From positions 104,036,001 to 104,100,000 of the forward strand of contig NC_086099.1 in the NCBI RefSeq assembly GCF_963921235.1: a stretch of 64,000 nucleotides of DNA, given 5' to 3'. The notes under the pieces were generated by a model that was not told the DNA's origin, made no database searches, and saw nothing but the letters and a program-made list of their open reading frames with translations. Position 1 is the stretch's first letter. Each line of letters opens with the position of its first letter. This DNA is from Mobula hypostoma (Eukaryota). Below, in pieces: positions 1-64,000 of this stretch. Made by a program: the position numbers and the translations under genes.

Positions 1-248
1 GGAGGTGGACAAATATTATTTCTTTGTTCAAGTAAGGTAATTTGGATAAACCTCGGATTGGTAGACCAGTGAACCTTATGCCATTGGTGGGAAAATTATT
101 AGAGAGGAGTCATTGAGACAGGATTTACATTTGGAGAAGCATAGACTTGATCAGGGATAGTCAGTGTGAGTTTACATAGGACAGATCATGTCTCACAAGA
201 CTGATTGAATTCTGCAAGGAAATGACCAAACAATTTGATTAAGACAGA

Positions 249-1248
249 TCCCACCACTAAGCACTTCTGCCACCTCCAACGGGATCCCACCACTAGGCAC
301 ATCTTTCCCTCCCCCCGTCTCTCTGCATTCCGCAGGGATCGCTCCCTACGCAACTCCCTTGTCCATTCGTCCCCCCCATCCCTCCCCACTGATCTCCCTC
401 CTGGCACTTATCCGTGTAAGCGGAACAAGTGTTACACATGCCCTTACACTTCCTCCCTTACCACCACTCAGGGCCCCAAACAGTCCTTCCAGGTGAGGCA
501 ACACTTCACCTGTGAGTCGGCTGGGGTGATATACTGCGTCCGGTGCTCCCGATGTGGCCTTTTATATATTGGCGAGACCCGACGCAGACTGGGAGACCGC
601 TTTGTTGAACATCTACGCTCTGTCCGCCAGAGAAAGCAGGATCTCCCAGTGGCCACACATTTTAATTCCACATCCCATTCCCATTCTGACATGTCTATCC
701 ATGGCCTCCTCTACTGTAAAGATGAAGCCACACTCAGGTTGGAGGAACAACACCTTATATTCCGTCTGGGCAGCCTCCAACCTGATGGCATGAACATTGA
801 CTTCTCTAACTTCTGCTAATGCCCTACCTCCCCCTCGTACCCCATCTGTTACTTATTTTTATACACACATTCTTTCTCTCACTCTCCTTTTTCTCCCTCT
901 GTCCCTCTGAATATACCCCTTGCCCAGCCTCTGGGTCCCCCCCCACCCCTTGTCTTTCTTCCCGGACCTCCTGTCCCATGATCCTCTCGTATCCCCTTTT
1001 GCCTATCACCTGTCCAGCTCTTGGCTCCATCCCTCCCCCTCCTGTCTTCCCCTATCATTTTGGATCTCCCCCTCCCCCTCCAACTTTCAAATCCCTTACT
1101 CACTCTTCCTTCAGTTAGTCCTGACGAAGGGTCTCGGCCTGAAACGTCGACTGCACCTCTTCCTAGAGATGCTGCTTGGCCTGCTGCGTTCACCAGCAAC
1201 TTTTATGTGTGTTGCTTGAATTTCCAGCATCTGCAGAATTCCTGTTGT
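249..1248 (+). mobile_element. 5'-truncated Penelope-like element (GIY-YIG endonuclease C-terminus plus pLTR-like tail)
   Basis: ORF 235-819 contains VIYCVRCSRCGLLYIGETRRRLGDRFVEH. The empty site at about 9001-9030 (aagacagagcagtggatgtgg) defines the boundaries. Confidence 0.9.
1116..1153 (+). ncRNA. Minimal type I hammerhead ribozyme in the Penelope tail
   Basis: UAGUC-CUGACGA-AGGGUCUCGGCCU-GAAA-CGUC-GACUG: core CUGAnGA and GAAA, stem I AGUC/GACU, stem II AGG/CCU, GUC cleavage triplet ending at 1148. Confidence 0.85.
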
Positions 1249-3445
1249 TGGATGTGGTGTATATGGCTTTTAGTAAGGTATTTGAGAAGGCTCGCAATAG
1301 CATGCTCATTCGGAAAGTCAGGAGGCATGGTATGCACGGAGAACTGCCCTCATGGATACAGAATTGGCTTGCCCACAGAAGGCAGAGGGTGGTAGATGGA
1401 GCATATTCTGCCTGCAGGTTGGTATCCAGAGGTGTTTCACAGTGATCTGTTATGAGAGCCTTGTTCTTTGAGATATTTATAAATGACTTGGATGAGTAAG
1501 CAGTTGGCTGGGTTAGTAAGTTTCTAGATGTTGCAAGGGTTAGCGATGTTGTGGATAGTGTGGAAGGTGGTCGTAGGTTATAATGGGATGTCCTTACCTA
1601 CCTTAACCACTGCCAGTAGCCATTAACCCCAAACTGAGTGTGTACCTGGTATCCGGAGTGGGAACCTGAAAGAATAATTTTCTGAATGAAATCGAACATT
1701 TGGAAACTCTAACATAGCAAATCCGATCACATCTGACGCTGGAACGGACATCAGTGTGTCAGTGAAATCTGACAGATGGAGGATGGATATGTATTGTCTC
1801 TTTTTTACAGTATGTGCGGTTAAGCAAAGTCAGGATCAGAATTTAATCTGCTTTGGCCACCAATGCTGAGAAAATTTTCTACTTGGATACTGATTACACT
1901 GGGTCCACCACAGCAACCTGGGCAAAGTAGCTAGGTGGTATTGAAAGAGCTGCATCAAAACATAACTTTGGAAATTATTGGATGCAACAGCCAAAGAAAG
2001 GGAAGCAGTTTCTGACATTAAATATACTGCTTGTGTTGTTCAGGAATCTCGTGGTTGTCAAGTGCAGGTTTTCTGAAAAAAAACACGTGTCTCTGTGATG
2101 AATTTTAGATGTGCTGATTAATTTGTTCATTTTCATAAACTACTGATATGGGGGAATTTAATATATTAAGAGTTCATTTGACCAGTGCAGTAGAAGTTGG
2201 GTCCAGGCCTTGAACCTCCCGCGGAACTCATTATCTTTGTTAATGGAGAACAATAAAAAATTTTATACACACTTATAACAGATTGCTTCTGTTTACTCCA
2301 ATGTGCTTGTAACATGGCTGATCTGGGAACAGTCTTTTTGCTTGTTGTGATATATTTCCAATGATAAGCAAACAGGAGCAAGTATAGACTTCAATGTATA
2401 GAACATCATGAAATGTCAAACAAGCTGACTTCCTGGAAATCACGTGGCCTCACAAACACTGGCTGCAATCTGTGCTGCAGTTCTGAATTTCACTGATGTT
2501 TGTACTTTCCCCAGGGGGAGGAGTCAACACGGCTCCAGGCTCCACAATTCACAAATCTGGGAACTAAAACTTGAACCAGCTCCAGAAAGCCCTGAAGCTG
2601 ATGTTTTGTCACTCTTGGACGACGAGCACAATGAACAGTTGTTGCTGCAGCAAATATTCCAGCAAAAGCCTTATTACAGCACATAATAACCTGGTCAGAT
2701 CTTGCAATATTGTCCAATTTGCCCCTCACCAGTTCTACACACAAATGTTTTTGCTTACATATAAACCCACTATCTATACATAATACATCGTATCATTCGT
2801 GTGTGGGACTGGTAGGGACATTGGGGAAGTGCTAAATAAATTCCAGAGAATAATTGAGTAAAATACTTCTGATTTAAAAGTTTAATTGAGTAAGCTTATT
2901 CAATGGCAATTATCAAAGGATATAGCATGTTTCAGAGACCAGGCTCTATTCTATAAGTCCTAAAAGTTCACATCTGCACAAAACTGCCTGACTTGCTGAG
3001 TTCCTCTAGTATTTTATGTGTGCTTTTGAGAATATTGTAATATAGTTGTCATCAGGTATAGAATGGCTTGAGGACTAGACATTATTCTATACAGCAAAGA
3101 CTGCATATCCTGAAGGTATAAGTAAACACATACTCAAGACTCCTGGAGCTGAAAAACAGCAGCTTCAGCATCGCAATAAGCCTATCTGTGAGCTGAGTAT
3201 GATTTGGGATCCCCGAAAACTTTAATCTCAGTGCTGAGGCGTGCAGGGATTTAAAATGTGAACCCTGAGGATGGATAAGTTTTAAGAATGATTCCAGGTC
3301 TGCAACCAATGCAGCAACATACTGATTCTTCAGACAAAGTGTGGATTGTATCCAATGTTGGAAATATCTATGTGTTTTCCAAACCTGCAACATTAAAGAG
3401 CTGGGAGACATGCTGCAACATGAAGATTTTGAATGGGAGAGCAAT

Positions 3446-3454
3446 TTCCTGGAA
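3446..3454. promoter_or_regulatory. STAT GAS motif TTCCTGGAA upstream of copy 1 (second one at 2430-2438)
   Basis: Matches TTCN3GAA. Homologous sites: TTCCGGGAA at 17877-17885, 32507-32515 and 59525-59533; TTCCAGGAA at 47991-47999. Confidence 0.5.
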
Positions 3455-3727
3455 ATCGCAGGTATAAACTCCAACTTGTAGTGAGCATGCTCTCCTGAAC
3501 TGCAGACTTTCCAAACCTGTGAGAATAAGGCCCAGAACTGGAATTTGAAAGCTAGAAAGCAAACAATTGGTTCATTTGCACCATTAACTTTGCTAAAAGT
3601 GAATTATTCATTTCTTCCTGAAAATAAACAAATCAATCTTCAAATTAGTCCAACAGAATCAACAGCTATATTGATAGATAATCCTATTACAGCTCTGAAG
3701 CACACACATGCTGAAATGTAAAGCTAC

Positions 3728-3843
3728 AGAAGTGAAAGTAGATCTGAGCTGGGAGCAGGAAATCCCCTGCTTCAGAACGTCAGTGTTTGGCAGAGTTCCC
3801 TGCATGAGATTATGCAAATTGGAGAAGAGTGTCCCAATAAATA
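3728..3843 (+). promoter_or_regulatory. Proximal promoter of copy 1: IRF element, NF-kB site, C/EBP-octamer composite, TATA-like box
   Basis: AGAAGTGAAAGT at 3728-3739 (IFN-beta PRDI-like), GGAAATCCCC at 3758-3767 (GGGGATTTCC on -), TTATGCAAAT at 3810-3819 (contains ATGCAAAT), AATAAATA at 3836-3843, about 90 nt before the ATG. Motif match only. Confidence 0.7.
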
Positions 3844-3931
3844 GAAGCTCACTGAATGGTTTCAGCGTGTCTTGATTCAGCAGAGAACAGCTGCATTGAA
3901 CAGAAGATCCGTCTGCTGTACAAAGTGGAAG

Positions 3932-6727
3932 ATGGACAGAACAGCCACTGTGACCATCGTCATCCTCCTTCTGTGTGCCATTGCTGCACAGGGTATGTTG
4001 AGATATCTGAACTGGAGTTTTATTCAAGTGATGTATATATTTTGTGGTTCTTGTATTGTTTACAATGTAGAAAGCAATTAAAGTGAGGAATATTTAAATA
4101 TCTGTAACTGTAAATTGCATCAGCATCAGATTTATATAAGATTAATTCATGCAGCTTTCCTGCAACATTTGATAGTGAGATGTGCAAGCTCCTGTCTGGT
4201 GATGCTTTGATGAAGCAAAAACACTGAGGGAGTATCAGCAAGTTTTACAGGTTTTGTTCTCCTTGAAGCAACAATGAAATCTGAGTGAAGATAATCTTTC
4301 CTCAGGTGTTCCGATCCCAGGAGCACAAGGACGGTGCCATTGCATTCGAACCAGCTTTGATATTATTCATCCGACGTCCATCAGGAGCTTGAAATACATT
4401 CCCAGTGGATCCCACTGTGACAGAGCAGAGCTAATGTGAGTAAAGCAGCCAGATTATCAACTTTAACTTCATTCCTTTACTGATGTTTATTTCATAAACT
4501 GTGCACCTCAAGAGAAGACATACTGTTTCTGTGAATTAAATTTTGAATGATACTGTCTTTTCGCAGTGTCACCCTGAAAAATGAGAAGAAAGTGTGTGTG
4601 GATCCTGATGCCAGGTGGTTGCAGGCTCTCATAACAGCCATGAAAGGTCAGTGTTTGGTGCTTGTCAAAATTTTACTCTTAAGCTGCTAAGTAACGTAGA
4701 TGTAAAGAATTGTTTTTGCTGTGTGACTCTGGCCCTTCATAGTGGAGGGAGCTGTCTGCTCCTCACTGTCGTTCCTGCCGTAACCTGGAATGACAGCAAA
4801 CTCATTCGCCATGTTTGCTGTCAGAGCTGAGCCTCTCACATTATTAATGTTCCTTGGAACTGTGGTAGGGACCAGGAAGTAGAGATTGGGTCACCATAAA
4901 GCTATTAATTGCAGAACTGATGTCTAATACTGTTTATCACACCTTTTAATAAACGGGACGTTTTCAGAATGACAGGCGGTGACTAGTGGGGTACCGCAAG
5001 GCTCAGTGCTGGGACCCCAGTTGTTTACAATATATATTAATGACTTGGATGAGGGAATTAAATGCAGCATCTCCAAGTTTGCGGATGACACGAAGCTGGG
5101 TGGCAGTGTTAGCTGTGAGGAGGATGCTAAGAGGATGCAGGGTGACTTGGATAGGTTGGGTGAGTGGGCAAATTCATGGCAGATGCAATTTAATGTGGAT
5201 AAATGTGAAGTTATCCACTTTGGTGGCAAAAATAGGAAAACAGATTATTATCTGAATGGTGGCCGATTAGGAAAAGGAGAGGTGCAACGAGACCTGGCTG
5301 TCATTATACACCAGTAATTGAAAGTGGGCATGCAGGTACAGCAGGTGGTGAAAAAGGCGAATGGTATGCTGGCATTTATAGCGAGAGGATTCGAGTACAG
5401 GAGCAGGGAGGTACTACTGCAGTTGTACAAGTTCTTGGTGAGACCGCACCTGGAGTATTGTGTGCAGTTTTGGTCCCCTAATCTGAGGAAAGTCATCCTT
5501 GCCCTAGAGGGAGTACAAAGAAGGTTCACCAGATTGATTCCTGGGATGGCAGGACTTTCATATGAAGAAAGACTGGATGAACTGGGCTTGTACTCGTTGG
5601 AATTTAGAAGATTGAGGGGGGATCTGATTGAAACGTATAAAATCCTAAAGGGATTGGACAGGCTAGATGCAGGAAGATTATTCCCGATGTTGGGGAAGTC
5701 CAGAACGAGGGGCCACAGTTTGAGGATAAAGGGGAAGCCTTTTAGGACCGAGATTAGTAAAAACTTCTTCACACAGGAGTGGTGAATCTGTGGAATTCTC
5801 TGCCACAGGAAACAGTTGAGGCCAGTTCATTGGCTATATTTAAGAGGGAGTTAGCTATGGCCCTTGTGGCTATGGGGGTCAGGGGGTATGGAGGGAAGGC
5901 TGGGGCGGGGTTCTGAGTTGGATGATCAGCCATGATCATAATAAATGGCGATGCAGGCTCGAAGGGCTGAATGGCCTACTCCTGCACCTATCTTCTATGT
6001 TTCTATGTTTAATTCCAGCTGAGATTAATGAATGAAGAATGATCTTTAGTCTAACCAGTGATGTTTGGAATAAAATATTAAATAATGATTTTCACCATTG
6101 GTTGCAGCCATAGAATAGGGGCAGTTGGGTGAATAAATTATTGGGGTGCCAATTGCAGAGAATGCTTTGTCCTGGATGGTCTCCAGCATCTTGGTGTTGG
6201 AGCTACAGGCAGTGTTTACTCTCTAGAACAGGGGTTCCCTGCATGGGGGGTCTATGGATCCCTTGATTAATGATGGTGTTCACTCTCTAGAACAGGGGTT
6301 CACAACACGGAGTCCACTGTATAAAATGGCAGGAAGGCCTGCTCTAGAATTTTTCCTTGTAAAGAGATGATAGGATGATAAATTGGTGCCAGGAAGTGAT
6401 TCAACTCAGATTAATACAGTGGATAATGAACTGTTGATGCCAGGGAAGTCAGCAATGGTACCTCACATGCCTACATGGTGTAACTTTGTGAGAAGTTAGA
6501 AATGAACTTGAACACAGTACAATGCAGTTTGGTTTATACTGTTTGCAATATCAATGAGGTATGAGCAAGTTTCCAAGGCATCTTTTTGTGGAAAGTCAGT
6601 TTGAAAATTCTTTTAATGCTGTTGCTTGAGACACTATATGCTGAAAATCTGTGGGTAATGATACAAATTATTCAATTATTTTACAGGTGGAAACAACACT
6701 AATCAAAAAACTGAAGCTGCAAACTGA
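3932..6727 (+). CDS. CXC chemokine copy 1 (non-ELR, CXCL9/10/11- or fish CXCL8-like), 4 coding exons: 3932-3992, 4306-4435, 4567-4646, 6687-6727; 103 aa
   Basis: Manual splicing at GT-AG sites with chemokine-typical intron phases 1/2/1 gives MDRTATVTIVILLLCAIAAQGVPIPGAQGRCHCIRTSFDIIHPTSIRSLKYIPSGSHCDRAELIVTLKNEKKVCVDPDARWLQALITAMKGGNNTNQKTEAAN*. It has a hydrophobic signal peptide, C-X-C (C31/C33), C58, C74 and a VCVDP..W motif. Exon 4 is the least certain exon. Confidence 0.92.
4951..6007 (+). mobile_element. 5'-truncated young CR1 LINE in intron 3 of copy 1 only
   Basis: RT motifs GVPQGSVLGP and KFADDTK; (TTCTATGT)2 tail; TSD TTTAAT at 4945-4950 and 6008-6013; empty site in copies 2-5 (e.g. 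31001-31030). Confidence 0.93.
6229..6341. mobile_element. hAT (Charlie-like) MITE remnant in intron 3 with a duplicated left end
   Basis: CAGGGGTTC termini at 6229 and 6293, each preceded by CTCTAGAA; CTCTAGAA also follows at 6342-6349 (8-bp NTCTAGAN-type TSD). Homologues lie in intron 3 of all copies. Confidence 0.6.
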
Positions 6728-8329
6728 GCGAATGAATTCCATCTCCAGATTATCCGATGGGGAATGATGGAAGCTCAGCCCTGGGTGTTGACCCTGTGAT
6801 ATCACCATCCAGTGGTTCATTCCAGTGTCCTCTTCATTGTCTTCTGAGAGTGATCTTGGAGTTCCTTCCTGTCACAGGACATTTTTTGACCTGGACACAT
6901 GACCTGTTTGTATTTGAGGCCACCATCTGATGTTTGCGTTGAACTTTGCACAAATCTTAGGTTTCTTGTGCCATTTATGGTAATTAAAGTAGATTCTGGA
7001 CCTGTGACCTTGTGGAAAAGTGTAAATGAGACTGGAGTCTTTTGCTAAAACTTAATATTAGCTATCGGGTTGGGAGATGATGGTGGTATTAAACTAAGAT
7101 GGTGGATGAATCTCCATGACTACAGAGTTAAAATGATCTCAGGCCACAAGGGAAGCCAGTGATGAGGTGGTGGACTGTGCTCTTTGCCATCCCTGAAATT
7201 AAAGCAGGTGAACCCATGAGATTGTGTACAACGATCCCCACTCCTATCTTCCTCTTTCCTGTTTAAATTCTGTTCGGAAATGGTGATATACTGATGGAAG
7301 TACATTGGACCAAATGTGTTCTAATTTGAATGAAACATTCTTCTATAGAAATACCAGTGCAAATGTTTGAAAATCACTCTGTGCCTTTTTACTGCAATGT
7401 TTTTGACAGTTGATATTTTCATTAAAATATGGTGTTTTCTTTGCAAGTTGCCAGATTTTAGAACCTATCTAAAATTTGTTGAATTAATTCTCCGTTGATG
7501 CAATTTTTATGTAAAATATCTACATTTTAGAAGATAGTGCTGCTAATAGTCTGATAATCACTGGATGAAATAAAAGTTTTAAGTAAGAATAAACTTTATA
7601 TGTGGATGGAAATATTTTGTCTTGAGGGAACTTTTACTGACTGGATTCAGTTTATCATCCATCAAAGCTGGACTTTTGATATATGTGAATGAATTTGTTG
7701 AGCATTCCTCAAATGTATTTAGGAAGTTAAAATAAATTGTATTTCTAAAAAGAATTTGTTGTCAGTGGTTCTGAATCTTCAGTATATGGTCCTGTGTTTC
7801 TTCATTTAATAAATGAACTAATTAAAGAATGAAGAGCAGTGGGTCCTCAGCCAAATCTGCACAATGGCTGTGGGGAATTTCAGCGGGTTTTAAAAATTTC
7901 AGTTTAAATCTAACGTCTTGTATGAATAGAATTAAGATAATGGGTAATAATTTCAAGGGAAATTTATCATAAGCACAATGTACATTTGTAAAATGTTCAT
8001 AGTTCAATATATTTGAGCTCAAGTTTGCCTCATGACACTTTAAATATTTGCATACAACGCCTGAAATGCCGGTAAATTGAAATCGCTGAACTCATCTTGG
8101 TTAAAACACACTGAGATAGTTGTGACATTTAGTCAACTGCACAGATGAAGGGCACAGGTTAGTACAAAGTTACTGAATTGTGGAATCGTTGAGAAAGCCA
8201 GGAGATTCTTTGTCAGGACAATTTACATACCTATCATTGTAACTTAACACAGACGAGCTGGATCTGCAGTGCAATTAACATCAGACCAGAAACTGAAATT
8301 TTAGGCTTTGAGAATTATAAGGTAGCCAG

Positions 8330-10171
8330 GAGGAGATTAAGACTGGATTTTGGAGAGCTAGAAAAGGACGTGAGAAGGCCTTGGTGAGTAAGATTAAGGA
8401 AAACATCAGCACATTCTACATGTGCTGTATGTGAAAAACCAGAGGATGATGAGCTTGAGTTAGGAGTGTCAGAGATAAAAATGGAAACATTCTTTTATTG
8501 GAAGGATTAGGGGAGGTCCTCAATGAATACTTTGTTTCACCATTCACCAGTGAGAGGGAACTTCACAAATGTGAGGCTATCATTGAACAGGCTGCGACAA
8601 GAAAAAGGATGTGTAGAACTCTTGAGAAACATTAGGATAGGTAATTCCCTGTGACTGAACGAGGTTTACCCCTGGGTACTAAGAGAGCAAGGGAAGGGAT
8701 TTCTGCACCTTTAGTGATGATCTTTGCATCCTCACTAGTAACAAGAGTAGTACCAGAAGATTGGAGATGGACAAATATTATTTCTTTGTTCAAGTAAGGT
8801 AATTTGGATAAACCTCAGATTGATAGACCAGTGAATCTTATGCCATTGGTGGGAAAATGATTGGAGAGAAGTCTTTGAGACAAGATTTACATTTGGAGAA
8901 GCCTAGACTTGATCAGGGATAGTCAGTGTGAGTTTGCAAAGGACAGCTCATGTCTCACAAGCCTGGTTGAATTCTGGAAGGAAATGACCAAACAATTTGA
9001 TTAAGACAGAGCAGTGGATGTGGTGTATATGGCTTTTATAAGGTATTTGAGAAGGCTCCCAATAGCAAGCTCATTCGGAAAGTCAGGAGGCATGGGATGC
9101 AAGGAGAACTGCCCTCATGGATACAGAATTAGCTTGCCTACAGAAGGCAGAGGGTGGTAGTAGATGGAGCATATTCTGCCTGCAGGTTGGTATCCAGTGG
9201 TGTTTCACAATGATCTGTTATGAGAGCCTTGCTCTTTGTGATTTTTAGAAATGACTTGGATGAATAAGCAGATGGCTGGGTTGGTAAGTTTCTATATTTT
9301 GCAAGGGTTGGCAATGTTGTGGATAGTGTGGAAGGTTGTTGTAGGCTATAATGGGAAACTGAAGGATGCATAAGTGGGATATGGAGTTTAATCTGGAAAA
9401 GTGTGAAGTGATACACTTTGTAAGTTTGAACTTGAAGGCCAGGTACAGGGTTAATGGCAGAATTCTTAGCAGTGTGGAGGAACAAAGAGATTGTGGGGTC
9501 CTTGTATGTATATCTTTCAAAGATGATGTGCAGATTGATAAAGTGTTTGAGAACGCCATGATGTTTTGCCTTTCAGAAGTTGAATAACAGAGTTGAAGAG
9601 TTACAAGATAATTTTGCATTTCTGGACAACTCTGATTAGACCATACTTAAAATATTGTGCTCATTTCTGATTGCCTCATTGTAGTGAGGACGGGGAAGCT
9701 TCAGAGAGGTTGCAGAGGAGATGGGCTGGATCAGACATCATGTATTATGAGGAAAGGTTGAGCAAGCTTGGATTTTCCTCTTTGGAAGTAGGAGGGCGAG
9801 AGTTGACTTTACAGCTGTGTAAACAATGGTGAGAGACATTAACAGAGTGAACATTCAGTGTCCTTTTCCCAGGAGGTAAATGATGTATATGAGAGGACTA
9901 AATTTTAAGGTGATTAGAGTAAAGTATAGGTGCAGGTCAGAGCTACGTTTTTTGTACAGAGATAGATGGCTGCATGAAACGAGATGTCAGGGTGGTGTTG
10001 AAGGCAGATACATTAAAGGTATTAATGATAGGCACGTGGATGGAAGAAAAATGGAAGGCAATGTGTGAGGAAACATTGGAGTGATTCTGGAGGAAGTTAA
10101 AATGTCGACACAACATCATGAGCCAAATGGCTTGTATTGTGTTGTACTGTTATATGTTCTATGTTCTATGT
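8330..10171 (+). mobile_element. Old degenerate CR1 LINE, 3' part
   Basis: Broken ORF2 (KWDMEFNLEKCEVIHF) and (ATGTTCT)n tail at about 10153-10171; left boundary approximate. Confidence 0.85.
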
Positions 10172-10196
10172 CAGAAAACTGAAGTTGGCATCAAGA

Positions 10197-11697
10197 TGTC
10201 ACAATGGCGGGACATTGGGAGCAAGGGTGGACCCAAATGCAAGACACATCTTGTGAGGTTAATTAAATTTAGTTTATTGTTCGAAACCAGGAGAGCAAGG
10301 CAGGAGTAGGAATAGCGGACTGAGGACTATGACTGGACTGGGACCAAGGGTCTGGTTTAGGACTCGGAATCGGTTCCCAGAAATAGAGGAGACATGAAGA
10401 TGCTAGGGTATGGACTCTGAACCCGAGACTGGGCAAGGACCCAGTACCTGGGTCTTGCCTCGGGCTCGGACCCCAGAACCAGGCAAGGACATGACATGGG
10501 CTAAGGAGAGGAGGAACCTGGGAACACAGACCCTCGGTCTCGGGGAGCAGCTACATGGAACCATGGATACACACACAGAACACAGAGTCGGGACCCCTCC
10601 TTGGGTGCAGGACATAGGGCTGGGACCCACACACAGAACAGAGAGCCAGGACCCCTCCTTGGGTACAGGACATAGGACTGGGACTCATGACCCCCCGCGG
10701 GGCAACGGCAAGACGGTCTGACCTACCCCATGGAGGTGAGAACAAGACACGACAAGACATGACTCCCCGTGGGGCAACAACAAGACAGCCAGACTTACCC
10801 CCACTGAAGCGAGGACCAGACAAGACAAGACATGAGCCCCTGCGGAGCAATGGCAAGACGGCCTGACTTACCCCATGGAGGCGGGGACAAGACAAGACAA
10901 GACCAGCACGAATGAACACCAGACAGCACCTATCTAGCTCCGGTGATGGAACTAGACCAAAGTGCAGGCAGGGGCTGCAGACGAGGGCTAGAGGTGAGAG
11001 GGGCAGAGAAGGGATTCAGACAAGGGGGTAGGACAGGAATCACAGATCGCCAGGGCCAGGACTTGACTCAGAACTAGGAAGCCACCAGAGTCAGGACTTG
11101 ACTTAGTGCTTGAATGCCGCCAGGGCCAGGACTTGACTTGGTGCTTGAATGTGGCCAGGGCCAGGACTTGACTTAGTGCTTGAATGCCGCCAGGAACAGG
11201 ACTTGACTTGGTGCTTGAATGCCGCCAGGGACAGGACTTGACTTGGTGCTTGAATGCTGCCGGACCCAGGACTTGACTTGGAGCCTTCGGGTAGTGGCGA
11301 GCTCGCGACTCAGCCCAGGAACAGTAGACAGCAGTTCTTGGTTCCCTCCGGCGGGTTAACTGATGGACCCACCTCGGTGAGGAAACTTTTCAAGCTCGCT
11401 TTGGCAAGGTAACTGGACAGAGTTGTTCCAGTGAGGAGAGGCGAATTACCGGCACTCACTTCGGCAGAGACTAGGCTTGCTCCGGCCAGATGACATCGGC
11501 ACACCGTACCTTGGTTGACTTTGCAGACGCTCCCACACCGAACGGCTGAAAGCCAGAGACTATAAACTACTGGTTCAGCCGAGTGTTAATTGCCTCTAAT
11601 CACCAAAGTCAAGGGATATGGGAAAACAGGGAATCAACGGTCCGGATCGTAACATAAACAAGCTAAATTTAAAGGGACCCCGATCCGGACCATGACA
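10197..11697 (-). mobile_element. Solo LTR A (1501 bp)
   Basis: TGTCA...TGACA termini; 5-bp TSD CAAGA at 10192-10196 and 11698-11702; empty site near 26835-26850. Strand inferred from a minus-strand AATAAA at about 10273-10278. Confidence 0.85.
11051..11281. repeat. 35-bp minisatellite, about 6.5 units, inside solo LTR A
   Basis: Unit CAGGGCCAGGACTTGACTTGGTGCTTGAATGCCGC starts at 11051, 11086, 11121, 11156, 11191, 11226 and 11261. Confidence 0.9.
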
Positions 11698-11838
11698 CAA
11701 GAATAGCTGAAGTGTCAGCATGGACCATTAAATGTCACATTTCTTATTGCTAATTCACAGGTTATCACTAATTGTTATACCCAACTGTCCCTTAAACTCA
11801 TTAACAGGAGGGTGAATAACAGGAAAAGGAATTAAATC

Positions 11839-11870
11839 CGTGCGTGTGTGTGCATGTGTGTGTGTGTGCA

Positions 11871-11906
<36 letters not shown>
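11839..11906. repeat. Interrupted (TG)n microsatellite
   Basis: Directly visible. Confidence 0.95.
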
Positions 11907-11907
<1 letters not shown>

Positions 11908-12738
11908 CCACGTGTGGAAACATACATACTTGATCATATTGAGTTTGAACGTCTTCCCTCGTACGGGTGAGCATTAATTCCAGTGTGGAAGAACTCACTT
12001 TGTAGTTGTCCCCCTTCGCACTATATCAAGAACTTGCTGTGTGAAGCCCATGTGCTAGCTGATGTTCAATTGCTCATTCACTTGAATTAGACTGTGTACA
12101 CCAATAGACCGGATTGTAAGAGTCTGCAGAGGTCGTTGTTTCAGCCTGGCCCATCACGGGCATCTGCCAACCCACCATCGAGAACAATCCTTTGACTGCT
12201 TGATTTGGTATTGTTCAGGAAAGAGCTATTATCTTGGAGCCTTCTCATTTGCGGGTACTGGCTTTTATTTCTCTTATGGTTAGGAGGGTGATCTTGCTTA
12301 AGTGGAAGGAGATTGCCCGCCCCCCCCCACACATACTCAATGGTTATGAGATGTTATGTCATGTTTAAATTTAGAGAAGATTCGTTGTTTGATTTCTGAT
12401 TCTAATCAAGATTTTCAAAAGCTATGGGGACCCTTTCTGAACTATATTGAAAATCTTTGAATTGTTATTGTTATTAAGATATAGAAGTATAAAATAATAT
12501 ATGGTAAAGTACTCTTTCTTTTCCTTTTGTTTTTTTACCACCCAGCTTTGTCTTGGTAGTGGGTGTAGATTTTTTTATAATATAATTAACTATATTATTG
12601 TATTTCATAATTCAATTTATTTTATTTGATTGATCATGAATATGGGATACCGTGATTGTATTAGTGTGATTGTATATAGTGCATTTTCTGCTACCTTATT
12701 TTGATTTATGATAAGTACCCTTATGAATTCTTTATTTG

Positions 12739-14438
12739 TGTCATAAGGGGTTGTGCTGGTAGCGGACCCAAATGCAAGACACAGACACTGAAGTATTAAG
12801 AACAGGACAGAACTAGAGACTAGAGTTAGGGACGTGACTGGATGCAGACTAGGAACTGGGACAAGAACACAGACATGGGCTAGGACATTGGCTAGGCAAG
12901 CAGGACCAGGACAAGGAACTGGGAATTAGGAGCCTGGGCTTGGACTCCGAGCCGGAGGCTGGACAAGGATCCAGAACCTGGGACATGACTTGGGCTCGGA
13001 CCCCGGAACTAGGCGAGGACATGAGGTAGCTACAGGACTGGACATGGCTTGGGTTCTTCATGGCTTTGGTACCTGTAGGCGTGGGCACTTCATGGCTTGG
13101 AAACTTCGAGGCGAGGACATGAGGAGGCTTGGGTTTGGACTCCGAGCCAGAGACTGGACAAAGACACAGAACCTGGGTCTTGACTTGGGCTCAGACTCCG
13201 GAACCAGGTGAAGACACGACGGGATCTTGGGAGACAGGACTAGATGAGGCTACAGGACAGAACAAAAGACTCCTGGGCAAGATGAGGGAACTCCAGCACA
13301 GGACGAGGGAACTCCAGCACAGGATGAGAACATAAAGCCTTGACTTGGTACTCAGGAGCAGCTGAGCGTTGGACTTGGGACGACAGGAATGCAGAACACA
13401 GAGCCTTGGTCTTGGGGAGTACAGGAAAACAGAACCTTAGTCGAGAGAGACAAGTGCGCAGAGCCTTGGTCAAGGGAGACAGGAACATGGAACACAGAGC
13501 TGGGAACCCTCCTTGGGAACACGACGTAGGGGCGGGACTCATGCATAGAACAGAGAGAGACAGTTCTCAACACAAGGTAGCGGCAAAAGGCCAGACCTAC
13601 CTAGCAAAGGTGTGGACATAGAGATGGTTCACAACACAAGGTAATGGCAAACAGCCAGACCTACCTAGCAAAGAGGTGACATAAAGACAGTTCCCAATAC
13701 AAGGTAGTGGCAAAAGGCCAGACCTACCTAGCAAAGGTGTGGACATAGAGACGGTTCACAACACAAGTTAATGGCAAACAGCCAGACCCACCTAGCAAAG
13801 AAGTGACATAAAGACAGTTCCCAGTACAAGGTAGTGGCAAATGGCCAGACCTACCTAGCGAAGGTGTGGACATAGAGACAGTTCCCAACACAAGGTAGCA
13901 GCAAATGGCCGGACCTACCTAGCAAAGGTGTGGACACAGACAGTTTCAAACAACGATAGACAGTTCCTTATCTTGCTCTGGCGATTGATCTTGACAGCGG
14001 TGCAGGCGAAGATTGCAGGTGAAGGTAACAAGCGAGGCAAGGCTTCAGACACTGGTTGCAGGGCAAGGCTTCAGGTAGAGGCTTCAGACAGAGGCTTCCA
14101 AAGGAAGGGGAAGGGAAATGGAAAAGTCCAGCCTCAGGGTAACAGCAAAAATGGCCTGTCTTACCCAACAGAGGCAAGGACAGGAAGGGACAGATCCAAC
14201 CGCGGGGTAACAGCAAAGCCAGCCTGACTTACCCACAGAGGCAAGGACAGGATACTGACAAGACAGACCCAGATCCACACACGAACCCAAGGCCATTTAT
14301 GTTCCCAGCCCCAAGGCGAGCATCGGGGGCCTATGATTAAGTTCAACTGAAACAAGGGACAGCCAGAAGATCTGAAGTCCGGAGTCCACAGACCGGGCTG
14401 TGAACCGGAACGCGGACTTCACGAACCGGACCATGACA
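12739..14438 (-). mobile_element. Solo LTR B (1700 bp), related to solo LTR A
   Basis: TGTCA...TGACA termini; TSD ATTTG at 12734-12738 and 14439-14443; shares GGACCCAAATGCAAGACACA and the CCGGACCATGACA end with LTR A. Strand inferred from LTR A. Confidence 0.85.
13561..13940. repeat. 63-64-bp minisatellite, 6 units, inside solo LTR B
   Basis: Units start at about 13561, 13625, 13688, 13752, 13815 and 13879 (core GCCAGACCTACCTAGCAAAG). Confidence 0.9.
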
Positions 14439-15687
14439 ATTTGTGTATATGAAATTTAAATTTAATAAAAATATTGGAAAAAGAAAGAAAGATTTAAGGT
14501 GAAATTATTAAAACCTGCGAAAATTCGCACTGGCATTGTGCAGATTTGGCCGAGGACCCATTGCTCTTCATTCTTTAATTAGTTAATTTATTAAATGAAG
14601 AAATACAGGACTGTATACTGAAGATTCAGAAGCACTGACAACAGATTCTTCATCAGAAATACAATTTATTTTAATTTCTTAATACATTTGACGAATGCTT
14701 AACAAATTCATTCACATATATCAAAAGTCCAGCTTTGATGGATAATAAACTGAATCCAGTCAGTAAAAGTTCCCTCGAGAAAAAATATTTCCATCCACCT
14801 ATAAAGTTTATTCTTACTTAAAACTTTTATTTCATCCAGTGATTATCAGACTATTAGCAGCACTATCTTCTAAAATGTAGATATTTTACATAAGAGTTAC
14901 ATCAGTTCAGAATTACTTCAACAGATTTTAGATAGATTCTAAAATCTGGCACCTTACAAAGAAAACACTGTATTGTCATGAAAGTATCAACTGTCAAAAA
15001 CATTGCAGTAAAAAGGCACATAGTGATTTTCAAACATTTGTACTGGTATTTCTACATAAGATTGTTTCATTCAAATTAGAACATATTTGGTCCAATGTAT
15101 ATCCATCAGTATATCATCAAATCCGAACAGAATTTAAACAGGAAAGGGCAAGATAGGAGTGGGATTGCTGTGAACAATCCCATGGATCCTCCTGCTTTAA
15201 TTTCAGGTATGGGAGAGAGCACAGTCCACAACCCCATCACTGGCTTCCCTTGTGGCCTGAGATCACTTTAACTCTGTAGTCATGGAGATTCCTTCACTAT
15301 CTTAGTTTATTACCACCAACATCTTCCAATCCGATAGATAATATTAAATTTTAGCAAATGACTCCGGTCTCATTTACATTTTTCCACAAGGTCACAGGTT
15401 CAGAATCTACTTTAATTACCAGAAATTGCACAAGAACCCTATGATGTGCACAAAATGTAACACAAACATCAGATGGTGTCCTCAAATGCAAACAGGTCGT
15501 GTGTCCAGGTAAAAAAAATGTCCTGTGACAGGGAGGAACAGCAAGATCACTCTCCGAAGACAATGAAGAGGAGACACTGGAATGAACCACTGGATGGTGA
15601 TATCACAGAGTTAACACCCAGGGCTGAACTTCCATCATTCCCCATCGGATAATCCAGAGATGGAATTCATTCGCTCATTTTGCAGCT

Positions 15688-17399
15688 TCAGTTTTTTGAA
15701 TTGTGTTGTTTCCCACCTGTAAAATTATTGAATAATTTGTATCATTACTCACAGGTTTTCAGCATATAGTATCTCAAGCAACAGAATTAAATGAGTTTTC
15801 AAACTGACTTTCCACAAAAAAATGCCTTGGAAACTTGCTCGTACCTCATTGATATTGCAAAAGGTATAAACCAAAATGCATTGTACTGTGTTCAAGTTCA
15901 TTTCTAACATCTCACAAAGTTATACCATGCAAGCATATAATGTACCATTGCTGTCTTCCCTGGCAACAACAGTTCATTATCTACTGTATTGATCTGAGTT
16001 GGATCACTTCCTGGCACCCATTTATCATCCTATCATCTCTTTACAAGGAAAGTCTCGAGAGCAGGCCTTCCCACCTTCTTTGTACTGTGGACTCCGTGTT
16101 ATGAACCCCTGTTCTAGAGAGTGAACACCGTAATTAAGCAAGGGATCCATGGACCCCATGTTGGGAACCCCTGTTCTAGAGAGTAAACACTATCTGTAGC
16201 TCAAACACCAGAATGCTGGAGACCATCCAGGACAAAGCGTTATCTGCAACTGGCACCCCAATAATTTATTCACTCAACTGCCCCTATTCTATGGCTGCAA
16301 CCAATGGTGAAAATCATTACTTAATATTTTATTCCCAACATCTCTGGTAAGACTAAAAATCATTCTTCATTCATTAATCTCAGCGAGAGTTAAAGGGTTT
16401 GATAAACTGCACCAGACATCAGTTCTGCAATTAATAGCTTTATGGTGACCCAATCTCTACTTCCTGGTCCCTACCACAGTTCCAAGGAACATTAATAATG
16501 TGAGAGGCTCAGCTCTGACAGCAAACATGGCGAATGAGTTTGCTGTCATTCCAGGTTACGGTTGGAATGACAGTGAGGAGCAGACAGCTCCCTCCACTAT
16601 GAAGGGCCAGAGTCACACAGCAAAAACAATTCTTTACATCTACGTTACTTAGCAGCTTAAGAGTAAAATTTTGACAAGCACCAAACACTGACCTTTCATG
16701 GCTGTTATGAGAGCCTGCAACCACCTGGCATCAGGATCCACACACACTTTCGTCTCATTTTTCAGGGTGATACTGCGAAAAAACAGTATCATTCAAAATT
16801 TAATTCACAGAAACAGTATGTCTTCTCTTGAAATAATGAAATAAACATCAGTAAAGGAATGAAGTTAAAGTTGATAATCTGGCTGCTTTACTCACATTAT
16901 CTCTGCTCTCTCACAGTGGGATCCTTTGGGAATGTATTTCAAGCTCCTGATGGACTTCGGATGAATAATATCAAAGCTGATCCGAATGCAATGGCACCGT
17001 CCTTGTGCTCCTGGGATCGGAACACCTGAGGAAAGATTATATTCACTCAGATTTCATTGTTGCTTCAAGGAGAACAAAGCCTGTAAAACTTGCTGATACT
17101 CCACCAGTGTTTTTGCTTCATCAAAGCATCACCAGACAGGAGCTTGCATATCTCACTATCAAATGTTGCAGGAAAGCTGCATGAATTAATCTTATATAAA
17201 TCTGATGCTGATGCAATTTACAGTTACAGATATTTAAATATTTCTCACTTTCATTCCTTTCTACATGGTAAACAATACAAGAACCACAAAATAGGTACAT
17301 CACTTGAATAAAACTCCAGTTCAGATATCTCAACATACCCTGTGCAGCAATGGCACACAGAAGGAGGATGACGATGGTCACAGTGGCTGTTCTGTCCAT
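15688..17399 (-). CDS. CXC chemokine copy 2; exons 17399-17339, 17025-16896, 16772-16693, 15716-15688; 99 aa
   Basis: Spliced product MDRTATVTIVILLLCAIAAQGVPIPGAQGRCHCIRISFDIIHPKSIRSLKYIPKGSHCERAEIIITLKNETKVCVDPDARWLQALITAMKGGKQHNSKN*. All splice sites are GT-AG and the four cysteines are intact. Confidence 0.93.
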
Positions 17400-17487
17400 C
17401 TTCCACTTTGTACAGCAGACGGATCTTCTGTTCAATGCAGCTGCTCTCTGCTGAATCAAGACATGCTGAAACCATTCAGTGAGCTTC

Positions 17488-17603
17488 TATTTATTGGGAC
17501 ACTCTTCTCCAATTTGCATAATCTCATGCAGGGAACTCTGCCAAACACTGACGTCCTGAAGCAGGGGATTTCCTGCTCCCAGCTCAGATCTACTTTCACT
17601 TCT
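17488..17603 (-). promoter_or_regulatory. Proximal promoter of copy 2
   Basis: Same motifs at the same spacing: ATTTGCAT 17512-17519, GGGGATTTCC 17564-17573, ACTTTCACTTCT 17592-17603. Confidence 0.7.
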
Positions 17604-19657
17604 GTAGCTTTACATTTCAGCATGTGTGTGCTTCAGAGCTGTAATAGGATTATCTATCAATATAGCTGTTGATTCTGTTGGACTAATTTGAAGATTGATT
17701 TGTTTATTTTCAGGAAGAAATGAATAATTCACTTTTAGCAAAGTTAATGGTGCAAATGAACCAATTGTTTGCTTTCTAGCTTTCAAATTCCAGTTCTGGG
17801 CCTTATTCTCACAGGTTTGGAAAGTCTGCAGTTCAGGAGAGCATGCTCACTAAAAGATGGAGTTTATACCTGCGATTTCCGGGAAATTGCTCTCCCATTC
17901 AAAATCTTCATGTTGCAGCATGTCTCTCAGCTCTTTAATGTTGCAGGTTTGGAAAATACATAGATATTTCCAACATTGGATACAATCCACACTTTGTCTG
18001 AAGAATCAGCATGTTGCTGCATTGGTCCCAGACCTGGAATCATTCTTAAAACTTATCCATCCTCAGTGTTCACATTCTAAATCCCTGCACACCTCAGCAC
18101 TGAGATTGAAGTTTTCGGGGATCCCAAATCATACTCAGCTCACAGATAGGCTTATTGTGATGCTGAAGCTGCTGTTTTTCAGCTCCAGGAGTCTTGAGTA
18201 TGTGTTTACTTATACCTTCAGGTTATGCAGTCTTTGCTGTATAGAATAATGTCTAGTCCTCAAGCCATTCTATACCTGATGACAACTACATTACAATATT
18301 CTCAAAAGCAGACACAAAATACTGGAGGAACTCAGCAAGTCAGGCAGTTTTGTGCAGATGTGAACTTTTAGGATTTATAGAATAGAGCCTGGTCTCTGAA
18401 ACATGCTATATTCTTTGATAACTACCATTGAATAAGCTTACTCAATTAAAAGTTTAAAACTCAAGTATTATACACAATTATTCTCTGGAATTTATTTAAC
18501 ACTTCCCCAATGTCTCAATCAGTCCCATACACGAGTGATAGGATATATTATGTATAGACAGTGGGTTTATATGCGAGCAAAAATATTTGTGTAGAGAATG
18601 GTGTGGGATAAGTTGGACAATATTGCAAGATCTGACCAGGTTATTACGTGCTGTAATAAGGCTTTTGCTGGAATATTTGCTGCAGCAACAACTGTTCATT
18701 GTGCTCGTCGTCCAAGAGTGACGAAACATCTGCTTCAGGGCTTTCTGGAGCTGGTTCAAGTTTTAGTTCCCAGATTTGTGAATTGTGGAGCCTGGAGCCG
18801 TGTTGACTCCTCCCCCTGGGGAAAGTACAAACATCAGTGAAATTCAGAACTGCAGCACAGATTGCAGCCAGTGTTTGTGAGACCACGTGATTTCCAGGAA
18901 ATCAGCTTGTTTTATGCTTCATGATGTTCTATACATTGAAGTCTACACTTGCTCCTGTTTGCTTATCATTTGAAATATATCACAACAAACAAAAAGACTA
19001 TTCCCAGATCAGCCATGTTACAAGCACGTTGGAGTAAACAGAAGCAATCTGTTTTAAGTGTGTATAATATTTTTTACCGTTCTCCATTAACAAAGATAAT
19101 GAGTTCCACGGGAGGTACAAGGCCAGGAGCCAACTTCTACTGCACTGGTAAAATGAATTGTTAATATATTAAATTCACCCATAACAGTAGTTCATGAAAA
19201 TCAACAAATTAATCAGCACGTCTAAAATTCAACACAGGGGCACGTGTTTTTTTTCAGAAAACCTGCACTTGACAACCACGAGATTCCTGTACAACACTAG
19301 CAATATATTCAATGTCAGAAACTGCATCCCTTTCTTTGGCTGTTGCATCCAATAATTTCCAAAGTTATGTTTTGATGCAGCTCTTTCAATACCACATAGC
19401 TACTTTGCCCAGTTTGCAGAGGTGGACCCAATGTAATCAGTCTCCAAGTAGATTTAAACTGAACTATGTGAGGAATACAAAAGTGAATTGATTTTCTCAG
19501 CATTGGTGGCCAAAGCAGATTAAATTCTGATCCTGACTTTGCTTAACCGCACATACTGTAAAAAAGAGACAGTACATATCCATCCTCAGTCCGTCAGATT
19601 TCACTGACACACTGACGTCCATTCCAGTGTCAGGTGTGATAGGATTTGCGATGTTAA

Positions 19658-22117
19658 GTGCAAACTCCCATACTCCCATACTGTTAGGGGTCTAGATGGT
19701 TTAGCGTTTGTAAAATGTGTTCAGGAAAGTTTTCTAAATCAATATATAGAGGGACCAACGAGAGGGATGCAATATTGGATCTCCTGTTAGGAAACGAGTT
19801 AGGACAAGTGGCGGAAGTCTGTGTAGGGGAGCACTTTGGTTCTAGTGATCATAATACCATAAGTTTCAATTTGATCATGGACAAGGATAGATCTGGTTCT
19901 AGGGTTGAAGTTCTGAACTGGAAGAAGGCCAAATTTGAAGAAATGAGAAAGGATCTAAAAAGCGTGGATTGGGACAGGTTGTTCTCTGGCAAAGATGTGA
20001 TTGGTAGGTGGGAAGCCTTCAAAGGGGAAATTTTGAGAGTGCAGAGTTTGTATGTTCCTGTCAGGATTAAAGGAAAATTGAATAGGAATAAGGAACCTTG
20101 GTTCTCAAGGGATATTGCAACTCTGATAAAGAAGAAGAGGGAGTTGTATGAAATGTATAGGAAACAGGGAGTAAATCAGGTGCTTGAGGAGTATAAGAAG
20201 TGCAAGAAAATACTTAATTAAGAAAGTAATCAGAAGGGCTAAAAGAAGACATGAGGTTGCCTTGGCAGTCAAAGTGAAGGAAAATCCAAAGAGCTTTTGC
20301 AAGTATATTAAGAGCAAAAGGATTGTAAGGGATAAAACTGGTCTTCTTGAAGATCAGAGTGGTCGGCTATGTGCAGAACCAAAGGAAATGGGGGAGTTCT
20401 TAAATAGGTTTTTTTGTATTTACTAAGTCTGTATTTACTAAGGAAACTGGCATGAAGTCTATGGAATTGAAGGAATCAAGTAGTGAGATCATGGAAACTG
20501 TACAGATTGAAAAGGAGGAGGTGCTTGCTGTCTTGAGGAAAATTAAAGTGGATAAATCCCCGGGACCTGACAGAGTGTTCCCTCGGACCTTGAAGGAGAC
20601 TAGTGTTGAAATTGTGGGGGCCCTGGCAGAAATATTTAAAATGTCGCTGTCTACGGGTGAGGTACCGGAGGTTTGGCGAGCGGCTCATGTTGTTCCATTG
20701 TTTGAAAAAGGATTGAAAAGTAATCCGGGAAGTTATAGGCCGGTGAGTTTAACGTCAGTAGTCGGTAGGTTATTGGAGGGAGTACTAAGAGACAGAATCT
20801 ACAAGCATTTGGATAGACAGGGACTTATTAGGGAGAGTCAACATGGCTTTGTGCGTGGTAGGTCATGTTTGACCAATCTATTGGAGTTTTTCGAGGAGGT
20901 TACCAGCAAAGTGGATGAAGGGAAGGCAGTGGATATTGTCTACATGGATTTCAGTAAGGCCTTTGACAAGGTCCCGCATGGGAGGTTAGTTAGGAAAATT
21001 CAGTCGCTAGGTATACGTGGAGAGGTGGTAAATTGGATTAGACATTGGCTCAATGGAAGAAACAAAGAGTGGTGGTAGAGAATTGCTTCTCTGAGTGGAG
21101 GCCTGTGACTAGTGGTGTGCCACAGGGATCAGTGCTGGGTCCATTGTTATTTGCCATCTATATCAATGATCTGGATGATAATGTGGTAAATTGGATCAGC
21201 AAATTTGCTGATGATACAAAGATTGGAGGTGTAGTAGACAGTGAGGAAGGTTTTCAGAGCCTGCAGAGGGACTTGGACCAGCCGGAAAAATGGGCTGAAA
21301 AATGGCAGATGGAGTTTAATACAGACAAGTGTGAGGTATTGCATGTTGGAAGTTCAAACCAAGGTAGAACATACAGGGTTAATGGTAAGGCACTGAGGAG
21401 TGCAGTAGAACAGAAGGATCTGGGAATACAGATACAAAATTCCCTAAAAGTGGCGTCACAAGTAGATAGGGTCGTAAAGAGAACTTTTGGTACATTGGCC
21501 TTTATTAATCAAAGTATTGAGTATAAGAGCTGGAATGTTATGATGAGGTTGTATAAGGCATTGGTGAGGCCGAATCTGGAGTATTGTGTTCAGTTTTGGT
21601 CACCAAATTACAGGAAGGATATAAATAAGGTTGAAAGAGTGCAGAGAAGCTTTACAAGGATGTTGCCAGGACTTGAGAAACTCAGTTACAGAGAAAGGTT
21701 GAATAGGTTAGGACTTTATTCCCTGGAGCGTAGAAGAATGAGGGGAGATTTGAAAGAGGTATATAAAATTATGATGGGTATGGATAGAGTCAATGCAAGC
21801 AGGCTTTTTCCACTGAGACAAGGGGAGAAAAAAACCAGAGGACATGGGGGGAAAAGTTTAAAGGGAACATTAGTGGGGGCTTCTTCACACAGAGAGTGGT
21901 GAGAGTGTGGAATGAGTTGCCAGAGGAGGTGGTAAATGCGGGTTCTTTTTTAACATTTAAGAATATATTGGACAGAAACATGGATGGGAGGTGTATGGAG
22001 GGATATGATCCATGTGCAGGTCGGTGGGACTTGGTAGAAAATAGTGTGGCACAGCGAAGAAGGGCCAAAAGGCCTGTTTCTGGGCCGTAGTTTCTATGGT
22101 TTCTATGGTTTTCTATG
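19658..22117 (+). mobile_element. Young 5'-truncated CR1 LINE (unit 2)
   Basis: Endonuclease tail (GSSDHN), RT (KFADDTK), several frameshifts, (TTCTATGG)n tail; empty site in the copy 1 flank at about 1700-1725. Confidence 0.95.
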
Positions 22118-22225
22118 GTTAGAGTTTCCAAATGTTCGACTTCATTCAGAAAATTATTCTTTCAGGTTCCCACTCCGGATACCAGGTACACACTCAGTTT
22201 GGGGTTGATGGCTACTGGCAGTAGG

Positions 22226-25200
22226 AGGGCTTAGTAGGAGGGGGAGGGGTAGTAGCCGCAACCCCATCATCTCCAAGAGCCTTCTGAGGGCCCTGTTGTC
22301 TGTCGGGGTTGGGAGGTCAGCGATAGCCTGCACTGTGGCTTGCATCGCCGCCAGCTGTCGCTGTGTCACCACAATTCCTAGGTAAGTGACCTTCGTGTGG
22401 CCGAACTCATTTTTTTCAAGGTTCACTATCAAGCTGGCTTCAGACCGCCGTATTACATTGCCAATACACACCTCTGTGTTCGTCAGCCCTTTAGTCACTG
22501 AATTACTCATTCTATATGGATGTTGTTCACTATGCAGACACCACCCAACGTCCCAGTTCTTTGCATCGCTTCGGGACAATCAAACACACGTGTGCGAGTC
22601 ATTTAATTACTTCTCCTAAAGAGTCGCTTTGTTCGGGGATTAAGGGAGAGACCTTATCAGCAGACCTGGCCAAAACAATAGCCTTCTCCCATCTGGTCGA
22701 TACCATACTCATCTTTTCAAAATGGTTTTTTTGTCTTATCGGGGGGATCCTGGCTTCATTGATTTCCGCGCTAACTCCGACGAGGTTTGTTAGCATATCA
22801 AAAGCCTGTGACCGTCTCAGTTCGCGTCGGCCATAATCAATAACATCCTTCCTCCGGTGCAGCCAGTAAACCTCTTTCATGATTCCACCAACTGTTCCCT
22901 CCAGTACCGCAAAATGTCCACCGGGGGGTACCTTGTGGGCTAGGTTAAAAATCTCATCCCCATAACTCTTTTGCACCACCCCCCATTCCTCATCTGCGGG
23001 TACGGTACTTGGTCTCCCTTGCTTCCTTAGCACTTCCTCCTCCACACAATAGCCTACTAGTTCCCTTGTTAAGTATGTGTCAGAGAGAGCTGTCTCTGCC
23101 AAAACCATCAGCCCCTCGTCTTGCTCCTGCGTCTGCACAAATTCTTTCCTGGCTACTGCTACGTCTGTCCCAGCTCCCTCACTACTTCTTGTCTCACTAC
23201 ACTCCTTCTTTTCACTTTCTACCCCCTTCTTGTACAAGGCTGGCAGAAACGTCTCAGCTAAATTTACTACCGGGGTCCCGTGATGAACCTGTGAGTTCAT
23301 GGGCGGGGTCTCAATGCTGGCAGGCTGACCTGTCAATCTCACGACTGGGAACACGATTCCCCCAGCGACGTCATTACCGAGCAAGACTTCCACGCCTTTC
23401 ATCGGTAATTCGGACCTCACCCCGATCGTGACTAGTCCAGAGACCAGGTTGCTTTGTAAGTGTACCTGGTGCAAAGGGACTGTCTCTGTCCCTTCTCCAA
23501 TACCTTTGACCTTGACCTCCCAAGTCTGGGTCTCTGAGCTAAACTCGAATGCACTCTTCAGTATTAGTGACTGACACGCTCCTGTGTCTCTCCAGATCCG
23601 CACTGGAACTTGCTTTAACCCCTCCTTCACTGACACCAATCCGGCCGAGATAAACTTCTCGCACCCTTCCTGAACTTTGGCAGACCTGTCCTTCCCTAAC
23701 GGTTCGTTTACCAGCTCGATACAGCCAGTCAAAATCGCCGTTTTTCCTTTTCCCGTCTCCTTCTTTGGGGCAAAGCACCTGGACGCAAAGTGTCCGACTT
23801 TCCCGCAATTATAACAGACGACCCCAGAAGACTTCCTACCAGACTGCTCCCGGTCTACCTTATCCTTCTCACTAGCCCCCGGCTTACTTTCTGACTTTTC
23901 TGGCCGACTCTCCCCGCCGTCCTGACTACCCTTCTGGTAGGCTTTACTCGGGGAAAACTTCATTTTATGCGTCAACGCATACTCATCCGCTAACTTAGCA
24001 GTTGCGGCTAACGTGGTTGCCTCTTTCTCATCTAGGTAGGGTCTCATACCCTCAGGGACACAACCCTTAAACTGCTCAATCAGGATCAGCTGTAGCAGTC
24101 TGTCATAATCCCCCTCTACCCCCTTCAAGGTGCACCAACGCTCACAATATGTCTGCATCTCACGGGCAAACTCTAAATACGTGCGGTCCCACTTCTTCCT
24201 CGCATTCCAGAACCTCTGCCGGTATGCCTCCGGGAACAACTCATAAATCCTGAGGATGGCCTCTTTCACCACCTCATACCTCTGGGCATCTTCCGCGGAC
24301 AAAGCCGAGTAAGCTTGTTGGGCTTTCCCTTTCAGTACACTCTGAAGTAAAACAACCCACTTATCCCTCAACCAGTCCTGACTTGTAGCAACTTTTTCGA
24401 AATGGAGAAAGTACCGATCCATGTTGGTATCGTCAAATGACGGAACCAGCCTAACCTCCTGGGTCGCCCGGAACCCTCCACCTTGGTTCGGCACGGGCCC
24501 CTGCTCGGACCTTATCTTTAACTTCTCCAGCTCAAATTCCCTTTCCCTCTGCCTCTCTCTCTCTTCTCGCTCCAACTGTCTGTCTCTCTCTCTCTCTCCT
24601 GCCTTTCTAACTCTTTCTCTTTCTCCCGCCTTTCTAACTCTCTCTCCTGCCTTTCTAACTGCTTCTCTTCGTGTTCTAACTGCCGTACCCGGAACTCGTG
24701 CTCGAGTCTCAGTTTTTCAAGCTGCACCTGTAACGCGTCTCCAGCAGGTTTTTCAATAGACACCACCCCCAGCTCACCTTGGGGAAACACACCTTTAGAT
24801 ACATAGTGCTCTACGATAGCTCTGTGTATCTCCTCTCTCCTCATTGTCGACTTCCCCTTAGCAAGATTCAACCGTTTGGCCACAGCTACCAATTCCGATT
24901 TCCTGGCATCCTCTAATGCCTCCAAGTTCAGCGCCTTTATAAATTCCTCAGCCTCCATTTCTGCTGTTTGTCTTTTCTTTCTTTCGGGAATTTTGACCCA
25001 ATCAATTTACTCCGTCCCAAATTTAGCGTTCAAAATCGCGGACGAGCCCCCACTTATGTTACGTACCCCGTAACTGGGTTGCCAAACCAGCAGAAATGGA
25101 TCACTCAGTTGGAGTCTGGATTACTAGAACTAAGAAAGTTTTATTAAAGAAACAAGCAACACAGTACTCTAATCAAACGGATAATAAATGCAACAGTTCA

Positions 25201-25930
25201 GCAATGATAAACACACATGCACACAGAATTAAGATAACAGGATCAATGAAGCGCTATCGTTGTCTAGGGGTAGATGACCAGTTTCAAAATGACGCAAAGT
25301 TCAGTTCGATTTAGTTCAGTTCAGTTCGCAGTAATCGCTGCCGTGGCGATGGACAGTGGGGGGGAAGGAGAGAGAGAGCAAAACGAATGAATATTCAAGG
25401 CTTCCACACACAGACCTTCGCAGTCAGCTTTCGGGCGAGTCCTTTGTGATGTCATCTGAGGTCACCCACTGTGACCCCTCCGTTTCCAGATACGATCGTT
25501 TCCCTGTGCTGAACCTGGCACCCAGGCAAGGGTGGGCACACACCAGGTTCCCGCCGATCGTGCCTTTCCACCCAGTGCGTTTATGGCCCGGTACTTCCCA
25601 CCGACTTGTGAGAAACGCACCGCTTCCAGGGTCTTGTTACCTCGAGAGTTGTGTGTGTGTCGCCTTAGCGAACCTGTCCCTTTTTATCCCCGTGCTGGGG
25701 TATCGCCTGTCCATCACTTCAAACAGTTCGGGGTTCAAAGGGTGAGCCGCTCTTGACAGCTCTCTCCTTCTGTTACTCTCTCTCCCGTCCCTTCATTACA
25801 CATCTCCAAATGCTGCTTCATTGTTTTCCTTATCTCTCTCTCTCCTGAAGACAGGTGGCAGACCAACTGCTGAATCCACTGGTGCCAGCCCAGGACAGCT
25901 GCATCTTAATCTATGTGTATTCTTGTCACA
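22226..25930 (-). mobile_element. Gmr1-like Gypsy LTR retrotransposon, internally deleted and lacking its 3' LTR; 5' LTR 25057-25930
   Basis: LTR TGTTACG...TGTCACA followed by CCAT; PBS at 25035-25052; gag-protease ORFs 24518-24958 and 22599-24575; RT remnant at about 22260-22520. Confidence 0.9.
22599..24958 (-). pseudogene. gag (SCAN-like capsid, CCHC knuckle) - protease - integrase N-terminal remnant; one frameshift in a (CT)n tract near 24580
   Basis: PEAYRQRF...LILIEQF (SCAN-like), CYNCGKVGHFASRC, RDTGA, LAHKVPPGGHF. Confidence 0.8.
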
Positions 25931-26089
25931 CCATGTTCACACTCAGTTTGGGGTTGATGGCTACTGGCAGTAGTTTAGGTAGGTAAGGACCTCCCATGTA
26001 CGGTTGAGCCTGAATAAAGAGACACTTTTGTATCTAGACCACATCAATACATCAATATTCCAGACCCTTGTGCCCAGGAACAATTCACG

Positions 26090-26345
26090 GACCATTCAGA
26101 AATCTGATGGCGGAGGGGAAGAAGGTGCTCTAAAACAATGAGAGTTTATCTTTAGGTTCCTATGCCTCCTCCCTGATTATAGTCAGAAGAAGAGGTCACG
26201 CCACTAATGTTGGACATCCTGAATGATAGACTCTGTATCCTGGACAAAACGTATTTAGAAGGTGTTCTCGATGGTGGGTCGGCAGATATCCGTGATGGCC
26301 CAGGCTGAAACAACGACCTCTGCAGACTCTTACAATCCGGTCTAT
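26090..26345 (-). mobile_element. Degenerate Rex1/Babar-like LINE fragment (also at about 41930-42185, 52430-52685, and part at 12110-12186)
   Basis: Resembles, from memory, a common ray repeat (cagaaatctgatggcggaggggaagaag...); weak translation LQRSLF...PSRISADPPS. Family not verified. Confidence 0.45.
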
Positions 26346-26516
26346 TGGTGTACACAGTCTAATTCATGTGAATTAGCAATTGAACATCAGCTAGCACATG
26401 GGCTTCACACAGCAAGTTCTTGATATAGTGCGAAGGGGGACAACTACAAAGTGAGTTCTTCAAAACTGGAATTAATGCTCACACGTAAGAGGGAAGATGT
26501 TCAAACACAATATGAT

Positions 26517-26708
26517 NNNNNNNNNNNNNNNNNNNNNNNNNNNNNNNNNNNNNNNNNNNNNNNNNNNNNNNNNNNNNNNNNNNNNNNNNNNNNNNNNNNN
26601 NNNNNNNNNNNNNNNNNNNNNNNNNNNNNNNNNNNNNNNNNNNNNNNNNNNNNNNNNNNNNNNNNNNNNNNNNNNNNNNNNNNNNNNNNNNNNNNNNNNN
26701 NNNNNNNN
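26517..26708. other. N run (192 nt) at the homologue of the TG microsatellite
   Basis: Flanks are the reverse complement of those around about 11825-11931. Confidence 0.9.
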
Positions 26709-26866
26709 TTTCCCGTTATCCACCCTCCTGTTAATGAGGCATTGAGTTTAAGGGACAGTTGGGATTAACAATTAGTGATAACCTGTGAATTAGCAAGAAG
26801 AAATGTAACATTTAATGGTCCATCCTGACACTTGAGCTATTCTTGATGCCAACTTCAGTTTTCTCA

Positions 26867-28715
26867 CATAGAACCATGAACATATAACAGTACACCACAA
26901 TACAAGCCATTTTGCTCATGATGTTGTGTCGACATTTTAACTTCCTCCAAAATCTCTCCAATGCTTTCCTCACACATTGTCTTCCATTTTTCTTCCATCC
27001 ACGTGCCTATCATTAACATCTTTAATATATCTGCCTTCAACACCACCCCGGCACCTCGTTTCATGCAGCCATCTATCTCTGTACAAAAAACGTAGCTCTG
27101 ACCTGCACCTATACTTTACTCTAATCACCTTAAAATTTAGTCCTCTCATATACATCATTTACTTCCTAGGAAAAGGACACTGAATGTTCACTCTGTTAAT
27201 GTCTCTCACCTTTGTTTACACTGCTGTAAAGTCAACTCTCGCCCTCCTACTTCCAAAGAGGAAAATCCAAGCTTGCTCAACCTTTCCTCATAATACATGA
27301 TGTCTGATCCAGCCCATCTCCTCTGCAACCTCTCTGAAGCTTCCCCGTCCTCACTACAATGAGGCAATCAGAAATGAGCACAATATTTTAAGTATGGTCT
27401 AATCAGAGTTGTCCAGAAATGCAAAATTATCTTGTAACTCTTCAACTCTGTTATTCAACTTCTGAAAGGCAAAACATCATGGCGTTCTCAAACACTTCAC
27501 CAATCTGCACATCATTTTTGAAGATATACATACATGGACCCCACAATCTCTTTGTTCCTCCACACTGCTACGAATTCTGCCATTAACCCTGTACCTGGCC
27601 TTCAAGTTTAAACTCACAAAGTGTATCACTTCACACTTTTCCAGATTAAACTCCATCTCCCACTAATACATCCTTCAGTTTCCCATTATAACCTACGACA
27701 ATCTACCACACTATCCACAACATCACCAACTCTTGCAACACCTAGAAAACTACTAAGCTGTCCAACTACTTACTCATCAAGTCATTTATAAATATCACAA
27801 AAAACAAGGCTCTCATAACAGATCACTGTGAAACACCTCTGGATACCAACCTGCAGGCAGAATATGCTCCATCTACTACCACCCTCTGCCTTCTGTGGGC
27901 AAGCCAATTCTGTATCCATGAGGGCAGTTCTCCGTGCATCCCATGCCTCCTGACTTTCCAAGTGAGCATGCTATTGCGAGCCTTCTCAAATACCTTACTA
28001 AAAGCCATATACACCACATCCATTGCTCTGTCTTAATCAAATTGTTTGGTCATTTCCTTCCAGAATTCAATCAGCCTTGTGGGACATGATCAGTCCTTTG
28101 AAAACTCACACTGACTATCCCTGATCAAGTCTATGCTTCTCCAAATGTAAATCCTGTCTCAATGACTTCTCTCCAATCATTTTCCCACCAATGGCATAAG
28201 ATTCACAGATCTATCATTCCAAGGTTTATCCAAATTACCTTACTTGAACAAAGAAATAATATTTGTCCACCTCCAATCTTCTGGTACTACTATTGTGAAC
28301 AGTAAGAATGCAAAGATCATCACTAAAGGTGCAGCAATCTCTTCTCTTGCTCTCTCAGTACCCGGGGTAAACCTCGTTCAGTCACAGGGAATTACCTATC
28401 CGAATGTTTCTCAAGAGTTCTACACATCCTCTTTCTTAATGTTGACATGTCGCAGCCTGTTCAATGATAACCTCACATTTGTGAAGCTCCCTCCCGTTGG
28501 TGAATAGTGAAACAAAGTACTCATTGAGGACCTCCCCTGATCCTTCAAATAAAAGTATGTTTCCACTTTTATCTCTGACGCTCATAACTCAAGCTAATCA
28601 TCCTCTGGTTCTTCACATACAGTACATGTAGAATGAACGGATGTTTTCCTTAATCTTACTCACCAAGGTCTTCTCATGTCCTTTTCTGGCTCTCCAAAAT
28701 CTAGTCTTAATCTCC
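26867..28715 (-). mobile_element. Old CR1 fragment (paralog of 8330-10171)
   Basis: Reverse-complement match; ORF 27823-28023 is an RT remnant. Confidence 0.85.
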
Positions 28716-30307
28716 TCCTGGCTGCTTTATAATTCTTCAAGCCCAAAATTTCAGTTTCTGGTCTGATGTTAATTGCACTGCAGATCCAGTTTGTCTGTGT
28801 TAAGTTACAATGACAGGTATGTCAGTTGCCCTGACAAAGAATCTTCTGTCTCAACGATTCAACAATTCCGTGACATTGTACTAATCTGTGCCCTTCATCT
28901 GTGCAGTTGACTAAATGTCACAACTATCTCAGTGTGTTTTAACCAAGATGAGTTCAGCGATTTCAATTTACCGGCATTTCAGGCGTTGTATGCAAATATT
29001 TAAAGAGTCATGAGGCAAACTTGAGCTCAGCTATATAGCACTATATACATTGTACATTGTGCTTATGATAATTATCCCTTGAAAGTATCACCCATTATCT
29101 TAATTCTCCGAATACAAAACATTAAATTTAAGCTGAAATTTTTGAAACCCGCTAAAATTCCCCACAGCCATTGTGCAGATTTGGCTGAGGACCCACTGCT
29201 CTTCATTCTTTAATTAGTTCATTTATTAAATGAAGAAACACAGGACCATATACTGAAGATTCAGAACAACTGACAACGAATTCTTTTTTAGAAATACAAT
29301 TTATTTTAATTTCTTAAATACATTTAAGGAATGCTCAACAAATTCATTCACATATAACAAAAATCCAGCTTTGATGGATAATAAACTGAATCCAGTCAGT
29401 AAAAGTTCCCTCACGACAAAATATTTCCATCCACATTTAAAGTTTATTCTTACTTAAAACTTCTATTTCATCCAGTGATTATCAGAGTATTAGCAGCACT
29501 ATCTTCTAAAATGTAGATATTTTAGAGAAAAATTACATCAGTGGAGAGTTTACTTCAACAGATTCTAGATAGATTCTAAAATCTGATGCTTCACAAAAAA
29601 ACACCGTATTTCCATGAAAATATCAACTGTCAAAAACTTGCAGTAAAAAGGCACAAGGTGATTTCAGACATTTTTACTGTTATTTCTATAGAAGAATGTT
29701 TTATTCAAATTAGAACACTTTTGGTCCGATGTACTGCCATCAGTATATCACCATTTCCGAAAGAATTTAAGCAGGAAAGGGGAAGGTAGGAGTGGGAATT
29801 GTTGTAAACAATCCCATGGATCCACCTGCTTTAATTTCAGGGATGGCAGAGAGCACAGTCCACCACCCATCACTGGCTTTTCTTGCGGACTGAGATCATT
29901 TAAACTCTGTAGTCATGGAGATTCATCCACCATCTTAGTTTAATACCACCATCATCTCCTAACCCGATAGCTAATATTATATTTTAGCACATGACTCCAG
30001 TCTCATTTACACTTTTTCACAAGGTCACATGTCCAGAATCTACTTTAATTACCAGAAATTGCACAAGAACCCTATGATTTTCACAAAATGTAACACAAAC
30101 ATCAGATGGTGTCCTCAAATGCAAACAGGTCGTGTGTCCAGGTAAAAAAAATGTCCTGTGACAGGGAGGAAGAGCAAGATCACTCTCTGAAGACAATGAA
30201 GAGGAGACACTGGATGGTGATATCACAGAGTCAACACCCAGGGCTGAGCTTCCATCTTTCCCCATCGGATAATCTGGAGATGGAATTCATTCGCTCATTT
30301 CGCTGCT

Positions 30308-32029
30308 TCAGTTTTTTGATTTGTGTTGTTTCCCACCTGTAAAATTATTGAATAATTTGTATCATTATCCACAGATTTTCAGTATGTAGTATCTCAAGCA
30401 ACAGCGTTAAATGAGTTTTCAAACTGACTTTCCACAAAAAGATGCCTTGGAAACTTGCTCGTACCTCATTGATATTGCAAAAGGTATAAACCAAACTGCA
30501 TCGTACTGTGTTCAAGTTCATTTCTAATTTCTCACAAAGTTACACCATGCAGGCATGTGATGTACCATTGCTGACTTCCCTGGCATCAACAGTTCATTAT
30601 CTACTGCATTGATCTGTGTTGAATCACTTCCTGGCACCCATTTATCATCCTATCATCTCTTTACAAGGAAAAAATCTAGAGCAGGACTTCCCACCTTTTA
30701 TTGTGCTATGGACTTCGTGTTGTGAACCCCTGTTCTAGAGAGTGAACACCATCATTAAGCAAGGGATCCATAGACCCCCATGCAGGGAACCCCTCTTCTA
30801 GAGAGTAAACACCGTCTGTAGCTCCAACACCAAGATGCTGGAGACCATCCAGGACAAAACATTCTGTGCAACTGGCACCCCAATAATTTATTCACCCAAC
30901 TGCCCCTATTCTATGGCTGCAAACAATGGTAAAAATCATTATTTAATATTTTATTCTAAACATCACTGGATAGACGATAAATCATTCTTCATTCATTAAT
31001 CTCAGCTGGAATTAAAAGGTGTGATAAACAGTTTCAGACATCAGTTCTGCAATTAATAGCTTTATGGTGACCCAATCTCTACTTCCTGGTCCCTACCACA
31101 GTTCCAAGGAACATTAATAATGTGAGAGGCTCAGCTCTGACAGCAAGCATGGCGAATGAGTTTGCTGTCATTCCAGGTTACGGCAGGAATGACAGTGAGG
31201 AGCAGACAGCTCCCTCCACTATGAAGGGCCAGAGTCACACAGCAAAAACAATTCTTTACATCTACGTTACTTAGCAGCTTAAGAGTAAAATTTTGACAAG
31301 CACCAAACACTGACCTTTCATGGCTGTTATGAGAGCCTGCAACCACCTGGCATCAGGATTCACACACACTTTCGTCTCATTTTTCAGGGTGACACTGCGA
31401 AAAGACAGTATCATTCAAAATTTAATTCACAGAAACAGTATGTCTTCTCTTGAGGTGCACAGTTTATGAAATAAACATCAGTAAAGGAATGAAGTTAAAG
31501 TTGATAATCTGGCTGCTTTACTCACATTATCTCTGCTCTCTTGCAGTGGGATCCACTGGGAATGTATTTCAAGCTCCTGATGGACGTCGGATGAATAATA
31601 TCAAAGCTGGTCTGAATGCAATGGCACCGTCCTTGTGCTCCTGGGATCGGAACACCTGAGGAAAGATTATATTCACTCAGATTTCATTGTTGCTTCAAGG
31701 AGAACAAAACCTGTAAAACTTGCTGATACTCCACCAGTGTTTTTGCTTCATCAAAGCATCACCAGACAGGAGCTTGCACATCTCACTATCAAATGTTGCA
31801 GGAAAGCTGCATGAATTAATCTTATATACATCTGATGCTGATGCAATTTACAGTTACAGATATTTAAATATTTCTCACTTTCATTCCTTTCTACATTGTA
31901 AACAATACAAGAACCACAAAATATATACATCACTTGATTAAAACTCCAGTTCAGATATCTCAACATACCCTGTGCAGCAATGGCACACAGAAGGAGGATG
32001 ACGATGGTCACAGTGGCTGTTCTGTCCAT
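30308..32029 (-). CDS. CXC chemokine copy 3; exons 32029-31969, 31655-31526, 31394-31315, 30336-30308; 99 aa
   Basis: Mature region VPIPGAQGRCHCIQTSFDIIHPTSIRSLKYIPSGSHCKRAEIIVTLKNETKVCVNPDARWLQALITAMKGGKQHKSKN*; splice sites intact. Confidence 0.93.
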
Positions 32030-32117
32030 CTTCCACTTTGTACAGCAGACGGATCTTCTGTTCAATGCAGCTGTTCTCTGCTGAATCAAGACACGCTGAA
32101 ACCATTCAGTGAGCTTC

Positions 32118-32233
32118 TATTTATTGGGACACTCTTCTCCAATTTGCATAATCTCATGCAGGGAACTCTGCCAAACACTGACGTCCTGAAGCAGGGGATT
32201 TCCTGCTCCCAGCTCAGATCTACTTTCACTTCT
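32118..32233 (-). promoter_or_regulatory. Proximal promoter of copy 3
   Basis: GGGGATTTCC at 32194-32203; octamer, IRF and TATA-like motifs conserved. Confidence 0.7.
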
Positions 32234-34084
32234 GTAGCTTTACATTTCAGCATGTGTGTGCTTCAGAGCTGTAATAGGATTATCTATCAATATAGCTGTT
32301 GATTCTGTTGGACTAATTTGAAGATTGATTTGTTTATTTTCAGGAAGAAATGAATAATTCACTTTTAGCAAAGTTAATGGTGCAAATGAACCAATTGTTT
32401 GCTTTCGAGCTTTCAAATTCCAGTTCTGGGCCTTATTCGCACAGGTTTGGAAGGTCTGCAGTTCAGGACAGCATGCTCACTACAAGATGGAGTTTATACC
32501 TGCGATTTCCGGGAAATTGCTCTCCCATTCAAAATCTTCATGTTGCAGCATGTCTCCCAGCTCTTTAATGTTGCAGGTTTGGAAAATACATAGATATTTC
32601 CAACATTTGATACAATCCACACTTTGTCTGAAGAATTGAGGATGTGTTTACTTATACCTTCAGGATATGCAGTCTTTGCTGTATAGAATAATGTCTAGTC
32701 CTTAAGTCATTCTATACCTGATGACAACTACATTACAATATTCTCAAAAGCAGACACAAAATACTGGAGGAACTCAGCAAGTCAGGCAGTTTTGTGCAGA
32801 TGTGAATATAGAATAGAGCCTGATCTCTGAAACATGATATATCCTACCATTGAATAAGCTTACTCAATTAAACGTTTAAACCTCAAGAATTATACTCAAT
32901 TATTCTCTGGAATTTATTTAACACTTCTCCAATGTCACTACCAGTCCCACATACAAGTGATAGGATATATTATGTATAGATAGTGGGTTTATATGCGAGC
33001 AAAAATATTTGTGTAGAGAATGGTGTGGGATAAGTTGGACAATATTGCAAGATCTGACCAGGTTATTATGTGCTGTAATAAGGCTTTTGCTGGAATATTT
33101 GCTGCAGCAACAACTGTTCATTGTGCTCGTTGTCCGAGAGTGACGAAACATCAGCTTCAGGGCTTTCTGGAGCTGGTTCAAGTTTTAGTTCCCAGATTTG
33201 TGAATTGTGGAGCCTGGAGCCGTGTTGACTCCTTCCCCTGGGGAAAGTACAAACATCAGTGAAATTCAGAACTGCAGCACAGATTGCAGCCAGTGTTTGT
33301 GAGGCCACGTGATTTCCAGGAAATCAGCTTGTTTTATGCTTCATGATGTTCTATACATTGAAGTCTACACTTGCTCCTGTTTGCTTATCATTTGAAATAT
33401 ATCACAACAAACAAAAAGACTATTCTCAGATCAGCCATGTTACAAGCACGTTGGAGTAAACAGAAGCAATCTGTTTTAAGTGTGTATAATATTTTTTACC
33501 GTTCTCCATTAACAAAGATAATGAGTTCCACGGGAGGTACAAGGCCAGGAGCCAACTTCTACTGCACTGGTAAAATGAATTGTTAATATATTAAATTCAC
33601 CCATAACAGTAGTTCATGAAAATCAACAAATTAATCAGCACGTCTAAAATTCAACACAGGGGCACGTGTTTTTTTTTCCAGAAAACCTGCACTTGATAAC
33701 CACGAGATTCCTGTACAACACTAGCAATATATTCAATGTCAGAAACTGCTTCCCTTTCTTTGGCTGTTGCATCCAATAATTTCCAAAGTTATGTTTTGAT
33801 GCAGCTCTTTCAATACCACCTAGCTACTTTGCCCAGGTTGCAGAGGTGGACCCAGTGTAATCAGTCTCCAAGTAGATTTAAACTGAACTATGTGAGGAAT
33901 ATAAAAGTGAATTGATTTTCTCAGCATTGGTGGCCAAAGCAGATTAAATTCTGATCCTGACTTTGCTTAACCGCACATACTGTAAAAAAGAGACAGTACA
34001 TATCCATCCTCAGTCCGTCAGATTTCACTGACACACTGACAGGTCCCGGTCTGTGTCAGGTGTGATAGGATTTGCGATGTTAAG

Positions 34085-36797
34085 TGCAAACTCCCATACT
34101 CCCATACTGTTCGGGGTCTAGATGGTTTAGAGTTTGTAAAATGTGTTCAGGAAAGTTTTCTAAATCAATATATTGAGGGACCAACTAGAGGGGATGCAAT
34201 ATTGGATCTCCTGTTAGGAAACGAGTTAGGACAAGTGACGGAAGTCTGTGTAGGGGAGCACTTTGGTTCTAGTGATCATAACACCATAAGATTCAATTTG
34301 ATCATGGACAAGGATAGATCTGGTCCTAGGGTTGAAGTTCTGAACTGGAAGAAGGCCAAATTTGAAGAAATGAGAAAGGATCTAAAAAGCGTGGATTGGG
34401 ACAGGTTGTTCTCTGGCAAAGATGTGATTGGTAGGTGGGAAGCCTTCAAAGGGGAAATTTTGAGAGTGCAGAGTTTGTATGTTCCTGTCAGGATTAAAGG
34501 CAAATTGAATAGGAATAAGGAACCTTGGTTCTCAAGGGATATTGCAACTCTGATAAAGAAGAAGAGGGAGTTGTATGAAATGTATAGGAAACAGGGAGTA
34601 AATCAGGTTCTTGAGGAGTATAAGAAGTGCAAGAAAATACTTAAGAAAGAAATCAGGAGGGCTAAAAGAAGACATGTGGTTGCCTTGGCAGTCAAAGTGA
34701 AGGATAATCCAAAGAGCTTTTACAAGTATATTAAGAGACAGGGAGTTATTAGGGAGAGTCAACATGGCTTTGTGCGTGGTAGGTCATGTTTGACCAATGT
34801 ATTGGAGGTTTTCGAGGAGGTTATCAGGAAAGTGGATGAAGGGAAGGCAGTGGATATTGTCTACATGGATTTCAGTAAGGCCTTTGACAAGGTCCCACAT
34901 GAGAGGTTAGTTAGGAAAATTCAGTCGCTAGGTTGCCTTGGCAGTCAAAGTGAAGGAATATCCAAAGAGCTTTTGCAGGTATATTAAGAGCAAAAGGATT
35001 GTAAGGGATAAAGTTGGTCCTCTTGAAGATCAGAGTGGTCGGCTATGTGCAGAACCAAAGGAAATGGGGGAGATCTTAAATAGGTTTTTTGCGTCTGTAC
35101 TTACTAAGGAAACTGGCATGAAGTCTATGGAATTGAGGGAAACAAGTAGTGAGATCATGGAAACTGTACAGATTGAAAAGGAGGAGGTGCTTGCTGTCTT
35201 GAGGAAAATTAAAGTGGATAAATCCCCGGGACCTGACAGAGTGTTCCCTCGGACCTTGAAGGAGACTAGTGTTGAAATTGCGGGGGCCCTGGCAGAAATA
35301 TTTAAAATGTTGCTGTCTACGGGTGAGGTGCCGGAGGATTGGAGAGTGGCTCATGTTGTTCCGTTGTTTGAAAAAGGATTGAAAAGTAATCCGGGAAGTT
35401 ATAGGCCGGTGAGTTTAACGTCGGTAGTAGGTAGGTTATTGGAGGGAATACTAAGAGACAGAATCTACAAGCATTTGGATAGACAGGGACTTATTAGGGA
35501 GAGTCAACATGGCTTTGTGCGTGGTAGATCATGTTTGACCAATGTATTGGAGGTTTTCGAGGAGGTTACCAGCAAAGTGGAGGAAGGGAAGGCAGTGGAT
35601 ATTGTCTACATAGATTTCAGTGAGGCCTTTGACAAGGTCCCACATGGGAGGTTAGTTAGGAAAATTCAGTCACTAAGTATACATGGAGAGGTGGTAAATT
35701 GGATTAGACGTTGGCTCAATGGAAGAAGCCAAAGAGTGGTGGTAGAGAATTGCTTCTCTGAGTGGAGGCCTGTGACTAGTGGTGTGCCACAGGGATCAGT
35801 GCTGGGTCCATTGTTATTTGCCATCTATATCAATGATCTGGATGATAATGTGGTAAATTGGATCAGCAAATTTGCTGATGATACAAAGATTGGAGGTGTA
35901 GTAGACAGTGAGGAAGGTTTTCAGAGCCTGCAGAGGGACTTGGACCAGCTGGAAAAATGGGCTGAAAAATGGCAGATGGGGTTTAATACAGACAAGTGTG
36001 AGGTATTGCACGTTGGAAGTTCAAACCGAGGTAGAACATACAGGGTTAATGGTAAGGCACTGAGGAGTGCAGTAGAACAGAAGGATCTGGGAATACAGAT
36101 ACAAAATTCCCTAAAAGTGGCGTCACAAGTAGATAGGGTCGTAAAGAGAGCTTTTGGTACATTGGCCTTTATTAATCAAAGTATTGAGTATAAGAGCTGG
36201 AATGTTATGATGAGGTTGTATAAGGCATTGGTGAGGCTGAATCTGGAGTATTGTGTTCTGTTTTGGTCACCATATTACAGGAAGGATATAAATAAGGTTG
36301 AAAGAGTGCAGAGAAGGTTTGCAAGGATGTTGCCAGGACTTGAGAAACTCAGTTACAGAGAAAGGTTAAATAGGTTAGGATTTTATTCCCTGGAGCGTAG
36401 AAGAATGAGGGGAGATTTGACAGAGGTATATAAAATTATGATGGGTATAGATAGAGTGAATGCAAGCAGGCTTTTTCCACTGAGGCAAGGGGAGAAAAAA
36501 ACCAGGTGACATGGGTTAAGGGTGAGGGGGGAAAAGTTTAAAGGGAACATTAGTGGGTGCTTCTTCATGCAGAGAGTGGTGGGAGTATGGAATGAGCTGC
36601 CAGACGAGGTGGTAAATGCGGGCTCTTTATTAACATTTAAGAATAAATTGGACAGATACATGGATGGGAGGTGTATGCAGGGATATGTTCCGTGTGCAGG
36701 TTAGTGGGACTAGGCAGAAAATGGTTTGGCACAGCGAAGAAGGGCCAAAAGGCCTGTTTCTGTGCTGTAGTTTCTATGGTTTCTATGGTTTCCTATG
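34085..36797 (+). mobile_element. Young CR1 LINE (unit 3) with an internal rearrangement
   Basis: ORFs 34202-34987 and 34938-36509; (TTCTATGG)n tail. Confidence 0.95.
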
Positions 36798-38439
36798 GTT
36801 AGAGTTTCTAAATGTTCGACTTCATTCAGAAAATTATTCTTTCAGGTTCCCACTCCGGATACCATTGCTACGTACCCCGTAACTGGGTTGCCAAACCAGC
36901 AGAAATGGATCACTCAGTTGGAGTCTGGATTACTAGAACTAAGAAAGTTTTATTGAAGAAACAAGCAACACAGTACTCTAATCAAACAGATAATAAATGC
37001 AACAGTTCAGCAATGATAAACACACATGCACACAGAATTAAGATAACAGGATAAATCAAGCTCTATCGTTGTCTAGCGGTAAATGACCAGTTTCAAAATG
37101 ACGCAAAGTTCAGTTCAATTTAGTTCAGTTCAGTTCGCAGTAATCGCTGCCGTGGCGATGGACAGTGGGGGGAAGGAGAGAGAGAGCAAAACGAATGAAT
37201 ATTCAACACAGCTTCCAGACAGACCTTCGCAGTCAGCTTTCGGGAGAGTCCTTCATGATGTCATCTGAGGTCACCGACCGTGACCCCTCCGTTTCCAGAT
37301 ACGATCGTTTCCCTGCGCTGAACCTGGCACCCTGGCCAGGGTGGACACACACCAGGTTCCCGCTGATCGTGCCTTTCCACCCTGTGCGTTTATGTCCTGG
37401 TACTTCCCACCAACTTGTGAGAGACGCACCGCTTCCAGGGTCTTGTTACCTCGGGAGTCGTGTGTGTGTCGCCTTAGCGAACCTTTCCCTTTTTATCCCC
37501 CTGCTGGGGTATCGCCTGTCCATCACTTCAAACAGTTCGGGGTTCAAAGGGTGAGCCGCTCTTGACAGCTCTCTCCTTCTGCTACTCTCTCTCCCGTCCC
37601 TTCATTACACATCTCCAAATGCTGCTCCATTGTTTTCCTTATCTCTCTCTCTCCTGAAGACAGGTGGCAGACCAACTGCTGAATCCCACTGGTGCCAGCA
37701 CAGGACAGCTAACATCTTAATCTATGTGTACTCTTGTCAAACTTTCCCCCCTTTAAGGATTTTTACCAGAGGGTAAAAATGACAAAGATGAATACATTAT
37801 TTGATACACACACAAATATACATCTTTATCAACTATTTGGCTAATACAGCGAGTTTGAAGTTGTCAACACCTGACAGACAGTCAGCCATCACATTTTCTG
37901 TTCCTTTTATATGTGTTATTAATAATCCCTTAGACCAGGCTCCAACTTAGCAAACTTCATAGTGGCCAAAAACACTGATAAATTGCGATCAATGTAACCT
38001 CTCATTTGGTTTTTCCCGGACCACAATAGCAAGGGTCGTCCCATTCCGACTTAGTTTTCTCTCGCAAGGGCTTAGTAGGAGAGGGAGGGGTAGTAGCCGC
38101 AACCCCATCATCTCCAAGAGCCTTCTGAGGGCCCTCTTGTCTGTCGGGGTTGGGAGGTCAGCGATAGCCTGCACTGTGGCTTGCATCGCCGCCAGCTGCC
38201 CCTGTGTCACCACAATTCCTAGATAAGTGACCCTCGTGTGGCCGAATTCATTTTTTTCAAGGTTCACTATCAAGCTGGCTTCAGACCGCCGTATTACATT
38301 GCCAATACACACCTCTGTGTTCGTCAGCCCTTTAGTCACTGAATTACTCATTCTATATGGATGTTGTTCACTATGCAGACACCACCCAACGTCCCAGTTC
38401 TTTGCATCGCTTCGGGACAATCAAACACACGTGTGCGAG

Positions 38440-40799
38440 TCATTTAATTACTTCTCCTAAAGAGTCGCTTTGTTCGGGGATTAAGGGAGAGACCTTATCA
38501 GCAGACCTGGCCAAAACAATAGCCTTCTCCCATCTGGTCGATACCATACTCATCTTTTCAAAATGGTTTTTTTGTCTTATCGGGGGGATCCTGGCTTCAT
38601 TGATTTCCGCGCTAACTCCGACGAGGTTTGTTAGCATATCAAAAGCCTGTGACCGTCTCAGTTCGCGTCGGCCATAATCAATAACATCCTTCCTCCGGTG
38701 CAGCCAGTAAACCTCTTTCATGATTCCACCAACTGTTCCCTCCAGTACCGCAAAATGTCCACCGGGGGGTACCTTGTGGGCTAGGTTAAAAATCTCATCC
38801 CCATAACTCTTTTGCACCACCCCCCATTCCTCATCTGCGGGTACGGTACTTGGTCTCCCTTGCTTCCTTAGCACTTCCTCCTCCACACAATAGCCTACTA
38901 GTTCCCTTGTTAAGTATGTGTCAGAGAGAGCTGTCTCTGCCAAAACCATCAGCCCCTCGTCTTGCTCCTGCGTCTGCACAAATTCTTTCCTGGCTACTGC
39001 TACGTCTGTCCCAGCTCCCTCACTACTTCTTGTCTCACTACACTCCTTCTTTTCACTTTCTACCCCCTTCTTGTACAAGGCTGGCAGAAACGTCTCAGCT
39101 AAATTTACTACCGGGGTCCCGTGATGAACCTGTGAGTTCATGGGCGGGGTCTCAATGCTGGCAGGCTGACCTGTCAATCTCACGACTGGGAACACGATTC
39201 CCCCAGCGACGTCATTACCGAGCAAGACTTCTACGCCTTTCATCGGTAATTCGGATCTTACCCCGATCGTGACTAGTCCAGAGACCAGGTTGCTTTGTAA
39301 GTGTACCTGGTGCAAAGGGACTGTCTCTGTCCCTTCTCCAATACCTTTGACCTTGACCTCCCAAGTCTGGGTCTCTGAGCTAAACTCGAATGCACTCTTC
39401 AGTATTAGTGACTGACACGCTCCCGTGTCTCTCCAGATCCGCACTGGAACTGGCTTTAACCCCTCCTTCACTGACACCAATCCGGCCGAGATAAACTTCT
39501 CGCACCCTTCCTGAACTTTGGCAGACCTGTCCTTCCCTATCGGTTCGTTTACCAGCTCGATACAGCCAGTCAAAATCGCCGTTTTTCCTTTTCCCGTCTC
39601 CTTCTTTGGGGCAAAGCACCTGGACGCAAAGTGTCCGACTTTCCCGCAATTATAACAGACGACCCCAGAAGACTTCCTACCAGACTGCTCCCGGTCTACC
39701 TTATCCTTCTCACTAGCCCCCGGCTTACTTTCTGACTTTTCTGGCCGACTCTCCCCGCCGTCCTGACTACCCTTCTGGTAGGCTTTACTCGGGGAAAACT
39801 TCATTTTATGCGTCAACGCATACTCATCCGCTAACTTAGCAGTTGCGGCTAACGTGGTTGCCTCTTTCTCATCTAGGTAGGGTCTCATACCCTCAGGGAC
39901 ACAACCCTTAAACTGCTCAATCAGGATCAGCTGTAGCAGTCTGTCATAATCCCCCTCTACCCCCTTCGAGGTGCACCAACGCTCACAATATGTCTGCATC
40001 TCACGGGCAAACTCTAAATACGTGCGGTCCCACTTCTTCCTCGCATTCCGGAACCTCTGCCGGTATGCCTCCAGGAACAACTCATAAATCCTGAGGATGG
40101 CCTCTTTCACCACCTCATACCTCTGGGCATCTTCCGCGGACAAAGCCGAGTAAGCTTGTTGGGCTTTCCCTTTCAGTACACTCTGAAGTAAAACAACCCA
40201 CTTATCCCTCAACCAGTCCTGACTTGTAGCAACTTTTTCGAAATGGAGAAAGTACCGATCCATGTTGGTATCGTCAAATGACGGAACCAGCCTAACCTCC
40301 TGGGTCGCCCGGAACCCTCCACCTTGGTTCGGCACGGGCCCCTGCTCGGACCTTATCTTTAACTTCTCCAGCTCAAATTCCCTTTCCCTCTGCCTCTCTC
40401 TCTCTTCTCGCTCCAACTGTCTGTCTCTCTCTCTCTCTCCTGCCTTTCTAACTCTTTCTCTTTCTCCCGCCTTTCTAACTCTCTCTCCTGCCTTTCTAAC
40501 TGCTTCTCTTCGTGTTCTAACTGCCGTACCCGGAACTCGTGCTCGAGTCTCAGTTTTTCAAGCTGCACCTGTAACGCGTCTCCAGCAGGTTTTTCAATAG
40601 ACACCACCCCCAGCTCACCTTGGGGAAACACACCTTTAGATACATAGTGCTCTACGATAGCTCTGTGTATCTCCTCTCTCCTCATTGTCGACTTCCCCTT
40701 AGCAAGATTCAACCGTTTGGCCACAGCTACCAATTCCGATTTCCTGGCATCCTCTAATGCCTCCAAGTTCAGCGCCTTTATAAATTCCTCAGCCTCCAT
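38440..40799 (-). pseudogene. gag-protease-integrase remnant, same frameshift as the unit 2 copy
   Basis: ORFs 40359-40799 and 38440-40416; the 658-aa part differs from the other copy at only about 5 residues. Confidence 0.8.
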
Positions 40800-40875
40800 T
40801 TCTGTTGTTTGTCTTTTCTTTCTTTCGGGAATTTTGACCCAATCAATTTACTCCGTCCCAAATTTAGCGTTCAAA

Positions 40876-40893
40876 ATCGCGGACGAGCCCCCA
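40876..40893 (-). promoter_or_regulatory. Primer-binding site complementary to tRNA-Pro
   Basis: TGGGGGCTCGTCCGCGAT has one mismatch to canonical PBS-Pro TGGGGGCTCGTCCGGGAT and lies 4 nt from the 5' LTR; the same site is at 25035-25052. Confidence 0.9.
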
Positions 40894-42357
40894 CTTATGT
40901 TACGTACCCCGTAACTGGGTTGCCAAACCGGCAGAAATGGATCACTCAGTTGGAGTCTGGATTACTAGAACTAAGAAAGTTTTATTAAAGAAACAAGCAA
41001 CACAGTACTCTAATCAAACGGATAATAAATGCAACAGTTCAGCAATGATAAACACACATGCACACAGAATTAAGATAACAGGATCAATGAAGCGCTATCG
41101 TTGTCTAGGGGTAGATGACCAGTTTCAAAATGACGCAAAGTTCAGTTCAATTTAGTTCAGTTCAGTTCGCAGTAATCGCTGCCGTGGCGATGGACAGTGG
41201 GGGGGAAGGAGAGAGAGAGCAAAACGAATGAATATTCAAGGCTTCCACACACAGACCTTCGCAGTCAGGTTTCGGGCGAGTCCTTTGTGATGTCATCTGA
41301 GGTCACCCTCTGTGACCCCTCCGTTTCCAGATACGATCGTTTCCCTGTGCTGAACCTGGCACCCAGGCAAGGGTGGGCACACACCAGGTTCCCACCGATC
41401 GTGCCTTTCAACCCAGTGCGTTTATGGCCCGGTACTTCCCACCGACTTGTGAGAAACACACCGCTTTCAGGGTCTTGTTACCTCGAGAGTTGTGTGTGTG
41501 TCGCCTTAGCGAACCTGTCCCTTTTTATCCCCGTGCTGGGGTATCGCCTGTCCATCACTTCAAACAGTTCGGGGTTCAAAGGGTGAGCCGCTCTTGACAG
41601 CTCTCTCCTTCTGTTACTCTCTCTCCCGTCCCTTCATTACACATCTCCAAATGCTGCCTCATTGTTTTCCTTATCTCTCTCTCTCCTGAAGACAGGTGGC
41701 AGACCAACTGCTGAATCCACTGGTGCCAGCCCAGGACAGCTACATCTTAATCTATGTGTATTCTTGTCACACCATGTTCACACTCAGTTTGGGGTTGATG
41801 GCTACTGGCAGTAGTTTAGGTAGGTAAGGACCTCCCATGTACGGTTGAGCCTGAATAAAGAGACACTTTTGTATCTAGACCACATCAATACATCAATATT
41901 CCAGATCCTTGTGCCCAGGAACAATTCACGGACCATTCAGAAATCTGATGGCGGAGGGGAAGAAGGTGCTCTAAAACAATGAGAGTTTATCTTTAGGTTC
42001 CTATGCCTCCTCCCTGATTATAGTCAGAAGAAGAGGTCACGCCACTAATGTTGGACATCCTGAATGATAGACTCTGTATCCTGGACAAAACGTATTTAGA
42101 AGGTGTTCTCGATGGTGGGTCGGCAGATATCCGTGATGGCCCAGGCTCAAACAACGACCTCTGCAGACTCTTACAATCCGGTCTATTGGTGTACACAGTC
42201 TAATTCATGTGAATGAGCAATTGAACATCAGCTAGCACATGGGCTTCACACAGCAAGTTCTTGATATAGTGCGAAGGGGGACAACTACAAAGTGAGTTCT
42301 TCAAAACTGGAATTAATGCTCACACGTAAGAGGGAAGATGTTCAAACACAATATGAT

Positions 42358-42493
42358 NNNNNNNNNNNNNNNNNNNNNNNNNNNNNNNNNNNNNNNNNNN
42401 NNNNNNNNNNNNNNNNNNNNNNNNNNNNNNNNNNNNNNNNNNNNNNNNNNNNNNNNNNNNNNNNNNNNNNNNNNNNNNNNNNNNNNNNNNNNN
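42358..42493. other. N run (136 nt) at the microsatellite homologue
   Basis: Same flanks as 26517-26708. Confidence 0.9.
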
Positions 42494-42647
42494 CTGTTAT
42501 CCACCCTCCTGTTAATGAGCCATTGAGTTTAAGGGACAGTTGGGATTAACAATTAGTGATAACCTGTGAATTAGCAATAAGAATCATGACATTTAATGGA
42601 CAATGCTGACACTTGAGCTATTCTTGATGCCAACTTCAGTTTTCTGA

Positions 42648-44500
42648 CGTAGAACATAGAACATAAAACAATACAACACAATACAAGCCATTTGGCTCAT
42701 GATGTTGTGTCGACATTTTAACTTCCTCCAAAATCACTCCAGTGCTTTCCTCACACATTGTCTTCCATTTTTCTTCCATCCACGTGCCTATCATTAACAT
42801 CTTTAATATATCTGCCTTCAACACCACCCCAGCACCTCGTTTCATGCAGCCATCAATCTCTGTACAAAAAACGTAGCTCTGACCTGCACCTATACTTTAC
42901 TCTAATCACCTTAAAATTTAGTCCTCTCATATACATCATTTACTTCCTGGGAAAAGGGCACTAAATGTTCACGCTGTTAATGTCTCTCACCATTGTTTAC
43001 ACTGCTGTAAAGTCAACTCTCGCCCTCCTACTTCCAAAGAGGAAAACCCAAGCTTGCTCAACCTTTCCTCATAATACATGATGTCTAATCCAGCCCATCT
43101 CCTCTGCAACCTCTCTGAAGCTTCCCCGTCCTCACTACAATGAGGCAATCAGAAATGAGCACAATATTTTAAGTATGGTCTAATCAGAGTTGTCCAGAAA
43201 TGCAAAATTATCTTGTAACTCTTCAACTCTGTTATTCAACTTCTGAAAGGCAAAACATCATGGCGTTCTCAAACACTTCACCAATCTGCACATCATTTTT
43301 GAAGATATACATACATGGACCCCACAATCTCTTTGTTCCTCCACACTGCTACGAATTCTGCCATTAACCCTGTACCTGGCCTTCAAGTTCAAACTCACAA
43401 AGTGTATCACTTCACACTTTTCCAGATTAAACTCCATCTCCCACTTATGCATCCTTCAGTTTCCCATTATAACCGACGACAACCTTCCACACTATCCACA
43501 ACATCGCCAACACTTGCAACACCTAGAAACTTACTAAGCAGTCCAACTACTTACTCATCCAAGTCATTTATAAATATCACAAAGAACAAGGCTCTCATAA
43601 CAGATCACTGTGAAACACCTCTGGATACCAACCTGCAGGCAGAATATGCTCCATCTACTACCACCCTCTGCCTTCTGTGGGCAAGCCAATTCTGTATCCA
43701 TGAGGGCAGTTCTCCGTGCATCCCATGCCTCCTGACTTTCCAAGTGAGCATGCTATTGCGAGCCTTCTCAAATACCTTACTAAAAGCCATATACACCACA
43801 TCCACTGCTCTGTCTTAATCAAATTGTATGCTCATTTCCTTGCAGAATTCAGTCAGGCTTATGAGACATGATCTGTCCTTTGCAAACTCACACTGACTAT
43901 CCCTGATCAAGTCTATGCTTCTCCAAATGTAAGTCCTGTCTCAAAGACTTCTCTCCAATCATTTTCCCACCAATGGCATAAGATTCACAGATCTATCATT
44001 CCGAGGTTTATCCAAATTACCTTACTTGAACAAAGAAATAATATTAGTCCACCTCCAATCCTCTGGTACTACTATTGTGAACAGTAAGAATGCAAAGATC
44101 ATCACTAAAGGTGCAGCAATCTCTTCTCTTGCTCTCTCAGTACCCGGGGTAAACCTCGTTCAGTCACAGGGAATTATCTATCCCAATGTTTCTCAAGAGT
44201 TCTACACATCCTCTTTCTTAATGTTGACATGTCGCAGCCTGTTCAATGATAACCACACATTTGTGAAGCTCCCTCCCGTTGGTGAATGGTGAAACAAAGT
44301 ATTCATTGAGGACCTCCCCTGATCCTTCAAATAAAAGTATGTTTCCACTTTTATCTCTGACGCTCATAACTCCAGCTAATCATCCTCTGGTTCTTCACAT
44401 ACAGTACATGTAGAATGAGCTGATGTTTTCCTTAATCTTACTCACCAAGGTCATCTCATGTCCTTTTCTGGCTCTCCAAAATCTAGTCTTAATCTCCTCC
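42648..44500 (-). mobile_element. Old CR1 fragment (paralog)
   Basis: Matches 26867-28715. Confidence 0.85.
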
Positions 44501-45855
44501 TGGCTACTTTATAATTCTTTAAGCTCAAAATTTCAGTTTCTGGTCTGATGTTAATTGCACTGCAGATCCAGTTTGTCTGTGTTAAGTTACAATGACAGGT
44601 ATGTCAATTGCCCTGACAAAGAATCTTCTGTCTCAACGATTCAACAATTCCGTGACATTGTACTAATCTGTGCCCTTCATCTGTGCAGTTGACTAAATGT
44701 CACAACTATCTCAGTGTGTTTTAACCAAGATGAGTTCAGCGATTTCAATTTACCGGCATTTCAGGCGTTGTATGCAAATATTTAAAGAGTCATGAGGCAA
44801 ACTTGAGCTCAACTATATAGCACTATATACATTGTACATTGTGCTTATGATAATTATCCCTTGAAAATATTACCCATTATCTTAATTCTCCGAATACAAA
44901 ACATTAAATTTAAGCTGAAATTTTTAAAACCCGCTAAAATTCCCCACAGCCATTGTGCAGATTTGGCTGAGGACCCACTGCTCTTCATTCTTTAATTAGT
45001 TCATTTATTAAACGAAGAAAGACAGGACCATATACTGAAGATTCAGAACAACTGACAACGAATTCTTTTTTAGAAATACAATTTATTCTAATTTCTTAAA
45101 TACATTTGAGGAATGTTCAACAAATTCATTCACATATAACAAAAGTCCAGCTTTGATGGATAATAAACTGAATCCAGTCAGTAAAAGTTCCCTCAAGACA
45201 AAATATTTCCATCCACATATAAAGTTTATTCTTACTTAAAACTTTTATTTCATCCAGTGATTATTAGACTATTAGCAGCACTATCTTCTAAAATGCAGAT
45301 ATTTTACAGAAAAATTGCATCAGTGGAGAGTTTACTTCAACAGATTCTAGATAGATTCTAAAATCTGACGCTTTACAAAAAAACACCATATTTTCATGAT
45401 AATATCAACTGTCAAAAACTTGCAGTAAAAAGGCACAAGGTGATTTCAGACATTTTTACTGTTATTTCTATAGAAGAATGTTTCATTCAAATTAGAACAC
45501 TTTTGGTCCAATGTACTGCCATCAGTATATCACCATTTCCGAACGATTTAAGCAGGAAAGGGGAAGGTAGGAGCGGGAATTGTTGTAAACAATCCGATGT
45601 GTCCACCTGCTTTAATTTCAGGAATGGCAGAGAGCACAGTCCACCACCCATCACTGGCTTTTCTTGCGGACTGAGATCATTTTAACTCTGTAGTCATGGA
45701 GATTCATCCACCATCTTAGTTTAATACCAACATCATCTCCCAACCCGATAGCTAATACTGGATGGTGATATCACAGAGTCAACACCCAGGGCTGAGCTTC
45801 CATCTTTCCCCATCGGATAATCTAGAGATGGAATTCATTCGCTCAGTTTGCAGCT

Positions 45856-47513
45856 TCAGTTTTTTGATTTGTGTTGTTTCCCACCTGTAAAATTATTGAA
45901 TAATTTGTATCATTACCCACAGATTTTCAGCATATAGTATCTCAAGCAACAGAATTAAATGAGTTTTCAAACCGACTTTCCACAAAAAGATGCCTTGGAA
46001 ACTTGCTCATACCTCATTGATATTGCAAAAGGTATAAACCAAACTGCATCGTACTGTGTTCAAGTTCATTTCAAACTTCTCACAAAGTTACACCATGCAG
46101 GCATGTGATGTACCATTGCTGACTTCCCTGGCATCAACAGTTCATTATCCACTGTATTGATCTGAGTTGAATCACTTTCTGGCATCCATTTACCATCCTA
46201 TCATCTCTTTACAAGGAAAAATTCTAGAGCAGGCCTTCCCACCTTTTATTGTGCTATGGACTTCATGTTGTGAACCCCTGTTCTAGACAGTAAACACTGT
46301 CTATAGCTCCAACTCCAAGATGCTGGAGACCATCCAGGACAAAGCATTCTGTGCAACTGGCACCCCAATAATTTATTCACCCAAATTCCCCTATTCTATG
46401 GCTGCAACCAATGGTGAAAATCATTATTTAATATTTTAGTCTAAACATCACTGTTTAGACGATAAATCATTCTTCATTCATTAATCTCAGCTGGAATTAA
46501 AAGGTGTGATAAACAGTATCAGACATCAGTTCAGCAATTAATAGCTTTATGGTGACCCAATCTCTACTTCCTGGTCCCTACCACAGTTCCAAGGAACATT
46601 AATAATGTGAGAGGCTCAGCTCTGACAGCAAACATGGCGAATGAGTTTGCTGTCATTCCAGGTTACGGCAGGAACGACAGTGAGGAGCAGACAGCTCCCT
46701 CCACTATGAAGGGCCAGAGTCACACAGCAAAAACAATCTTTACATCTACGTTACTTAGCAGCTTAAGAGTAAAATTTTGACAAGCACCAAACACTGACCT
46801 TTCATGGCTGTTATGAGAGCCTGCAACCACCTGGCATCAGGATCCACACACACTTTCGTCTCATTTTTCAGGGTGACACTGCGAAAAGACAGTATCATTC
46901 AAAATTTAATTCACAGAAACAGTATGTCTTCTCTTGAGGTGCACAGTTTATGAAATAAACATCAGAAAAGGAATGAAGTTAAAGTTGATAATCTGGCTGC
47001 TTTACTCACATTATCTCTGCTCTGTCACAGTGGGATCCTTTGGGAATGTATTTCAAGCTCCTGATGGACGTCGGATGAATAATATCAAAGCTGGTTCGAA
47101 TGCAATGGCACCGTCCTTGTGCTCCTGGGATCGGAACACCTGAGGAAAGATTATATTCACTCAGATTTCATTGTTGTTTCAAGGAGAACAAAGCCTGTAA
47201 AACTTGCTGATACTCCACCAGTGCTTTTGCTTCATCAAAGCATCACCAGACAGGAGCTTGCACATCTCACTATCAAATGTTGCAGGAAAGCTGCATGAAT
47301 TAATCTTATATAAATCTGATGCTGATGCAATTTACAGTTACAGATATTTAAATATTTCTCACTTTCATTCCTTTCTACATTGTAAACAATACAAGAACCA
47401 CAAAATATATACATCACTTGAATAAAACTCCAGTTCAGATATCTCAACATACCCTGTGCAGCAATGGCACACAGAAGGAGGATGACGATGGTCACAGTGG
47501 CTGTTCTGTCCAT
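45856..47513 (-). CDS. CXC chemokine copy 4; exons 47513-47453, 47139-47010, 46878-46799, 45884-45856; 99 aa
   Basis: Mature region VPIPGAQGRCHCIRTSFDIIHPTSIRSLKYIPKGSHCDRAEIIVTLKNETKVCVDPDARWLQALITAMKGGKQHKSKN*; splice sites intact. Confidence 0.93.
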
Positions 47514-47601
47514 CTTCCACTTTGTACAGCAGACGGATCTTCTGTTCAATGCAGCTGTTCTCTGCTGAATCAAGACATGCTGAAACCATTCAGTGAGCTT
47601 C

Positions 47602-47717
47602 TATTTATTGGGACACTCTTCTCCAATTTGCATAATCTCATGCAGGGAACTCTGCCAAACACTGACGTCCTGAAGCAGGGGATTTCCTGCTCCCAGCTCA
47701 GATCTACTTTCACTTCT
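47602..47717 (-). promoter_or_regulatory. Proximal promoter of copy 4
   Basis: GGGGATTTCC at 47678-47687; other motifs conserved. Confidence 0.7.
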
Positions 47718-49754
47718 GTAGCTTTACATTTCAGCATGTGTGTGCTTCAGAGCTGTAATAGGATTATCTATCAATATAGCTGTTGATTCTGTTGGACTAA
47801 TTTGAAGATTGATTTGTTTATTTTCAGGAAGAAATGAATAATTCACTTTTAGCAAAGTTAATGGTGCAAATGAACCAATTGTTTGCTTTCTAGCTATCAA
47901 ATTCCATTTCTGGGCCTTATTCTCACAGGTTTTGAAAGTCTGCAGTTCAGGACAGCATGCTCACTACAAGATGGAGTTTATACCTGCGATTTCCAGGAAA
48001 TTGCTCTCCCATTCAAAATCTTCATGTTGCAGCATGTCTCCCAGCTCTTTAATGTTGCAGGTTTGGAAAATACATAGATATTTCCAACATTGGATACAAT
48101 CCACACTTTGTCTGAAGAATCAGCATGTTGCTGCATTGGTCCCAGACCTGGAATCATTCTTAAAACTTATCCATCCTCAGTGTTCACATTTTAAATCCCT
48201 GCACACCTCAGCACTGAGATTAAAGTTGTCGGGGATCCCAAATCATACTCAGCTCATAGATAGGCTTATTGCGATGCTGAAGCTGCTGTTTTTCAGCTCC
48301 AGGAGTCTTGAGTATGTGTTTACTTATACCTTCAGGATATGCAGTCTTTGCTGTATAGAATAATGTCTAGTCCTCAAGCCATTCTATACCTGATGACAAC
48401 TACATTACAATATTCTCAAAAGCACACACAAAATACTGGAGGAACTCAGCAAGTCAGGCAGTTTTGTGCAGATGTGAATATAGAATAGAGCCTGATCTCT
48501 AAAACATGATATATCCTACCATTGAATAAGCTTACTCAATTAAACATTTAAACCTCAAGTATTATACTCAATTATTCTCTGGAATTTATTTAACACTTCT
48601 CCAATGTCTCTACCAGTCCCACACACAAGTGATAGGATACATTATGTATAGATAGTGGGTTTATATGCGAGCAGAAATATTTGTGCAGAGAATGGTGTGG
48701 GATAAGTTGGACAATATTGCAAGATCTGACCAGGTTATTATGTGCTGTAATAAGGCTTTTGCTGGAATATTTGCTGCAGCAACAACTGTTCATTGTGCTC
48801 GTTGTCCGAGAGTGACGAAACATCAGCTTCAGGGCTTTCTGGAGCTGGTTCAAGTTTTAGTTCCCAGATTTGTGAATTGTGGAGCCTGGAGCCGTGTTGA
48901 CTCCTTCCCCTGGGGAAAGTACAAACATCAGTGAAATTCAGAACTGCAGCACAGATTGCAGCCAGTGTTTGTGAGACCACGTGATTTCCAGGAAATCAGC
49001 TTGTTTTATGCTTCATGATGTTCTATACATTGAAGTCTACACTTGCACCTGTTTGCTTAAATCATTTGAAATATATCACAACAAACAAAAAGACTATTCT
49101 CAGATCAGCCATGTTATAAGCATGTTGGAGTAAACAGAAGCAATCTGTCTTACGTGTGTATAATATTTTTTACCGTTCTCCATTAACAAAGATAATGAGT
49201 TCCACGGGAGGTACAAGGCCAGGAGCCAACTTCTACTGCACTGGTAAAATGAATTGTTAATATATTAAATTCACCCATATCAGTAGTTCATGAAAATCAA
49301 CAAATTAATCAGCACGTCTAAAATTCAACACAGGGGCACGTGTTTTTTTTCCAGAAAACCTGCACTTGACAACCACGAGATTCCTGTACAACACTAGCAA
49401 TATATTCAATGTCAGAAACTGCTTCCCTTTCTTTGGCTGTTGCATCCAATAATTTCCAAAGTTATGTTTTGATGCAGCTCTTTCAATACCACCTAGCTAC
49501 TTTGCCCAGGTTGCAGAGGTGGACCCAGTGTAATCAGTCTCCAAGTAGATTTAAACTGAACTATGTGAGGAATACAAAAGTGAATTGATTTTCTCAGCAT
49601 TGGTGGCCAAAGCAGATTAAATTCTGATCCTGACTTTGCTTAACCGCACATACTGTAAAAAAGAGACAGTACATATCCATCCTCAGTCCGTCAGATTTCA
49701 CTGACACACTGACGTCCATTCCAGTGTCAAGTGTGATAGGATTTGCGATGTTAG

Positions 49755-52207
49755 GGGCAAACTCCCATACTCCCATACTGTTAGGGGTCTAGATGATTTA
49801 GAGTTTGTAAAATGTGTTCCGGAAAGTTTTCTAAATCAATATATTGAGGGACCAACTAGAGGGGATGCAATATTGGATCTCCTGTCAGGAAACGAGTTAG
49901 GACAAGTGACGGAAGTCTGTGTAGGGGAGCATTTTGGTTCTAGTGATCATAACACCATAAGTTTCAATTTGATCATGGACAAGGATAGATCTGGTCCTAG
50001 GGTTGAAGTTCTGAACTGGAAGAAGGCCAAATTTGAAGAAATGAGAAAGGATCTAAAAAGCGTGGATTGGGACAGGTTGTTCTCTGGCAAAGATGTGATT
50101 GGTAGGTGGAAAGCCTTCAAAGGGGAAATTTTGAGAGTGCAGAGTTTGTATGTTCCTGTCAGGATTAAAGGCAAATTGAATAGAAATAAGGAACCTTGGT
50201 TCTCAAGGGATATTGCAACTTTGATAAAGAAGAAGAGGGAGTTGTATGAAATGTATCGGAAACAGGGAGTAAATCAGGTGCTTGAGGAGTATAAGAAGTG
50301 CAAGAAAATACTTAATTAAGAAAGTAATCAGGAGGGCTAAAAGAAGACATGAGGTTGCCTTGGCAGTCAAAGTGAAGGAAAATCCAAAGAGCTTTTGCAG
50401 GTATATTAAGAGCAAAAGGTTTGTAAGGGATAAAGTTGGTCCTCTTGAAGATCAGAGTGGTCGGTTATGTGCAGAACCAAAGGAAATGGGGGAGATTTTT
50501 TGCGTCTGTACTTACTAAGGAAACTGAATGAAGACTATGGAATTAAGGGAAACAAGTAGTGAGATCATGGAAACTGTACAGATTGAAAAGGAGGAGGTGC
50601 TTGCTGCCTTGAGGAAAATTAAAGTGGATAAATCCCCGGGACCTGTCAGAGTGTTCCCTCGGACCTTGAAGGAGACTAGTGTTGAAATTGTGGGGGCCCT
50701 GGGAGAAATATTTAAAATGTCGCTGTCTACGGGTGAGGTGCCAGAGGATTGGAGAGTGGCTCATGTTGTTCCGTTGTTTGAAAAAGGATCGAAAAGTAAT
50801 CCGGGAAGTTATAGGCCGGTGAGTTTAACGTCGGTAGTAGGTAGGTTATTGGAGGGAGTACTAAGAGACAGAATCTACAAGCATTTGGATAGACAGGGAC
50901 TTATTAGGGAGAGTCAACATGGCTTTGTGCGTGGTAGGTCATGTTTGACCAATGTATTGGAGGTTTTCGAGGAGGTTACCAGCAAAGTGGATGAAGGGAA
51001 GGCAGTGGATATTGTCTACATGGATTTCAGTAAGGCCTTTGACAAGGTCCCACATGGGAGGTTAGTTAGGAAAATTCAGTCGCTCGGTATACATGGAGAG
51101 GTGGTAAATTGGATTAGACGTTGGCTCAATGGAAGAAGCCAAAGAGTGGTGGTAGAGAATTGCTTCTCTGAGTGGAGGCCTGTGACTAGTGGTGTGCCAC
51201 AGGGATCAGTGCTGGGTCCATTGTTATTTGCCATCTATATCAATGATCTGGATGATAATATGGTAAATTGGATCAGCAAATTTGCTGATGATACAAAGAT
51301 TGGAGGTGTAGTAGACAGTGAGAATGGTTTTCAGAGCCTGCAGAGGGACTTGGACCAGCTGGAAAAATGGGCTGAAAAATGGCAGATGGAGTTTAATACA
51401 GACAAGTGTGAGATATTGCACGTTGGAAGTTCAAACCAAGGTAGAACATACAGGGTTAATGGTAAGGCACTGAGGAGTGCAGTAGAACAGAAGGATCTGG
51501 GAATACAGATACAAAATTCCCTAAAAGTGGCGTCACAAGTAGATAGGGTCGTAAAGAGAGCTTTTGGCACATTGGTCTTTATTAATCAAAGTATTGACTA
51601 TAAGAGCTGGAATGTTATGATGAGGTTGTATAAGGCATTGGTGAGGCTGAATCTGGAGTATTGTGTTCAGATTTGGTCACCAAATTACAGGAAGGATATA
51701 AATAAGGTTGAAAGAGTGCAGAGAAGCTTTACAAGGATGTTGCCAGGACTTGAGAAACTCAGTTACAGAGAAAGGTTGAATAGGTTAGGACTTTATTCCC
51801 TGGAGCGTAGAAGAATGAGGGGAGATTTGATAGAGGTATATAAAATTATGATGGGTATAGATAGAGCGAATGCAAGCAGGCTTTTTCCACTGAGGCAAGG
51901 GGAGAAAAAAACCAGGTAACATGGGTTAAGGGTGAGGGGGGAAAAGTTTAAAGGGAATATTAGTGGGGGCTTCTTCACACAGAGAGTGGTGGGAGCATGG
52001 AATGAGCTGCCAGATGAGGTGGTAAATGCGGGCTCTTTATTAACATTTAAGAATAAATTGGACAGATACATGGATGGGAGGTGTATGGAGGGATATGGTC
52101 CATGTGCAGGTCGGTGGGACTTGGTAGAAAATAGTTTGGCACAGCGAAGAAGGGCCAAAAGGCCTGTTTCTGGGCCGTAGTTTCTATGGTTTCTATGGTT
52201 TTCTATG
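49755..52207 (+). mobile_element. Young CR1 LINE (unit 4)
   Basis: ORF 50528-51919 RT; apparent TSD GTTAG at 49750-49754 and 52208-52212. Confidence 0.95.
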
Positions 52208-52857
52208 GTTAGAGTTTCCAAATGTTCGACTTCATTCAGAAAATTATTCTTTCAGGTTCCCACTCCGGATACCAGGTACACACTCAGTTTGGGGTTGATG
52301 GCTACTGGCAGTAGTTTAGGTAGGTAAGGACATCCCATATACGGTTGAGCCTGAATAAAGAGACACTTTTGTATCTAGACCACATCAATACATCAATATT
52401 CCAGACCCTTGTGCCCAGGAACAATTCACGGACCATTCAGAAATCTGATGGCGGAGGGGAAGAAGGTGCTCTAAAACACTGAGAGTTTATCTTTAGGTTC
52501 CTATGCCTCCTCCCTGATTATAGTCAGAAGAAGAGGTCACGCCACTAATGTTGGACATCCTGAATGATAGACTCTGTATCCTGGACAAAACGTATTTAGA
52601 AGGTGTTCTTGATGGTGGGTGGGCAGATGCCCGTGATGGGCCAGGCTGAAACAACGGCCTCTGCAGACTCTTACAATCCGGTCTATTGGTGTACACAGTC
52701 TAAATCAAGTGAATGAGCAATTGAACATCAGCTAGCACATGGGCTTCACACAGCAAGTTCTTGATATAGTGCGAAGGGAGTCAACTACAAAGTGAGTTCT
52801 TCCACACTGGAATTAATGCTCACACGTAAGAGGGAAGATGTTCAAACACAATATGAT

Positions 52858-52987
52858 NNNNNNNNNNNNNNNNNNNNNNNNNNNNNNNNNNNNNNNNNNN
52901 NNNNNNNNNNNNNNNNNNNNNNNNNNNNNNNNNNNNNNNNNNNNNNNNNNNNNNNNNNNNNNNNNNNNNNNNNNNNNNNNNNNNNNN
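52858..52987. other. N run (130 nt) at the microsatellite homologue
   Basis: Same flanks as the other two N runs. Confidence 0.9.
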
Positions 52988-53670
52988 TCCTGTTATTCAC
53001 CCTCCTGTTAATGAGCCATTGAGTTTAAGGGACAGTTGGGATTAACAATTAGTGATAACCTGTGAATTAGCAAGAAGAAATGTAACATTTAATGGTCCAT
53101 CCTGACACTTGAGCTATTCTTGATGCCAACTTCAGTTTTCTCACATAGAACATAGAACATATAACAGTACACCACAATACAAGCCATTTTGCTCATGATG
53201 TTGTGTCGACATTTTAACTTCCTCCAAAATCACTCCAATGCTTTCCTCACACATTGTCTTCCATTTTTCTTCCATCCACGTGCCTATCATAAATGTCTTT
53301 AATATATCTGCCTTCAACACCACCCCGGCACCTCGTTTCATGCAGCCATCTATCTCTGTACAAAAAACGTAGCTCTGACCTGCACCTATACTTTACTCTA
53401 ATCACCTTAAAATTTAGTCCTCTCATATACATCATTTACTTCCTGGGAAAAGGACACTGAATGTTCACTCTGTTAATGTCTCTCACCATTGTTTACACTG
53501 CTGTAAAGTCAACTCTCGCCCTCCTACTTCCAAAGAGGAAAACCCAAGCTTGCTCAACCTTTCCTCATAATACATGATGTCTGATCCAGCCCATCTCCTC
53601 TGCAACCTCTCTGAAGCTTCCCCGTCCTCACTACAATGAGGCAATCAGAAATGAGCACAATATTTTAAGT

Positions 53671-54447
53671 CCTTCCAGGTGAGGCATCACTTCACCTGTG
53701 AGTCGACTGGGGTGATATACTGCGTCCGGTGCTCCCGATGTGGCCTTTTATATATTGGTGAGACCCGACGCAGACTGGGAGACCGCTTTGCTGAAAATCT
53801 ACGCTCTGTCCGCCAGAGAAAGCAGGATCTCCCAGTGGCTACACATTTTAATTCCATGTCCCATTCCCATTCTGACATGTCTATCCACGGCCTCCTCTAC
53901 TGTAAAGATGGATCCACACTCAGGTTGGAGGAACAACACCTTATATTCCGTCTGGGTAGCTTCCAACCTGATGGCATGAACATCGACTTCTCTAACTTCC
54001 ACTAAGGCCCCACCTCCCCATCGTATCCCATCTGTTACTCATTTTTATGCACACATTCTTTCTCTCACTCTCCTTTTTCTCCCTCTGTCCCTCTGAATAT
54101 ACCTCTTGCCCATCCTCTTGGTCACCCCCCGCTCCTTGTCTTTCTTCCCGGACCTCCTGTCCCATGATCCTCTCGTATCCCCTTTTGCCTATCACCTGTC
54201 CAGCTCTCGGCTCTATCCCTCCCCCTCCTGTCTTCTCCTATCATTTTGCATCTCCCCCTCCCCCTCCAGCTTTCAAATCCCTTACTCACTCTTCCTTCAG
54301 TTAGTCCTGACGAGGGGTCTCGGCCTGAAACGTCGACTGCACCTCTTCCTATAGATGCTGCTTGGCCTGCTGCGTTCACCAGCAACTTTGATGTATGTTG
54401 CTTGAATTTCCAGCATCTGCAGAATTCCTGTTGTTAGCTTTTATTTT
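53671..54447 (+). mobile_element. 5'-truncated Penelope-like element (same family as 249-1248)
   Basis: GIY-YIG ORF 53679-54005; 15-bp TSD CACAATATTTTAAGT at 53656-53670 and 54448-54462; empty site at about 27379-27393. Confidence 0.92.
54302..54339 (+). ncRNA. Minimal type I hammerhead ribozyme
   Basis: UAGUC-CUGACGA-GGGGUCUCGGCCU-GAAA-CGUC-GACUG; predicted cleavage after 54334. Confidence 0.85.
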
Positions 54448-57333
54448 CACAATATTTTAAGTGTGGTCTAATCAGAGTTGTCCAGAAATGCAAAATTATC
54501 TTGTAACTCTTCAACTCTGTTACTCAACTTCTGAAAGGCAAAACATCATGGCGTTCTCAAACACTTTACCAATCTGCACATCATTTTTGAAAGATATACA
54601 TACATGGACCCCACAATCTCTTTGTTCCTCCATACTGCTACGAATTCTGCCATTAACCCTGTACCTGGCCTTCAAGTCCAAACTCACAAAATGTATCACT
54701 TCACGCTTTTCCAGATTAAACTCCATCTCCCACTTATGCATCCTTCAATTTCCCATTATAACCTACGGCAACCTTCTACACTATCCACAACATCGCCAAC
54801 CCTTGCAACACCTAGAAACTTACTAAGCTGTCCAACTACTTACTCATCCAAGTCATTTCTAAATATCACAGAGAACAAGGCTCTCATAACAGATCACTGT
54901 GAAACACCTCTGGATACCAACCTGCAGGCAGAATATGCTCCATCTACCACCCTCTGCCTTCTGTGGGCAAGCCAATTCTGTATCCATGAGGCCTCCTGAA
55001 TTTTCGAGTGAGCATGCTATTGGGAGCCTTCTCAAATACCTTACTAAAAGCCATATACACCACATCCACAGCTCTGTCTTAATCAAATTGTATGCTCATT
55101 TCCTTGCAAAATTCAATCTGTCCTTTCCAAACTCACACTGACTATCCCTGATCAAGTCTATGCTTCTCCAAATGTAAATCCTGTCTCAAAGACTTCTCTC
55201 CAATCATTTACCCACCAATGGCATAAGATTCACAGATCTATCATTCCGAGATTTATCCAAATTACCTTACTTGAACAAAGAAATAATATTTGTACACCTC
55301 CAATCTTCTGGTACTACTATTGTGAACAGTAAGAATGCAAAGATCATCACTAAAGGTGCAGCAATCTCTTCTGTTGCTCTCTCAGTACCAGGGGTAAACC
55401 TCGTTCAGTCACAGGGAATTACCTATCCGAATGTTTCTCAAGAGTTCTACACATCCTCTTTCTTAATGTTGACATGTCACAGCCTGTTCAATGATAACCA
55501 CACATTTGTGAAGCTCCCTCCCGTTGGTGAATGGTGAAACAAAGTACTCATTGAGGACCTCCCCTGATCCTTCAAATAAAAGTATGTTTCCACTTTTATC
55601 TCTGACGCTCATAACTCAAGCTAATCATCCTCTGGTTCTTCACATACAGTACATGTAGAATGAGCTGATGTTTTCCTTAATCTTACTCACCAAGGTCTTC
55701 TCATGTCCTTTTCTGGCTCTCCAAAATCCAGTCTTAATCTCCTCCTGGCTACCTTATAATTCTTCAAGCCCAAAATTTCAGTTTCTGGTCTGATGTTAAT
55801 TGCACTGCAGATCCAGTTTGTCTGTGTTAAGTTACAATGACAGGTATGTCAATTGCCCTGACAAAGAATCTTCTGTCTCAACGATTCAACAATTCAGTGA
55901 CATTGTACTAATCTGTGCCCTTCATCTGTGCAGTTGACTAAATGTCTCAACTATCTCAGTGTGTTTTAACCAAGATGAGTTCAGCGATTTCAATTTACCG
56001 GCATTTCAGGCGTTGTATGCAAATATTTAAAGTGTCATGAGGCAAACTTGAGCTCAGCTATACAGCACTATATACATTGTACATTGTGCTTATGATAATT
56101 ATCCCTTGAAAATATCACCCATTATCTTAATTCTCCGAATACAAAACATTAAATTTAAGCTGAAATTTTTGAAACCCGCTAAAATTCCCCACAGCCATTG
56201 TGCAGATTTGGCTGAGGACCCACTGCTCTTCATTCTTTAATTAGTTCATTTATTAAATGAAGAAACACAGGACCATATACTGAAGATTCAGAACCACTGA
56301 CAACGAATTCTTTTTTAGAAATACAATTTATTGTAATTTCTTAAATACATTTGAGCAATATTCAACAAATTTATTCACATATAAGAAAAGTCCAGCTTTG
56401 ATGGATAATAAACTGAATCCAGTCAGTAAAAGTTCCCTCAAGACAAAATATTTCCATCCACATTTAAAGTTTATTCTTACTTAAAACTTTTATTTCATCC
56501 AGTGATTATCAGACTATTAGCAGCACTATCTTCTAAAATGTAGATATTTTACAGAAAAATTACATCAGTGGAGAGTTTACTTCAACAGATTCTAGATAGA
56601 TTCTAAAATCTGACGCTTTACAAAAAAAACCATATTTTCATGAAAATATCAACTGTCAAAAACTTGCAGTAAAAAGGCACAAGGTGATTTCAGACATTTT
56701 TACTGTTATTTCTATAGAAGAATGTTTCATTCAAATTAGAACACTTTTCGTCCGATGTACTGCCATCAGTATATCACCATTTCCGAAATAATTTAAGCAG
56801 GAAAGGGGAAGGTAGGAGTGGGAATTGTTGGAAACAATCCCATGGATCCACCTGCTTTAATTTCAGGGATGGCAGAGAGCACAGTCCACCACCCATCACT
56901 GGCTTTTCTTGCGGACTGAGATCATTTTAACTCTGTAGTCATGGAGATTCATCCACCATCTTAGTTTAATACCACCATCATCTCCTAACCCGATAGCTAA
57001 TATTATATTTTAGCAAATGACTCCAGTCTCATTTACACTTTTCCACAAGGTCACATGTCCAGAATCTACTTTAATTACCAGAAATTGCACAAGAACCCTA
57101 CGATTTTCACAAAATGTAACACAAACATCAGATGGTGTCCTCAAATGCAAACAGGTCGTGTGTCCAGGTAAAAAAAATGTCCTGTGACAGGGAGGAAGAG
57201 CAAGATCACTCTCCGAAGACAATGAAGAGGAGACACTGGATGGTGATATCACAGAGTCAACACCCAGGGCTGAGCTTCCATCTTTCCCCATCGGATAATC
57301 TAGAGATGGAATTCATTCGCTCATTTCGCTGCT

Positions 57334-59047
57334 TCAGTTTTTTGATTTGTGTTGTTTCCCACCTGTAAAATTATTGAATAATTTGTATCATTATCCACAG
57401 ATTTTCAGTATGTAGTATCTCAAGCAACAGCGTTAAATGAGTTTTCAAACTGACTTTCCACAAAAAGATGCCTTGGAAACTTGCTCGTACCTCATTGATA
57501 TTGCAAAAGGTATAAACCAAACTGCATCGTACTGTGTTCAAGTTCATTTCTAATTTCTCACAAAGTTACACCATGCAGGCATGTGATGTACCATTGCTGA
57601 CTTCCCTGGCATCAACAGTTCATTATCTACTGCATTGATCTGAGTTGAATCACTTTCTGACACCCATTTACCATCCTATCATCTCTTTACAAGGAAAAAA
57701 TCTAGAGCAGGACTTCCCACCTTTTATTGTGCTATGGACTTCGTGTTGTGAACCCCTGTTCTAGAGAGTGAACACCATCATTAAGCAAGGGATCCATAGA
57801 CCCCATTGCAGGGAACCCCTCTTCCAGAAAGTAAACACTGTCTGTAGCTCCAACACCAAGATGCTGGAGACCATCCAGGACAAAACATTCTGTGCAACTG
57901 GCACGCCAATAATTTATTCACCCAACTGCCCCTATTCTATGGCTGCAAACAATGGTAAAAATCATTATTTAATATTTTATTCTAAACATCACTGGATAGA
58001 CGATAAATCATTCGTCATTCATTAATCTCAGCTGGAATTAAAAGGTGTGATAAACAGTTTCAGACATCAGTTCTGCAATTAATAGCTTTATGGTGACCCA
58101 ATCTCTACTTCCTGGTCCCTACCACAGTTCCAAGGAACATTAATAATGTGAGAGGCTCAGCTCTGACAGCAAGCATGGCGATTGAGTTTGCTGTCATTCC
58201 AGGTTACGGTTGGAATGACAGTGAGGAGCAGACAGCTCCCTCCACTATGAAGGGCCAGAGTCACACAGCAAAAACAATTCTTTACATCTACGTTACTTAG
58301 CAGCTTAAGAGTAAAATTTTGACAAGCACCAAACACTGACCTTTCATGGCTGTTATGAGAGCCTGCAACCACCTGGCATCAGGATCCACACACACTTTCG
58401 TCTCATTTTTCAGGGTGACACTGCGAAAAGACAGTATCATTCAAAATTTAATTCACAGAAACAGTATGTCTTCTCTTGAAATAATGAAATAAACATCAGT
58501 AAAGGAATGAAGTTAAAGTTGATAATCTGGCTGCTTTACTCACATTATCTCTGCTCTCTCACAGTGGGATCCTTTGGGAATGTATTTCAAGCTCCTGATG
58601 GACTTCGGATGAATAATATCAAAGCTGATCCGAATGCAATGGCACCGTCCTTGTCCTCCTGGGATCGGAACACCTGAGGAAAGATTATATTCACTCAGAT
58701 TTCATTGTTGCTTCAAGGAGAACAAAACCTGTAAAACTTGCTGATACTCCACCAGTGTTTTTGCTTCATCAAAGCATCACCAGACAGGAGCTTGCACATC
58801 TCACTGTCAAATGTTGCAGGAAAGCTGCATGAATTAATCTTATATACATCTGATGTTGATGCAATTTACAGTTACAGATATTTAAATATTTCTCACTTTC
58901 ATTCCTTTCTACATTGTAAACAATACAAGAACCACAAAATAGGTACATCACTTGAATAAAACTCCAGTTCAGATATCTCAACGTACCCTGTGCAGCAATG
59001 GCACACAGAAGGAGGATGACGATGGTCACAGTGGCTGTTCTGTCCAT
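57334..59047 (-). CDS. CXC chemokine copy 5; exons 59047-58987, 58673-58544, 58420-58341, 57362-57334; 99 aa
   Basis: Mature region VPIPGGQGRCHCIRISFDIIHPKSIRSLKYIPKGSHCERAEIIVTLKNETKVCVDPDARWLQALITAMKGGKQHKSKN*; intron-1 donor is GTACGT. Confidence 0.93.
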
Positions 59048-59135
59048 CTTCCACTTTGTACAGCAGACGGATCTTCTGTTCAATGCAGCTGTTCTCTGCT
59101 GAATCAAGACATGCTGAAACCATTCAGTGAGCTTC

Positions 59136-59251
59136 TATTTATTGGGACACTCTTCTCCAATTTGCATAATCTCATGCAGGGAACTCTGCCAAACACTGAC
59201 ATCCTGAAGCAGGGGATTTCCTGCTCCCAGCTCAGATCTACTTTCACTTCT
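59136..59251 (-). promoter_or_regulatory. Proximal promoter of copy 5
   Basis: GGGGATTTCC at 59212-59221; other motifs conserved, but the CRE-like TGACGT of copies 1-4 reads TGACAT here. Confidence 0.7.
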
Positions 59252-61284
59252 GTAGCTTTACATTTCAGCATGTGTGTGCTTCAGAGCTGTAATAGGATTA
59301 TCTATCAATATAGCTGTTGATTCTGTTGGACTAATTTGAAGATTGATTTGTTTATTTTCAGGAAGAAATGAATAATTCACTTTTAGCAAAGTTAATGGTG
59401 CAAATGAACCAATTGTTTGCTTTCTAGCTTTCAAATTCCAGTTCTGGGCCTTATTCTCACAGGTTTGGAAGGTCTGCAGTTCAGGACAGCATGCTCACTA
59501 CAAGATGGAGTTTGTACCTACGATTTCCGGGAAATTGCTCTCCCATTCAAAATCTTCATGTTGCAGCATGTCTCCCAGCTCTTTAATGTTGCAGGTTTGG
59601 AAAATACATAGATATTTCCAACATTTGATACAATCCACACTTTGTCTGAAGAATCAGTATGTTGCTGCATTGGTCCCAGACCTGGAATCATTCTTAAAAC
59701 TTATCCATCCTCAGTGTTCACATTCTAAATCCCTGCACACCTCAGCACTGAGATTAAGTTTTCGGGGATCCCAAATCATACTCAGCTCATAGATAGGCTT
59801 ATTGCGATGCTGAAGCTGCTGTTTTATAGCTCCAGGAGTCTTGAGTATGTGTTTACTTATACCTTCAGGATATGCAGTCTTTGCTGTATAGAATAATGTC
59901 TAGTCCTCAAGCCATTCTATACCCGATGACAACTACATTACAATATTCTCAAAAGCACACACAAAATACTGGAGGAACTCAGCAAGTCAGGCAGTTTTGT
60001 GCAGATGTGAATATAGAATAGAGCCTGATCTCTGAAACATGATATATCCTACCATTGAATAAGCTTACTCAATTAAACGTTTAAACCTCAAGTATTATAC
60101 TCAATTATTCTCTGGAGTTTATTTAACACTTCTCCAATGTCTCTACCAGTCCCACACACAAGTGATAGGATACATTATGTATAGATAGTGGGTTTATATG
60201 CGAGCAAAAATATTTGTGTAGAGAATGGTGTGGGATAAGTTGGACAATATTGCAAGATCTGACCAGGTTATTATGTGCTGTAATAAGGCTTTTGCTGGAA
60301 TATTTGCTGCAGCAACAACTGTTCATTGTGCTCGTTGTCCGAGAGGACGAAACATCAGCTTCAGGGCTTTCTGGAGCTGGTTCAAGTTTTAGTTCCCAGA
60401 TTTGTGAATTGTGGAGCCTGGAGCCGTGTTGACTCCTCCCCCTGGGGAAAGTACAAACATCAGTGAAATTCAGAACTGCAGCACAGATTGCAGCCAGTGT
60501 TTGTGAGACCATGTGATTTCCAGGAAATCAGCTTGTTTTATGCTTCATGATGTTCTATACATTGAAGTCTACACTTGCTCCTGTTTGCTTATCATTTGAA
60601 ATATATCACAACAAACAAAAAGACTATTCCCAGATCAGCCATGTTATAAGCATGTTGGAGTAAACAGAAGCAATCTGTCTTACGTGTGTATAATAATTTT
60701 TACCGTTCTCCATTAACAAAGATAATGAGTTCCACGGGAGGTACAAGGCCAGGAGCCAACTTCTACTGCACTGGTAAAATGAATTGTTAATATATTAAAT
60801 TCACCCATATCAGTAGTTCATGAAAATCAACAAATTAATCAGCACGTCTAAAATTCAACACAGGGGCACGTGTTTTTTTTCCAGAAAACCTGCACTTGAC
60901 AACCACGAGATTCCTGTACAACACTAGCAATATATTCAATGTCAGAAACTGCTTCCCTTTCTTTGGCTGTTGCATCCAATAATTTCCAAAGTTATGTTTT
61001 GATGCAGCTCTTTCAATACCACCTAGCTACTTTGCCCAGGTTGCAGAGGTGGACCCAGTGTAATCAGTCTCCAAGTAGATTTAAACTGAACTATGTGAGG
61101 AATACAAAAGTGAATTGATTTTCTCAGCATTGGTGGCCAAAGCAGATTAAATTCTGATCCTGACTTTGCTTAACCGCACATACTGTAAAAAAGAGACAGT
61201 ACATATCCATCCTCAGTCTGTCAGATTTCACTGACACACTGACGTCCATTCCAGTGTCAGGTGTGATAGGATTTGCGATGTTAG

Positions 61285-63749
61285 GGGCAAACTCCCATAC
61301 TCCCATACTGTTAGGGGTCTAGATAGTTTAGAGTTTGTAAAATGTGTTCAGGAAAGTTTTCTAAATCAATATATTGAGGGACCAACTAGAGGGGATGCAA
61401 TATTGGATCTCCTGTTAGGAAACGAGTTAGGACAAGTGACGGAAGTCTGTGTAGGGGAGCACTTTGGTTCCAGTGATCATAACACCATAAGTTTCAATTT
61501 GATCATGGACAAAGATAGATCTGGTCCTAGGGTTGAAGTTCTGAACTGGAAGAGGGCCAAATTTGAAGAAATGAGAAAGGATCTAAAAAGCGTGGATTGG
61601 GACAGGTTGTTCTCTGACAAAGATGTGATTGGTAGGTGGGAATCCTTCAAAGGCGAAATTTTGAGAGTGCAGAGTTTGTATGTTCCTGTCAGGATTAAAG
61701 GCAAATTGAATAGAAATAAGGAACCTTGGTTCTCAAGGGATATTGCAACTCTGATAAAGAAGAAGAGGGAGTTGAATGAAATGTATAGGAAACAGGGGGT
61801 ATATCAGGTGCTTGAGGAGTATAAGAAGTGCAAGAAAATACTTAATTAGGAAAGTAATCAGGAGGGCTAAAAGAAGACATGAGGTTGCCTTGACAGTCAA
61901 AGTGAAGGAAAATCCAAAGAGCTTTTGCAGGTATATTAAGAGCAAAAGGATTGTAAGGGATAAAGTTGGTCCTCTTGAAGATCAGAGTGGTCGGCTATGT
62001 GCAGAACCAAAGGAAATGAGGGAGATCTTAAATAGGTTTTTTGCGTCTGTACTTACTAAGGAAACTGGCATGAAGTCTATGGAATTGAGGGAAACAAGTA
62101 GTGAGATCATGGAAACTGTACAGATTGAAAAGGAGGAGGTGATTGCTGACTTGAGGAAAATTAAAGTGGATAATTCCCCGGGACCTGTCAGAGTGTTCCC
62201 TCGGACCTTGAAGGAGACTAGTGTTGAAATTGCGGGGGCCCTGGCAGAAATATTTAAAATGTCGCTGTCTACGGGTGAGGTGCCGGAGGATTGGAGAGTG
62301 GCTCATGTTGTTCCGTTGTTTGAAAAAGGATCGAAAAGTAATCCGGGAAGTTATAGGCCGGTGAGTTTAACGTCGGTAGTAGGTAGGTTATTGGAGGGAG
62401 TACTAAGAGACAGAATCTACAAGCATTTGGATAGACAGGGACTTATTAGGGAGAGTCAACATGGCTTTGTGCGTGGTAGGTCATGTTTGACCAATGTATT
62501 GGAGGTTTTCGAGGAGGTTACCAGCAAAGTGGATGAAGGGAAGGCAGTGGATATTGTCTACATGGATTTCAGTAAGGCCTTTGACAAGGTCCCACATGGG
62601 AGGTTAGTTAGGAAAATTCAGTCCCTAAGTATACATGGAGAGGTGGTAAATTGGATTAGACGTTGGCTCAATGGAAGAAGCCAAAGAGTGGTGGTAGAGA
62701 ATTGCTTCTCTGAGTGGAGGCCTGTGACTGGTGGTGTGCCACAGGGATCAGTGCTGGGTCCATTGTTATTTGCCATCTATATCAATGATCTGGATGATAA
62801 TATGGTAAATTGGATCAGCAAATTTGCTGATGATACAAAGATTGGAGGTGTAGTAGACAGTGAGGAAGGTTTTCAGAGCCTGCAGAGGGACTTGGACCAG
62901 CTGGGAAAATGGGCTGAAAAATGGCAGATGGAGTTTAATACAGACAAGTGTGAGGTATTGCACGTTGGAAGTTCAAACCAAGGTAGAACATACAGGGTTA
63001 ATGGTAAGGCACTGAGGAGTGCAGTAGAACAGAAGGATCTGGGAATACAGATACAAAATTCCCTAAAAGTGGCGTCACAAGTAGGTAGGGTCGTAAAGAG
63101 AACTTTTGGTACATTGGCCTTTATTAATCAAAGTATTGAGTATAAGAGCTGGAATGTTATGATGAGGTTGTATAAGGCATTGGTGAGGCCGAATCTGGAG
63201 TATTGTGTTCAGTTTTGGTCACCAAATTACAGGAAGGATATAAATAAGGTTGAAAAAGTGCAGAGAAGGTTTACAAGGATGTTGCCAGGACTTGAGAAAC
63301 TCAGTTACAGAGAAAGGTTGAATAGGTTAGGACTTTATTCCCTGGAGCGTAGAAGAATGAGGGGAGATTTGATAGAGGTATATAAAATTATGATGGGTAT
63401 AGATAGAGTGAATGCAAGCAGGCTTTTTCCACTGAGGCAAGGGGAGAAAAAAACCAGTTGACATGGGTTAAGGGTGAGGGGGGAAAAGTTTAAAGGGAAT
63501 ATTAGTGGGGGCTTCTTCACACAGAGAGTGGTGGGAGTATGGAATGAGCTGCCAGATGAGGTGGTAAATGCGGGCTCTTTATTAACATTTAAGAATAAAT
63601 TGGACAGATACATGGATGGGAGGTGTATGCAGGGATATGGTTCGTGTGCAGGTCAGTGGGACTAGGCATAAGATGGTTCGGCACAGCCAAGAAGGGCGAA
63701 AAGGCCGGTTTCTGGGCTGTAGTTTCTATGGTTTCTATGGTTTTCTATG
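61285..63749 (+). mobile_element. Young CR1 LINE (unit 5)
   Basis: ORF 61776-63461 RT; tail and GTTAG TSD. Confidence 0.95.
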
Positions 63750-63817
63750 GTTAGAGTTTCCAAATGTTCGACTTCATTCAGAAAATTATTCTTTCAGGTT
63801 CCCACTCCGGATACCAT

Positions 63818-64000
63818 TGTTACGTACCCCGTAACTGGGTTGCCAAACCAGCAGAAATGGATCACTCAGTTGGACTCTGGATGACTAGAACTAAGAAAGT
63901 TTTATTAAAGAAACAAGCAACACAGTACTCTAATCAAACAGATAATAAATGCAACAGTTCAGTAATGATAAACACACATGCACACAGAATTAAGATAACA
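63818..64000 (-). mobile_element. Start of another Gmr1-like LTR, cut by the window edge
   Basis: CCAT followed by TGTTACGTACCCCG at the same site as 36866. Confidence 0.9.

Follow-up and report, generated by a model that had tools for sequence, protein, structure and literature searches.

Judged from its sequence, the array described here arose by recent expansion, within a single species, of a chemokine family of elasmobranchs. The window, which is the whole 64-kb stretch of DNA analysed, contains five four-exon CXC chemokine genes: g1 on the + strand and g2-g5 on the - strand. It is very probably a segment of a larger chemokine array on a 232-Mb Mobula hypostoma chromosome, in which a unit of ~11.5-16 kb has been copied. 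The ATG codons lie at 3932 (+) for g1 and at 17399, 32029, 47513 and 59047 (-) for g2-g5. The gene models are:

3932-6727, + strand: g1, the inverted copy; exons 3932-3992, 4306-4435, 4567-4646 and 6687-6727; product 103 aa
15688-17399, - strand: g2; exons 17399-17339, 17025-16896, 16772-16693 and 15716-15688; 99 aa, XP_062898285
30308-32029, - strand: g3; exons 32029-31969, 31655-31526, 31394-31315 and 30336-30308; 99 aa, XP_062898286
45856-47513, - strand: g4; exons 47513-47453, 47139-47010, 46878-46799 and 45884-45856; 99 aa, XP_062898287
57334-59047, - strand: g5; exons 59047-58987, 58673-58544, 58420-58341 and 57362-57334; 99 aa, XP_062898288

A sequence-only reading of this DNA had proposed five spliceable four-exon genes, with identical signal-peptide exons, four conserved cysteines and no stop codons, and the gene models bear this out. 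Every intron has a GT donor and an AG acceptor (30/30 splice sites intact across the five genes), the intron phases are 1/2/1 in all five, and none of the five spliced reading frames contains an in-frame stop. Exon lengths are 61/130/80/29 nt in g2-g5, with an exon 4 of 41 nt in g1; the 61 nt of exon 1 are free of variable sites among the copies. The same exon layout is found in a family member from Pristis pectinata. A nearer candidate for exon 4, reached through the closest good acceptor (CCCTTCATAG) and giving a tail VEGAVCSSLSF.., was rejected, as homologs cease aligning at residue 90. The true exon 4 lies ~0.9-1.0 kb beyond that acceptor (~2.0 kb in g1) and encodes GGKQHKSKN.

The inverted copy departs from this pattern at its 3' end. 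A 1-bp deletion in exon 4 of g1 replaces the common tail with GGNNTNQKTEAAN, leaving the chemokine domain intact. Its third intron also carries a large insertion, at which its alignment to the other copies diverges:

4950-6008, no strand: insertion of ~1.06 kb in g1 intron 3, absent from g2-g5; self-BLAST arms stop at 4950 and restart at 6008

Having a changed tail that is less basic, and this long insert in its third intron, g1 may be a gene in which decay is under way.

The array had been described as hidden, and in this respect the description fails: all five genes are already annotated in the public assembly, so the array is real but not new. The products of g2-g5 are 100% identical, in order, to Mobula hypostoma RefSeq XP_062898285 to XP_062898288, and the gene models drawn from the raw DNA match the public ones exactly. 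The geometry agrees to the base with GCA_963921235.1: the spans of g2 (1712 nt) and g5 (1714 nt) are equal in the two records, as is the distance from the end of g5 to the start of g4 (9821 nt, across the third N run). In addition, g1 and g2 lie tail to tail at a distance of 8961 nt, and an IL8-domain gene is annotated at exactly that spacing, with a 103-aa product because the exon 4 deletion changes its tail. Taken together, protein identity and gene geometry confirm the cartilaginous-fish host that had been suspected, as Mobula hypostoma. A literature search turned up no paper on this chemokine family or array.

Each product is recognizable as a chemokine. The spliced protein matches Pfam PF00048 (IL8) with 58.3 bits (E 9e-16; cut-off 21.3), the chemokine-domain hit on which the sequence-only reading had staked its claim. 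Exon 2 alone (25.2 bits) and exon 3 alone (23.1 bits) match consecutive parts of the same profile, both above the cut-off. Cysteines with C-x-C spacing occupy residues 31, 33, 58 and 74 in the mature part of all five products; across 63 family members there is no variation at C31, C33 or C74 and hardly any at C58. The motif at the CXC is QGR-CHC-I in all copies, with G-R nearly invariant in the family, and ELR or xLR before the CXC is absent from all five, in keeping with their earlier designation as non-ELR. The predicted structure is a chemokine fold with three strands (residues 46-52, 62-67 and 72-75), a C-terminal helix (80-96) and two disulfides. In the AlphaFold model, pLDDT reaches 85-94 in the core, and the model gives target-normalised TM-scores of 0.80-0.91 to NAP-2, IL-8, KC, CXCL13 and IP-10. 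Residues 4-19 are predicted to form a hydrophobic helix ending AAQG. As part of an overall explanation held with high confidence, each product would comprise a 21-residue putative signal peptide followed by a basic mature chemokine of ~78 aa (pI 9.1-9.8).

The copies appear to be carried on repeat units, four arranged head to tail and one inverted; each would hold one four-exon CXC gene together with LINE/gag-like retroelement debris. The retroelement ORFs in the window are LINE-type RT ORFs (208-561 aa) and one 658-aa gag-like ORF, all from partial elements. The proposal that every TE here is broken is borne out for these ORFs, which are what the check covered. Three runs of N interrupt the window:

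26517-26708, no strand: N run 1, between g2 and g3; nearest exon 3600 nt away
42358-42493, no strand: N run 2, between g3 and g4; nearest exon 3363 nt away; position homologous to run 1
52858-52987, no strand: N run 3, between g4 and g5; nearest exon 4347 nt away; position homologous to run 1

None of them touches a gene. All three start at the identical homologous base of their units and end within 4 bases of one position. This shared start makes a single masked homologous element likelier than scaffold breaks, and the runs look more like the former.

These runs bear on whether the assembly shows too many copies, some of them being in truth second haplotypes, or repeats joined wrongly, that were set in tandem on either side of a gap. 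An N run does separate g3, g4 and g5 each from its neighbours, the units are 94-99% alike, and unit order and number across the three runs are not verifiable from the window sequence alone. The public annotation derives from the same assembly, and so its agreement is not independent evidence of copy number. Several observations oppose this explanation: the units have unequal lengths (14.6, 15.5 and 11.5 kb), carry different insertions and diverge at 1.5-5% of their bases; g1 and g2 lie on one stretch free of N runs; N runs at an identical homologous base in three units fit a masked repeat better than joins; and in the separately assembled M. birostris genome, a single chromosome holds nine or more genes of the family. 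Inflation by the assembly is very improbable.

The expansion itself is recent and confined to one species. The family forms a clade spanning rays, skates and sharks (support 99/100), with several members per species. Within it, the window copies and two further M. hypostoma copies form a clade of their own (95/92) that excludes every M. birostris copy, which bears out the lineage-specific amplification proposed from the sequence. No edge of the array falls within the window. The 10-kb flanks of four M. hypostoma family genes show only further chemokine genes or nothing, and no non-chemokine neighbour was seen within 10 kb of the family genes looked up in public assemblies.

The substitutions among the copies are unevenly distributed. 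Exon 2 is the most diverse of all gene parts (0.043), its differences falling nearly all at nonsynonymous sites, and the promoters have a mean pairwise difference of 0.006 among the five copies. Promoter plus exon 1 contain 4 variable columns out of 361, against 164/2655 in introns plus distal flank (Fisher p = 7e-6). The 14 variable nucleotides of the CDS, read by inspection, comprise 12 nonsynonymous and 2 synonymous steps. Set against a dN/dS of ~0.15 this ratio gives a binomial p = 5e-5, and strong purifying selection is therefore incompatible with it. Positive selection was considered and is unsupported: the 12:2 ratio does not differ significantly from the neutral expectation (p = 0.31 for dN/dS above 1), and the comparison of exon 2 with introns gives p = 0.09. 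Some copies may just as well be under relaxed constraint, since dN/dS is not significantly above 1.

A rival reading is that the majority of the copies are recent duplicates that are not expressed and are turning into pseudogenes, with only one or two functional. The similarity of dN (0.01-0.04) to intron divergence (0.014-0.034) fits such drift, as do the frameshifted tail and 1-kb intron insertion of g1 and the annotation, in the M. hypostoma genome, of a degenerate family member (P0083) that lacks the CXC cysteines. Against this stand the five intact reading frames, 30 intact splice sites and full set of cysteines, and the stronger conservation of promoter and signal-peptide exon relative to neighbouring non-coding DNA. 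General drift to pseudogenes is improbable on this evidence. In the favoured model, the copies would stay functional while the N-loop and 30s loop, which face receptor and glycosaminoglycan, drift or are driven apart, and unequal crossing-over and gene conversion would shuffle the units.

The conserved promoters suggest how such genes could be controlled. The same module precedes each copy:

3632-3931, + strand: g1 promoter and 5' UTR; PRDI/IRF-like GAAGTGAAAGT at 3729-3739; kappaB-fitting GGAAATCCCC at 3758-3767; TTATGCAAAT; TATA-like AATAAATAG
17400-17699, - strand: g2 promoter, same module as g1; IRF-like 17592-17602; kappaB-like 17564-17573
32030-32329, - strand: g3 promoter, same module as g1; IRF-like 32222-32232; kappaB-like 32194-32203
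47514-47813, - strand: g4 promoter, same module as g1; IRF-like 47706-47716; kappaB-like 47678-47687
59048-59347, - strand: g5 promoter, same module as g1; IRF-like 59240-59250; kappaB-like 59212-59221

Pairing of an IRF-like with a kappaB-like site is typical of CXCL10. If these motifs are active, NF-kB and IRF signalling would switch the genes on through the near-identical promoter of all copies. The earlier description of an inducible chemokine is plausible on this basis, namely kappaB-fitting and PRDI/IRF-like motifs in 5/5 promoters; more generally, we infer transcription, induction and splicing of the copies from the public gene models and these motifs.

Once made, the proteins would attract leukocytes through a CXC receptor. 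The layout of four exons with 1/2/1 phases had been taken as that of CXCL8/9/10/11, which finds no support in the report of Ohta and Flajnik 2024 (PNAS) that most bony-vertebrate CXCL genes have phases 1-2-2 (PMC10801876). Phases 1-2-1 occur only in some 'cluster B' genes of chondrichthyans, coelacanth and lungfish, and the chondrichthyan cxcl genes with 1-2-1 all belong to cluster B, the SDAD1-linked CXCL9-11 side (PMC10801876). This signature is consistent with the genes being ray counterparts of CXCL9/10/11: cluster B, interferon-induced ligands of a CXCR3-type receptor. So are the PRDI/IRF-like site beside the kappaB-like site in every promoter and the CXCR3-like receptor reported from little skate (PMC9252580). 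A join to tetrapod CXCL9-11 has p-AU 0.84, which is not positive evidence because the constrained tree beat only a short free search. Similarity points elsewhere: against solved structures, the family profile scores CXCL13 (66.0 bits) and IL-8 (65.9) above CXCL10 (58.6 with signal peptide, 48-49 mature), CXCL9 (51) and CXCL11 (46.5 and 32.7), and in the careful tree the family and CXCL9-11 stay apart. That the genes are counterparts of CXCL9/10/11 is rather unlikely. As for a CXCR3-type ligand, the indications are divided: the phases of the introns and the IRF-like site favour one, and similarity ranks CXCL13 and IL-8 above CXCL9/10/11.

All five genes are labelled "interleukin-8-like" in RefSeq, a name that is automatic and carries no information on orthology. 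It implies CXCL8-type neutrophil chemoattractants acting on CXCR1/2. In a single-sequence search of solved structures NAP-2/CXCL7 (57 bits) and IL-8 (54) are the best matches, and the same two lead the structural search. With positions matched by eye, the family shows 2/3 CXCL8-like marks (PMC10801876) fully or almost: a Glu within strand two (AEIIVTL; E62) and the Trp after the fourth Cys (W81) are invariant among its members, and the residue next to this Trp is L in rays but V in sharks. The Arg before the CXC is kept, and placing the family as sister to the CXCL8 group has p-AU 0.40, so that the AU tests reject neither placement. Opposed to this are QGR in place of ELR or xLR, the phases 1-2-1 against 1-2-2 of CXCL8-type genes (PMC10801876), and the careful tree, in which a separate shark DLR-type CXCL8 (P0111) falls inside the 66-row CXCL8 group, alongside sequences from gar, sturgeon and tuatara, and the family falls outside it. 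A CXCL8-type identity is unlikely. An SLR/SLQ motif marks the 'IL-8' that has been published from shark and chimaera (PMC2585555), which so belongs to the other lineage and not to this family.

A quick tree of CXC chemokines left the placement of the family as a polytomy; the careful tree makes it sister to a 29-row CXCL13-type assembly (91/72), below the starred support level. In aggregate, the sequence comparisons suggest that the family is probably an elasmobranch CXC lineage distinct from that of the sharks' xLR-type CXCL8.

A bolder synthesis, which is rather unlikely as a whole, would be that the family is the elasmobranch CXCL9-11 (cluster B) lineage, interferon- and NF-kB-inducible, with core copies born, homogenised and then pushed apart at the receptor-binding N-loop and 30s loop, independently in each Mobula species. 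If true, an arms race would be driving rapid birth and death of genes at this locus, in a group whose molecular evolution is known to be slow. Otherwise little here is new, given that RefSeq already contains the genes and that vertebrates often show tandem expansions of chemokines restricted to one lineage. For comparative immunology, what the label 'interleukin-8-like' conceals is probably a separate CXC lineage of elasmobranchs with 1-2-1 phases, in which copies cluster by species and the promoter is conserved while receptor-facing loops vary.

Compared with known systems, the window genes are the same genes as those in the RefSeq 'interleukin-8-like' set XP_062898281 to XP_062898290 (GCA_963921235.1), with no difference. 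They share four exons, a CXC in exon 2 and phases 1-2-1 with chondrichthyan 'cluster B' cxcl (PMC10801876) but bear the Glu and Trp marks of CXCL8-like cluster A, and their putative assignment to cluster B is based on the phases. The CXCR1/2 ligands (IL-8, NAP-2, GRO) have the same fold, EIIV strand, Trp after Cys4 and Arg before the CXC, whereas the window family lacks ELR/xLR, lies outside the CXCL8 clade and has a third intron of phase 1 rather than 2. With CXCL9/CXCL10/CXCL11 the family has in common the non-ELR motif, the IRF-like and kappaB-like promoter pair and a short basic tail from a tiny exon 4, but sequence similarity is lower and the careful tree gives no support. CXCL13 and fish CXCL13-like proteins share the top profile score with IL-8 (66 bits) and are the nearest group in the careful tree, but with support below the starred level and a long family stem (0.71).

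Self-comparison of the window identifies a segmental duplication composed of four direct units and, at the left end, an inverted arm, with successive copies spaced 16.1, 14.7, 15.4 and 11.5 kb from start to start. The inverted arm (1878-4950 and 6008-10196) aligns to the other units in reverse orientation. A C-x-C scan of all six frames finds, in each unit, a single short open segment that reads ..GVPIPGAQGRCHCI..; of these, one is on the forward and four are on the reverse strand. A search with a 24-nt probe matching the signal-peptide start gives exactly five sites in the window, the outermost of which are the two ends of the interval delimited by the sequence-only reading:

3932, forward strand, signal-peptide start of chemokine gene g1
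17399, reverse strand, signal-peptide start of g2
32029, reverse strand, signal-peptide start of g3
47513, reverse strand, signal-peptide start of g4
59047, reverse strand, signal-peptide start of g5

A segment of ~4.3 kb (10196-14492) separates the inverted g1 arm from the first direct unit and is, by this position, the centre of a tail-to-tail arrangement. It is G+C-richer, has no match of at least 400 nt to the repeat units, and contains a (CA)n-type run near 11816-11974.

Alignment of the five loci places the boundaries of exons 1-3 identically in g1-g5: exon 1 (61 nt) ends in phase 1, exon 2 (130 nt) in phase 2 and exon 3 (80 nt) in phase 1. Introns are GT-AG throughout. The first candidate for exon 4 was ruled out, since database relatives cease aligning past residue 90. 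The tails of these relatives read GGKQHKSKN, which in g2-g5 is encoded ~0.9-1.0 kb downstream behind a TTTTACAG acceptor. In g1, exon 4 (6687-6727) lies beyond a ~1.06 kb insertion in intron 3 and is missing one G, which changes the tail to GGNNTNQKTEAAN and gives a product of 103 aa, as compared to 99. The reading frame is open in all five genes, and every mature part carries four cysteines. The initial description of five genes and their exons was correct and precise. Each of g2-g5 carries a single N-glycosylation sequon, N69 (NET) in the 40s turn. This site reads NEK in g1 and is no longer a sequon there, while the frameshifted tail of g1 has gained one, N93 (NNT).

An initial protein search returned only elasmobranch 'interleukin-8-like' proteins, with those of Mobula hypostoma best.

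RefSeq proteins matching the window genes
Gene, accession, match
g2, XP_062898285, 100% identity over 99 aa
g3, XP_062898286, 100% identity over 99 aa
g4, XP_062898287, 100% identity over 99 aa
g5, XP_062898288, 100% identity over 99 aa

These identities bear out the cartilaginous-fish host proposed from sequence. In GCA_963921235.1, the XP_062898285 gene spans 1712 nt and has a 103-aa IL8-domain gene tail to tail with it 8961 nt away, exactly as g2 and g1; the XP_062898288 gene spans 1714 nt and is followed 9821 nt on by a 99-aa gene on the same strand, exactly as g5 and g4. The five genes are thus all publicly annotated and, being present in RefSeq, were already known; 'hidden' is true of them only against a prokaryote-style ORF list. 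The same 232-Mb chromosome carries at least four further family members (XP_062898281, XP_062898282, XP_062898289 and XP_062898290) and a degenerate one named 'CXCL9-like'; the array therefore extends beyond the window. Comparable chemokine arrays are common. The M. hypostoma protein P0083 (RefSeq 'C-X-C motif chemokine 9-like', 86 aa, same chromosome) lacks the invariant Trp, the second cysteine of the CXC motif and some of exon 2, and has no Pfam match. It is probably a decaying copy, and its RefSeq name is misleading.

The window contains three runs of N.

N runs and their distance to the nearest exon
Run, position, length, distance
1, 26517-26708, 192 nt, 3600 nt
2, 42358-42493, 136 nt, 3363 nt
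3, 52858-52987, 130 nt, 4347 nt

As each lies at least 3363 nt from any exon, the reading frames are independent of them. All three start after an identical homologous base (..CAATATGAT) and their ends agree within four bases, a pattern that fits one repeated element left unread or masked in each unit better than arbitrary scaffold joins. Across run 3, 9821 nt separate the end of g5 from the start of g4, in the window and in the public record alike.

The units also contain retroelement sequence:

22599-24575, reverse strand, intact 658-aa ORF encoding a SCAN (retroviral capsid-like) domain plus a zinc knuckle
38440-40416, reverse strand, second intact copy of the 658-aa ORF
20452-21902, forward strand, LINE-type reverse transcriptase (Pfam RVT_1), open over 208+285 aa
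34938-36509, forward strand, RVT_1, open over 523 aa
50528-51919, forward strand, RVT_1, open over 463 aa
61776-63461, forward strand, RVT_1, open over 561 aa
235-819, forward strand, 194-aa ORF, weakly matching GIY-YIG nuclease (21.6 bits, slightly short of the cut-off)

The 658-aa ORF is a predicted gag-like retroelement gene. The 4.3 kb around its two copies (22226-26516 and 38067-42357) are 99.3% identical, as compared to 94-98% for the rest of the units; in the last unit, this segment is gone except for its final 587 bp. The RVT_1 ORFs occupy the same place in each unit and vary in length; the element is therefore older than the duplications, and each copy is degrading on its own. The 194-aa ORF may be a fragment of a Penelope-like element. 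The stretch 482-1249 is repeated at 53668-54435.

A family tree built from 81 sequences unites the window copies with XP_062898282 and XP_062898289 (support 95/92) and leaves all ten M. birostris sequences outside this clade, in keeping with the recent lineage-specific expansion first proposed. Two peripheral genes are paired one-to-one between the Mobula species; one such pair is XP_062898290 and the protein P0040 of M. birostris. Signal-peptide V10 is common to the window copies and absent from the other listed sequences outside this M. hypostoma group. The species-specific clade and V10 suggest either duplication after the Mobula split or homogenisation within each species.

Mean pairwise difference and variable columns among g1-g5
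Region, difference, variable columns
Promoter (-300 to -1), 0.006, 4/300
Exon 1, 0, 0/61
Intron 1, 0.026, 18/313
Exon 2, 0.043, 11/130
Intron 2, 0.021, 5/131
Exon 3, 0.015, 3/80
Intron 3 (first 300 nt), 0.020, 13/300
Distal upstream (-2000 to -301), 0.034, 128/1911

Promoter and exon 1 together have 4/361 variable columns, as compared to 164/2655 in the non-coding comparison (Fisher p = 7e-6), suggesting that they are under constraint or preferentially homogenised. The 14 variable coding nucleotides are read as 12 nonsynonymous and 2 synonymous steps. This ratio excludes strong purifying selection (p = 5e-5) but does not significantly exceed neutrality (p = 0.31). The changes fall at residues 27, 35, 36, 44, 54, 59, 63, 65, 71 and 76, which on the AlphaFold model map to the N-terminus, N-loop, 30s loop, strand 2 and 40s turn. 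The 5' half of g5 resembles g2, sharing exon 2 residues and an 8-bp deletion in intron 2, whereas its intron 3 differs by 1.1% from g3 and by 5.3% from g2. Such a mosaic fits exchange between units.

The 300 nt upstream of the ATG contain four elements, kept in all five copies:

element 1, GAAGTGAAAGT, IRF/PRDI-like
element 2, GGAAATCCCC, NF-kB; on the reverse strand it reads GGGGATTTCC, which fits the kappaB consensus GGGRNNYYCC
element 3, TTATGCAAAT, C/EBP or octamer
element 4, AATAAATAG, TATA

These assignments are presumed from the consensus sequences of such sites. Within the window, GAAGTGAAAGT and GGAAATCCCC are found only at the promoters. The motifs are a lead that the genes may be inducible.

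The identity of the products as chemokines is clear. The spliced product matches Pfam IL8 at 58.3 bits (E 9e-16), and exons 2 and 3, translated separately, match consecutive halves of this domain (profile positions 2-34 and 36-58). Against solved structures, a profile of the family reaches 66 bits with CXCL13 and IL-8. An AlphaFold model built with 63 family sequences has the expected three strands and helix, with pLDDT 85-94 over residues 31-90, and target-normalised TM-scores of 0.80-0.91 against NAP-2, IL-8, KC, CXCL13 and IP-10. The mature proteins are basic (pI 9.1-9.8).

The chemokine class is less simply assigned. The RefSeq label would make the family CXCL8-type, and the AU test does not reject the CXCL8 group and the family as one clade (p 0.40). 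Glu in AEIIVTL and Trp after Cys4, both invariant, would be CXCL8-like marks, and the top single-sequence and structural matches are CXCL7 and IL-8. However, the family is without an ELR or xLR motif, the absence of ELR having been recognised at the outset; its third intron is in phase 1; and sharks have a separate DLR-type protein, P0111. In the careful tree, P0111 groups with IL-8-type sequences of gar, sturgeon, eel and tuatara. The family lies outside that group as a separate clade (99/100), beside CXCL13-type sequences (91/72). Published dogfish and chimaera IL-8 have an SLR/SLQ motif (PMC2585555) and thus belong to a lineage other than this family.

The family may be a ligand for CXCR3, as first suggested. 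A CXCR3-like receptor is reported from skate (PMC9252580) and the AU test does not reject a clade of CXCL9-11 with the family (p 0.84), but sequence similarity does not back the suggestion.

A sawfish family member has the same exon layout as g1-g5. At the Pristis pectinata locus (CM019856.1), a second family gene (30840-29477, reverse strand), missing among the genes called there, lies head to head ~7 kb past the annotated one; its exons 1-3 are recognisable and 49-67% identical to the protein P0078.

The intron phases had been taken as the general CXCL8/9/10/11 layout. This is contradicted by the 1-2-2 phases of most bony-vertebrate CXCL genes (Ohta and Flajnik, PMC10801876). Phases 1-2-1, as in g1-g5, are reported only from cluster B genes of chondrichthyans, coelacanth and lungfish, cluster B being the side that holds CXCL9-11 (PMC10801876).
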